Source of the DNA: Bugula neritina
Taxonomy: Eukaryota; Animalia; Bryozoa
Reading direction: 5' to 3'
DNA length: 64,000 nt
Assembly (NCBI GenBank): GCA_964035545.1
Contig: OZ037769.1
Span: forward strand, 4,073,929-4,137,928
Positions within the stretch are counted from its first letter, which is position 1, and every line of letters begins with the position of its first letter. The translations under genes were made by a program, and so were the position numbers. Shown piece after piece: positions 1 through 64,000 of this stretch. Under the pieces are notes generated by a model. It was given only the letters and a program-made list of their open reading frames with translations. It did not search any database and was not told the DNA's origin.

Positions 1-376
1 GGTTAGACTTAGTGTTAGCGATAGTGTTGCAGCTACTCTTGATATTCAGTTTTAAGTGTAACCCTAAAGTAAGAGTAAGTCTAAGTATTATATTTCTTGC
101 ATCCTGACCGTGATTGTCATACTGATACTAATTGTGGTTGTCATTGAAATTTGATACACGTGACTTATTTATAATAATAATTATAATATTATTGAAATTT
201 TGAAAGTTTTTAATATTAATAAAATTAAAATTAAATGAATCATTTACAATATTTTTCTATTTTGCATTTTATTATTTAATTTTATATTTAATAATATTGA
301 TTACAATTTTTATATTTGTTTCAGTTTGAATTATTGATACTAAAAGTAAATTTAAAGTGTTGATGTACTGTTGTAG

Positions 377-3300
377 TTGTCACTGGTATCTCAGGTGGGA
401 TAGGCAAAGCTTATGCGGAGGAGCTAGCAAAAAGGGGATTGAATTTAATTCTTATTAGCAGAGATAGTAGAAAGCTGCAGCAGACAGCTATACAGATAAG
501 TAAGGAATATATTTGCTGTGACACTTTTGTGGCGGATTAGCGTTATATGAAACAGGAAAATCATGAACCAATAACTGTTTTATAATTGTAACATATTATT
601 TAGCAATTTAGTTTTGATTGCTTGTTAATTATTGGTGTTGCGTTTTTACGCTTTCTCAATTGACAAACTTTTCTAAGAATCATATTTCTCTCCTAACTTG
701 CCATGGCAGTTTTTTAAAAGCCTTTTAGGCTTCAACCATAGAAAAGTTTATCGTTTTTGTTTATTAGATGAAACATATCAAGTGGAAGTTGATTTTATAT
801 CTATAACTTTTGACGGAGATGCTGGAAAATATGACCGTCTGAAGATAGAATTAGACAAGCGGGACATAGGAATACTAGTAAACAACGTTGGGGTGATGTA
901 TGACTACCCGCAGCATTTTCTAGATGTGCCATCGCAGGTTAGTTTTGTTTTGTTGAGTTCATAACATTATAGTGCAACACAAGGGAAAACAATTTCTGAT
1001 CATTATTGGTAATTTCTTAAGAGGCTCGTTAGAGGTTGCCCTTTAAATCATGTAAAAATGCATTTTTTGCTTCAGTTTAGGCTGTAGCACTCTGTGATGA
1101 TTCCTGAAACCAACATTGAGTCTCCGCATAAAGCTTGCTATTTGCTTTTCACTACATTGTTACAATTTTTCTCTAGAATTCATGCAACATTCATCATAAC
1201 ATAACATAAACTCTCTTACTTACAATTTGTCTACTAGTTTGCTATGCAGGAGATCACAGATCACCTGTTGTTTTCTTGGTCGATGATTATTATCATAATA
1301 TGATAGTTGCTTATATTATAAGCTCCTCCCACTTTTTGTATATATGTAATTACTGTGTTTTATACTATAAAGGATTCAACCTAATAAACCGGTGAATGAT
1401 TCATATCTTTGTGAACTTACGACTATACAAATGAATCACAACAGACATTAAGACAACTATTTTACTATGTTTGATGATTTCAGAGACTCTGGGAGTTGGT
1501 AAATGTAAACATAGCAGCAACAACTGTGGTAAGAGTTTCTACATGTTACTATATATATAATAATATTGGAAGGGTGTCTGTTTACTGTTCTTTGATACAA
1601 GTGAAAGCCCTTGCAGCAATTTATTTTTTAATGAAAGCAGAAAGTGTGCAAACCTCATAAATTTTGTGCTAAATGGTTTGTTGAAGACTTAATGCGTGGT
1701 AGTATCTTTATTATTTATTTATTTGTACGACATTGAGTTTTATGCTAAATCAACTTGCAAATTATATCCTATGAGATTTTAAAGTCATTAGATAGAAATT
1801 AAAACAACGAAAATCCTGCACTTAATGTGTTGTATAATGCCATTGTAGGCTAATAGAATAGAGGGATTATATTGACCAGGCAGTATCCTAAATGTTTACG
1901 TGCATTAATTTGTCATAGCATATTCTAAACGTTTGCTCTCATAAGTTTATTGTTTTTGGTGTGTACAAATCTTGACAGCGAAAAGATAGCTACTGGCAGA
2001 GGGCATGTTTTTGTGCATTTTCTTAACCAACATACTGCAGCTTTTGCGTTGCTTGTAAGATGCCACGGTCTTCAAATCTGCTAGGGTTTATGTTCTCTCT
2101 GCATATTTACCAGATGACTCATCTCATACTACCTCAGATGGTAGAGAGGGGGACGGGAGCCATTGTGAATCTTTCAGCGGGAGGGTCTTCAAAACCAACT
2201 CCACAGATGACGGTCTATGCTGCTACTAAGGTAATACTAACAATGTATCAACCAGTCACATTAGCTATTGCAACATGTCAGCCAATCACAGTGGTCATTG
2301 TAGTGTCTTGGCCAATCACGGTAGCCATTGTAATATATCAACCAATCTGGTATTGCTAGACATCATAGTCGATGTAAACATCGTAGATAAGTTTATACTT
2401 AATTTTTCTCAACTGATCACAATCACGGGCACTTTTAACCCAAAGTATTAATATTTGTTCATTTTTATTAATGCTGAAATTGTCACTCAAAAATTATTAT
2501 CCAATTTTTGTATGATTTGTTAGAGGAGTTGTCATTTCAAAGTTTGATTTTTACCATGGGAGAATAACTTCCTTAGGCATAATTTGAATTAAATACAATG
2601 TAATACTTAAATGGTCTGTTGCACTGCTTTACCAAGGTGGATAATCACTGCTTTTCTATGACTGCGTATTATGCAAATATATGCCAATACGGATTAACTT
2701 GTGGTAGGGGGTTTTCATTAACTTGCGATTGTGGCATAATGGGAATCATTGAAATGCAGTGAATCTGTCATTTCTAGGCCTACATTGATCTCTTCTCTCG
2801 AGCTCTAAACTATGAGTATAAGGATTACGGCATCACTGTGCAATGTCTCCTACCCTTCTACGTCGGCACCAAGTTTAGTAGAATATCATCCAAACCAGGC
2901 AAACTGATACACTTTATACCGTCCGCTGAGTGTTATGCCAGCCATGCCATCTGTACTCTGGGGTACAGTTCCCGTACTTGTGGCTACTGGCTACACTCCA
3001 TACAGGTAAACTGTTTATATTATATATACACATGTGTTGCATGCGATTATAGTATACTGCTAGAGTAAGCTCAATGTTTCACTGCAGCATATGTAATAAA
3101 ATTATGACTGATATCAATGAAGCATTTCATTACTAATAGTTTTATGAGATACACACACAAACACATAATATATCTTCAGGTACACTAACTGTGTAGGTAT
3201 CTTATTCAACAGCACATTAGCTAATGTATCACTTGTGACGGGCTGTTTTTATTGTTTTATGTTTCGAAATACAGATTTCTTAGCAGATTACTGCTCTTCA

Positions 3301-3480
3301 AAAACGTGACCAAACTGGAACTTGTGCTATATCTCTTGATAGGGGTGTATTGTGAGGGCTATCCCAGAGTGGTTGTGGATGTGGGGGGCCAGTAGGCTAA
3401 ATCAGGCACTTAGAAGACAAGCAAAAGAAAGACTAAAGTCTAAATCATCAAAGAGCCTTAAAGATGTAGACAATGGATGA
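377..3480 (+). CDS. HSDL1: Hydroxysteroid dehydrogenase-like protein 1 (SDR, 17beta-HSD12/HSDL1 group), 5'-partial; exons 377-499, 768-937, 1484-1528, 2114-2230, 2778-3005, 3343-3480
   Basis: GT-AG exons join in frame: VVTGISGGIGKAYAEELAKRG (TGxxxGxG), ILVNNVG, GAIVNLSAG..KPTPQMTVYAATK (YxxxK), and a C-terminal PEWLWMWGA typical of HSDL1; TGA at 3478-3480. The N-terminal exon(s) are not identifiable in the window. Confidence 0.88.
2247..2350. repeat. Degenerate ~30-bp tandem repeat (3-4 copies, core CCAATCAC) in an HSDL1 intron
   Basis: caaccagtcac / cagccaatcac / tggccaatcac / caaccaatc recur at 30-bp spacing. This explains the repeated QP(V/I)T..I pattern in the tail of ORF 2060..2359. Confidence 0.6.
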
Positions 3481-4465
3481 CCAATTATTTTTTGAGTTCA
3501 GTCTTTATTGTTTAAGATATTGAGTATGGAGTTATTATATTTTGCACCGTCACTAGGCAACAACTTTTCTATATTGCCGTTACCATAGTTACTCACTTTA
3601 TTCCTAGTAATATTGCATCACTTTTTCACTGCAGTTAAGCCTTTGTAGTCGAGTTTATTTCTCTGCAAAATTTGAATGCCAAAATGTTTCTGCTCAAATT
3701 TTCTTGATGCTCACAGAATAAATTATGCAAAGCAAACCACTTAAATTGCCTCCTGGATTTGGTTTGGAAAAGTTCTCTTGTATGCTCTGTGTATCTCATA
3801 TTACATGAATTATTTCTTGAATAAATCATGAATTACTGTGGCTCCAGAAACATTATATTTTACTATCATTTACTTGTAAACCTTCCAATTTTAGTACAAA
3901 AGAGCCTAAAAGCTTGTAGCTGTAGTCTTCATTATATATATATATATATATATAACCCCAAACCTGTACACCAACATTTTTAGAAGCCGTTCAAACCTTA
4001 AGACCCTCTTTGCTGTACAGAATTTATTACAAATATATATAGCATATATTCATGAAATTATTTTAAGTTTATACGGTGCAGTCTGTATTACACAATGTTT
4101 CACAAAAAGTGTAAATTCTATTAGAAACATGATGACAGTATCCATTCATATATTTTGTTCTATAATATGACTATAGCTCAACAAGTTTAGTTTACAACCA
4201 CTTTAAATGAATTCAAACATAAAATATAAATTGAAAATGTTTTTGGATGAAAAAATTAAACTAGAAACTTCATAGTTTTAATACTGAAACTGGCAAAATG
4301 AGTTGAAGCTGGTAAAATATTTCAATGATATATTCAATATATTAACCACTCATCTTCACCGCAAAAGCTTACTTTTATTATAAAAATGACAATAGAGATG
4401 ATCAAAACATGAGCGAAGCTATATTTTTATGATCTTATTTAACTAAACAGGCATGAGTTAACAAG

Positions 4466-7400
4466 CTATAGAGCCGTCACTCGATAGAAAGGTACTCCAC
4501 TGTCAGATAACTCGAATGAATACTCCGTTATATCCCTAGAGGTTGTGGCTGTCACAGATTCTGACAGTTTTATTTTCTTCCCAGGTGGCTGAGTAGTCAC
4601 TACAATATCCGAATAGCTATGCTCGGCAGCATTGAGCTCATGTAGTATGGTTTCGGTGGCCTGAAGATCATTGGTAATGCTGTCTGTCGTAATGATTGTA
4701 ACTGGATCAGACGTATGACTCTCTATTTTAGTCTGTAACCACGCCAGCCTTCCCTTGTCATCCATAGACTCCCAGATTTGAACAAAACATGCCACAGCGC
4801 GACTGTAAGTTTCGGGACTTTGTCTTATACTTTCCATCAGGGTGGACTCTATGCCTACAAACGATATGCTGTACAGTTAACAATTGTATCACACAATGTC
4901 ATATGTTCGTCTTACATTTGTGTATCTTATTACAAAATAATATAATTTCATAAAAAAGAATATATTTCTAACAGATTTAGTGGACAAATGCTAATTTTTT
5001 TCCATCTTGAAAGTCAAACAGTTGCAAATTACATTAGGTAAAACCAGATTTGTGTGTGAAGATAACTCTCAGATAATAGCTTCACAATCTACCATTTGAT
5101 AGTGCAGTTTATGGTAGGCCTCAGTAGTGTGAAATATGACAATCCTGTCATTTTAAATTTGAAATTGACTGAGAGCAAAAAATAAACTGGAGCAACTTAC
5201 TATCTAAAGCCACTTGTTTAATCATCTCTCTCTTTGTTGGGCCTCCTCTTTTTCTTTTCCCATCACTACATAAAAATGGTTTAGTAAATTTGTGGCATTT
5301 AATGTAAAAGTATTCACAATGAATTTACGTGCAAATAATACAGAACCTGCTACATCAAGTATAAATTATAATTATACACTTTTAGAAGTTGTCTGTCCAT
5401 AACCTTACTTAGTATTTTCTGAAGGAAGAATGTCTTCGAACTCCTTGAGAGAAGTAATTCCTCTAAGGCCTTTGTTCCAAGGTATCTTAGGCACAACTGA
5501 TTTGGGTGGTTTAACAACTGTGCCGAATCGGTCTTTAGAAAACTGTTTCCACAAGCTATAACAATTGTTGTTACAGTTAATGAAAAGAAGTAAAAACTAT
5601 AGGCAAATCATGTATATATAATTCTAAAGAACAACTTACTCAGGTATATGAGAATAATTACAGAAACAAATAACAAGTACAAACCTGTAAAAACATCCTT
5701 TATCTGGGCATAGACCTCTATTGCACACGATATCACAATATCTATCACCATATTCAGCTTTGAGATCGTTGTAATGTTTAGTATAACTATCAGATACGCC
5801 CATTCCTTTCTCATAACATTCCAGAATCTTCTCTTTTACACTATTCAACACCGGCATGTGCTTCAGGCCATCCTCCACGCTGTGATTGTGAGTGTATCTG
5901 AACCTGACTCGGCATCTGAACTGAGTTCTCATTCGTCGGTTCAAACATCTGCAACATAGCATAGCTTCAGAACTTGAAACATGTGCCGGGAGTGATCATA
6001 TACGCCCCAAACCTCTAGAAAAAAAACATAGATAAGAAACTGCAACATATATATTTAAAATTTATTGACCAATAAATATATGGTAAGGTAAAGAAAATAC
6101 CAGTCTTTTGAAAAAAAATTGACAAAATACCTGTAACAAAATTAACCAATCACTGAAATCACATGAAAACACAGTCTAGGGTTAACCAAGACAAAAACAA
6201 TACAAGGTATTAGTAATGAAATCTAATTGAAAAAAGAGAAGCTAATGCAGAGTGATGACTGATACAAGTTTCTTGATCAATATGAATATTGAGTACACAT
6301 GTGAATAAATATAGTATTACCCTTTAGAGAGCTTTTCTGGGTCAATAGTAATAGACAGCATGCTCGGGCAATCACAGCTCTTCCCTTTTACAAATTTCTT
6401 ACTCTTGGTTTGGTTCATATGACACCTGAAATCAACCTACCAGTACAAAAGTAAATAAACTAAACAGAAGAATGAGTTGAAAACTGTGAGCCATTTTAAA
6501 ATTAAATATTTCAAGAAATCTTTTACCCCTTTTGAAATGAAATGAGCTTAAAATAATGTTTAAAGCTGCTTAAAAACAAAAAAATATCAGCATTACCATC
6601 AACAAAAAAATTCTATATTAAGCTGGAAGACTTGATTCTCACTATAACTAGGTATAACTATAGAAAAACAGCAGTATGGAAATTACAGCATAAATTGCTA
6701 CTACCTCTAACAGTCATTTTAGTCAGTTGTTTTGACACTGAAGCAGACGTCAATAATTAGTGGCTATTTTCATACTATTGCATACTTTTGATAAGTTAAA
6801 ATACCAACAAGAATGCTACCTTGTATGCCCCTTCTTTCTTAGGTTTATAAGTCTTCCAAACTCGATACCGCACTTGAGAAATATGCTCGAGCTGTTGCAA
6901 CCATTCGGCAACTGTCTGTCTGTTTGTCACACCTGCTACTCTAAATTCTATCAGATTTTGTTCCTCGTTGATTGTTGTGTAATTATACAGGTATTTGTGA
7001 GATTTTGGCAAACGCTTCTAAAACACAGACACATATCTTTCTAGTTTCTACCAATCAAAATTTATATTAACTAAGGTACTTATATTTAAAGTATAAATTG
7101 ATTAATTAGAGAAGAATGTATTATAAAAGACTTGAATATTTAGTATTTATTTACCGCTCTGAAAGCATCAAAGTCATAGAAATCTTCTGCAGCCGTTTGG
7201 GTGATTGCTTGTACCACTGGTAAATGTGAATACGCTGGCAATATTTTCTCTGCAACATGATTGGCTAGATATATAATGTGTATAGAATGCAGATAGGTAT
7301 GTATAGAATATAGATAGGTATACAATATAGAGAGATGTATAGAATAGAGATAGATGTCTAGAATACCACATATATAGATAAATAGATAGATAGAATACCA

Positions 7401-9530
7401 TACAGATAGATAAATAGATAGATAGAATACCAGGTAGTTAGAGAAATAGATAAAATACATATATAATACATAATACTAGACAGATATGTATAGAATATAG
7501 ATAGATATATATATATAGAATACAAAAAAGCCAACATCCCAAAGTGACAGTCTTTTTTTAGAAAAAATGTTATAATTTGACCAGCAATACAACACTCAAC
7601 ACCCTCACAGTTGCAAACACTATAGCTTGATGATAATGCTATAAAATAACCTTACTCACTACTTAAATGCTATTTTTAACATTACATGAGTTTTTTCTGC
7701 TTAAAAAACAAAAATAAAATAATTTTTAAACAGTGTATCCATTTATTAGTTAATTAATTTGCAAACAGTGTATCCAATTATTAGTAATTCGAAAAAAGAA
7801 ACTGCCTAAAAAGGAAACAACTCCTGTTGATCATTAAAAATAGATTTGGTAAAAGTTAGCTACATATATTCAGTCATGGTGTTGTATTTGAAAATGCAAC
7901 TTAAAAATGATGAATGGCACCGGAGAGTGAATAATAAAGTATGGTATTGACAATAACACAATATATAATATAAAATATAGTATTGCTATGAGAATCATAA
8001 CTACAACAAAGATGATTATAGAACACAGCCTTGAGTATAGAGAACAAAAACCAACCTCCTTGCTGGAGAATACGAGATGAAGCAGTAGGATGGGAAAGTA
8101 CTTGCGGACTCATACCAATCTCAATGGGGGCTGATAGCTCAGCTGACGTGCCTACTGTCTGTTAATAGAAAACTGTCCACTATTTCACTGTATTTTTGAC
8201 ACCGGAAATGTCAACTTTAATTAAAGTAAAGCTGAGGCATAAATTAAAATTTTACCACTATAATATCCAGGTATTTAATCTATAAAAGAAAACTATATGA
8301 AACTTGAACGGTATATCAATAGATATGCATATGCATATACACACCCTAGTTGACTTTACAGCTGTACTCGAGGCCAGTGGAAGTCTTCGCATAGTATCCG
8401 TGTGAGAATAAGACGGTTTTATCACATTTATCTTAATATTATTATTTTCAAGCTGAAATAAAAAACATCAATAAATAAAATAAAGGCAAACATTTAAGTT
8501 ACTTGAAAAAGAAAATTACAAGTGCTGATGTATAAAATATGAATATGCAAGCTTTTCTTTTAAATTTTCAACTTTCATTAATTATAAACAATACACTTAA
8601 AACATCTCAATTAATTTGGTTATATTTCTCTACTTGGTTTTCAAAAGATGCTTTATGTAACCAAAATTTTCAAAAATGTTGGTAGAACTCCAAATAAAAA
8701 ATTTAAATGTTTCTTGTACATATCCTAAAAACTAAATTGTTTGTCTGAACCAAAATTTGATATTTAAAAGATGTATCACCTCATGACTTGGTAGAAAAAT
8801 TCCACTTTCACCATTGAGAAACACCTGGCAACCAGTCAAACACCTTGCATCTACTTGCATTGCAGTGTCAGGTGTAGGAGACTGTCGTAGATTCGTAACT
8901 CCAGAGCTAGAAACCAGCGAATCTGTTCCAACTGAGCTCTGTTTAGAGCAGGCAGAAAGAAGAGTGCTGGCTGAGCTTGAAATAGCCGAACTACTTTTTG
9001 AAACCAAACTAATTCCACTAGAAAGATTGTGAGATGACACAGAAGTTTGACGATTTGTAGATGAAAAAGTTTGAAAACTTGTAGAAGTAGAATTTTTATA
9101 TCTCGACGGCAAAGGAACAACTATTATTTGAGGATCTGAGTGATTGAGATGAGTAGAAGTCACAAGACCAGGGCGATGAGTCACATTACCAGGGCGAGGT
9201 TTAGCTGGAGCAATGGTTGTAGTTTTGGGAAGAATGACAAAATCTGGTAGATTTGAACTTGGCACAGAAGTTGTTGTTGAAGAGTCTGAAGTAGTTGGAT
9301 TATTGCTCTAGAAATAAACATGTGAATATTTTTATAGAAAATTACAAAGGATCACCAAAATCTAAAAGCTTTTTGACATTTTACATTCTTGTATTTGCTG
9401 TGCTACGAGTATTATCACAAAAAAGTGCAGAAGCATTGCTAATGAGGAACTTATATGCATTGTATTATTTTTGTATAAAATATTGACTTACCCTATCAGA
9501 ACCATCATCAAAATATTGTGGTGAGGCCAT
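4466..9530 (-). CDS. ~688-aa protein with a WRKY/FAR1/GCM1-like CCHH zinc finger (MULE transposase-derived DNA-binding domain), Ser/Thr-rich N-terminus and basic NLS; exons 9492-9530, 8780-9307, 8345-8452, 8056-8158, 7155-7264, 6820-7017, 6321-6436, 5685-5948, 5409-5555, 5201-5265, 4466-4854
   Basis: Eleven exons with canonical splice sites and matching phases form one ORF: MASPQYFDDGSDR...EWLQQLEHISQVRYRVWKTY...VDFRCHMN-x-KSCDCPSML...RFRYTHNH...VKEKILECYEKG...NRGLCPD...LWKQFSKDRFG...KRKRGG...stop at 4466. Zn-ligand spacing is C-x17-C-x35-H-x-H. Confidence 0.78.
7267..7522. repeat. (TAGA)n/TAGAATA-rich degenerate satellite in an intron
   Basis: Repeated tagata / tatagaata units; the source of the YLSI-rich spurious ORFs 7140..7460 and 7174..7401. 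Confidence 0.7.
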
Positions 9531-10319
9531 GAATGTTTAATCTTCACCAGATTATTGATTGTAACAGGAGTACCAGATGTCTAATACATCTTTTTCTACA
9601 GTTATTTTAAATAGCTATGTACAACGGTTACCATATATTTTTATGCACTGCATTAAAATTATATGAAATATTATTGATTGGACAAACCATTAAATTCTTC
9701 AGCATGCAGCTCAAAAGTGAGATGAATTAAAAATAAATATTATTTTTTTTTTAAATTTTGACTACTTAAATTAAGAAAACAAATTACCATCTCAAACAGA
9801 CTCTCAATCACACTCTTATGCTTTCCTTTAGGTTTAACTCAGTTGTACAGCTGCTCTGTCCTTTTAGAGTTAGCATTGCTAATATCATTATAATTAGACT
9901 TACTCTTAGTATCTTTATAAATATTTTTTTTATAAGTATAACATTCTGATTATTATTAACACCCCTGAAATCATCATAAATGACAGTGAGTGTGACTATG
10001 AATATGACTATAACTATAAATAATACTAAAATAAAAAGGTTCCAGGTTCCAACCTAAGTATTAAATTTGAATTTCTTATTCATAGTCAAACCCATACTCA
10101 TACTGATACTCACACTCACACTGTGAATCATTGCCCATTGGACTTGCTATAAATATAAGAATATTAATTGTAGTAATGTTATTACTTATTATTTTAATAC
10201 TTATTTAGTTATTACTATTAGTAATTACTAATTTAATATACATCTTGTAATTTTCGATTATAATATTACTATTTTTGATTTATATCGCAAAATAATAGAT
10301 AGAATAAATTTAAAATCTA

Positions 10320-10840
10320 CTTATAGTTCAAGTTGTGCTTGTACTTGTAGCACTAGTTGACTAGTAGTACTAATAGTTCACTAGTAGTAGTACTACTAGT
10401 AGTTGAGTCGTAGTAGTTGGCTGTTGTAGCTAACTTTCACTTTTACTTTTAGGCCGTTACACTTACAGTGCTTTTTACTACAGAACGTAATAATTGTGTA
10501 ATAATTATAATCAATGAAAACAATGAATAAAAATAAGTATTTATCATTCGGTTTATAGTCATAATGGATATTTACTTATAATATTATAAATATAATATAC
10601 TTTGCATTTGCAATCTTTGCCTACATTTTAAACATACATATTTATTTGAAACGTCAAAAACAACCTTGACATGTTTACCGTGAAATAACTTTGCATATAT
10701 TTTATTACTATATTACTTATTAATTACGCATCAGACTCTTTAAGCAGATTTCATTGTATGCTAGTTCTTGGGTTATATATTTGTTGGGATTTACCACTTC
10801 AACTATTGTGGTTTCGTCACTAACGCAGTCACTTGGTACT
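10320..10840. promoter_or_regulatory. Probable shared (head-to-head) promoter region between the zinc-finger gene (-) and the lipase gene (+)
   Basis: The genes diverge. Candidate non-coding first exons end in donor-like sites at ~10320 (-, AA|gtagat) and ~10836 (+, TG|gtact), with a further (-) UTR-exon candidate at ~9788-9878. This is inference only. Confidence 0.35.
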
Positions 10841-12286
10841 AGTACTAGTAGGTCATAGCCCATAGGTCTGCTATAATAATATGCTCCAATTCTTCTAGGA
10901 GTCCATATGGAATTAAAATTATATAATTGTAGTAGTATTTCAGACCATGTCCATGGTGGATGATTGTGAATATTATTATTAACTAATGAATAATTTAAAT
11001 TTTAATCATTCACAGTTTACCAATAGTAAAACTAAAACTAAAAGTAATAGAGTAATACTTGTTAAAATTATAATCATTATGAATATGATAATGCTATTAG
11101 TATTATCATTATGATTATTATTATAATATTCATGTTGATATAGAGTGATATTTATCAGAAATTAGAATAATTTGTATAATTTACTTTTAGTTTTTAGTTT
11201 TATAAATACATAAAAACAGCTTTATTACTAGTGCTATTACAGTATTACTATTAGCACTACTAGTACTACTAATACTAAAGTGTTAGTAAAACAGTATGAG
11301 CTTGAACTACAAAGCTGCATGTTTAACTTTATGTTATTGTTAATGTTATGGTAATGTTTATTCTGATATTATCACCGGTTCACTTTTAGTAACTGATGAC
11401 TTAACTTGCTAACTTTTAAAGCCTAGTAACGTTTACTGTATTCTAACTAAAACACAAGCACAAAATGAAATAGAGATTGTACTAATAGACCTAGGGCTAG
11501 TAGGCTTGTTTCACAAACAGAACTGTAGCTGTAAGTGTAATATAATTATACTGGCTTAGTTTTTACTTTGGTTGCAAAAAATTCTTGACAGTTTTAGTTT
11601 GGGCTTTTTATTTCAATTCATTTTTCAACAGTTTAGTAAAACTAAATCAAATTGACTTAAAAATAATCTGTTTACTTGACTGCAGGTGATCAATAAGAAC
11701 ATTTTTTTAGATAAAGTTTTAAATTGAATTTAAATTTACTTAATTTTCATCAAAATCATTAAATTAAATTCTTGATTATGAGTATTTATTATCTAGCTAA
11801 AATAGTTATATTTGATTAATGAATATTAATTATTTTTAACTAATATATTTTTTGTGGACTAAATGCATGTATCTCCCTCATGACTTATAACTGTAGGTAT
11901 AACATCTGTAATTAGTATTAAACTTTATGTAGTTAAATTCTTATGAGAATAGAAATACTGTCATAAGTATCATACTGCTAATTTTGCATGCTGTATGAAG
12001 AAAAACACATTAATAACAAAGCTTATTTTTTGATATTGATAATAATAATACCCACATAACTACAGTAATATAATATGATGATACTATTCTGATAAATAAG
12101 CTTAAAAAATTAAAGCATGCCTTGCAAATTTGTCATATTTAAATAGGATTAATTCCTAATTAGGAAAAATGCTAATGTTTTTCTTTTTTGATAGATTTCA
12201 TATCGCACACAGACGTCTCTTTGTTCTACTAATTAGGACATCTATATTATTTTAGTAAAAAATGTTATAAGTCAACAACTGCTGTG

Positions 12287-15200
12287 ATGGAAGTACTTTG
12301 GGCTCAGTATAAGAAATTATCTGGGATCCTGGCATGTCGTGTGAAGCTTGTATTCGGATGTTCTCTTTCGGTATGTCAAACTGAACATATAAACAATCTT
12401 ATAGAGTTCTTGCTTATACACACAAGTTCAGTTTATGAAATTGGAAAAACCTAAAGTTTTATGATATTCTCTTTATGTTGTATACAGTATTTTATTTACA
12501 ATATATTTGTTTTTACAGGCTCTTATTATTGGCTATGTTATATCACTGATGGGTGAGTTTTTCATTTGTTCATTATTTACACCATTTATTTGTTATAAGT
12601 CACAACACTTTAAATATGCATGATGTGACACATAATTCTATTTTGATAGGTATTATGCCAGGAGAGTATAGACTGGAAACTGAGAGATGTATGGAGGATT
12701 TAGGGTGTTTCTCTATATACGGCAACTACACTCTACGACCTTTTAACCTTCTTCCGCAGTACAGAGACGTTGTTGATACTAGATTTATCCTCTATAACTC
12801 TGATTACACGTATAGCGAAAGTTCCTACAATGATATTCAAACTATAATCAAAGAGCTGCATTCTGGTAAAGGACTTGTAATAGTTATACATGGTTGGATT
12901 TCCTCGAGACATGATGCAGATATACAGGTATGTTTTAGTTGTTATTACAGTAGCTGTTAGTGTTTTTTTGTTCCTGTACTGGTTAGTGTGTTATGTCATG
13001 TGTTGTTTGTGTTGTTTGCTTGTAGATAAATGAATAGCTTCAGTTTTTAGCCGGTGATTATTCACTCAGGTAGGAGGCTAGCTGCAAACCCCCCTCATTC
13101 AGCTGTGAATATGTTGTAGCTAATTTTTGTCATTCAATTTTAAGCTCATACAGTAACCAAAATTAATTTTCATGGCATTTCTATATAATTAAAAATTTAT
13201 AAATGTAATTAGCTGATATCCAAAATGAATCAATTATAATATATTTTAATTAGATGCTCTAAGACAATAAAAATAATGCCCTGGTAGTTAGGTTTAGACT
13301 ACTGCAGCACCAACTGCCTTGTGGGGGGAGGGGGTTGAGCCCCTATCCACTACTATATTACCAGGCCTGATGGTGTAGCAGTGGATAGAATAAGGAATAT
13401 GATTAGTCTTATGTAATCTGCACACATGAAATTACATAACATACATATATGTATGTTATGTACATGCATGTAATGTATGTATACATGTGTATACAATGAT
13501 GTACAATAATATGCTAAGCTGTACGTCACATACATATATGTACATCAAGTCTTTAGTGAATTATTTGTTTCTTCTATGCTATAAAATGCTATAAATATGT
13601 CCCCATATACATTATACATTACTGTTGATTAATTAAATGGATTGTAATGCTGATTGTTTTAGAATTTGGTGAAAACACTGGTAGATGAGAAAGGAGAGGA
13701 GTTAAATGTGATGCTTGTAGAGTGGGAGAGGGGCTCTGTACAGACGTACCCTCAAGCTGCAGCCAATACCAGGGTTGTGGGAGCTGAGATTGCTAGGCTA
13801 CTTCGTCTGGTCCAGGTGATGCTCTATCATATAATATGCAGTGGTTTTTACTTTTAATATCCACTTTATGTTCGGAGTTTTATGTGGCACGCTTGGTATC
13901 AGCCTGAATCGATCATTTATCTTAATATATCTTAGTCAGGTTTGCCTATGTATTAAGGTGAGCTTTTCTATCAGTGACTTGACTATTCGCAGCGCTGTCG
14001 CTGTGAGTCTGGATTGCGATATTACCTCCCCCTGAGTTCTTTATTCAGGTGCTTTTGTTGAAATAAAATAAACAGAAATACATGTTATGGAGACGATGGT
14101 AGCGGTGGTCACCTTTGGTCACTTTTAACCGCTGTGGTCCTGCGCGGGTGGCGGGTCGATTATTTTCATGAAGTAGTTTTGCTACTTTCTAGATGTTGAA
14201 GAAAATGTTATCATTCTCATACTTTTACAGCTCATATCTACCCCAAGTCATTTTGAGACACCCACACTTTCTACTAAATGCTAAAAAACTATCATATAAT
14301 TTTTTTGTTTTGTAGACTAAGATTCTACTAAAAGATGTTCATTTAGTGGGTGTCAGTTTGGGGGCCCACATTTCAGGCACATGCGGATCTCTTCTACCTG
14401 GGATTGGTAGAATTACAGGTACTTATTGACTATTGCTGCTTGTCTAAAGCTCCAGTTTGAAAACTATAATTTGTAGGAACTTAAGTCACTTTTATAGCTA
14501 GCAAATTGTGCAATCTATTTAGATAATTCTGATGGTTTGAGTATACATTGGATATTTATGCACACACACACACACACATGCACACGCACACGCAACTGCT
14601 CAAGCTAGTTTTTGGGTTTTCTTATACATGATAGCTTTTTAAATTAAATTTAAGATATACATAAATATTCGAAACAGACACTAATTTGATATAAACCTCT
14701 GGTTTTATCTGTTTTGTATCTTTTATATTTCTACAGCACTCGATGCTGCTGGGCCTCTTTTTGAGAGTTATCCTCCCTCAATCAGATTGGATCCAACCGA
14801 CGCCCTGTTTGTTGACGCTATACATACGGATGGTGATGATTTCTATAAAGTAGTCATGGCAGAAGGTGGTAAGTGTCTTCTAGGAGCTGACATATTTGAC
14901 AGTTGAAGCAGGTGCTTGACATGTCTGTTTATTTTTACTGGTATACTGACCTCACTTTCAATTTTAGTGAAATGATTTGTAAATTCTAGTCCCTGAAATA
15001 GTGTGGTTCTTTAGTTTTCAAGTTTTAAACAATAAATTTATCAAAGTAATTGTCAAATAACAAAATATATTGAATAGTTGATTTTGTTTTTTTTAGAAAA
15101 TTGGCTTTTCAATCAGGAGTTATCTTTTCTTGATCATAAATTTTATAAACCTCCACAAAGTTTCAAAATTATTGGTATTTATTAGTTTACATCTGGCAGG

Positions 15201-17954
15201 TTTTTTATAGTCTTCAAGTTACGATAGAAAGTTTTGAAGAATTGAAATTTGCTCAAGATATAAGTATTTAATCGTAATGATATAATTTCACAAGATCAAC
15301 ATAAGCATAACATTTTGATTAGTTACAATTTATTTGCTTGGAAAGCTGCCAGCCAAAATTGCGTCAGACTTCTAAGAAAAGTACAAGGGCAGACAATTTC
15401 TGCTCCGGTTATATTGATAATGTGTTTATCTGTAGCATACTTCAGTGTTTACTTTGCATACTTTTAGTATATATTCAACACTGTTATTACATATTTCACA
15501 GCACATTTGACTAACAAGCTTTCATATATTCTGTATATTCAACAGGTCTTGGAATTCACCATAGTATTGGACATGCTGACTTCTACCCAAATGGAGGTCA
15601 TACACAGCCCCATTGTAATGGCGTCATGAGTCGTACGCTGACAGACATAACTTCTGGGTCACTGCAAAGTACGTTACTGTATCACTTTGTCTGTATTATA
15701 CAGCATATATATATATCACTCTGTCTGTATTATAAAGTATATATCTATCGCTATGTCTGTATTATACAGTATATATCTATCACTATGTCTGTAAGCTACA
15801 GTATATATCTATCACTATGTCTGTATTATACAGTATATATCTATCACTATGTCTGTATTATACAGTAGATATATATCACTCTATGACATTAAGCTGAAAT
15901 ATTAATCTGATAAATTATGATTTCATACTAGTATTGTTATATTATTTATTATTTCTTTCATCAGTACTATTTCATTGATGGATATTACACTGCTGTTTAT
16001 TATTGCGAACTGCTATCTATAATTGCTCTACTGAGTGAAATAATGACTCTAAAGAATTGCAGAAATGCAAAGACATGCATTTTGTGTGCTAGAGACTTTT
16101 TTGAAAATTAAAAGATACTCTCTTAATTACCAATTCTTAAAAACTTTGAAGTTTATTTCAATTTCTTGATAATCTAATTATGTGACAATAAAGGAAGTCG
16201 TTTATATTTTTATCTGAATTCTAACTCTAAGCCAAGATAGGATTTTATTATCTGTGGAAGTTATAATTTCTTTGTTCATAATTTGCATAGACTGCATATA
16301 CGAATTGTGTCGAGAGTGCTCATCGGTCTTTTCAGATACAATATTTTGCGTGTTTTAGATGTGCAGCTAAAGAAGCTTGTAGCCTGTGATCATGAATTAT
16401 CTCTAGACTACTTTGCTCAGTCTATATTGACTAGTCACCTCTACACAGCGTACGCATGTGATGACGACCAGCAAGGCTTTATAGATGGCAGGTGTAGCTC
16501 CACTAACTACATGGGGTACGAGGCTTACAAACCTTCTACGGACAGGAAGTACTATCTACACATGTCTGACAATCGTCCGTATATAGGTCAGTTTTGTACT
16601 TGTGAATTCAAGATGTAGTTTTGTTACTGTTAGTGTATATAACAGTACAATATTATGTAGTATTGTTACTGTTGGTGTACATGTATATTACAATTCAACA
16701 CTTAGTTTTGTTACTGTTAGTGTATATAACAGTACAATATGTAGTATTGTTACTGTTGGTGTACATGCATATTACAAGCCCAGTGTTGTCTATTTTGTTG
16801 TAGGAAATCACTTTATAGCTACCGTCACAGTCAACGTGACCAACTTGGTTTGCCTTCGACTCACCTTGAAAGGAGCCAATGGTGTGGCTGGACACATTCA
16901 GCAGCCAGGATTTAAGTCAGTCATATAAGTTTCTGATATCCTAGTTTATGAGAGCTGGAGGATTCATTTGGCATGTAGATATCAGTTTCTCTGAATATCG
17001 TTCACTGCTCAATATGCTTCAGTTTTACTAAACGTAGTAATGCAGTTACAATAAAATATCTCAAAACTTGGTAAATTATTCCAGTATTGGCTGATTTCAT
17101 TTTATAACTTTTAGCTGGTATTTTAATATCATGTGTTATCATTTATTTTCTTAGAAAGTCCTGTAGTCTCTCTTCTACACAATCCGCCATGCTCTACTCT
17201 GATGTGCCGATTTCTACACTCCACAGTTTGAACATAACTTGGGAGGATAATGCAGCGTCCCATAGTCAAGTACTAGTTCACGGGCTAACTCAACTAACTC
17301 TTGTCAATGCAAGCGTATCACATGGAGATATGGTGTTAGTATATGTCCTCATTGCGCAATGCTGTTAGTTAGGGCTTTCTTTACGCTGGTTAACTGCAAA
17401 ATTTCAATACTTTAAAAATGTTTGTCAAGCAACATTGGTTTAGAACTAACATTGACTTTACAAATAAATACCTGATGCTTGGTTTTTTCATTCTAATATA
17501 AATGCTTTGATTTTTTCTAATATTTGACAGGTAAACGGTTTTCTTTAGAAGTTTTGCCTGTTAATCTGATTTTTAGTAGTTAATCTGATTATGTGTATTA
17601 TTTTATTTTAGATTTTGTAAACTAGTATCATATGCTTGGCTATGAGCTTTAAATGTGATTAATTTATTAATCTTCTTAGGTTTTCTAAAATCATTATAAT
17701 TTATGTTTTTTTCTTGTTTTTCAAGTGTTTGGAGAATAATCAGTGTTTATATAGTAAGTGATGCCAGCAATATCTGCAACTAGCAAGCACTATGCTGCTT
17801 GTTTCAGACTAGAACACCTGTTGTCACATGTCATCTTCATTATTTTATACCACTGTGATGCTATTCTTGTAGATACTACTCCTGTACCCCAGTGCTTCTA
17901 GGATTTACTCTGTCTGTTACAATGCCCCTTTCCACTCAAAAGTGTACAAATTAA
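12287..17954 (+). CDS. Pancreatic lipase-related / phospholipase A1 family lipase, ~502 aa, with a probable PLAT-like C-terminal domain; exons 12287-12370, 12519-12552, 12650-12927, 13663-13815, 14316-14418, 14737-14868, 15546-15668, 16359-16586, 16804-16915, 17155-17334, 17873-17954
   Basis: In-frame exon chain with family motifs [49 protein letters not shown] (Ser), [10 protein letters not shown] (Asp), [36 protein letters not shown] (His); TAA at 17952-17954. Confidence 0.92.
14098..14160 (+). repeat. Short dispersed repeat with a GC-rich terminal hairpin (second copy at 50904-50958)
   Basis: gcggtggtcacctttggtcacttttaaccgctgtggtcctgcgcgggtggcgggtc aligns with atagtggtcacttttagtcacctttcactactgtgatcctgtgcaagtggcaggtt. 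Confidence 0.55.
15678..15882 (+). repeat. 31-bp minisatellite, ~6.5 copies (TATCACTATGTCTGTATTATACAGTATATATC-like)
   Basis: Tandem units directly visible just downstream of the lipase exon-7 donor. Confidence 0.9.
16614..16778 (+). repeat. ~87-bp tandem duplication (internally dimeric) making up most of a lipase intron
   Basis: tagttttgttactgttagtgtatataacagtacaatat...tgtagtattgttactgttggtgtacatg.atattacaa occurs twice. Confidence 0.85.
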
Positions 17955-20863
17955 AGACAACATGAGCTCTAAATTGTTAATTTTAGTCACTTTTCATGAT
18001 TCTTTAGATTTATCTCATAAAGTAACAAAGAATTCATTATCTATATTTTAGTGAACAACTTTTATTCTGATCTGCTGACTCATTTTCTATTTTCTGCCAC
18101 CAAATCCATGTCTGAATATTTTAAGCTCACCAAATATTGATAAATTTTATTTTCTTACTGTGACTTTATATTGAGGTTTTTTTCGCTATATCTCTATTTA
18201 CTAATTGATGATTAAAGTCAAACTTTTATTGAAGTTGTACTCAAGAATCACTGGTCATTCTTTTTATACTAAAGTACTATTTTCTTTAGTTTTCTATTTC
18301 TATTTACTATTCAAGTGTTTTAGTGATATATGTTCTGTTGTATTTTGAACAGAGAATGTATGGCTTTAGAGTATATTTTCATAGAATAGAAATTGCATAT
18401 TTTGAAATATCTGTACCATGCTCTAAAAGTACCAAATATTTCACTTCTTTCTACAATCATAGTTCCAGGATGTTTTACTCTGATATGAAAAAAACCACTT
18501 TAGCTACTTTATGGGCATATGTATTTATTATATATATGACACTTAGCAATAAAGTATAAAAAGGTTCCCTTTAGCTTTTGTGATTTAAAGTTTTTCAGTT
18601 GCTGGAAATCCTTTTACTAGTACTTATTGTTGGAGTTGAAAAAATGTATCATTAGTTGTGAACACACACACTCCTGCACGCACACACATTCTATTCAGTA
18701 ATATAATCTAATCAAAGATTAGTATTTTAAAAATTGTTGTTTACGCATCAGGTTCCCTGCAATACCAATAGTTTGTTGGCATAATATAGCATATTATTAA
18801 CATGATTGAGACTAGCTGATAACTAACATAATTCTTGGAACACTGTTATATTCTATCATTTGGGACAACGTAATTACTCTGAGACTATTCGCTTAAATCT
18901 TTAACACATAATTCTCATTTCCGTGACACGTAGTTAAAAGCAAAGTAACATGCTATAAGTGTGTACTACTATAATTGTTGAGTTCACATCCATGCAGCGC
19001 AGTATCTAATTCTGAATGGATACAATTCTTAGCTCACTTTATAGAAACCCTTTCCATCAGAGGTTCTCACAAAGACAAACACTTCAATTAAAGACTTGTA
19101 GTTAGTTTTTGCTGTTGAACTCTGACAGATGACATATTGAACAACATTAAATTCAAAGCTTAACATTACCATTATATTTGATTGTTGCCCAATTTTTAAT
19201 TGAAAGCCCGCACTCTGAAAATAACTGTTTTATGAACCCTGCTGTACTGAGATTATTGTTAAAAAATTCTCAGATATGTAAAAGAAGTGTTAATGTCATG
19301 ATGCAATCGTAGATTAAAAAAGACATTTAATATTAGACATAGTGACAAATTATGAAATTTTCCAAGTTGCAAGGTCAGCTGATTCAATTTGAAAATTCCT
19401 CAGCTACTGGTTAACTATATACAACAACTGTGGAGATACCTATTACAGCAAACATCGAGTCATCTGTTATAATGCAATGCGGCTTATATTTACAACAAAT
19501 ACTATAAGGAAACAGCATATAAACAATATACTAAAGGCACAAAAACTGGTATAATAGTTATTAAATTGTAAAAAAATAAGTTGGGTACTTTGAATTGTCA
19601 AATAATATAATTGTATAAACCAGTGTCAGAGTCTAACATATAATTATATAATTATATAGCTTATTCAACTGCACTGTGAAGATTTGCCTGGCGCCAATAT
19701 TTTTTATGTCATTAAGAGCTTAATTAAGGCTTGTTTACTGTAAAACAGGTTCATTTGGCTAGAGAAAAAATATTCACTGAATGTAATATAATGCATCAGT
19801 GACCTCATTTTCAGACACTTTGTTATATAATATTGACTTTTACAGTAAACGTAGCTTTAAGTTTGGTATACATGCTGAGTGGGCTTAGCTCTCTTACAGC
19901 TTTTTTAATTATACAAAAATTACAATATTTTAGACATTCAGATTAAGTGTAAATGACTACAGGAGTTGGTACATTTCTATTTCCTCTTATGTTTTCTATT
20001 TAAGCTTGTTGAAAAAGTTCATTACATGCTACAGCATTACTTTAGTTTATAAAAACATGTCTTTTGCATAAGGAAATAATGTATATACCTACAAAGACAT
20101 ACCAATACATCTAAACACCCACATACCTACACATCTACACATATTTACACAGTTTAACAAATACACGCCTATAATAAAATATATGTTGACAAACCTACAT
20201 GTATATACACACACATACACTACCTATAACTATCTACTACCTACATATATGTAGACTCATACCAACATATTACATACATCTTATCACGTGGATGTATCTA
20301 ATAATTTTAAAATTCTCCATCACTTTGTTTTCAAAAAGTTGACTTTAAAAATCTGAAAATTTAAAGCAATCCATAATAGTATTCTATAATAACTTGGTAC
20401 TTGTTTACTTACATCTTTAATGCAAGAAGTTGTTGATAACAGTTGTCTTAGCAGAGGCGTTAAAAAAAATTTATACGTAAATTCAAACTTGAAATTTGTT
20501 TGACTATTATACTTGGTTACTCATTGTGGTGTTGTGATTCTACAGTAGCCCATGTAGACTATAGCATAATGGGTAACACACTAGCTTGCTAATTGGAGGT
20601 TTTCAGTTTGTTTTACGGTTAGGTTTGATCATTTTTCATGTTTTAAGCTCAAATTCTGCAAAATAGTGTTAAATATTATTAATTGAACAGCATAATCGTG
20701 TTTTTAAACTGAAATAATGTCTTTTGCAACATGGACTGGTGATTTCAGGTTTTGAGAACATTCCAAGCATATATGGTATATACGCAAGATCAAATTACCT
20801 GCACGGATAATAAACAGAAGTAACAGCAATTGATATTTATCTCCTATATATAATATATATGTG

Positions 20864-20976
<113 letters not shown>

Positions 20977-21039
20977 AGTAATTACTATAGTTTTTTAAAG
21001 GCAATTTTCTTTAATTAGTATACTATATTTTGCCAAATT

Positions 21040-21195
21040 AATTGGCTGGTCAAAAATGATAATGATGAATAGTTTATTGATTGGTCAGTAAATGATTGAT
21101 TATGGTTGTGACATTTAAGTTATTTACTTAATTATAATGAATGATATTTTGATTGCTGGTTGTTCCCCCCCCCCTCCTTCTCTGTATATAAACAA
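21040..21195 (+). promoter_or_regulatory. Core promoter of 12-Cys gene A: inverted CCAAT boxes and TATA box
   Basis: ATTGGC at ~21041, GATTGGTCA at 21079-21087 and TATATAAA at ~21185, about 105 bp upstream of the ATG at 21291. Confidence 0.55.
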
Positions 21196-21290
21196 GAAGC
21201 AACACTTGCAGCATTGCAGATTGGTAAAATTGGCTCGAATTATAAACAAGTATAAGTATATCTTTTCAAAAGTTATTAATGCACTACATT

Positions 21291-24200
21291 ATGCGTAAGT
21301 GTGAAAATTCCTAAAGTTTGTTTTATTTTTTGCATTTGTATATATAGGTATATAGAAGTACATATAGTATATAGTATACGTGTAGGTACATAGAAATAAT
21401 AGCTATAATTTCACACAGTATTTTTACTCAAAATTCAAAATTTATTATGAAAAATGCTTTTTTAAGTTGTCTATTAGATCTTTCAACTCTCCAGCTGCAT
21501 GGATGAACGGCTGGGTGAAAAGTGATACAATGTAATGTAACATATTATATCAAGTAGAACGCTATATCATGGCCGTAAAGTAGTATAAAACTCCCATATT
21601 TGACTTATTTTAGTGCTTGTAAAGATGGCCATTGCACTGTGTGCTGCAACTATTTTTGCTGGTAAGTCTACACATAGAATTCTTTTGCTATGTTAATTTA
21701 TTCAACATGATATTTAGAAAAACATTATAAATGCAAAGAAATTGAAACCTGTGCGTTTATGAATATTTTGTGCTTATACCAGAGTAGAGTAGAGTTTCAG
21801 TTATTTCAACTCGAAATTTTATAGCTTTACTGAAACCCATTGAAATAGCAAAAGATCTACTAGCTAATGGCTATGAAGAACTTTGTGCATGTCATAACTT
21901 CATTAATTTTTCTTTCACTCTATTAAAACTTTATTTTATTGGTTTCAATGTAGAATGCGTGTTGTGCTTTGAGTGTGAGTAATAGAAAAATAATATGTCA
22001 TTGATATATATGTTCAATTTTCCTTGTTTTAATTAGACAGGATTGCCTTCTTTTCTGGAAATAAATTTGTCTTAGAATTATCAAATTTGAAGTTAAATAA
22101 CGCTATCTCTTATAATGTAGATTAATTGCCCCCACAAACCTGAGGCTTTTAACTTGCAAGGCAGCGTCATACACTATGTGGGTGACTGAAGAATTACAAC
22201 ATAGCATTAGTTTGCAGCTAATGTAGTAGTTATGGTAGTGCACACTTTAAAAGTAGAACTGATTAGTTAGCAGGTCTTGCAAAAACTATAATTTACTTTT
22301 GGTAGAGTTTTCTGATGCTATGGACGCAGCAGTTCATCCCAGGATTCCAGGTTAGTTGGATCTGATATCAAATCATAAGAAACATGTTTAGTAATTTGTT
22401 TTTATAATTATAAATAAAAGCATGTGAATCGCCAACAAAGAGCACCAGTTTACTTTGTAGGTTGCTCTTCACTTACAGTTTTTAGATTTTTTCAAAGTAA
22501 ATCATGACCAATATAGTTTTCTATGAGCGACCCTTCCTGCCCAAGATAGAGAAATGTATCAGTTTTAGAGATTATGCAATAAGATACATAAACACTTACA
22601 AATATTTATCAAAATACAAATTTTTGCAATGCCATACTATTATCATAATATTCTAGTATATTACATTATACACATATTATCGTATTATAATATTGTTTTG
22701 CAGTTTGTGAAGAAAACTTGTTTAATGAGTTTTGCAAGTTTAGGCAACTAGTGAAGACCAGACACCCTGACAAATGCTTAAGGTTTGTTCTTCATATTTT
22801 TTTGCATGCAGAGCACAGTCATAGCAATTATAACAGCCATAGTCATTGTACTTGTCTAGTCATAGTCACAGTTATAGTCATAGTCATAGTCATAGCTCTA
22901 ACAGTTATAGTCACATTTATAGCCATTGAATTGTAGTCATAGCTTGGTCCTAGTCATCGCAATAGTCACAGTAATTGTTGTAGTCATAGCTTAGTCATAG
23001 TCATTGTAATAGTCAAAGTCATAGTCATTGTTGTACTAGTACTAGCTGTTAGCCAAAGGAATATAGTGGAAACCACACTAACTACATAACAGTAATAAAA
23101 AAAGATTAAAGCTTTAAATAAGAGCATTTTACACTAATTTATGATACATTTGTGTTTTTATTAGTTGGTAGTGATAATAAATGGTTTTATATTAAATAAT
23201 TTTCAAGAGCCAGGACTTTGCTACAAAAAGCAATATCTGACTGTGAGGTAAAAGACCCGGTGAAAAGGGTGTTTCAAGGCAGTCGATACGTCAAGCTGTT
23301 TTTGAGAAACTGTGGTGATATAGAGTTTCCGTCAGAAGGTGAATGAATAATAACAACTTTTTATGGCACTTTTACAGATTTTACAATTTCAACTACTCAA
23401 AAATTGGTGTAAGCTAGCATAAATAATTGAGTAACTCACTTTTTGTTATTCATTTCTCAAGATATAGATTATTTTCTGTTTACTTACAAAGACTTTGCAC
23501 AGTATAATTCAACACACTGTACCTTTTCAACTTTATTTTAGGTTGTGGTAAAATTACAGCATGCTTGCAGAAAATTTTCAAGTTAAATGGACGCAGAATA
23601 GATTGGTAAGAAATCTATCAAATACCATATCAAGTTATCAAAGTGATTATCAGCAAGATGCAAATCAAAAGCTGCAATTTAATCTGCAATATTCTTGAGT
23701 TTACCCAGTGGCACCTGTGGTGTAATGCTAGCTTGCCTGCTTGCAAGCCGGAGGTCTTGGGCTCGAATCCTAGTGGGGACAAAAGTTTTATATCTGCATG
23801 TGGATTAAAATAGAACCTAGGATTGAGATAAATCATTGGAACTTCTCTCAACTTTTCAACTACTTTTTAATTGTGCTTAAACCTACTCTTTATTATATAA
23901 TCCCTGGCTTATTGTGATTTAAATCCCACAGTATAATATGTCTACGTCTTAATTATTCAAAACTTCTTCAGTAATTGTGTTAATATATGAGGAGCATGTA
24001 ACTGTACTGCTTTTCTTCAAAACGCGTACGCTCCCTTAAATAATGAATGCCATACGTATAGGTAATATTTTGCAATTATACTCTTACAACAGTAGGTTTC
24101 TTTCGAAATTTTCTTCTTACAATAATTATGCAGTCAAACTGGTCTGCAATGTTTTGACAGCTAGTTGTTATTCCTTTAACCTGCTGTGCTCTATGCTAAG

Positions 24201-24728
24201 CCTGTTGTTAGCAGTTTGTGCAATAATAGCAGTTTTGAAATCACTGAAATGAATAATGAGAGTGGTGTTGTTTGGAATCCCGAAGCCCCTGTAGCGTGCC
24301 TGCTTGTAGGCCAGAAGTCTGTCGTTCAAATCCCGGTGGAGGCAATTATGTATTTCATAAGTTGTTATTCCAAAACTTTGACTAGTGCTATGCTAATATT
24401 TAAGAGAACCAAACCTGCTCTTAGACTTATTTTATTAAAGAACTGAACATGTAACTTGAATATTTTTTAAGTCCAATACCATGATTCAATGACTGTAAAT
24501 CACACTTTCTGTTCATAAATACATATCGTGCCAAATAATTTTACTAGTTCTAAAAAAGAAGAGGCTGAAAATTGCTACCACGAAGCTACAAAAGGAGAGT
24601 GTGTGTTAGCAAAAGGAGCACAGAAATTGGTAATTCATCAAACTGTTCCACGAGTCTGTCCATCTGGTCGATACAATTCAGTGAAACCCCTCCTTCCCTC
24701 ATGTAGACGCCATAGTCGTGTTCACTAA
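21291..24728 (+). CDS. Secreted 12-cysteine protein, paralogue A (183 aa); exons 21291-21294, 21614-21661, 22306-22350, 22704-22782, 23208-23338, 23542-23605, 24548-24728
   Basis: Spliced product: MLLVKMAIALCAATIFAEFSDAMDAAVHPRIPVCEENLFNEFCKFRQLVKTRHPDKCLRARTLLQKAISDCEVKDPVKRVFQGSRYVKLFLRNCGDIEFPSEGCGKITACLQKIFKLNGRRIDCSKKEEAENCYHEATKGECVLAKGAQKLVIHQTVPRVCPSGRYNSVKPLLPSCRRHSRVH*. It has a signal-peptide-like N-terminus, and its exon phases and Cys spacing match the three paralogues. Confidence 0.85.
22815..23032. repeat. Degenerate (AGTCAT)n hexanucleotide repeat
   Basis: Many tagtca/catagt units in intron 4 of gene A. Confidence 0.8.
23698..23794 (+). mobile_element. tRNA-derived SINE head, family 1
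   Basis: A-box-like TGGTGTAATG, CTTGCAA loop and B-box-like GGCTCGAATCC; related copies at 24284-24350, 27070-27174 (-) and 32325-32420. Confidence 0.7.
24284..24350 (+). mobile_element. tRNA-derived SINE fragment, family 1
   Basis: tagcgtgcctgcttgtaggccagaagtctgtcgttcaaatcccggtggaggcaa matches the 23698 copy. Confidence 0.55.
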
Positions 24729-26553
24729 TACTACTCTCATTTTAATAGATATGTTACCAGTTTGCGAAGGTGTAAAATGTTTTGAAATATTATATATAAG
24801 CAGTTGCTGTAACCAACTTTATTTACCCACATGGCATAAATTTTTTGTGGCTATTTAAGAACATTTGTCGTACCAAAATTTATTAATAAGATAGTAATCA
24901 TGCAGTAACAATAGAATAGTTTGCAGTATTATATTGTTCTCATTCCCATTAAATATAAATAAATCTAAAATATTGTGTAAACTTCAAGCAGCATAGCAAC
25001 ATTTGCTTCCATTTTCTAATTTAAATCGTTTTTAAAACTTTGTTAAAAATGAGCTTTGCACAATGCATTTTCAAATACAGAGCTTATAGATATGTTCTAA
25101 GGTTATCAAGCTATAGTTACAATACTTATTTTGCTTAAAAAATTGACCCGAAGTTTTATATAAAACATATTCACAGTTTAATCAGCCATTGTCACTTGGC
25201 TGTAACATATCACAAAAACGTTATGTAAACATAATTATCCAAACCATCTGGCTTGTATAAATATTTATTACTACACCTTTGCATAATAATTGCAATAAAT
25301 TAAAAGTTTTTATATAGTATCAGATGGTAAAATATATATTTATGCTTATAATTATGTTTATACGTAAACAACTCTCACAGTTCCATGAGAAATAAAATAG
25401 AAAACTGTTGTATTATGAAGCTAAGCACTTGAAATTTTCTTTACCTGTTGATTAGCAGAGATTGGTAATTCATGAAACTGTACTGCAAGCCCGTTTGTCT
25501 GGGGGCTATGGCAGTTCAAAAAGACCTGTTGCTCATTTAACTTAGTGGTGAATAACTTCCTATTTCAAACATTTTCAGTGTATGACATAGTGATAAATGT
25601 ATTATCAATATAAACAGTATCTTATTCATATAAAATTGATGATTGCTTAAAATACAATTCTTTCACTCTTTATTACAAAAATTTAAAACACTATGCTTTA
25701 TAGCTATAGATGTTTTGTATTACTTACCAAAGTAGCATTAAAGCTTTTTTAAATTATGCTATTTAATCTGTTTTAAACTAAAATCATAATCTAGTTTAAT
25801 GTATAAGCTGTTAAGAGCCACAATCAGTAATCAGGGCGTAGTTAGTAAGCCCATCTTAATACCCTTAATCTATGCTTCATTTTATCTTTATAAAATTAAA
25901 AAGGCTATTATTGCAAGCTTATATTGCTATACTTATCAAAACTATATCTGATTCAAAGGACTCAAGAGTCATAAAATAACCATTATTATCTGTTAATGGG
26001 TAAGCAGACATCATTTGTATAATCCTTAGCAAAAACATTGTAATTGTCACTGTGGTGTATACCTAGATCATAAAATCAAAGATTATTACTGGAAAAATCT
26101 TAGTGTAAAATTATTAATCTTAGCTCTAAGATACTATCAAACATGAAGAGTGAGGGTTTACTTCACTAAACCCAAGTTATTTACTACAATATAATATGTT
26201 TGCTTCGCCATACATGCAGTTGATCATTTCAAGCCTTTACTTGACTATTATTTATCGTTAGTCTAACTTCAACAGCTACATAAAAAATTTTATTAAAAAA
26301 TTGTTAGCAATTTGAAAAAAGTTGAGTATCTTGATATACAGTGCATGTTTAAGTTGTTATGTTTTTTTATTTCAGCCATAAAATAAAATAATTATAAACA
26401 ATACTTAATAAAGGTTAGAAATAATGAAAACAGAATGTTTTGAATGGGCGTATACATTAATTCATATTCAAAGTGAACACATGTTGACATAAATATATTT
26501 TTGTCTACCTCTATTGATGGAGATATTCAAACTTAAATTCATGAGAGTAAAAA

Positions 26554-29226
26554 TTATTTTTTACATCTTTTAGGAAGGAAGGGCCTTTGTGTGATTCGGC
26601 CACCAGGACATCCTCTATCTATAGCGTTCCTCATCGTAACCTGGATTCCTATTGAGAGATCGCACCCTGCTTTTTGTGTTTTCTTCAAACAATTGTTCAC
26701 CCTCCTCTTTGTTCTGGAACCACTATAGCGAACACCGATCATAAATTAAAATAAACTGTTCAATCTTTTCTATGTACTATAAACAAAAAAAGTTTATACA
26801 GTTATAAAGTTTTTGCGCCCTCTAAAATTCGAACCACATTCCTAGCATACTAATTAATTGAGGTCACTGAGTGCTCTCAACACTATACATGCCCTAGCTC
26901 TTTAGAATTCTACAGGCCTCTCTACTACCCTTTTAGTTTTTAGGCTTCCCTAGCCTCTCAAATCTGTCTGGGTATACTACTACTACTGCTGCTGCTACTA
27001 CTACTGCTGCTACTGCTGCTACTGCTATTGCTTCTACTACTACTATTACTACACTTCACCAAAGGCCAAGATATTTGATAAAACCTTTGCCTCCACTTGG
27101 GTTCGAGCCCGAGGCCTCTAGCTTGTAAGCAGGCAGGCTACTATTACACCACATTATAGGCCACTGGGTTAACTTAACATTACAACAGTCTAAAAAATAC
27201 TTACCATTTTAACCTGATGCTTGTTGGAGTTCGCACGAAGGCTTCAAATATGCAGGTCGGCACGCCATTGCATCCTAGACAAAACAAAATTCTGTCCGGT
27301 TAAACGGCTGAATTAAAACTAAATCAACAGCTACTGATTTAAAAAAACGTTGCGAAATTTAAACTAAAGTTATTTTCTTCTTGAGCAATTTTACTAGATT
27401 TTATATGTATATATGTTGTTACCACATATTTTAGAAAAAGAATTAAAATTGGCACAAAAAGTTTTTAATGTATTTTCTGTGGCAGTATAGTTTAATAAGT
27501 GTGAAAAAGCCAATAGTGAAGGAGACAACTTCCAAGAGAAGTGGTAATTTGATATATTGCTTACTTGGCCTGTTTGCAATAAAGTTGATTTGACGCGGGC
27601 AGTTTCTATCAAAGATCGTGTATACTCTGAAAGCTTGAAATGCCCATTTAACAGGATCAAAGACGGTACATTTTGTATTTGCAAGTCTGTTGAATTTTCT
27701 TGCTCTAAAAATTTATATATAAATTATACACACATAATGGAATAATCGATTTAATAAGTTCATTTTAGGGTTTTACCCTCAAAATCAAATGTTTTCAATT
27801 CGCCTCAATTATAATTTATAACCCCTATTTAAATAATCAATAAACTTAAAAATGGTCGAGTAGCTAAAAAAAACTAGAAAAAAAATTGCGTTGCTTTATA
27901 CCATGATGCATAATACCAACTCTTGAAGATACCTCAGAACAAGGCTTGACTAAGTTTTTAGTTAAAAGTTTATTTTTCTAGATGAAAGCAGTTTGAAAAT
28001 TACCTCTGACAGGATGCTAGTGTTCCTATCTCGGCATATTTCTCAAATTTGCAAAAATTGTCTTCCACTGACTTAGTGCAATCTGAAATTATAGACGAAT
28101 AAGATAAAGCATACAACTGATCACATTACAAGCCAAATAGCTTTAATAGAGGTTGGTTTTTAGCTGAATATGCAACTATATAATCATCACTTTACTAGTC
28201 TAAATACTTTAACAACAAGCTAGTCTACGAAAAAGTTTTTAAAATAAAATAGTCTCTATAAATAATAATTGATTTTTAAAAAGTTACTGGTGCAGTGTGG
28301 AGTTATTATAGCTTATTTCTTGTATTAAATTTTTAAATATTTGAACTGGTGAAATTTTATACAAATATACAATCTTACCAAAGTATAATGCAGGTTTGTT
28401 GAATCATTTATTCATGTTACATGTTGTTTAATATAATATTTAGCATAATTGACAAAGAAAAACTTTGTTGTCTCCTTAAAGAGAAATTAATAAGCAAAAG
28501 TTAATTGAAGATAAACTTATAAGATTTTATAAAAATTGCAAAGGCTTACCTTCGCCTGGAGGTATAGCCTGAGTGGTTGTGGTAGATGTAGAAGAAGAAG
28601 ACGAAGTTGAACTGGTAGGAAGCGCTGGCAGCACTGGCAGCCCCGGAAACACAAACTGAGATCTTGAAAGTCCTACAATAAATATACTTATAAATGGGAT
28701 ATTTATATAGTGACTTATTTTTATTCTCTTTTTGTTTAATGCAGCAACTTCTTATTTTAGTGTAAAAAACTTGATTGCAAGCAAACCTGTTAAGCATTAA
28801 ACTACAGGACTACTGCAGAATTAAAGTCTTGACATTACAGTTGGGTTGAATATTTTTTGCAAATAATCCACTTACCTAGTAAGGAACAGACAACCAAGAC
28901 AGCCAGGACTTTTTGGTGTGCCACTGAAAGATACAAAAGTATGCTAAGTAAAATTTTAGCTTCTCAACTTTGTTGCTTTTTATTAAAATTTAAACATTTT
29001 TCTTCTTTGCTTTACAAACATTTAAACTTTACAAACGCAAAACCAATGCTTCATATTGCACTTTTCAAATTGCAAATTAAATAAGCAAAAATTAATATTT
29101 AAAATACAAAATACCAAATATATTAGTCCATAGTGTAAACAATGCACATCCTATTGCTTTCTGGTAGATTTAATGATCATATTATTAAAACACAATCTGG
29201 TTAAATATCACTTTTTAAAACTTACT
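26554..29226 (-). CDS. Secreted 12-cysteine protein, paralogue B (209 aa, Pro/Ser/Thr-rich linker, strongly cationic); exons 29226 (A of ATG), 28876-28923, 28550-28672, 28004-28082, 27565-27704, 27205-27274, 26554-26722
   Basis: Spliced product: MAHQKVLAVLVVCSLLGLSRSQFVFPGLPVLPALPTSSTSSSSSTSTTTTQAIPPGEDCTKSVEDNFCKFEKYAEIGTLASCQRARKFNRLANTKCTVFDPVKWAFQAFRVYTIFDRNCPRQINFIANRPRCNGVPTCIFEAFVRTPTSIRLKCGSRTKRRVNNCLKKTQKAGCDLSIGIQVTMRNAIDRGCPGGRITQRPFLPKRCKK*. A TATA-like ATATAAAA lies on - at ~29300-29307. Confidence 0.83.
26975..27052. repeat. (CTA/CTG)n trinucleotide repeat
   Basis: tactactactactgctgctgctact... run. Confidence 0.85.
27070..27174 (-). mobile_element. tRNA-derived SINE head, family 1
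   Basis: The reverse complement, agttaacccagtggcctataatgtggtgtaatagtagcctgcctgcttacaagctagaggcctcgggctcgaacccaagtggaggcaaaggttttat, aligns along the whole 23698 copy. Confidence 0.7.
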
Positions 29227-32200
29227 CTTGGTGGCAGATAATCCTGTTATTTTGGCAGCTGAGTGATAAGAACTGAATGTTAGGGAGGAGTCACGTCTGT
29301 TTTATATTCCAACATTGAATACGTATAAATCAGTCTTAAAGGGGGGCTGATTATCTGCAATCTGTTTTAATGTTCTTCTTCAAAAGTAATCTGTGTGCTT
29401 TACGATGCTATTGGTGGAGTTATTTAACGGTGTATCTAGTTTGAATTTTTATACCTAATCTTAGCTTCCAACCTATACTACATTAAATTAGTCTATAGTA
29501 CAAGGATGGTTGGCTTAATAGTCTCTTAGATTGCTGATAATTTTGTTTTGTGTGAACTCAGTCTAATAATAATTAGATTACTTGCTCATCAACTTACTTT
29601 TCTCATATTTTCAAAAGCAGATGTTAATTAGAAACATTAGTTATACAGTATTTTTTTAAAAAGAAAGTAATTTACTGATGAAGCTTTATTGCACTGCATA
29701 TAGTATACTTATGCAATTTTATAGTCGCAATCTCGGTGAGAAACCCCTGATGAAAAAGGTTTTTGTTATAGTATAACATAAAACATTTTTAAGTTGATTC
29801 AAATAAAATAGTCCTAGTTATATGCAGTTATAACATCTTCAGAAAGTTTAGTTTTTATTGTTTTTGGCTAAATTATTCACTTGATGCATGTGCTAAAACT
29901 CATAAAAACAACATGCAAAACAAAAACATATTATCATCACTATACAGCTGTTAAAACTACTCACAACAAAATAAACATGAAAACTGTTGAGAAGTCAAAT
30001 CATAGGTACTTATGCATGGTAGCATAGTTGAGAGTATTTTTATTTTAACAAATGAAACAAATGATTTAACTTTTAGTTGGCGATAACTCTGATTTCCTTT
30101 ATTAAAAAATGCTTTACCTAATAATTGTAAGACACATATTCTATCCTCGAACACTACTGCATAAGGTCCAGATGAAATTTAACATACATATATTGGTACT
30201 TTCAAAATGTGAAAAAATATTTGACAAGCATTATTCTAGGTGTTATCTGAAAAGATCATAAAACTGTTTAGATATTTCTTTTGGAATATTCTATTTTATA
30301 CTCATGTTACTCAAAGTGAAGGTTTAGGACTTTCGAAATTTGAACATCATATTATTTTTTATTTTTGAGTTGTAGAATATAATCTGCATTTTTGCAGGTT
30401 AGAAGAGATTTTCTGCTCATGAACGATTTGTTTAAATTGAGTTGTTTTTGTTAATTGTAAGAGCATTAATTTTTTGATTCAAAGTTTTCCCTGCTAACCA
30501 AAATGAATAGCTGAATTCTTTTGTAATAAGCGATTGGCTAATACACTTATAATACGTTGGAGTCAATTGTTACAGGGAGACATTTGACAAACAGCTAGTA
30601 CTAAAGCTGTTGCTATTGAGTTCAGTAATCACACAAAAGAATAAGTAATAAAATTATACCAAGCATAAAAGCTTAAGAAATCTTAACAGACGATGATTCA
30701 ATTATCAAGATAAAAAACAGCTGAAGTATATGACGTGTAATGCATTTTGACCAGCTTTTGACAAACAATTCAACAATTAGAAAAACAATGAACAGACGTC
30801 TAAAAATATTAAGGAGTTGATTATACTTTTTCAATTTTGAACAGCAGTTCTACAAATAAAAAAATTATAGACTATGTGCCCACAGCCAATATCTCGAATT
30901 AAGTACAAGGCTATATAAGCAAATTAAAATATCCATAGTGAACTGTGCAATATAGAATGGGATAGTTGGGTACTTCATAGAGTAAACAAAAAAATAATTT
31001 ATGACGCTGGTGAACAAAATTAATATCCCGCACAGAACTTTTAAATCCAAAGCTCTAATCTTGTATAAGAATAGGCATCTCCTGTCTAGCTAAGGGGTGT
31101 TTAGCACTAACTAACTAATCAATCAAGCGTGCAGATAAAACTCTTATTCTACTCAAGTTTCATAATCTACAGCTTGAAGCCTGTCAAGGATTAGGTTTCA
31201 GACTAAATTTATAGCAAATATAATCTGTTTAAGTTTCCCATTAATGTACATTAATCCGTCTTGTGACCGCATATATATGTATGTATTGCCATCTCCATAC
31301 TCATGGAAGGTACATGTACAATGCACATGCTAGCACGGAAATCATATTCAATGGCTAGATAATTAAAAATAAATTCCATGTGAAATCTTGTTTGAGTATA
31401 GACACATATGAAATTCTCATGCTAAGAAGTTGGCTTATGTTCACTGCTATTATACCAGCCCACATGTAAATCTTATCACAGGAAATTATTAAGATAATCC
31501 TAATGTGAATATTTGGGGCCGAGCTGCTTGTGTAACAAAAGCGGCAAAGAAGGTGTGGCCATCTGTGAAGCATTTGTAACAGTCTATTAATTATGTAACT
31601 ACAGTACACTATTTTATGATTTCACAATTTTACAATACTATAACAATTTGCTATAATATAAGGATTTAGCACTTACTTTTATTTTATTTTTTAACTCTGC
31701 TTTCAAGAAATAGTAAATTATTCTGTAAGTCGGAAAGACCAGTTTAATTGTTACTTATATGCTTCTTTTCCTATAACTACTACCATGCTACACACTGCTA
31801 ACCGCATAAAATATTCTTCATGGTAAATTATAGATTCAATTATGTAACAAATACTGGGCTAATTAAAATTATATGTTTGCCAATAAAATTAGTTTTCACA
31901 GTTTTGGCTACTTATAGATCTTAAGTTTTCAGAATAAAATTGATACCTATCTGGTTATAGCGCTGCCGATGTCAGAATATAAACCGATACCAATTCTTAT
32001 GCTGTGACTGTGAGACATATTAGCCGCTCTCTCCCCATGCTTTGCACTTACTGTGAAGCTAATCAAACTTGTATTGTTGACAGCCATTAGTTGGTTTACA
32101 TACCATAATTTTGCAACGAGTTTAAGTTATAAGTAGGTAAAAGTGAAAATTAAACTCGATTTCGTAAATCTAAAACTCTTTTATGTAAACCATCTAGAGA

Positions 32201-32324
32201 AAAAAAAACAGAAAATTGACTCATCCAAATATAGGCAACTCCAAATTATTAACAAACAAAACTAAGCTACTCCTTGCTGCTATATATGTTATTTAATTGG
32301 TATTAATCTGATTAGTGTAGTGGT

Positions 32325-32420
32325 GAGTTTACCCACGGCGGTCCCCTTGGTGAAATGGCTAGCACACTTGCTTGCAAGCCAGAGGTCTGAGGTTCGAATC
32401 TCAGTGGGGGTAATTATTTT
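32325..32420 (+). mobile_element. tRNA-derived SINE head, family 1 (best-preserved Pol III boxes)
   Basis: TGGTGAAATGG (A box) ... CTTGCAA ... GGTTCGAATC (B box); the cloverleaf stems are imperfect. Confidence 0.7.
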
Positions 32421-33579
32421 TCAAGTTTAGCATTAAAAATGGTACCAGCTAGGGCATGAATATATAGTCTAAATTTAGCCATAGCAATTTAAATGAGCAC
32501 TTTAATATTGTAACTCAGCTTATAATGGTAGAGTGGTAAACAATATCAAAACTCCATCAAATGTAAAAGTTATTTATATAGCTGTAAAACCCATGGCCCT
32601 AAGTGTCTCTCAATAAACAATAGATGTCTAACTTAAGCTTATTAGATCAAAGAAAAAGTATTTTCATTGTGTAAAGTCATGCTTCATTATTTTACTTATA
32701 TATACAACTTTTTGAAAAAATATTGAAAAACCATGCACCAGTGGCCCGAATATCTTTTTAATTGGATAATTGCTGCTTCAAACTGCGACCTATGCTAATC
32801 CAGTTATATGATAAATACATAGTTACATGCCTGGTTACTTATTCTACTACCTATACTGTTCCTTCAGTGTGTATCCATATTAAGAATGTAAGTTATTGAT
32901 GGTTTTCTATGATCTAATAAATCAACTATATTATCTACAACACAAATCTTGAAGGAATTTTTGTCCTAATCATGATATATAATATTTAAAAAAACCTAAA
33001 CTCTATAACTTTTTTTTAAATTGAAAGCTGATTTGATTTTCATAAGTATACGTAAAACATTTCTTAGTATTAAATTATTTGATTATAGCAGCAGCACTAA
33101 TAATGATATTAGAAATAGTGAAGATAATGAGGACACGAAGTATAAATTACATTCCTGCCTAATGGTGTGATCTACCAGTTGGCACAGATAATAAATCTCT
33201 GCTGCAACAAGTATTAGGCTAGATTATATTTTCAGTCTGGAAAGTTACTTTTTTTTCAATAAGTTAGGCTGTGCAATGCAGTTGGGTAATAAAACTCAGA
33301 TTTAACGAACTGGCTGGTGACAATTCTTCTGATCACATCTTAATTTCAGTTAACTTTTAAAGGCACTAATTCCGCCATAAAAAGCTGCATTAGTAATATC
33401 TTTATTTATAGTCTAACAGTTTAAATCTTGACTGCATTGCAATGCATAATTTTAAAACTGTAATTATTTGAAGGATAAAAAAATACTAAAACTGCAACTC
33501 TTAGCTAGACCGTAGACCTGTGGTTACATTCAGCTCCAGCTATTAGTTGCAAATTAAACTGATGAAATTATTGACAACC

Positions 33580-34907
33580 GGGTGTGACTAAAATGGGTGG
33601 CCACTCGGTGTCGCGGTATGTGACACCCATTTTAGTCATAAGAGGGGGTTTTGACTAAAATGAGTGTCGCGAACAATTTTCGTTTTATTTTCAGATTTTT
33701 AGACAGCTGTGACTGTTAAGATTATTGTTAAATAAAGCTTCAGTGGATAATGGACATTTCACAATCGTTTAAACCAAAAACATGAATAAATAATGATTAA
33801 ATTAAATTAATTTCAACAAAAAACAAACTCATCGAGAGTTATCTTTCCTCATCAAAAATTTAATTTTCACTTAATTTTACTGTTATCGTTATGATCATAG
33901 ACATGCTAACTTATGAAAACATATACTTTAAATTATTAAAAACGTTTTGAGCAATATTAACAAACAAAAATGTCTACAAAATGTGAAAATAAAACTAAAA
34001 ATATTTGCGACACCCATTTTAGTCCAGAATGACTAAAATGGGTGTCACAAGATTTTTTTATTTGCAATTAGCATTGAGGATAGATATTGTGATAAAACTG
34101 TGGGTTTGAATGTAGCTAGTTGCCTTGCATGCTTGTTGTGCAGAATAAGTCGTGAAATTGAGTGTAAGAGATGATAACTTTATTAGGTAGATAAGTAAGG
34201 TAGGTCTTCGTCCAGCGAGCTCCAGTAGTAGACTGAACTATACTGGAACTCGCTGGCTTTTATATATACGCTGGACAAAGACATTCCTTTGTTGCCGAGA
34301 TCGGAGACCCGAAATGCCGAATATCGGCATTTCGGGAGTCCGAAATGCCGAATTGGCATCTCGGCACTTCGGTAGTCCGATATGCCGATTCTCGGCACAT
34401 CGGTGTTTCGGAGGACCGAAGTGCCGATCTCAACAATCAAGGACACACACACACAACATAAATCTACCACAATATAATTTTACACTTGACATCATTAAAC
34501 TGCTTTTGCATTTTTACACTAACTTAGCTAATTAAAAAGCTACGAAACTGCGTCATAGGATAAATAAGATTAAAGTCATTGTAAAAACCTTTGGGGTCAA
34601 AAACTAGGGGGTGTTGTGAAGAATTCAATACATGTATTTTAATTTAATTTCATAGTTATTTTTCAGTTTCTAGACATACTGACTAATGAACCATATACTT
34701 TAAACTAGTAAAAATACTGAGAGCAATATTAACAAACAAAAATGTCTACAAAATGTGAAAATGAAACTAAAAGTATTCGCGACACCCATTTTAGTCAAAA
34801 CACCCACGAATGACTAAAATGGGTGTCACTGTGACTTTTGCTTTATTTTTAGCTTTCTGGGCGGTTTTGGATACTATAAATTATGTCATGTCATTTTAGT
34901 CACACCC
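33580..34907. mobile_element. Non-autonomous TIR DNA element (MITE/foldback-like) with 16-bp terminal inverted repeats and iterated internal motifs
   Basis: GGGTGTGACTAAAATG (33580-33595) and CATTTTAGTCACACCC (34892-34907). The GACTAAAATGGGTGTC(A/G)C motif recurs in both orientations, and there is a ~100-bp internal direct repeat (~33948-34048 vs ~34720-34829). No TSD recognised. Confidence 0.75.
34286..34442. mobile_element. GC-rich multi-palindromic insert (TGCCGA/TCGGCA iterations) nested in the TIR element
   Basis: Imperfect inverted ends cctttgttgccgagatcgg ... ccgatctcaacaatcaagg enclose repeated ccgaaatgccga / tcggca(c/t)ttcgg units. Confidence 0.65.
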
Positions 34908-35811
34908 TATTTTCTAGTATGCAATAAGCCAGCTACTGTACTCAGTACATAAGATAAAATCAACATGCAGTATGCCAGCAACAAGTTTACTTTCGTGCTC
35001 ATTGATGAGTTGTGATAAAATGGTAACATAAAAATCTGTCTCACCAACCAATACATAAAACCAATCTGAGAAATATGTTATATTATTCTTTGTTTCAGAT
35101 TAAGTTGCTATATAATCTCACTATCATAACATTAGCTACAGCTAGTCTTAGATATTATGACTTATTGACAGGAAAAAATGATAAGGTTTCATTTATAATC
35201 TATAAACTAAAGCTACTTTGCTTATCAACTCAAATAAAATAAGCTGATCTATTATTTATTTACCGAGTTTAAATAAGTTGATATTTGATATGACTTGATA
35301 GTAGAGTAAGCCCTAGAAATATCTCAAAATCTGATTAAATTTACAATGCTAGATTTATGCAAACAATATTGACTGTAGTGTAAACATCTTAACCGTACCA
35401 CATGAATATAAACTACCTTACTGTGTATTGAATTTTTTCGAAGCTTGGGTTTTTGTTTTTCAGTTTATTTCATTTATTTTTTTCTGTTGCAAATTGATTA
35501 GTAGACAATGTGAAACCAGAAAAAAGCAAACGAGATCTGCATTGCACAAGTTATCTCAATTAAAACATAGCTATAGTTTATGTTTTCAATTTGCACTCCG
35601 CACTTCAAGCTACATTATAGCAAAGTGGTGGATATATTATATATTTTAAGTTTTTAGATTTCTTTTACTAAACTGTGACTGTATACAGAAAGTCTAATTG
35701 GGTTTAAAACTTTTAAAGCTGCAACATAAAAGATATAGCATATTTGTATTGTAAAATATTTCTTTAGGCTCAAAATTTAAAATCGTACACTAAGTATGTA
35801 GATGTCAAAAG

Positions 35812-35905
35812 TAGCAAGTGAAGATCTTTGAGCAACATGTAAAAAGTGAAAATCGCTGAGCAACGTAGAAAAAGTGAAAATCGTTGAGCAACATATAACA
35901 AGTGC
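35812..35905 (+). repeat. ~29-bp tandem repeat, ~3 copies
   Basis: tgagcaac(a/g)t..aaaaagtgaaaatcg repeated. Confidence 0.75.
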
Positions 35906-36345
35906 AATTGCTATATAACATAACTGATGAGCAGTCGGAATATTTATTAGTAATAATTAAAATACGTAACGCTGTGCATTAAGCATGCTAATTTTGACCT
36001 GCACTATTGCAGTAGATCATCATCTGATTAAATAATAATAAAGATCAAACAAAATTAAACAATGGCATTGAATAGAATAAAGAGGCATAAAAAAAATGTC
36101 GGTGTTTTGTGTTAGCACTAGAAATTATGCATTTCAAGTATGTTTTTATGTGCATCTGGTAAATTTACAGCTGATGAGGCTGTGATAAGGCTAACAGGTT
36201 ATAGTCTAAAGTATAAATATAAGTTGAAATCAAAGCTTCCATTTGCTATAGTTGAGCCTTCAGTGATATAGCAATACGCATGCATTTTTAAAAAATATAG
36301 TATAATCAACAACAACTGAGAGCCAAAATTGACCAGCTCTGTAAT

Positions 36346-39300
36346 TTAGATTTCCCGCAATCTAAATTTCCTGATTTTTTCAATGTGATAAGGGTAGCTG
36401 TCTTGCAGGTCTTGAAAGGCTTGACTTAGAATGACGGCTTGGTAATGAGGCTCTGTTCTTTCTGTCAGCGGAATATCAATCTTGCTGACGTACATTCCAA
36501 CCGGCTGTAGCCTCTCCTCACCTGATCCTGTTTTAACCTGGAGGTGAACGATCCTTCCACAGTCTCCATCTTCTAGCAAACTAGAGCGAATAAAAGTTGT
36601 AGTGATTGCAAAATCTTACACTAATCAAATCTAAAACAAAAGCAACTTAAAAAGAGTGTGTATAAAAGTATTTTTTATAAAAGAGACAAGGTGCCGAAGT
36701 TTAACCGTAATAGCAGCAAGAAGTAATGCTTAACGAAAAAAAGTATCGGCATGCAATTTGAATTTTATAATTTTTAAATTTCACAAATTGAGTTATAAAA
36801 AAACAGCACAATTTATGTAGTCAGTGTTATTTTCTAGTAACAATTATTGCAATGTATAGTGAAAACTCCAAATAAATATATAAGTTATGACAATGTAGTG
36901 CAATAACAAAAGCTGCTCACTCGTTTCCTTCATCTGTTTCTGAAGTGATGATGAAACTGAGGTGTTTTCCATCTTTCACTCTTTCTCTCCCAGATGGTCT
37001 GTGGGCCACTTTTAGCATACCACTCAAGCTTTTATATTTGTTCCGAATAACAACGGGATGGCCAACTTTATAGAGCTCTTCTAGATGGTTCAGTGACTTA
37101 ATTTTGTAAATATTTTCACCCGCACTGTCTTGGACGGTTGCCAAGAGCATCTGCAGCCGTTCAGCATCACTATACTCAATCGGTAGCAAAGCGATATCGT
37201 TCAGGAACATGTGGTGGCACGTACCATCTTGCAGTTGAGGACACAACCCTGCTGGGCATTTGATATCCTCTGATTGGGGCTGAAAGTATTTTTGCCTACA
37301 ACCAACGAGCAGTGGCAGCTTTATATCTGCAGGAATAAGTGTTCCCAGCTCATCTTGCGTTTGTTCAGGTACGCTCCTATGAGTCTTTTCTGAAACCTTG
37401 AGAAAGTATTCATTTTTGCTGCTACTAGCCATGATCTCTTCACGAATTCTTGATATTCTAGCTTCAGGCTCAATTTTCTTTTCCTCATCTCGTCTATCTC
37501 CATTCGCCTCATTGCTGCTGCCATAGTGGTCACACTGGATGCTGGCAACTGGTTCTGCTTGAATTTCTCGATCTGGCTCAATGTGTACAATATTGTTGTT
37601 CCATCGCCAAGTGTCGTCAGCCTGTTTAGCTCTTTTAAACTGGTTTGATGATAAAATCAAATGAGCGGGTACCACTGCAAAAATAACTCCATGCTCATGA
37701 GGGTTTTCTTGATTTCTTACAACCCTTGATGATACAAGAAGCTCACAAGTTGCTTGTCTTTCAACTTTCCACTCACATGAGTTTTTTTTCGGCACTTTGA
37801 CATAGATTTTGAGACTTTGGTCGACCTGCTTTATAGGGCCATCTGTATTCTGGGTACAAAAATTGAAGTGGGAGAACTCAGGATGAGTCTCCTCTAGCTC
37901 CTTTTTCAGCAGGTTTAACTGAGACTGGAAAGAGCTAGCATTAGGTCCTAAAACTAGGATATCTCTCCAATTATCAGACGCTTGAGTTATGATGGCTGAG
38001 GGGTCCAAATCCAGGCAAACACTAAAGGTGAATCATACACCATGTAAAAGCAAATAATGGCTTATGCTATCCAATCATACTACTATTTTTTATAGGTTGC
38101 TTTATGCAGATATAAAAAGTCAAATTTTAAAGCACAGTTTAAAACATCAAACTTGAATTTTATTCTATTTGAGTAATAGTGTCAAGTTTTTTTACAGGGT
38201 TGCTTTGATTTAATTGTTTGTAGAGCTTAAATTTTTTTAAACTGAGTTCAGAACCAGCCATTAGATATAAATCGTTACCATAGCTACTAATTGAGTTAAA
38301 ATTTTGTTACACTGTGCACATTTTGTTGCCTTAAACGTTACTAGTTTAAAATTTCTTAATACTTTTAGCAATTATTTATTACAACCAGAACATAAAAGCA
38401 ACTGTTTATTTAATATTCGTTTTAGGAGTTGCTTTTTCTCTACATATTTTGCTTTGTAAATGGATTTTATTTGAATTTTGATTTCCTGTAAATATTTGTG
38501 ATATCAATTATATTGGCGTTAAATTTATTTAAATCTAAAGCAACTGATTTACTGTTAGATTTGCAAACATTCGCGGACACAGTATAAATAGTAAGCGCAG
38601 CACTACCTGTCAATTTTTTCAAGCAGTACTTGAGGAAGTCCTGTGCATGCGTTTGAGGAGTTATCTTCTTTTGTAAAAGTCGCATAATCTCCTGATTCAC
38701 TATCTTTATCGCTGCTATCGCTGTAGTAAGGAAGAAAATGTTTCTTTTTTTCTGGAACATTCGTCTGATGCTCTTTTTCTTCTTTTGCTATAAAATAAGA
38801 ACCCAAAAGATATTAAATGCATATATTATATTGCTCTTCGTTGCAAATAATAAAAAAATAAAAAGCTAAATATTCATCCTATAGATAAATGAAAGCATAG
38901 CCTATACTAGGACTGTCCAACAGAAGGCCTTAGGGTCAGATGTATTTCCCAGCCTAGGTTTATGTGGCTCTCAAAGGCATAACATTACTTTCGATACATA
39001 GATTGTAACTGGTTGTATGTTGCCCATTATAAATAACTATTGACCCCATTAACTTCATATTTATGTTTAGGTGACATACGTCAGCAGGCATGACTCGTTT
39101 ACCTTGTGCTGACTATTAGATTTGTGGTCAGGTCATTGTGGTCGTGGTGGCTGTCATTCTTGCCCTACATCTGCCGGGCTGGGTTGGTATCCTGAGGCTA
39201 CCCAGTGAATGTTTACTATGTTTTGAGACACAATCATTGTGGTATTTTTTTAGGGACAATAGTTGTTTATGCAATTTGTTTTTGCCTGGTACAGTAACAA

Positions 39301-40325
39301 CAACCAGAGTATATAGACACTTAACAAACTCAATACAATCAGCTGGCAGCACTCTTTAACAAAACTGTAATTACTATTTTTTCTAATCTATTGTTTTGAC
39401 AATATTATTTACTGGCACTGTCTATGAAGGACCCAAGAGGTTGGTTATTTTTATTCATATTATTGTTTGAATTATTATTTTATAATAAATTTACTTTTAT
39501 GGTTTTTATGAGCATTACTTTAATATTTTTAACTACATTTATATGCATGCAATAATTTATATTATGCTTTTTGCTTTTCTTATTTAGTTTTTACCAGAAA
39601 GTTTATCAACAAGTTTGACACCAAGTATAACCTACAATAAACTTCTGCGTTTGAAAATCCTGGTTTATTCATACGAGGCCAATAACATAGATGAATTATA
39701 AGAATGAAAAACTAACTTTCAAATGTCTTGTTTATACACATGCTACAAAATATGCAGCCCAGCTGTATTAACAGTTGGACTTCATTGTGTAGTGATTCAT
39801 AGGAATTTGGAATAATGTAATTTGGAAAATTCTGATGCTGTAGCCCCTTCCCCCAGCCCCGCCCAAGCTAAAGTTTACAATATAACCCTCGCCTTTTTTA
39901 GCGGCTCTTGCACTGAAAAGATTGGACACCCCTGATCTATACAATGAACAATGTTGCAGCATGTTAAGTTTCATTGTCATGAATGTCACGTGGATGCTGC
40001 AAACAAAGTATGAAATCAGGCAGCTGGGGAAATTTGGTGTATGTGAAAATTTAATTTATGATGATAGCATGATTTTAGATTTTAGCTATAAAAATTGTTA
40101 CTAGCAGTTACTAATTATGAAGGACATGATATTGTTATTTCATATACCTTTCACTTTGTGAGAAAAAAAGTCAAGTTTTCTCTCTGTTTCAAATTTGGGA
40201 GTTTCTAGTGGCAAGGTTATGGGAGTACTCCGCTGTTTATAAGACTTCTTTTTCTCAATCGGCACCGTTGTTGCACTTTCTCTTCTAGGTTTCTTTATAT
40301 TTTCCATCTCAGATTGCATCAACAT
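36346..40325 (-). CDS. Putative chymotrypsin-fold (clan PA) protease-like protein with a Cys nucleophile motif GDCG, ~564 aa, no signal peptide; exons 40148-40325, 38607-38787, 36921-38021, 36346-36580 (5' end uncertain)
   Basis: Four exons join in frame with GT-AG sites. Motifs appear in triad order: IFAVVPAHLIL (His codon 37661-37663), FLNDIALLPI (Asp 37196-37198), LLEDGDCGRIVH (Cys 36559-36561), followed by PVGMYVS...YQAVILSQAFQDL. The N-terminal ~120 aa is charged and low in complexity. Confidence 0.72.
39900..39935 (-). mobile_element. Remnant end of a hAT (Charlie-like) DNA transposon
   Basis: The minus strand reads CAGGGGTGTCCAATCTTTT, which resembles hAT-Charlie termini; no matching opposite end found. 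Confidence 0.35.
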
Positions 40326-42180
40326 ATTTAGCCCCTAAAATAGGTATTTCAAACACAATTGATATTGCAATTTTTGAAACCATCTGAAAATTTCTAAAAC
40401 TAGTTTCTTTCTAGCCAATCTGCTGCCCATTCTCCGAAAAAACAATATGGCAATCAAAATTCATACATACTGAGGGGGTATAAATTTTAGCTTCTATATT
40501 TGGTTTATATAACTATAGCACTTAAATCAACATATAGTAATTAGTGTCTTTGGGTTGCTCATTTTTAATTTTCTATAATAAAAAATTGGCAGTATATTAA
40601 GCTAACATAGGTCTTAAAAAATGTCATAACTCTTGAAAAATGAATTAGCATAAACAATCCTAAGTTTACACTAAGGGAGTCCCAAAAATTAAAGAATGTT
40701 TCCATTGGGATGCTTTTGAAAAATGTATGGACATTCTTGGTCATGGCCGTCTTTAAACACCGGAATAATTTTGCAGTTTAGAAGCTTCTGTAAGAATTTT
40801 TTTTTCAAGCTGCAATACCTAGATTGGTTGAAAATCTTATGGATTAATTATTTGATCAAAAACAAACCAATATCTATATATATAATATGAAAAGTGACTA
40901 TGTGATTAGAAAAGTTCTTTTCTATAATATTTCTTTCTGAAATACAAGTTCTTCCAGAGAAAAAATATCTATATTAAAACTCTTACTTTTGAAATCTTTC
41001 ACTTTTCAAAAAATTATCGCTATGTAAACAACTTCAAAAAAACTCAAGGGTGTAAATAATGATACCTACTCTTTTCCTGTTCCTTTTTTGCACTGCAGTT
41101 TCTTTTTCCATTTTTCTCAGTGATTGATATGACTTTCTCTGTCTGCAATGGGATGCTGCAGTTATTTATTTGCAATAACAAATCCACAACTATAATAGTT
41201 TTACGCAGCATAATTAACAATAACATTTTATTTATTATACAGGCAAAAACTTGTTTTATATTAGTGCATGCCCTGTTTAGCCGTAATGAATAACCCATGT
41301 TTTACTTTTTACTAACTGACCAACCTTTCTATGCCTAAATGTGTGCTTTTTTCCTTCAGTTGGAAATTAAATTTTAAATTCAATTGAAGTTCTTATCAAT
41401 AGGAGTTTAAAGAGTGTCATTAAAACTATAAGGCTAAATAAGAAAGTGACTTAGTGTAGGTACATTTTACACGCAGCTATTTTGTCATTTTCCACCAATA
41501 ATTATATAATTGATGTTTAAATTGAAAAACTAACTTCTTTTAAAAATTTGCAATTGATGGCTCAGAATAAATTATATTATTATTAAATCATTTAGAGCTG
41601 GCATATAATACAATTACTGAAACAAATAGATTGTTCGATGAACTTAAAATAGTTAAATTGCATAAAAATTAAATTAGAGCTGTTTTGGTTGCGCTGGTTC
41701 TTCAAACCATTTACATACAAATTTTAAGTAAAACTGCTAAATATAGAACAAGCTTTAAGGTATACTCGTTATAAAGTATAGCATTAAAACAAATTAGTTT
41801 TTTAACCTTTTCTAATATTTTCTATTTTGCTGATGTTTATGAGAATTTTATGACTTTTTTAAAAATGGTTGATTTTGAAGCTTCATTTAGTTTGTTTGTG
41901 TAGCATCAATATAATGCTTGGAATTTGTTATTATGCATTCTGTCTTCAATTACAATATTTCACCCAATTTGTTATTTACTCAACATGATGTGGTTTGTAC
42001 TTTTTCAAATTTAATATACGTTTACTTTCATTTCGTGAATTTTTAGTGTGACAATTATACAGTTGTTACATGAGCAAACTTTCTATGATCTATTAATTTT
42101 AAACTCACCTAGGGATTAATAAGCTACTTGTCTCACTTGTTTGAACGTGCTCAGCAATCTTGGTATATAATGAGTTGAAC

Positions 42181-42234
42181 TTTGTATCTTAGAAAAATTA
42201 AGTAGTATACTACTTAATTTTTCTAAGGTACAAA
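42181..42234. repeat. Spacer-less palindrome (40-bp perfect core, 54 bp with one mismatch)
   Basis: CTTAGAAAAATTAAGTAGTA|TACTACTTAATTTTTCTAAG at 42188-42227. Confidence 0.92.
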
Positions 42235-42450
42235 TTATATAGGTATCTACGTGTCCTCAAACTATCTGTATTAATGACTAGTATATAGTATATTATTTAT
42301 AATATATACTTCTTTCCCTCGCTTATCTTATTTAGCCTATCTTCATCAGGCCATAGCTACTGTAGATATGATATAATTCAGTTCATATTCTAATCTACTT
42401 AGTATTCTCAACTATCTCTGTTTTGTCAGGTTTAGGTAGCAGAGATAGCT

Positions 42451-42491
42451 ATAGCTTATATAATAGCTATTTTAGCTATTATATAAGCTAT
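42451..42491. repeat. Perfect 19-bp inverted repeat with a 3-nt loop
   Basis: ATAGCTTATATAATAGCTA-ttt-TAGCTATTATATAAGCTAT. Confidence 0.9.
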
Positions 42492-42804
42492 CTGGGATAA
42501 TATTCCCAGTTTCATAGATATGTGTGTGGAAAAAAAGCAGTAATACATTAATAATAGATATGATTATTAATGAATACTTATCGGCAAAATATCTTTTCAA
42601 ACAACAAGAAGTATAGAAAATGCAAAATTAAGAAGTCAATGCAGATCAAAGGAATTTATTTATATGTGCCAAATAACAAGCAATCGATCAAATTTTATTC
42701 AAATATACATATATTTCAATATTTTTCAAATAAATTGCCTATAGAATATATATTGTACAAAAATAATAAATAGCGTCTCACTGGGAAGCGTCTATCTGGG
42801 ATGA

Positions 42805-43012
42805 CACCTATAGGAGTTAGAGCGTTTGCTTAGTAAGCACTAAGTCATGGGTTCGAACCTCAGTAAAGGCCATTGATGATGTTAAAAAGAGCATCCTGTC
42901 ATAATTGTTTTTGTGACTCATCTGAATAAGTCCTTAGCCCAATTTACCAAAAAAACCCTTTTATCAGGGTTTTCTCACAAGGATGGCTACAATAAACTTG
43001 CGTGAGTGAGTT
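42805..43012 (+). mobile_element. tRNA-derived SINE, family 2
   Basis: B box GGGTTCGAACC followed by cattgatgatgttaaaaagagcatcc...aaaccct...agggttttctcacaagg...ataaacttgc; homologous to 43047-43210 and 45850-46050. Confidence 0.7.
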
Positions 43013-43046
43013 TTTATATAGGTAAGTAAATTGTCACATATTAAAA

Positions 43047-43210
43047 AACTCATGCAAGTTTATAGTCCTTATCCTTGTAAGAAACCCTGGTGGAAAGGGT
43101 TTTTGTTAAAGCGGCCTAAGGACTTATTTAAATGAGACACAGGAGCAATTATGACTGGATGCTCTTCCTAACATCACCAATGACCTTTGTCTGGGCTCGA
43201 ACCCATGACA
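43047..43210 (-). mobile_element. tRNA-derived SINE, family 2 (5'-truncated, inverted relative to its neighbour)
   Basis: The reverse complement starts gtcatgggttcgagcc...cattggtgatgttaggaagagcatccagtcataattgctcctgtg. Confidence 0.7.
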
Positions 43211-44213
43211 ATTATGAAGAGTTAATCCGTTAATGAAATGAGAAGCATTTACAGAGGTTACAGTGTTTGTTGTTTTCCAACATGTAAGAAGATAACTCTA
43301 AACTATTCATGAAATGTACAACATATAACGGGAAGGTAACTCTTAATAAGCAATATACAGTATGAAAACATCAATCATAACAAAGGGATTGATACTTGTG
43401 CTAGAAATTTGAAATGTCTGTCTGTATAGAGCTGACCATTACAATCTTTTCACACAGCTCTAATTTTAAATTATAAGCCTAGTCGAATTATAATATTGAG
43501 ATGTTTAATGTATATAGCATATTGACTATACTCTTCCAGCATTCTACAGGACAATCAATGCAACTGCCTGATCTATGTTAATTGTCTGTCTAAACTACAG
43601 TGTAACATTATTGGTTTCATGCAGTTAATATTCACATATTCACATATTGTTACTCATTTTAATTCTTGCTGAATTATTCTGTTTTGATCACTAATGCTGT
43701 TAGAAATAAAAAATTACAAAACTGTAATATTTTTAAGCAACTCCTTTTGGTTAGTGGCCTAATGAATTCATGAGACAGTAACTCATAATTTTTCTTAGCA
43801 ACAAACTGCTCGACAATACTCGCCAATATGCTATATGTTGGTAGTTATAAAGTATGAGTTTTAAATTATAATTTCTCATTACATATTCTAATACCACCAC
43901 ACCTTTCAAACATAGCACGTCTTTCATAATATGTTATATGGGTCATTTTACTTTATTTAGTGCGTGCTTTTTACAGTGTAGCTGCTAATATATATGCTTT
44001 TTGGCGTAAAATAATAAAATAATAGTGAATACAAATATAGATAATTGCATTTAAGTTTTTCTCAAATTATAATTGACTCTCTGAATTTTTTTCCTAATAT
44101 CCTATAATAACCAATATGGTATTTAAATGAACATTATTTTTGTAGGTTTCCTTATCAGCATTTTTTACTCATATATATTTGCAATGCCTAATCATAAAAA
44201 GCTCACAACCTAC

Positions 44214-44216
<3 letters not shown>

Positions 44217-44274
<58 letters not shown>

Positions 44275-44277
44275 TAT

Positions 44278-44331
<54 letters not shown>

Positions 44332-44334
44332 TAT

Positions 44335-44420
<86 letters not shown>
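44217..44420. repeat. Compound (TA)n microsatellite
   Basis: About 200 bp of TA with a duplicated interruption pattern. Confidence 0.97.
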
Positions 44421-44424
<4 letters not shown>

Positions 44425-44871
44425 ACATGTATATAAAATATATGTTCATTTATGAATTAATTTGACTTATACCTGCAGTTAGAATTAATTACAATTTTGA
44501 GGCAATGAGTTTTATTTGGTATCAATTACATTGAAGTTCATTAACATTTTTAAAATGAGCTTAGATTAAAATTAACAAAATGCTGATTTTTGTAAACTCA
44601 TGTTTTAGCAAAACTTACCTAGACATAAAAATGAATAATAACTACATTAAATAGGCTCGATTAACTTCGTTGATTTGTGCAAAGAAACTAATAATTTATC
44701 ATTTCAATTTATAAACTCTAAAAAATACAGTAATAAATATACATGGCATAAAACAAATTTATCTTCTATGTAAAAAGGTTTACTGGAATAATTTTAGTTT
44801 ATGAAAGAACTTTCAGCTCTAATCTATACATAATACTTCGCATGTGTTTCTGTAATACAAATCAAAGTTGT

Positions 44872-45248
44872 TTAGTTACAGGTTTGTAGTCCTAGAGATA
44901 TAATATAAGGGCAAAGGGATTTCAAAGCTTCATCAACCACGTATCTCTGAATAGACTCTGCAATAGAACATCCTTGTCTTTTTGCCTCATCATAGCACGT
45001 GTTTACTATGCTTACCCGACTACTGCAATAAGAATAAATCAAGTGTAAGACGTTTTGGTCAAAAATCTCTACAAAATGTAATATTATACATCTATATACA
45101 CAATTTTTTTATTCAATTGTATAGTATCATCGTAATGCCAGCAATACAAGTGCTAGTTTTAAAACAGTTTTATATATATATAAAATATAGAAATAATAAA
45201 ACCATAGCTTTTGCTTTAGACCAAAAATAGTTGGCAGCTTTAAATTTG

Positions 45249-45340
<92 letters not shown>

Positions 45341-48300
45341 TTAATTGCTATCAAATAATATATTGATCATCATACCAATGATAAAATCCTTCAAAGTTGT
45401 CTTCCCTTACACAACAATATTGCAAAATGATGTATTTTTATACATACACATAGTTATACAAGTTAAACTTACCAGTCAATAACAACATTATTTTCAGGAG
45501 AAATGGATGCAAGGGAGTTCACACAGTCTTTTAGTTTACTGCAACCTAAAAATGAAAAGCAGCTAAATTTCACCAAAATTTAGCAAAATACTGCATTGAT
45601 AAATTCTGAGTTTAGAAAAAGTGTTTCAAGAATTCAATTTCTAAAAAAAGTTGTCTCTCAACATTTCTAATAGTCATGCCAATTATATTGATCACATTGT
45701 ATGTACAAGTAATTTTAGTCATCTACACTGCTAGTTATATATGCAACTTTATAGTCATATGTTATATAAGGATTAACACGCTTTGAAGTATATTCTATAC
45801 TGGTCACCTTTTACAGCCGGGGTAATGCCCCGGTAGCAAAACCCGCACTTAAGTTTATAGTCGACATCCCTGCGAGAAAATTTCCCTGGAGAGAGTTTTG
45901 ATAAAAGTGGGCGAAAAATTTATTTAAATAAGGCACAGGAGCAATTATGACTAGATGCTCTTCCTAACATCACCAATGGCTTTTGTTCGAGCTTGAACCC
46001 ATGACCTGGAGTTTACTTATAGGCAAACTCTCTAACCCCTAGGGCCTAGATATATTACTACTGATAAATATAAGCTGTATTAATTAGTTTATACACAGCA
46101 AATCCAATAGTATTCAATAAATACAATAGCAAGCTACTATTTGTTTGTTTACATTTTAAATCAATATTATAGCTATATATTATTATGATCACAATAATTA
46201 TAAGTTTTGCTTTCAGAAGCTGTCAATAAATAAATACATCACGGATTACAAAATTGATGTAATTCTTCATAGATTATCATGTTACCCAACATTTAACAAA
46301 ACTATGGCAATATAGAACGGGCTGATTATTGCAATTACATTATAAAGCTATCATTATATGTTATCAAAACTATAAAATTTCATTATGTGGATGCTATAAT
46401 GAATACATGGAGGGAGAGGGGGGTGCCTTGCGTAACTGAACAACTATAGTTAGTAAGCATAGGTTACCTGAACATCAATGGTTACAACTAAATTATAATT
46501 TATATAATAGAGGATACATAATGTCACATTTGTAAAAATCTCTAGCTTTAATTGGTGCCAGCTTATATATATCATTTATAGTTATACTTAAAATTCCTAA
46601 CTTGTTATATTATCTCTAAAACTATCTTATTATACCTGTTGACTATAATGCAAAACAATATAAGCTGCAAAGGCGCATAACAGTAAAATATATTGTAAAT
46701 TTTCTTTAAAAATTTAAATTTTATGTTAATATGATCATTTTTATCAAGAATATAAGTTTCTTTTGAAGTTTCAAAATATTGTCTTTTATAAAGTAGTGAA
46801 AATTGCATTTAGCATGTGTCAAGAATCAATTTCCGTTTCATGATATTATGGTAAATTATTTGTCAACAAGTTTTGTAGTCGAGAAAGATTTATTACAGCA
46901 TTTTTACTGTTTAAAGCTCTTAATTTTTTGCTATGCTCATAATATAATAATGCAGCTATAATTATTTTTTATAAAATTTAAAACTTATATGACATGAGTG
47001 TTTTTATAAAGTTATTATTTTTTATCATAATTATAATATAATGTATATTTTAGAATACTCAAGATAATATTATATATAAAACATTTAATTTTATATTGTT
47101 ATATTATATTTATATTATAGTATCTTATATTATATTATTATGTTACATTATCATATACAATTATATTATGCTTTATATTACTCAATATATATCAAAATGT
47201 CTCCCAATAAGCTCCTATCTATATAAGTAATCTGCTCACTTTTTCATCCAATTTTAGATATTTGTGAAACAGACTATAGATCATATAGAATATATTATTT
47301 TATCTCTACTTCATGCGTCGAATCTAGCAACGAATGTACTCAAAATTATGTGATATATCATAATATTATTTTTAATATCAATTTGCAAGAGTTGTCTTCT
47401 TTAACATAAATTTAAAACTAAAATAATATTTTTTTTATAAAAACTGAACTTTAATATGATTTATGAAATAGTATGCATGAGTGTGCACACTTATGATTGC
47501 ACACACATGATTATCTTGTTGTGCTAAAAACTTATAGACTGAGAACTTACCATCTGTGGGGTAAGATATGTTGAATTGTCCGCAGTTCTTATGGAAAGTG
47601 AAGAAAGTTTTAATGCCTTGAGCTAACCTGGTGACTGGGTTTTTTATCTCACAGGTTGCCATCAAACCCATCATTAACGCCCTAGCACTATATAACATTT
47701 ATGCAGCAGTAAAAGTAATATAGTAATAGTAACAGTATAGCAGCTAGTAACAATATATACAGTAACAGCATATTATATAGTAGTAACTAATATAGTTTAT
47801 TCCAGCATTGATTTGTCAGAGCTGAAGTAACTTAAAAGCTTTTGCTCTGTTATATGATAAATATAGGTACAGTAGTTTCCACATAGTAATAATATAGGTT
47901 TCTATTTGAATTGCAATATTTATGAATAATTTTATATATTTCACACATATTCAATAGAAGAGTTACGTAACTTGTCTTTCAATATCACCTATAAACAAGC
48001 TTGTTTACTAATTGTAAAGCTTTTTAATTTTGATACCCAACAGATGAACTGCTATTACAAACTTTCTTTTTTTTTGAGTTTGGTTAATGTGGGTTGTACT
48101 AACAGTTGAAGTTATTTCATTTTTATCAGCTATTAAGACAAACTGGTTGTGTAAAAGAAAGTTATAATAGTAATTTATACATACTTTAGACAGCTTTCAT
48201 TGGTCTGTCGCTCTACCATTTCTGAAAAGCTACAGAAAATCTCTGATATCTTATCTTCGCAAACTAAAAAGTAAAGTCATATGCACTAATTCAGTATTGT

Positions 48301-49622
48301 GAAGATATAACAACTTCATAGAATCTTAGTTATCTGCATGCTACAATTAATAGAGATGTTGAGTAATTTACAAATTTTTATATCAAAAAGTGCAGAATTT
48401 TGTCATCTGTGAAATTTGCTGCCAAAATGTATTTATTAATTTGTTTAAAAATTAAAATAATTTATGAACTTGAGCAATTCAATTTAATAAAACATATTTG
48501 TTATAAATACAAATCAATTATTATATTAATATATATGTATGTTAAAGTAATGCTATGTTAATTTAATACAATAAGCAAAGACTTCATATTAGTTGATGTT
48601 TTAATGTTTATATGTACCTGGTAGGCTAATTTCTACACACTGCATGCCTGAAACAAAATATTAAAAATAGTTTAATATATTTGTTGAAATTTTTACATTA
48701 TATTATTATAATATATCGACAAAATGCAATAAATATGGAAAAGCAATATAAATAAAACCAAAAAATTGGAAATAAATTCATATATTTGCACAACAACTAC
48801 TATAACATAAAACACAACAAAGCATGAAAAAACCAACTTTTGGATTTAAACGCAGTGTCTCGCAGTATTATAAGTTAATTAGCTAATTTTTAAATTTAGA
48901 TCTAAATTCACACGACTCAGACACTTTCGATTTTTATCAAGTCAAGACAGAAAAATATATTGTATCACGATGAAGTAAAATGTGGCTATAAAATAGTGTA
49001 TAACATGTAATCATAAAAGATCCTTGTTAGCCAATCAACTCGTAAACTTACCTGCAAATAACATGGCAAGCCAGACAAATATTGCCAAGTTAGTCTTTCC
49101 AAACACTAAAATAAAGGTTAAATGTCACGTAGTATAAATTTAATAAACTTTTAATAAATGCTGGATATGGAAATTTATAAACACAATTCTTTTGCTCATA
49201 TCATATAGGTAACAACATATTAACTAACTAAAAGTTAACCGTATATACTGCGTGTATTATAATGTTAAATTACCTAAATTTGTATACAATCATTAAACTC
49301 GAAACAGATAGGCCTACATTAGTTACTACATTCCAAATAATAATAATTTTGACAAAATATGGAAGGCATGCAGATATTTAATAAATTAAAACACTACCAG
49401 TATATTAGACGACATTAAAATACTTTGACTTAAATGAAGAAGAATTTTCCGAGTTGAAACAACATGAAGCATTTACCTAAACGTATATAATGCAAAGTAA
49501 AACCAAAAAGCTTAAATTTTCACAGTATCAAAGATATAAACTAACCATAACTATATAAGACTATATATGTATGTGCAAGATCCTATGATAGACTATTAGT
49601 AAACTTTCATATACTTACACAT
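44872..49622 (-). CDS. Secreted 12-cysteine protein, paralogue C (175 aa); exons 49619-49622, 49052-49105, 48618-48647, 48185-48263, 47551-47687, 45473-45545, 44872-45022
   Basis: Spliced product: MLFGKTNLAIFVWLAMLFAGMQCVEISLPVCEDKISEIFCSFSEMVERQTNESCLNARALMMGLMATCEIKNPVTRLAQGIKTFFTFHKNCGQFNISYPTDGCSKLKDCVNSLASISPENNVVIDCSRVSIVNTCYDEAKRQGCSIAESIQRYVVDEALKSLCPYIISLGLQTCN*. Confidence 0.87.
45253..45338. repeat. (TA)n microsatellite in the last intron of gene C
   Basis: Pure TA run. Confidence 0.97.
45850..46050 (-). mobile_element. tRNA-derived SINE, family 2
   Basis: Shares cacaggagcaattatgact.gatgctcttcctaacatcaccaatg and gaacccatgac with the 43047 copy. Tail fragments also appear at ~19043-19097 and ~29715-29765. 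Confidence 0.72.
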
Positions 49623-49707
49623 TTTGAAGAATCAAGTAATTGACCAAAAATATAAGGGAACAATACACTTTTACTTGACGATATGGTAGCTTGAAAAAAG
49701 TAACACT

Positions 49708-49775
49708 TCTTTTTATAACACCTTTAATAGCGAATTGACCAATCATATTAGTTCGCCTACAATCATGAGCCAATA
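49708..49775 (-). promoter_or_regulatory. Core promoter of gene C (GATTGGTCA + TATA)
   Basis: On the minus strand: GATTGGTCA (49736-49744), then TATAAAAA (~49710-49717), about 90 bp upstream of the ATG. Confidence 0.55.
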
Positions 49776-50903
49776 AAAAAACTTCTAAGTTTGTTTTGCA
49801 AAACCTCGTAAACCCTAAACTTGTATATTTATCTTAAACGGCTAATTGAAATATTTGTTTGTTATATATATATCTGAGTCTATATTAGCTTATATACTCA
49901 ATAATTATATTAACTCCATATAAAATATTGAGTAAAGGATTTTTTTTTCAAAAAGCAAACCCAACCTTATATAAGTGTGAGTTACGATTGGTATGGGTAT
50001 GTCAAAAATTATAAAGAATATATTATTTTCAATTGAAAAGAAAATTTCTATTGCTTTATGACACTCAATGTTAAACTAAAGACCATGCTGTATGCTGAAT
50101 GGCACAGATGCAGGCCACAACTCAACCTTTCCCCTAAAGCCAACAGTTTATATTTCTTTCAAAACTTACAATTATTTGGGCAATAAAGTTCAAGTTGCCT
50201 GCATCTTTACCAAGAGGAAAATTGAGCTATACTGACTCATCAAACAATAGCTATATATACCAGTATAAAGCTATCGCAAAAGCTTTCACGAAAAGTTTTC
50301 ATCAAACAATATCTTACTTAATGACCAAAAAGCTCCTGAAACAGTGGTATCGCAACTTTATTTGGTATATATAGAAGCATTTTTGTTTATTAAAATTCAG
50401 TCTGTTCTAAATTATAATTTACCTATTTTCATGCAACGGGTGATACTGGATTGTACATGGTACCAGCACCAGGTATAGAGAAACAAGACCTGATTAAAAT
50501 TACACATTACAGGTTTGGGCAACCTTGTAAATCTTGCACAATATAATTATAATGATTAAATTAGTACCTCTAGATCTGTGTTGTTGGTAAAGAGTAGCTT
50601 ATTGCTGAAGATAACTGTACACATGTTTTGAAGTCATGTCATTGCTTTATGAAACTTAATGTAACATCACATATTGAAATGATAATTGTAGTTATTACAA
50701 AGATAAAGAGTGGTTGAAGAATCAGAAGATGGTTCCATTATATAGAGGCTTTAATGATAACCTTCTTTAATGTAGTTAAAAATGTGTTATGAGAAAAAGT
50801 TAGGAGTAATTTTACTATTGTAACTGAGTATTAAATTTATGTAAAATTTTGATCAGCTCAAAAAATAGTGTAATGAATTTAGTCTAATTGCATTCATTAA
50901 TTA

Positions 50904-50958
50904 TAGTGGTCACTTTTAGTCACCTTTCACTACTGTGATCCTGTGCAAGTGGCAGGTT
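50904..50958 (+). repeat. Second copy of the short GGTCAC-dimer/hairpin dispersed repeat
   Basis: Aligns with 14098-14160. Confidence 0.5.
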
Positions 50959-53002
50959 TCTGCTTGATTCCAAGTTCTACCAAATGAATGAAGTCATTTA
51001 TATAGTGATTATGCATATTTGAATTAAATTGCTGTACTAAATGATAAAAAAACTTGGCTTTGATTTAGGTTGAGAGTATTTTGGATGTGCAGATCATATC
51101 AAAGTTTCAAGTTTTATATTTCATTATGAATCACTCTCAAAACATATATAGAAAGAGTGGCCGGTTTTTGTCAATGAGGGGACGAAAACGTGAAGCCAAT
51201 ACCTAAGGCATTTCAATTTGCCTACATACATCATATCTTATAATGCTTTCAAAATTGAATGAAAAGGTTCTTTTGTTTAGAATAATAAGAAGGTATATGT
51301 TTTCCCGATAAGCTTGATATGTGATTGTTGTTATTACCATAGCTACCAAAAAACTTACATAACACTCTTTTCTTGATTCTATAGACTATAAGATTTAATT
51401 TTTTTTCTATACAAAAAAATATACATGTATAATATACCTGCTAACTTACAGAATAATCATATTTTCTCTAATTATATGTAGCTCTTTTGACATCAGAACA
51501 AATAAAACAAACTAACATTATATAGTTGTTCTTATTTTATGTTAGCTGGTATAAAATGTTAATTGCAATGGCTATTCACAATGTGTGGTTTAGCACATAT
51601 AATGTCTAAACACTTAATCTAATATAGTAGAATATATATATATATATATGCTATTATGTTAGTTTGTTGTAAAGTATATAGTTTACTGCAGAAATATAAA
51701 TGTTTACAGAAGTAATAAATCTGACCTGTTTAATGCTACACTATATACCTTGTGTTTAGAAATTATATGTGTTTTAAGCTGGCTTTAATTTTTAGTAATT
51801 AGTAATTATTACTTCTTCAAATAAGAGTTTATATGCACCATATATGACATCTCTTTCTGGTTGTATTCACATTTGATGTGTTGTCTTCTAACTCTTCAAC
51901 TTCAGTTCCCCCATCATTTGGGTTTTCAAGAGCGTTCAGTGGTTCTGACATTGTTTTGGTACTGAAATCAAAACTAATCATCAATTTAAAGTCAGCCCAT
52001 ATAATGCACATACAAATATGCATATATGTATGCACGGAAGGATGCATATAAACAAGGTTACTAAAAAAATATTAGAGAAATTCACAGGCTGTCTATTTGT
52101 TTTACCAGCTAAGACTGTGAATTTCTGAAAAAAAAATAATGCACTTCCTTTAACTTCACGTTACAGGAATTCATCAACTGTTTGTTGCCTATAATACAAA
52201 TTTGAGGTGAGATAGAGGGTCTTATTTTTATTCAAATAATTTTTCACTTTTATACTTAGTTTTCTAGTCAGCCTAATATTTTTATATATAATAAAATATA
52301 AATCTTCAAATTGTTTTGGTAGAAAGTAGTCCTGCCTAAACCTTATCACCAAATTTTTACTTTATCTTGACAGCTGGCTGCCTATCTGGTCAATTAAATT
52401 TTTGGTATCATAATCTAAACATACGGAAAAAAATGAAATCAAACTTTAACATCTTGCTTGATATCATTATTTTTCTTGTAAGAAACTGGCAGTTATAATG
52501 CTCAAATAGTATAATGCAAGACCTTAAGTGCTTGTTAAATTCAAACTGTGTTTTAATTCTTGGGAAAAAAAATCTAGATTATTTACTTTATAATACCTAT
52601 ACTTGGTCATCATAACAGTTGATGTATATAAGTCAAAAAACTTATATTGCCAAAAGTAACACATAATTATTATCAGACACTTGCTCTTGACTCTATAGCA
52701 GCACTGCGGTGACTACGTGTGGTCTGATATCTATAATTATACAATACTGACACTATACTCATAACCTCTGTCTGCAAGCCATGAACTGCTAAAGATAAGA
52801 GACTAATAAAATGGATTTTAAAATTACCTCATTTTTTTCCATTTCTCTCCTTAACTTCCTGATTCCAAATGGTTGGAAATTCCCTGAGTAGCCTCACCTT
52901 ATCTTTTATACCTTGATGAGATACTGATATAAGTATTTGAGACTCCCGCTTGCTTCATATGAGTGTGTGGTGTGGGTTTGTTTTGTTTGGTGTGTTAACA
53001 TG

Positions 53003-53197
53003 TTTGTGTGTGCGTATATATATGCATGTGTATAATATATGCATGTGTATATATGCATGTGTATAATATATGCATGTGTATATATGCATGTGTATATTAT
53101 ATGCATGTATATATATGCATGTGTATATATGCATGCATATATTATATGCGTGTGTATTTGCTCGTGTGCGTGCGTGCGTGCATGCGTGTGCGTGCGC

Positions 53198-53255
<58 letters not shown>
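53003..53255. repeat. Compound satellite: (ATATATGCATGTGT)n, (GTGC)n, (GC)n, (GT)n
   Basis: Directly visible; generates five spurious ORFs in the track. Confidence 0.95.
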
Positions 53256-53259
<4 letters not shown>

Positions 53260-54874
53260 GTTTGTGTCTGTGGTCAAGAATCATTCATTGTGCCTGTAGC
53301 GTCGCCACTAATTATAGATGAGTTGTACTGGTGTTGGTTTTCGTAACTTTATTTTTACGTATTCCAACGGCCGTAAGAAACTATAAAAGTAGGTTAATAT
53401 ATACAATTATAATAGGTTTTTTAAAAAAAACAAAAAAATTGTTTATGACATTGTAAAGTATTCAAACATATATGCAGATTTTAGATTAATCACCTCTTGC
53501 CTTCTTTTAGTGGCTAGCTAGGGTGAGTTTGACTCTAGGAAATGACATTGTATAGGTCTACTAAAAATATTAAAGTTTATAATAAAAATGACAACAAATG
53601 ATAACTGCCATAGACAAAGTTAATTAATTATCAGTTAAGACAAGTATTAGTGCATATGTAACATAAACAAAGATTGAACTTGTATTCAAAGTTGACTTGA
53701 ATTAGTAGTTGCAGTGAATTACTGTTATGAGTAAAAGTAAAACTTTAAGCTACAAATTAGGGTTCTATCCTGTGGCAATCTGATCAATAACTGGAGAGCC
53801 TGTCTTAAGAATTCGTAATTTTATGAGAAATCTATTATAAAGTAAACACATAGCCATGAATTTTATCATGCACCAACCACACTGGTATTTCAAACTTGTT
53901 ATTTATGCGATGGAACTTGCATTGCTAGCGCACTACTATTCTACTAACTGTATAGTGTCAACGTCTGCACTGAAACATCCGGGCTGCCAAAACGTAAATC
54001 CACAGCCAATGGGCGAGGGCGTGCTGTTATCCAATTAATGAATTGACAACTATTGCAGTCGTTGCGTTGCGTATATAGTCGAGAATCACGTGATGTGATC
54101 ATCTATTTGAGTAGAACGGTGCGCTAAACGCAACGTTGAATGCTTAATAAACTGTTGGATATTCATTCCATTATGCTGCTTTTACAACTTGAAATAATTA
54201 TGCTATGTGATAACTTTACAGTGCCATCACTGAAGTTCTCTGGGCTATTGCATGAAAATAATTTACTTTATAAATTAATAAATATAATTCTTAATATACA
54301 TATATTAATTATAATGATGCTTTTTTCTACTTTTATAATGTCTAGCATTAGTTTGCATATGGAGTACTAATTATATTATAACCTTTATTTACCAATGAAT
54401 GTTGGAAAATTTCTCCTTATGAATTGGTTTTCACAATCATAAATGCGAATGTTCAACACAATTATTAACTGAGGCCTACTGAGTGTAAGTATATACGTTA
54501 TACGCTTTAAGTTGATGCAATCATTATATCTAATCTATATTTTATGAATTTGCTATTTTGTTTTGTTGCATTACAATTTATTGAAACAGAACCAATAACT
54601 CAACATAAGCATGAAAAGGTTATGACAGATTTTGTTTCCAAAATCCGAAACAGTCTTGAGAAAAGACAATGACGAAAACACATAATAAGCCTTCTATACA
54701 CTGCATATGTATAAGACTATGTTACCAGTCATGCAAGACTAAAATCAGTTCAGATACTATTACAGATTAAATACAGCAGCCTCTATGCTTATGATTAATT
54801 CTAAGTAAAAGTTTTTAGTTTTTGTCCAATCATGTCAAGATCAAGCATCAGGGGTGAGGTAAGGAAACGTCCGT

Positions 54875-57759
54875 TTAGCAAGTAGGCAGTCCTGGATTTA
54901 TTTCTGGGCAGAGAGAACTCAATGCTTGCTGGACTACCAGATGTTGTGCAGCAGCTGCTAGAGGGCATCCTTGGCTCTTGGCCTCATCGTAACAATGGCT
55001 AACTTCTACTCTTCTACTGCTGTTAAAGAGAATAACAAAATACAAATTAGTTCAATATTTACTATGGTAAGTAAACAAGTATATTTATGGGAATGAAGCA
55101 AACAATCTTGCAACTGTTTTTTAGTTCAGCACAATTGCTATATTTTATCAATACATGAAAATAAGTTTATTTGGTAGTGCATGTAATCATAATAGGAGTT
55201 AGGCTGAGTTGTCAAGTTCTATGTAAGATAAACTTACCAGTTGATCATGATAAAGTTATCCTTTTTGGTGACAAGTTGCTGAGCGCACTCTGAGAGTTTA
55301 CCACATTCTACAGAGAGAAACAAACCATGAATAACAATAGCTGTGAAACTCAAAGATGCTGTTGCTATAAAAGATGACAAACGAACTTACAGGCAAATAA
55401 TTTCTTATTAAGGCAGACTGCGCATGCTATACTTTTTGTAGGCTTTTATCGATATTATTTCTACAGAATTTTCAACTGCTGCTTGTGTTTTTATATCAGC
55501 TCAGATTTTAAAATTTAAATATGTAAAAAAACGAAATACTAAAATTTTATGAAACTATTCAATCTACCAATTCTTGTAACAGTTGAAAAGAATGTTTTTG
55601 CGCTCCTTTTAAATTTCAGCAAATTTAGGCAATTATACTCACTAAAATAAGCATATATAAAAATCTATTTAATTTAGAGATTACAATTCAAACAAAACAA
55701 ACATACAAACAAGTAAACAAACTTACTGTCCATAGGGTAGGATATGTTGAATTTTCCACAGAACTGTTCAAACAACAGAGCAGCTTCCAGGGCCTGGGCT
55801 ACTCTCTTGACTGGTTCCTTCACTTCACAGTTTGCAATGGATCCCAGCATCAATGTGCGAGCACTACAGTATATTGCAATTGTAGAATTACATATAACTA
55901 TTTATATTTCTTATATGATTTATACGTATATAACTATTAGTATTATCTATATTTTACATATATAAATATTCATATTGCCTATATAACTATTTATGCTACA
56001 TATATATAACTATTTATAACTATCATAGTTATATGTAATTATTTATATAACTTATATAAGCATTTATAGCACATATATAGTCATATTTATGTTATCTTTA
56101 TTACCTAACTATTCACAACATAAAGTAGATTACAATAAAATTATATAACTATTTATGTTACCTGTATCACATGACCTTATACAAAGCTCTATTCTAACCA
56201 AACTTAGCATTATAAATGCAAAGTACTTTGAAATATTATATATAAAACCTATAGTACAAATCAATATGCTATTACTATCTAAATATAATTTTTGATTGCA
56301 ATCATATAAAATTACCATATATAACTCTTTATCTTAACTAGCTATATTATCAGATATCTCTACAAACCCTGCTGACCTTTACAGCACAATATATACACAT
56401 TATGTAACATGTACTGTCTGCTCACTTACCTAAGGCAGCTTTCACTTGTACGTTTCTCTATCAGTTCGCTAAATTTGCAAAAGTTTCCTGCGACTTTCAT
56501 TTCACACACTACAACATAAGATATACTTTTTATATTATGCAAACAGTTATTACTTTATTTATTTCAATATAAAAATCACTTATCAACATAAACAGATTGC
56601 TAATAGGATAGATTTGCTTTGTGAATTCTCACCATATTTGACAATTAGTAGTCATTTCATTTATGTTGTACATACGGATATTTGTTATTCTTTTTTATAA
56701 ATACATTTTAAATAAAATAGAAGTATTAGAAGTAAGTAAATATTATGCTGAACAGCTATATAAGCAAAGTCAATAGAATTGGTTTTGAGAACAGATCTTT
56801 AATAAATTTGTTTTGCCAACACATAAAACAAGCAAAATATAGATTAGGTAAAAAGCTTTCATTCAAGCTCATATGCAAATTACAATAATATGTTTCAAAA
56901 ATTGATTTTAATATTCTGTTAGTATTTGTGTACATTCTAAAACATATTAAGTTGTAGATAGTAGATAATAGAGCACTCGTATTTTCAACTCATAGTAAAA
57001 CTTACCCTCTGGTTTGGCTGTTGTAGCAGATTGTGCTCCTGAAACAAAACAAAATACTTGTTGTAAACAAAGATGAATTGAAAAAATATTAGCAAATGCA
57101 ATTATCAATACTATATGTTGTACGGATTATAGCTATAATGAAAATACACCAACTATGAGTTAATTAGTTAATTCATACAATGTTTATATTTTAGTGACAG
57201 TTTGAGCTATAGATCTCATGTATAGGTAAATAACTAACTGAATTCAAAAAAATTAAAACTCAATTTTGCAAAGAAAATATAATTAAATATGACGGAACAA
57301 ATTTTTAATCAAAATAGTCTTATACATGAAGCTATAAGTAAGATTTACTATATAATATTTAGCTAGAAATTTGATACTGCATCAAATATACTAGACAAAC
57401 AATTTTGTATGGATAAAAACTGGAAAATCTCTGAACTCACCTAAAAGCAGCGTAGCAACACATACACAGATGGATAGGGTGTTCTGTACAGACACTACAA
57501 TATGATATACATGATATGCAATTCTATAAGAAAACTTCTATAAAATAGTTGCTCGTAATAAATATGTATATATATAGCTGAAATTTTGTGTAAACAAATA
57601 GAAAAAAATGTTACTACAGTTTAAAGATTAAAATCTCTTAAAGCTTCAATATTTCAATAATAAAAATATAAGTAATATATCAAAATTATCCAAAAGTATA
57701 CATAATATAAAAATAAAGAATAACTATTAAAGGTGCTTCAGAACTTTATACTTACACAT
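54875..57759 (-). CDS. Secreted 12-cysteine protein, paralogue D (173 aa); exons 57756-57759, 57441-57494, 57006-57038, 56430-56508, 55727-55863, 55238-55307, 54875-55019
   Basis: Spliced product: MLSVQNTLSICMCVATLLLGAQSATTAKPEVCEMKVAGNFCKFSELIEKRTSESCLSARTLMLGSIANCEVKEPVKRVAQALEAALLFEQFCGKFNISYPMDKCGKLSECAQQLVTKKDNFIMINCSRRVEVSHCYDEAKSQGCPLAAAAQHLVVQQALSSLCPEINPGLPTC*. None of these exons appears in the ORF track in the coding frame. Confidence 0.87.
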
Positions 57760-57865
57760 TTTGAAGATGAAAGTAATAAGGTAAGTAGAAGTAGATAGTA
57801 TATATGATACTACAATATTTGTATCTCTCACTGATATGGTTTGATCAAGTCATTAAAAGTTACCA

Positions 57866-57902
57866 GCTTTTATAGTTTATGCAGCTGAATATTGACCAAT
57901 CG
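57866..57902 (-). promoter_or_regulatory. Core promoter of gene D (GATTGGTCA + TATA)
   Basis: On the minus strand: GATTGGTCA (57893-57901), then TATAAAAG (~57867-57874); same spacing as gene C. Confidence 0.55.
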
Positions 57903-58439
57903 AATTCGTACACATATTGTTACCCTTATAATATTTATATTACACAGCAACGTGCAAAAGCCTACATGTAGTGTGTTGTAGCCATAATTGAACAGCATGT
58001 TTACGAATGGGCATATAAACTAAATAATTACATAGCTTTACCTTTTGTTTTTCTGTAAGATGCAAAACCACAGTTACATGTAATTTACCACACGTTCTCA
58101 AAGACATTGAAAATTATTGTAGTTGAGTTTCACTCAATCTGATTCTTGTGTATAATTTACCATTGAACTTGACTATACAATTGTATGCAAGTGTCATGTA
58201 AAAAAGGTGATTTGAATATCTTTTATGTATTTAAAAGAAACCTCATGCAGCTGTGATTTCTAGACACATCCTAATTGATAATTAATATGCCACATAAACT
58301 ATTTTGTAAAGCTATAAACGTCTTCATTGTTTTTAATATTATAGTATCTGAACATGAATATTTAAGAATTGTTATATATACAAGAAATCTGAGTGTTTTT
58401 GTGCGTATAAATTACAAAACTACCACACACATTGACACA

Positions 58440-58560
<121 letters not shown>

Positions 58561-61500
58561 TTAGATATTAATTTTTTTCTACAACTATTTGGTTTTAAGG
58601 TTTGTATATCACATTGTTTACTTTTTTGTTATCGAGTGGCAATATCTATAAAAAACAACTATAGCATTTTCTCAGCATACTTTTTGTCATATATATATTA
58701 TAATTATAATTCACTTAAGAAAATTTTAAGTGCAATTCGGGTTTTAATTTTAAATTATGAAATTGAAGCTAAAAAATTATATTCGTTATAATATTATTTT
58801 GCTTACATTAAATTATTTCAGCCATAATTAATAAAAGATTCCTATTGCATTTTTTAAACATTATTTCAGTTGAAATTTAAAAAAAACTTACTAGGTTTTT
58901 ATATATTAAACCAATTATAATATACTTATTATGTGAAGAAAAATTCTTTTTTTCAATATCATTTATTTATCAAAATATTAGGATATAGCATTATGCCATT
59001 AAACTACTACTATAATAACAATATAAGCCTAGCTAAACCTAAAACAAGTTAAGTTACATAGACATTAAAAGTTAGTTCTGAAAATCACACAGTACTTCAT
59101 ATATAATTAATTTTGAAATATATGTCCAGTTGGAAACAGTAATTGAGGTGATCTCCTAAAAGAACGAAGCAAAATATAGAAAACAAATATAAAAAATACG
59201 GTTTTGGCTAAGCTACTGTAGTATAGACGTAGCCCATATATTAGAAAATAATCACATGTTATACTAGTGGTTTGTATTATGATGAAATGGCCTGATGCTA
59301 CTTTGTATGGTAATTTAGAGAGTTGCGTAAATCTACAGAGTTCAAAAGTTGCTGGGTGTGACCTTGTTGTAATTGTAGAGGTTATATAATGCTTATTGCA
59401 GAGATTACAACCTAGCTATAATAATAGTTGGGAAATGCTAAATAATATAATAGCTAAATGTTTATTCAAATAATTCTGGGACATGGACAGTTGCAACATC
59501 AAAACAACATTTTTAATTATTAGGTTACTTCTTGCAACTTCATTATAACATTGGAACAAAGATTCACTAAAAATCTAATTAGATTTTTGACTTCTTACTC
59601 AAATTGATGAATAATGAACTCAAAGACTAAAATTTAAATTTGGGTACATTTAGTATGTTATATAATAGTAACACAGTTATGTAATATTTAAAGGAATAAT
59701 ATGTAATATATATGTCATATGCATGTCCTCAATGTTGCAGTAAAAATTGAAATCTTAATAGAGGCAGATCTTTTTATTTAACAGTTAGCAGAACTAATAT
59801 TAATTGAAAGCAAGCCTGACGTTGTTTTCTTGGGTTATGATAAGTTACTGATATAAATGTTATGTTGCACATCATTAGACAAAGTAAGAGTGCTTTCACA
59901 TAACCTTTCAGATTTCAAAGTAACTGTGGGCCGTTTCAAAAGTTGCAGACCTCAAAATTTCTAAAACTCCTATAAATTTTATAAACTGCAGATAATCAAA
60001 TGCAAAGGTGCAAAAGATTACATCAAATCACTTTGTTTCAATCTCCAATAATGCCAAAGGCTTTTAACAAGACAGCTATAAAGTTTTAAAATTACAATGT
60101 TTAAAAAATAATTACATAAAGTCCTGCTCCAGCCGAAAAAACCTGATTAAGCAGTTTTGTAAAAAATCAGTTTTCTAAGTTTATTGAGAGTTTCTAATTC
60201 CTTTTATTAATAAGCAGTTTTATTTTCTTCTGCAAGTAATCACAACTTAGCTACAATGCATATTGCTATAGAACTTTAAACTTCATTTTTGCAAATTTCC
60301 TTGTATATACGTGTCTAATTATTAGAATTTTGTGACTAAAATTTTTGTCTAGAATTGAGCTGGCAACTTCAATTAATGTCGTAAAAGTAGTGCAAGAGCA
60401 TTTGTAAGGCAATCTCTTCTTCATGACTATATATATAATAGGATGTGGGGTGGGGTGTGAACCACTAGCCTCGCCACTAGACAATATGCCGGTTCCTATC
60501 TGAGAGTACATATATTATATATTAATAAATGCTTTTAAATTACTGACCAATAAACAATCTTCCTTACAAAAGTGTTTTAGCTTTTAATCAACTATGGTTG
60601 CTTTGTCCATTGTATACAAGACTGAATATAATTACTTTATAACAATATTGTTGGTTTCAACATGTAATTATGTATATTGCTTAATTTTATTTTAAAACTT
60701 ATCTGTGATATCAGGTTATAAATGTATAGAATTTGCTACAAACTTTATTGCTGAGTACATGACTGATTTTAAAGCACTATATATGCACTAACTATTTAAA
60801 AATTAATATAAATAATTCTAAAAGTGGTTTACTTAGCACCTATATCCATGAACCCTTAACAAAACAATTTATTCCATAGAATGTTCCTTTATTTATTACA
60901 AAATATTTTATTACCATTATTCAAACTAGGAGCAAACTCAGTTAATGAGATGCATCATGTGACGCACAATTAGTTTGAACAATCATGTCCGTCTATATAA
61001 ATGTGAGCTCTCTCAGCAATTCGTTTTGAAGGAGGAGTTTTAGATAGTGTGGAAGAAGACAATTTCAAATTCTACAGTTGAAAAGTTTGTGAGAGAAGAA
61101 GCTGGTAGAGATAGCATATGAAGTTTAAATGCATAACTAATTAGCTATAAGTAAAGTATAGAAAATAAATTATATGATGCAATCAAAACAAATTTAAAAG
61201 CATTTTGACGTGAATTCACACATTTCCCCACATGTTTTTATTGCTTAACATTATTAACTAGATCAAAAAAATTCAATTAAGCTGAATTGTATACATTGCC
61301 TAATTTACAGTGACAGATAATTAATTAGAAGGTCTATTGTAAACATGTAGTGCTAAAAACTCTAGGCCTACTACACTCGGTTTTTGAAAGCTGCTAAAAG
61401 CAAGTTTAATATAAACTTTAGTAGCTATACTTAAACATATAATAACGGCTCTATATATATTAGGAAATTTGATGTTATTTTTGCGGTAGATTTTTCAATA

Positions 61501-63885
61501 TATAGCACAAAACCATGTGTTTGTATAGCCGTTAATTCATACTAGAACAAAAACCAAAATCATATTGCTAATTAGCACAAAATGTATGAGTAGGTAATTC
61601 AATTGAAAAAAATAAAAATGCTTATAAACTATATAACAGCTGCATGCTCTCTGTTGTAATGGATTGTCTATAACACCACTTTTATGGTGGAATACGTATA
61701 ATTTTCATTATACATTTGTAAAAATATACGCATGTGAAATATCGGCATAGAATTTTATAAATTTTTTAATGATGCAATACTTTGCATATATATTATTTAT
61801 AAATATATTCATCAGGTTTTTGGTGTTGAGACTAGAATAATTAACTATAACTGGCATATTGGATACATCTAAGAAAACAGCCAACTCTGTGTATAAATTG
61901 GATAATCAAGCCAGAAAAGTTTTTATTCTAAAGAATTTAGTATAATTCAAAGCTTTATGCATGGCTTACTTTAACATATTCAGAAATTAAGGAATTATAA
62001 AAAATTATTTTCACTTTTCTTTGACAGCTGATAAGGAAGTGCATACGTAGCATTGTTTGACTTTGATATATGATGCCACACAAATCTAATGCATAAGGCT
62101 TGACTAAATCAAAATATGTAAAACTATGCGACTAATGCCAATGTTTGTTTTGTGCTAAAAACCGATTAATTTAAAGCATTTGTTGGCAATATAGCTGCTA
62201 AGCTGCAAAAATTAGTAGTAGAAAAAGCTATGCTGTTAAAATAAAAGCTGTTTCCATTAATAATTAGTAAATATGTAGAATGCCTATTATAGATTTAAAG
62301 GACTTACATAAATAACAGCTATACATGTGTATTAGATTATGTATGACACATGTTCTAAATAACAATATGTATTTAGCTTACATTTGGTGCACTTTGGAAG
62401 TGTGACTACTAAAAACAACATTAGGATTTATAGATTTGTATGAATAAAGCATGGGGCAAGGATATTGAGTTGTAGCATATAGACTTAGAGTTTTAACTAT
62501 GACAATAAATTAATTTATAATATAACTGAAAAGTTGAAATTTTCATCTGCAGTTATACTGATGTACTTAAATTTCAAAACTTATTTTCTCTCTAAGTGAT
62601 TATTTACACTGCATGAAAGTGGTATTTAACGATTGCTATAACCTAGATATACAAAAAAATTAGTGGTATTTCTAAATAGATGGTGTACCGTAGGTTCAAA
62701 TTTTACGTCTTGTTGAAGTTCTTTCTTAGAAAGTTATAAAATTGACCTGTGCTTGCCTTTAATAAAAACTGTTGATTGCTATCTTTGAAAGAAAAAAAAA
62801 TGCAAAAGACAGTTTATGAAATAAGTTGAATATTAGTATAGTTTAGTGAAATATTGTCTGTTTGAGCTTCAAATCAAAGAGTGATAATATTAGAGCAAGA
62901 GAAAAACCTACTTAAAAAGATCACAGTTTTGCCTTTTATCATAGAGCTTAAATAAGTTTGAAATTTGAATTAACACTTGAAATTCAACCAGTTTTATTTG
63001 GCACAAAATTACGTTATGCCATAAATATAGTTCCCATTTCTCAAAAATATTACTATCATAAATCACTTCACACCATAAAGGTTTTTGCTATCAAAGCCAT
63101 GTCTAGCTAATGTATATATAATGGCTAAAAATAGTTTATCTTTATTTGATAGAAATGGAAGTCTAGTGCTTTCAAATGTCTGGTTAGGGTAATAAAGACC
63201 TTGAAGCTTAAACAGGAAGCAGAAATATCTATTTATAGCCTATTTAATTTTTAGGTTGCTTTATACATTTATTACGTACATAAATATAAAATATTATAAC
63301 TTCTGTTTATTCACCCTTTAATCAACCTAGAAAATTGGTAATAAAAATGCTGCAAAAAATTAGTCATTTAATAAAATTCCTTATACTATACTCAAAAAAA
63401 CTTATATTATATATATAGAAGCATTCAAGTGTTAAGAAAGTTATTGTAAATAATAATATTAGTATTGCCTTTAATAAGCTACATTAATGCTACATTAACA
63501 AATAAATGCAGTTTTAAGTATTCATATCAATCTATTTGTTCATGTGCCTCAGGAATGTTCCCTCAACTATACTAATTTGATTTGTGGGATATTCGTGCAT
63601 ACCATACGGCTAATGAGTCAGCAGAAACTTTGCTGTTGAATTAATATGCACCACGTTTGATACATCAAATAGAAATGTGGAAGGCTATTAATCACGATGG
63701 AAGCATAACCTCAGCTATTTATAAATTTTTTATTATAGCAATGCCACCTAAGAATATATCTAGTAATGCTATTGGCTAATACACTTTACTAGATATTAAA
63801 TATAAGCACTGTAGCTTCGACCTCGCTACCATTTTAAGTATAGAAGTGTTAAATATAGCTCAATAAAACCATAGTCTACTTGAAA

Positions 63886-63889
63886 ATGT
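63886..63889 (+). CDS. Probable first coding micro-exon (ATG T|gtaag) of a fifth 12-Cys paralogue continuing beyond the window
   Basis: ttgAAAATGT|GTAAGT matches the ttcAAAATGT|GTAAGT of genes C and D. It is preceded by ATTGGCT (63771) and a TATA-like TAAATATAAG (~63797) at similar distances. Confidence 0.45.
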
Positions 63890-64000
63890 GTAAGTTATTA
63901 TTTTAATTTATGAAAAGCATCTTCTGACTTTTGACCAGCATTCAGTAAAATATATGATCTCTGAAAGGTCAATAATTGAACTATATAGCTACAATATTTA

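Follow-up and report, generated by a model that had tools for sequence, protein, structure and literature searches.

Genes for 12-cysteine proteins in Bugula neritina

Does a 64,000-nucleotide stretch of Bugula neritina DNA (hereafter the window) carry one family of genes for small secreted proteins, and what might these proteins do? The initial annotation had proposed four complete genes, A to D, and a likely fifth. I joined the exons in silico for frame checks, alignment, and codon models. The four genes were found to be intact, with open spliced frames.

21291..24728, plus strand: gene A, 183 aa; its orthologue (P0003/P0012) is 93% identical and has the same splice sites
21291-21294, 21614-21661, 22306-22350, 22704-22782, 23208-23338, 23542-23605, 24548-24728, plus strand: coding exons of gene A
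26554..29226, minus strand: gene B, 209 aa; its orthologue is 87% identical
29226 (1 nt), 28923-28876, 28672-28550, 28082-28004, 27704-27565, 27274-27205, 26722-26554, minus strand: coding exons of gene B
44872..49622, minus strand: gene C, 175 aa, with an acidic core; an exon 5 orthologue (P0004) occurs in Bugula metagenomes
49622-49619, 49105-49052, 48647-48618, 48263-48185, 47687-47551, 45545-45473, 45022-44872, minus strand: coding exons of gene C
54875..57759, minus strand: gene D, 173 aa; it has an exon 5 orthologue (P0002)
57759-57756, 57494-57441, 57038-57006, 56508-56430, 55863-55727, 55307-55238, 55019-54875, minus strand: coding exons of gene D

The proposed architecture also holds. 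Each of the four genes has seven coding exons with intron phases 1,1,1,2,1,2, an exon 4 of 79 nt, and a tiny first coding exon (4 nt in A, C, and D; 1 nt in B). All introns are of the GT-AG type. In the family, exons 4 to 7 are 79, 131-140, 64-73, and 145-187 nt in length, with phases 1,2,1,2. In gene B, the start codon is split by intron 1 (A|TG) at position 29226. Gene A has another in-frame ATG at 21279, 12 nt upstream, which is an alternative start.

The mature proteins of A-D show the 12-cysteine spacing that had been described. The numbers of residues between successive cysteines are 8,13,13,22,9,5,13,8,8,18,14 in A; 8,13,13,22,12,5,15,10,8,17,14 in B; 8,13,13,22,11,5,16,8,8,18,10 in C; and 8,13,13,22,11,5,15,8,8,18,9 in D. 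The FC.F, AR, PV, and Q motifs are likewise invariant across the four, while pairwise identity is 23-51%. Could this likeness be due to chance? In a chance test of 12 trials, a profile made from three genes, with the fourth left out of it, was run against 3641 open pieces. With exons 4, 5, and 7, the left-out gene came first every time, and the E values for exon 5 ranged from 6.5e-6 to 2e-16. Exon 6, which is short and divergent, was not recovered on its own. Exon 2 is hydrophobic in nearly all members. That this is a genuine family of secreted proteins is almost certain.

Putative promoters and the first exon

The initial annotation called these micro-exon genes. Schistosome micro-exon genes have runs of very short symmetric exons, which are skipped combinatorially. 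The Bugula genes resemble them in having many exons and secreted products. However, the Bugula core exons are 64-190 nt in length with asymmetric phases, the exons other than exon 1 are 30-190 nt, and what looks like a tiny first exon is the tail of a probable UTR exon. The schistosome type was rejected, since the coding region does not consist mostly of very short symmetric exons. Candidate promoter elements were located as follows.

21185..21191, plus strand: TATA-type box of gene A, 106 nt before the ATG; putative function
29300..29306, minus strand: TATA-type box of gene B, 80 nt before the start; putative function
49711..49717, minus strand: TATA-type box of gene C; an ATTGG (CCAAT) box lies another 26 nt upstream; putative function

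Of 11 genes, 9 have a TATA-type box 62-106 nt ahead of the ATG; the background rate is 13%. Because of this distance, exon 1 is probably an ordinary exon carrying the 5′ UTR, and the micro-exon label was dropped.

A tandem array under purifying selection

Is the cluster confined to the window? The likely fifth gene proved to be real, as its remaining exons continue past the window end. A degenerate partial copy was also found near gene A.

63886..63889, plus strand: first coding piece of gene E, whose exons 2-7 fall past the window end, at G000:C5:4138340-4140743
25457..25545, plus strand: degenerate partial copy of the latter half of gene A exon 7; it has no cysteines, is preceded by AG, and is present in the sibling assembly

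It was revealed that the window is the edge of an array of about 250 kb with about 23 loci, of which 18 were verified as intact over exons 4-7 and four are broken or partial. At least one further copy lies 6 Mb away, at the 10.33-Mb site. This site and the part of the array beyond C5:4.337 Mb were examined as 3-kb loci only.

It had been expected that automated annotation could easily miss the family. On the contrary, the NCBI protein records of another B. neritina assembly include 13 members of it. Described here is a tandem family of about 23 loci for predicted-secreted 12-cysteine proteins. Its sibling-assembly members are already in NCBI as hypothetical proteins, and the core junctions of these orthologues are the same. 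RNA reads were sought over positions 21200-29400. A single run was found, whose continuous cover without joints resembles genomic DNA; the stretch is long and mostly intron, so that this is a weak negative.

Searches were made with single exons of the window or with full-length proteins from the other B. neritina assembly. The homologue searches found only Bugula members; matches to a Vicia repeat protein (P0006), a low-complexity protein (P0007), and a bacterial protein (P0027) were judged to be artefacts. A metagenome scan for the family was blank, as were Pfam, NCBIfam, and PDB sequence searches, and I found no paper describing the family. On these searches, the family appears to be restricted to Bugula so far.

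The array bears out the tandem expansion that had been claimed; diversification by positive selection was not supported. The family is under purifying selection: dN/dS is 0.14-0.26 between assemblies and 0.27 family-wide. Likelihood ratios were about 0 for both M1a/M2a and M7/M8, with no site class with omega >1. One-to-one orthologues have been kept across two lineages with a silent divergence of about 20%.

Such orthologues would suit paracrine or hormonal signals, pheromones, or gamete cues that act via receptors and coordinate zooids or larvae. Signalling is common among small, helical, disulfide-bearing secreted proteins, stanniocalcin and the ciliate pheromones being examples. However, more than 20 paralogues would be unusual for a hormone, many gamete proteins differ in showing positive selection, and neither the profile of stanniocalcin nor, among the best matches listed, its fold gave a match. 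A signalling role is rather improbable. Stanniocalcin (PF03298) resembles the Bugula family in being secreted and helical and in having a cysteine pattern that persists while sequence identity is low. It is 150-300 aa in length and recognised by that pattern despite the low identity, but has ten core cysteines (PMC5654410), against twelve in the Bugula family. It was rejected as a relative because there was no profile match and its solved fold is absent from the Foldseek matches and the best 50 VIA matches.

Predicted fold and surface

AlphaFold predicted a six-helix domain; two independent models have the same helices, with pLDDT values of 92 and 88. Together with the hydrophobic exon 2, these models agree with the proposal of a secreted, cysteine-rich, largely helical family. 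The six helices gave no sign of an internal duplication into two three-helix halves, since 19 of 60 shuffles reached an equally high score. In PDB, BFVD, and ESM Atlas, fold searches returned generic helical matches only, the best having a Z of 6.8 over 64 residues. The Atlas structure search, which finds about two thirds of the best matches, gave a best TM of 0.46 and did not return DUF19. Saposin, OBP, defensin, and knottin folds were absent from the Foldseek matches and the best 50 matches of the VIA fold searches; the initial annotation had noted that the cysteine spacing fits none of these patterns. The predicted fold thus seems to be without a match among the solved structures searched here.

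Are the proteins enzymes? The family alignment has no invariant His, Ser, Asp, or free Cys usable for catalysis. A weak profile match to group III secreted phospholipase A2 of the bee venom type (E 0.02, 48 residues) was dismissed as a chance match: it does not overlap the catalytic region, the proteins lack the His-Asp motif and any conserved His, and no fold match was found.

The core net charge ranges from -5 to +23 across members. It is +13 to +23 in A, B, and g14-g19 (pI 9.2-10.3), with +23 in B, while C, D, g10, and g11 are among the neutral or acidic members. The basic members, at least A, B, and the distal subfamily, might act on membranes directly, as antimicrobial or antifouling effectors. 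Their charge, together with gene birth and death and the broken copies, would fit this role. The neutral or acidic members, the lack of a site class with omega >1, and the absence of a saposin-like fold among the best matches listed argue against it, and I consider it quite unlikely.

Helices 1 and 3 contain a surplus of hydrophobic columns over what a single buried face would require. This excess would suit carriers of small hydrophobic ligands such as lipids, chemical cues, or symbiont metabolites (e.g., bryostatins), in the manner of odorant-binding or lipid-transfer proteins. The size of the proteins, their six helices and numerous cysteines, the tandem expansion, and the purifying selection are also suited to carrier families. 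Insect OBPs, including the plus-C type, have about six helices, a signal peptide, and tandem arrays, and some have 12 cysteines; the Bugula family is like them in these traits. On the other hand, the hydrophobic helices can be explained simply as core, and OBP, saposin, and lipid-transfer structures are absent from the best 50 matches of both wide fold searches. A carrier role is a possibility, albeit an unlikely one. An OBP identity, plus-C included, was rejected for want of a sequence or fold match among the best matches listed, and so was a saposin or lipid-transfer identity (no profile match, and no fold match among the best matches listed).

Exon 3 of gene B is Ser/Thr-rich. Such a linker, in secreted and disulfide-rich proteins whose acidic and basic members could co-assemble, might suggest a structural or adhesive role in the cuticle, larval glue, mucus, or skeleton matrix. 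The predicted fold is compact and globular, without repeats or low-complexity bodies, which makes this reading very unlikely.

The DUF19/CPG4 lead and a proposed role

Is there any remote relative? The one lead points to DUF19, a comparison that the initial annotation had suggested. DUF19/CPG4 clusters topped both language-model searches, with scores of 0.88 (184 shared features) and 0.85 (171), which are leads only, being below 0.9. This makes the DUF19 group the nearest system by such features. DUF19 has twelve conserved cysteines and helical character. No molecular mechanism is known for DUF19 itself. The Bugula proteins are comparable in being predicted-secreted, about 140-220 aa in length, with 12 conserved cysteines. 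UniRef labels one member as 'DUF19 domain-containing', but the Pfam profile does not support the label here. Pfam DUF19 (PF01579) had no match at E up to 10 in 11 full-length or near full-length members, the gathering cut-off of 23.2 bits not being reached, and a scan of the genome found none within the cluster. The CPG4 profile (PF15481) had no match in any member even at E 10.

Known DUF19 clusters are nearly all from nematodes, while the present family is bryozoan. Caenorhabditis elegans has 51 DUF19 genes, 42 of them with a signal peptide, for proteins of 140-220 aa, and infection induces 14 of the genes (PMC3534327). They are clustered and stress-induced, and their overexpression inhibits growth (PMC8410859). 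Thus, the likeness to the DUF19/T20D4.11-like group (PF01579), with CPG4 and DUF1397 (PF07165), is that of a clustered multigene family of secreted proteins of 140-220 aa (PMC3534327, PMC8410859); the difference is that the Bugula members have no profile match and the structure search did not return the group. The family may be remote DUF19/CPG4 relatives, with about equal chances for and against. If the link holds, a nematode-centred family of unknown function would be extended to a lophotrochozoan.

By analogy, I tentatively favor, at somewhat less than an even chance, non-enzymatic proteins that bind or modulate outside the cell and behave like DUF19 proteins; they would form a redundant, condition-induced battery that modulates stress, microbes, or growth. 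Judging from the motifs, the genes would be transcribed from TATA/CCAAT promoters, and seven coding exons would be spliced, consistent with sequence and conservation. The product would be exported via the exon-2 signal peptide, with putative cleavage in the variable exon 3. A compact six-helix domain, predicted with high confidence, would then fold with up to six disulfides of presumptive pairing. Outside the cell, the protein may bind a partner by a surface that is acidic in some subfamilies but strongly basic in others.

Bugula neritina serves as a model for fouling and harbours the symbiont that makes bryostatin; most of the secreted proteome of this bryozoan has yet to be described. A remote speculation is that the proteins have a new secreted six-helix, six-disulfide fold, a bugulid invention unrelated to DUF19, serving as diversified binders at the host-symbiont interface, e.g., in bryostatin carrying or buffering or in microbiome management. 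Lineage-restricted tandem arrays of small secreted cysteine-rich proteins are common in invertebrates. Since the family is large and conserved by purifying selection, and its confidently predicted fold is unmatched by solved structures here, it is a clean structural target.

A Tandem Array of 12-Cysteine Protein Genes

Rebuilding genes A, B, C, and D from the sequence gave open frames of 183, 209, 175, and 173 aa, respectively, each with 12 cysteines in its mature part. The architecture proposed in the initial annotation, seven coding exons with intron phases 1,1,1,2,1,2 and a 79-nt exon 4, was recovered in all four genes with GT-AG introns, as was the cysteine spacing C-x8-C-x13-C-x13-C-x22-C-x(9-12)-C-x5-C-x(13-16)-C-x(8-10)-C-x8-C-x(17-18)-CP-x(8-13)-C. 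Exon 2 of the family genes is signal-peptide-like, and in gene B intron 1 interrupts the start codon after its first base (window 29226, -). At 63886, the suspected fifth start opens a gene E that is complete but runs past the window end. In leave-one-out trials, three-gene profiles of exons 4, 5, and 7 always put the left-out gene first of 3641 open pieces. Thus, the family pattern is not due to chance. A partial, cysteine-less copy of gene A exon 7, preceded by AG, lies at window 25457-25545 (+) and is kept in both B. neritina assemblies (L044:8895 in GCA_010799875.2); it is either a relic or an alternative last exon.

How far does the array extend? An exon profile search of the 216.0-Mb assembly (321 pieces) found about 23 family loci in mixed orientation at 4.095-4.344 Mb of C5 (contig OZ037769.1), in agreement with the tandem expansion first proposed. 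Eighteen array loci were confirmed to be open from exon 4 through exon 7; their splice sites are canonical, and exon 4 is 79 nt in each. Broken and partial members were also found.

Broken and partial members of the array
G000:C5:4222744-4223842, broken member, exon 5 donor missing
G000:C5:4268050-4269216, broken member, frameshift early in exon 5
G000:C5:4233306-4233637, partial member, exons 6-7 not found
G000:C5:4217728, partial member, lone divergent exon 5

A dispersed member with exons 4-7 lies at 10.33 Mb, 6 Mb from the array (G000:C5:10319846-10334298), and a weak second exon 7 match at 10319846 may be another dispersed copy. Two distal members (G000:C5:4320766-4326192) have a thirteenth cysteine adjoining Cys 8, which could allow dimers. 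Inside the array, a reverse-transcriptase-like open frame of 452 codons, LINE-type by motif, lies at G000:C5:4174850 (+).

Orthologues, Annotation, and Exon 1

Since its introns are only about 80-86% identical to those of the source assembly, GCA_010799875.2 probably represents a sibling lineage within the B. neritina species complex. It holds family orthologues with identical splice-site positions; for gene A, the exons are 92.6% and the introns 85.9% identical. The expectation that automated annotation could miss the family failed, as the NCBI annotation of this assembly has 13 family records. All are hypothetical proteins; thus, the family has been annotated yet never described. P0012, the NCBI protein record of the gene A orthologue, spans the short first junction of gene A. 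A read search for RNA support returned a single sequencing run, which behaves as genomic DNA (query long, mostly intron).

A TATA-type box lies 62-106 nt 5′ of the ATG in 9 of the 11 genes tested, versus 13% of random windows, and an ATTGG box often lies ~29 nt ahead of it. Judging from these motifs, exon 1 is in all likelihood an ordinary exon that carries a 5′ UTR a few tens of bases long and ends just past the start codon. The term "micro-exon genes" does not fit: exon 1 is likely UTR-bearing, and, unlike schistosome micro-exon genes, the family genes have core exons of 64-190 nt with asymmetric phases.

Relatives and Predicted Fold

No homologue outside Bugula was found among 1.84 billion representatives (exon 5 profile) or in word-based searches; the reach of all these searches is limited, and few bryozoans are annotated. 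True protein matches are from B. neritina throughout. Of the claim of an unrecognised family, it stands that the family is undescribed with matches so far from Bugula only; family members are already among NCBI hypothetical proteins. Sequence searches of Pfam, NCBIfam, and PDB returned nothing save one phospholipase A2 match, which lacks the catalytic motif and was rejected as chance.

Two AlphaFold runs on different members, with alignments of database proteins and exon pieces, agreed in predicting six helices (roughly residues 2-18, 22-36, 44-61, 73-82, 92-107, and 111-128) and a proline-containing extended tail, with pLDDT of 92 and 88 and pTM of 0.85 and 0.80. The prediction agrees with the largely helical fold initially suggested. 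Foldseek searches of the models against PDB and BFVD gave no match at E 0.001, the top scores of a wide fold search against 48,161 chains were Z 6.8, over 64 residues, and Z 5.7 (helical-bundle background), and an Atlas shape search gave TM ≤ 0.46. The lack of matches is no proof that the fold is new. An internal repeat between the two domain halves was undetectable. In summary, the family is real, undescribed, and so far Bugula-only, and its predicted fold is confident, with no solved match in these searches.

DUF19/CPG4 tops both language-model searches (scores 0.88 and 0.85), and UniRef names one member "DUF19 domain-containing". The Pfam profile does not support this label, and the family was not filed under DUF19. 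The C-terminal cysteine rhythm of DUF19 presumably resembles the C-x8-C-x8-C-x18-C of the family. Kinship with DUF19 seems about evenly balanced for and against.

Divergence and Possible Function

Paralogue identity has a median of 38% (range 23-90%), and the family tree divides into A, B, C/D, an E group, and a distal group. Orthologue pairs between the source and sibling assemblies have dN/dS of 0.14-0.26. My own codon-model script, applied to 23 sequences and 136 codons of exons 4-7 with branch lengths scaled from M0, gave a family-wide omega of 0.27; M2a was no better than M1a, and M8 no better than M7 or M8a. These results do not favor diversification by positive selection. As read from these codons, with exon 3 excluded and deep branches saturated, the divergence appears to come from age and from birth-and-death turnover, with purifying selection acting throughout, and not from an arms race. 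The tightest non-cysteine positions are E3, F10, A28, R29, V45, R47, F58, N61, I65, and the tail prolines, and none of them points to a catalytic set. Across members, the net charge of the core spans -5 to +23.

Tandem arrays of small secreted cysteine-rich proteins are a familiar type of system, to which this family belongs. The products would be secreted via exon 2, and the predicted compact six-helix domain, with six putative disulfides, would act by binding and not by catalysis, subfamilies being tuned to differing partners. By analogy, the proteins may tentatively be regarded as extracellular modulators behaving like nematode DUF19 proteins, the nearest behavioural analogue in clustering, secretion, and size; induction and growth inhibition are features of DUF19. 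Nematode DUF19 proteins are secreted, similar in size, and partly infection-induced (PMC3534327); they are clustered and stress-induced, and their overexpression inhibits growth (PMC8410859). Extracellular modulation is the leading reading; a role as carriers of hydrophobic ligands is unlikely, direct antimicrobial action rather doubtful, a hormone or pheromone role equally so, and a role as matrix or adhesive components quite improbable.

Other Features of the Window

677-3065, +, short-chain dehydrogenase exons (PF00106, E 3.7e-8); motif resembles very-long-chain 3-oxoacyl-CoA reductase
8735-9307, -, Ser/Thr/Pro-rich open frame of 191 codons, no Pfam match
15515-15865, +, pancreatic-type lipase exon (PF00151, E 3.5e-8), upstream neighbour of the array
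36920-38032, -, open frame of 371 codons in the interval from gene B to gene C, no Pfam match
23727-23789, 24290-24352, 32358-32420, and about 27080-27170, intronic copies of a short tRNA-like (SINE-like) interspersed repeat

The 191-codon frame is possibly a mucin-like exon. ARAGORN finds no tRNA at the SINE-like copies, which show high depth in the genomic run.

Follow-up and report, generated by a model that had tools for sequence, protein, structure and literature searches.

A Bugula neritina gene of an undescribed bryozoan family predicted to encode an intracellular clan PA protease with a cysteine nucleophile

Proteases of chymotrypsin fold with a Cys nucleophile have, to our knowledge, been catalogued only from RNA viruses. 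These 3C, 2A and NIa (TEV) enzymes, assigned to MEROPS clan PA(C), are cut from viral polyproteins; besides the fold they share a His-Asp/Glu-Cys triad, with the Cys in a G-x-C-G turn; in trypsin, Ser195 sits in the equivalent turn. A literature search for PA-clan cysteine proteases of cellular origin turned up no published account of such a family. Cellular trypsin-fold proteases of divergent sequence that are intracellular or confined to a compartment, such as FAM111A/B and HtrA/Deg, all use Ser. The plant protease NAL1 carries an ATP-binding domain and forms a hexameric cage. Its triad is H234/D291/S385 (PMC12012508), and FAM111A is described as having roles in antiviral restriction (PMC9798293).

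The locus described here lies at positions 36346-40325 of the window (the whole stretch of 64,000 nucleotides that was analysed, from B. neritina contig OZ037769.1) and probably encodes an intracellular clan PA protease of ~564 residues with a His-Asp-Cys triad, as a member of a hitherto undescribed bryozoan family that has expanded and to which, among solved structures, plant NAL1 is nearest. The gene is on the minus strand and consists of four exons with ~564 codons, in which all frames are open with consistent splice phases and all introns are GT..AG:

40148..40325, minus strand: exon 1, ATG start, 59 codons plus 1 base, charged, donor g/gtatat; the least supported exon
38607..38787, minus strand: exon 2, 2 + 177 + 2 bases, acidic and Ser-rich, splice sites tatag/ca and ag/gtagtg
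36921..38021, minus strand: exon 3, small N-terminal alpha/beta module, first beta-barrel with the putative catalytic His and Asp, a long stretch inserted between these two, and the beginning of barrel 2
36346..36580, minus strand: exon 4, nucleophile turn, last barrel strands, C-terminal helix and stop codon TAA

Exon 1 found no paralogue match in a search of the own genome, and a check of intron 1 for inverted repeats found none. Exon 2 ends in an L-P-x-x-L-L-x-x-I-D helix that continues into exon 3; a counterpart with 63% conservation lies upstream of the closest paralogue (on C8), and the I/L-P-x-x-L...L-C pattern of exon 2 is also present in full-length Watersipora proteins. Exon 4 shares 92% identity with the closest paralogue. 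The intron between exons 3 and 4 has identical position and phase in all 12 of the 12 paralogues examined, and this splice agrees with the GenBank model of a paralogue. The initial annotation, made from the DNA sequence, had proposed a spliced open reading frame with V-V-P-A-H-L, N-D-I-A-L-L and E-D-G-D-C-G-R-I-V in His-Asp-nucleophile order, a charged N-terminus without signal peptide and ~154 residues between His and Asp that include a Cys/His cluster. All of this is borne out: the motifs are present in that order on the minus strand, exons 1 and 2 encode a charged N-terminus with no hydrophobic signal peptide, and 154 residues were counted, with the cluster at 37211-37258. The features within the presumptive protease domain are as follows:

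37661..37663, minus strand: putative catalytic His codon CAT in A-V-V-P-A-H-L, residue ~240, invariant in the alignment of close paralogues
37211..37258, minus strand: Cys3-His cluster, C-x4-C-x7-C-x-H (C-H-H here), four residues ahead of N-D in the loop before the Asp strand
37196..37198, minus strand: putative catalytic Asp codon GAT in N-D-I-A-L-L, residue ~395
36559..36561, minus strand: putative nucleophile Cys codon TGT in E-D-G-D-C-G-R-I-V (the G-D-C-G turn), residue ~494

The fold was assessed on a structural model of a relative. The full-length B. neritina paralogue P0005 (KAF6034933.1), which also carries GDCG, gave an AlphaFold2 model with pLDDT 83.8 and pTM 0.79; the whole-domain fold is read from this protein, which is ~25% identical to the present gene in exon 3 and ~40% in exon 4. 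The model contains the two six-stranded beta-barrels of clan PA, and VIA matched it to 105 PDB chains at Z >= 8, of which the best 50 were all from the PA clan. As in trypsin, a His follows a strand, an Asp opens a strand and a Cys occupies a turn that leads into a strand, with a helix after it at the C-terminus. The His and nucleophile Cys of the present gene align to His112 and Cys378 of this model. The conserved columns and their secondary-structure context both show His first, then Asp, then a nucleophile placed in a G-x-S/C-G turn. Exon 3 of the present gene modelled alone was poor (pLDDT 57), and its confident part matched barrel 1 of DegS/Deg/HtrA with Z 7.4-5.9, almost all of the top 50 matches being PA-clan proteases. 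A small beta-beta-alpha-beta module ahead of the barrels is present in both the exon-3 and P0005 models.

Among solved structures, rice NAL1 (PDB 7y77, 8pmg, 8pn2) matched the family model best. It ranked first in a Foldseek search of the PDB (E 4e-7), ahead of thrombin, factor B and a 3C protease, and VIA aligned 241 residues at Z 14.8 and rmsd 4.0, the aligned ranges placing model His112 one residue off NAL1 H234. Z scores for HtrA3, DegS, Deg1 and FAM111A were 11.5-11.9 (FAM111A 11.6; HtrA3 and DegS 11.8-11.9). The trypsin fold proposed initially, together with kinship to divergent Nal1/FAM111-like intracellular proteases, is thus upheld by the paralogue model. The bryozoan protein resembles NAL1 in being intracellular without a signal peptide, in having an extra module before the protease domain, in the His-Asp-nucleophile order and in a C-terminal extension. 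The two differ in that the NAL1 nucleophile is Ser385 whereas the present gene has TGT, encoding Cys, with Ser in seven sisters from its own genome, and in that the bryozoan His-Asp insert is ~100 residues longer and contains the Cys3His cluster. FAM111A/B and HtrA/Deg lack a Cys3His insert and sequence similarity to the bryozoan family, and the bryozoan protein lacks the PDZ or PCNA-binding elements of those proteins.

The relationship to NAL1 was apparent in structure but not in sequence. Searches of PDB sequences with the exon, with a close-paralogue profile and with a wider-family profile gave nothing meaningful, NAL1 included. The Pfam Nal1_C profile (PF25819) gave no match in the own genome; this was a weak search because 14 control genomes were equally silent. 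A Nal1_C-like cluster is known from molluscs. The S1 trypsin profiles PF00089 and PF13365 did not match the exons at E <= 10 or relatives at E <= 0.1, and a Pfam scan of every exon and 19 relatives identified no protease family, the only domains found being LRR, ankyrin and GBP in fusion proteins. A word-based protein search recovered only three exon-like fragments; full-length relatives were reached by an exhaustive profile search. Every named relative is from one of two bryozoans and carries the label uncharacterized.

The Cys nucleophile raises the question of a viral origin, in which a 3C/2A-like cysteine protease would have been captured from a picorna-like RNA virus and later duplicated. 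A Cys in G-x-C-G and a His at the general-base position are both present, and the His-Asp-Cys order with G-x-C-G is a hallmark of viral 3C/2A enzymes; Foldseek also matched picorna-like polyproteins at E ~5e-5, and picornaviral 2A and HCV NS3 proteases carry structural zinc, to which the Cys3His cluster might be likened. The closest structures are nevertheless cellular, HAV 3C reaching Z 10.0 against the higher values for NAL1 and HtrA/Deg/FAM111A given above, and NAL1 scored ~100-fold better than the best viral match in Foldseek. Viral enzymes are released from polyproteins, whereas this protein is the product of a spliced cellular gene with four exons. Its multigene family keeps an intron within the protease domain and includes Ser-type sisters interleaved with Cys-type members as well as host-type fusions, and neither a viral polyprotein nor a virus-derived insertion context was found. 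The cluster, moreover, lies wholly before the Asp, apparently unlike viral zinc sites. Viral capture is quite improbable on these data and was rejected as the preferred reading on the basis of the closer cellular structures, the intron, the Ser sisters and the fusions. The chemistry proposed for this protein is probably that of viral 3C/2A/NIa (TEV) proteases.

The initial annotation had cautioned that the Cys codon could reflect an assembly error or a recent substitution, TGT being one base from AGT, and had asked whether GDCG is conserved among homologues. The own genome holds at least 14 exon-3 paralogues and ~21 exon-4 paralogues, and about 15 of its paralogues have Cys at this site and 7 have Ser (14 GDCG, 1 GHCG, 5 GDSG, 1 GHSG and 1 GQSG). 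Cys is also found in a second Bugula source (L014) and in Watersipora proteins. Public sequencing data, comprising contigs of three runs from one study, list no difference at 36559-36561: contig X1, which may derive from the same sample as the assembly, is identical over 36388-37971 except for one base at 37569, and X2 and X3 represent relatives roughly 93% identical. Against the closest paralogue, dN/dS was 0.30 in exon 3 and 0.12 in exon 4, values that indicate purifying selection. The caution is therefore contradicted by family-wide conservation, by the contigs from public runs and by purifying selection, and the chance that the Cys is a sequencing or assembly artefact, or that it arose very recently and inactivated a copy already in decay, is close to nil. 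Assembly error and pseudogene status were both rejected in light of the open frames, intact splice sites, paralogues and dN/dS values well below 1.

Every nucleophile Cys among own-genome members is encoded by TGY and every Ser by AGY, and the Ser-to-Cys switch proposed at the outset is seen within the family, which holds members of both kinds. In a tree built on the exon-3-equivalent part only, with tips labelled by the neighbouring exon 4, Ser-type members are interleaved with Cys-type members; the best tree requires 5 changes, and its well-supported branches alone imply a minimum of 2. One A/T change suffices to exchange Cys (TGY) and Ser (AGY), and the family has made this exchange several times.

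Retention of a trypsin-like shape for binding or scaffolding, with Cys tolerated only because catalysis no longer matters, would be another way to account for the gene. Nucleophile exchange normally cripples PA proteases, and in characterised enzymes a Ser/Cys swap usually lowers activity by more than 10^4-fold (PMC4576821), so some copies could be weak or inactive. The paralogues also diverge fast, with 25-30% identity between them, and the residue preceding the nucleophile varies (D, H, E, Q). The columns that matter for catalysis tell against such a loss of function: His is found in 89 of 90 aligned relatives and Asp in all 90, 27 of the 28 rows that cover the nucleophile in the wider alignment carry Cys or Ser there (C 15, S 12, L 1), and the glycines flanking the nucleophile are conserved, a pattern expected of a working triad and not of a relic. 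Exon 4, which bears the nucleophile, is in addition the most constrained part by dN/dS. A pseudoprotease is accordingly unlikely, and an active protease is the preferred reading. In such an enzyme the putative triad of ~H240, D395 and C494 would perform catalysis. With its thiol in the G-D-C-G turn, where trypsin has Ser195, the enzyme would be expected to work much as viral 3C/2A and TEV proteases do. The free-standing form would consist of a disordered charged N-terminus, the small alpha/beta module and the barrels with their long His-Asp insert. The Cys3-His cluster is nearly invariant among close paralogues; roughly half of the wider family has it, and in the rest it is deleted. It has the appearance of a zinc knuckle and probably binds a structural zinc.

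An animal gene family with a Cys-type triad and serine sisters a short evolutionary distance away would extend NAL1-like proteases from plants to animals, the present locus adding a free-standing member with a Cys3His cluster. Such a family would offer a natural setting in which to ask how enzymes come through the exchange of a catalytic atom; when the nucleophile of TEV protease was changed, directed evolution had a ~10^4-fold loss to overcome (PMC4576821).

Some of the 19 relatives in the Pfam scan are fusion proteins with LRR, ankyrin or GBP domains. Expansion, tandem arrays and these sensor-domain fusions together suggest that intracellular defence in invertebrates has a proteolytic branch not yet explored. 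An immune or regulatory role for the present gene, in innate immunity or stress signalling, may be envisaged from the lineage-specific expansion and from fusions that occur in its relatives only. A more speculative proposal, possible but doubtful, is that of a nucleophile-permissive cellular protease family in which Cys and Ser versions are both active and interchange by one A/T change, the domain providing the cleaving part of intracellular sensors in the LRR-, ankyrin- and GBP-fused relatives, with the present gene as a zinc-stabilised free-standing effector. On that view the family would be a present-day instance of the Cys bridge once suggested to connect the serine codon types in proteases.

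The paralogues include tandem arrays, and the gene at 36346-40325 represents the free-standing form that carries the Cys3His cluster.

The predicted protease gene lies on the minus strand at 36346–40325 and comprises four exons with the following features:

40148–40325, minus strand, predicted exon 1 (ATG, 59 codons plus one base)
38607–38787, minus strand, exon 2
36921–38021, minus strand, exon 3, containing V-V-P-A-H-L and N-D-I-A-L-L
37661–37663, minus strand, His codon in V-V-P-A-H-L, exon 3
37211–37258, minus strand, C-x4-C-x7-C-H-H cluster immediately N-terminal to the Asp, exon 3
37196–37198, minus strand, Asp codon in N-D-I-A-L-L, exon 3
36346–36580, minus strand, exon 4, starting L-L-E-D-G-D-C-G-R-I-V and terminating in TAA
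36559–36561, minus strand, Cys codon TGT in L-L-E-D-G-D-C-G-R-I-V, exon 4

All three introns are GT...AG with a pyrimidine tract before the AG, and their phases (1, 2 and 2) are mutually compatible in a four-exon gene with a predicted product of approximately 564 residues (codons tallied per exon), in which 154 residues separate His and Asp. No hydrophobic leader was found in the charged N-terminal exons 1 and 2. Motifs, coordinates, spacing, Cys/His cluster and charged leaderless N-terminus were all found where the initial annotation had placed them. Exon 2 is conserved in a paralogue, unlike exon 1, for which no such conservation was seen. Intron 3, which separates exons 3 and 4, is found at an identical position and phase in 12 of 12 paralogues examined, and P0005 (KAF6034933.1), a full-length Bugula neritina G-D-C-G paralogue, is spliced at this point in its GenBank model.

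Exon 3 occurs at least 14 times and exon 4 approximately 21 times in the B. neritina genome (216 Mb, 321 contigs). Nucleophile motifs were G-D-C-G (14 copies), G-H-C-G (1), G-D-S-G (5), G-H-S-G (1) and G-Q-S-G (1), with all Cys codons TGY and all Ser codons AGY, so that a single A/T change separates the two states. An assembly error, raised initially as a possible origin of the Cys, is ruled out by the G-D-C-G paralogues and by JGI contig L014, which is from another Bugula source and likewise has G-D-C-G, together with low dN/dS values of 0.30 (exon 3) and 0.12 (exon 4) relative to the closest paralogue, L002 (72% identity in exon 3, 92% in exon 4). These data also indicate that the gene is not decaying, and the comparison with related genes is the decisive evidence for a genuine Cys. 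Contigs from three public sequencing runs of one study (X1–X3) were also compared. Those of X1 equal the window over 36388–37971 with a sole mismatch at 37569, whilst those of X2 and X3 are approximately 93% identical and retain intron 3, indicating DNA of a close relative or a second haplotype, with no difference listed at 36559–36561. As X1 is possibly the assembly's source sample and the run data are contigs rather than raw reads, this comparison is taken as supporting only. Four family genes lie in tandem within approximately 55 kb (G000:C8:8800946-8855301), two G-D-S-G genes approximately 5 kb apart form a tandem pair (G000:C6:8740297-8746531), and one exon 4 copy without the nucleophile turn (L024) may be broken.

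Pfam searches gave no matches for any exon even at E 10, the PDB sequence search matched no exon and a word-based protein search retrieved three exon-like fragments only. An exhaustive profile search with an exon 3 alignment of paralogues identified 151 cluster representatives at E ≤ 0.001, the named relatives all being "uncharacterized" or "hypothetical" proteins from the cheilostome bryozoans B. neritina or Watersipora subatra; P0005 is 91% identical to genomic paralogue L008, so that the window belongs to a Bugula closely related to the GenBank strain though perhaps distinct from it. In a wider 100-row family alignment His is present in 89 of 90 rows, Asp in 90 of 90, and the nucleophile column contains C (15), S (12) or L (1) with flanking glycines retained; the window His, Asp and Cys align exactly to these columns. 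A 377-residue G-D-S-G member, P0042, is encoded by a single uninterrupted ORF on metagenome contigs of sample SAMN08714533 (L016:945-2078, L017, L018) and may be an intron-less copy, a retrogene or a gene of another organism.

The window exons were not joined, and the fold was approached using exon 3 alone and using P0005. The exon 3 model (15 aligned sequences) was poor (pLDDT 57). Its confident part, approximately residues 64–290, covers His and Asp and still matches the first barrel of several proteases, namely DegS (82 residues at rmsd 2.9, Z 7.4), Deg2, HtrA3 and Deg5; nearly all of the best 50 structural rows were PA-clan proteases. The P0005 model (462 residues, window exons included as separate alignment rows only) had pLDDT 83.8 and pTM 0.79. 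In a Foldseek search of the PDB, rice NAL1 occupied places 1–22 (best E 4e-7), followed by complement factor B, thrombin and Seneca Valley virus 3C. The Foldseek-independent aligner VIA gave Z 14.8 for NAL1 (241 residues, rmsd 4.0), 11.5–11.9 for HtrA3, DegS, Deg1 and FAM111A, approximately 10–11 for classical trypsins and 10.0 for HAV 3C. ESM Atlas searches concur, retrieving Nal1_C-bearing clusters (one in Mollusca), Trypsin_2 and Peptidase_S64. In the model, His follows a strand, Asp starts a strand and Cys occupies a turn preceding a strand; the chain then continues through two more strands into a C-terminal helix, in trypsin-like order. The NAL1 catalytic triad is H234/D291/S385 (PMC12012508), and the aligned ranges place His112 of the model one residue off H234. 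The whole-domain trypsin fold predicted for the window protein is that of this paralogue model.

In a family tree built solely from the region N-terminal to the nucleophile, with tips labelled Cys or Ser according to the adjacent exon 4, five label changes are required, at least two forced by well-supported branches, and one Watersipora Ser protein is nested among three close Cys sisters. Foldseek also retrieves picorna-like 3C domains (E ~5e-5), but these matches are approximately 100-fold weaker than NAL1, with lower VIA Z, and the family genes have a conserved internal intron, occur in tandem arrays and include intermixed Ser-type and Cys-type members. The simplest reading is Cys/Ser switching within a cellular NAL1-like family rather than viral gene capture. 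The P0005 fold, its similarity to NAL1 and the Cys and Ser paralogues support the initial proposal of a NAL1-like trypsin-fold protease with a Ser-to-Cys switch. The predicted product of the window gene is a clan PA protease of the cellular, NAL1-like type in which cysteine serves as nucleophile.

In such an enzyme His240, positioned by Asp395, would act as general base and activate the Cys494 thiol, which would attack the scissile carbonyl; hydrolysis of the resulting thioester intermediate would follow, the mechanism being that of 3C and TEV proteases. Exchange of Ser and Cys nucleophiles in either direction usually loses >10^4-fold activity, and in directed evolution few mutations let a PA protease accept either nucleophile (PMC4576821). 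The bryozoan family may have reached a nucleophile-permissive state naturally.

The window gene product is a free-standing member that lacks accessory domains. Among its relatives, some have LRR arrays at the C-terminus (P0107, P0114, P0122, P0135), others ankyrin arrays at the N-terminus (P0055, P0152) or, in the G-E-S-G member P0044 (W. subatra XP_067940310.1), an upstream GBP GTPase domain (PF02263, E 4e-7), and paralogues diverge fast (25–30% mutual identity). We infer a possible resemblance to animal intracellular sensor-effector families from this divergence, from the domain fusions and from the expansion of the family within its lineage. The Cys3His cluster is present in approximately half of the family and cleanly deleted in other members. 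Picornaviral 2A and HCV NS3 proteases carry structural zinc sites; the bryozoan cluster differs in lying entirely N-terminal to the Asp and is best read as a putative, independently acquired structural zinc knuckle.

Apart from this gene, the window has only two long open frames, 8735–9265 (minus strand, 177 residues) and 12553–12957 (plus strand, 135 residues), neither with a Pfam match. Intron 1 contains an interspersed repeat of approximately 690 bp (39002–39688) lacking terminal inverted repeats, with at least 50 genome copies at 71–94% identity, out of 504 candidates at first look; its contig depth is very high in X1, X2 and X3. In intron 2, adjoining the exon 3 acceptor, approximately 285–291 bases (38023–38315) are skipped in contigs of X1 (minor form), X2 and X3, suggesting either an indel polymorphism of the intron or a sequence replacement next to the splice acceptor.
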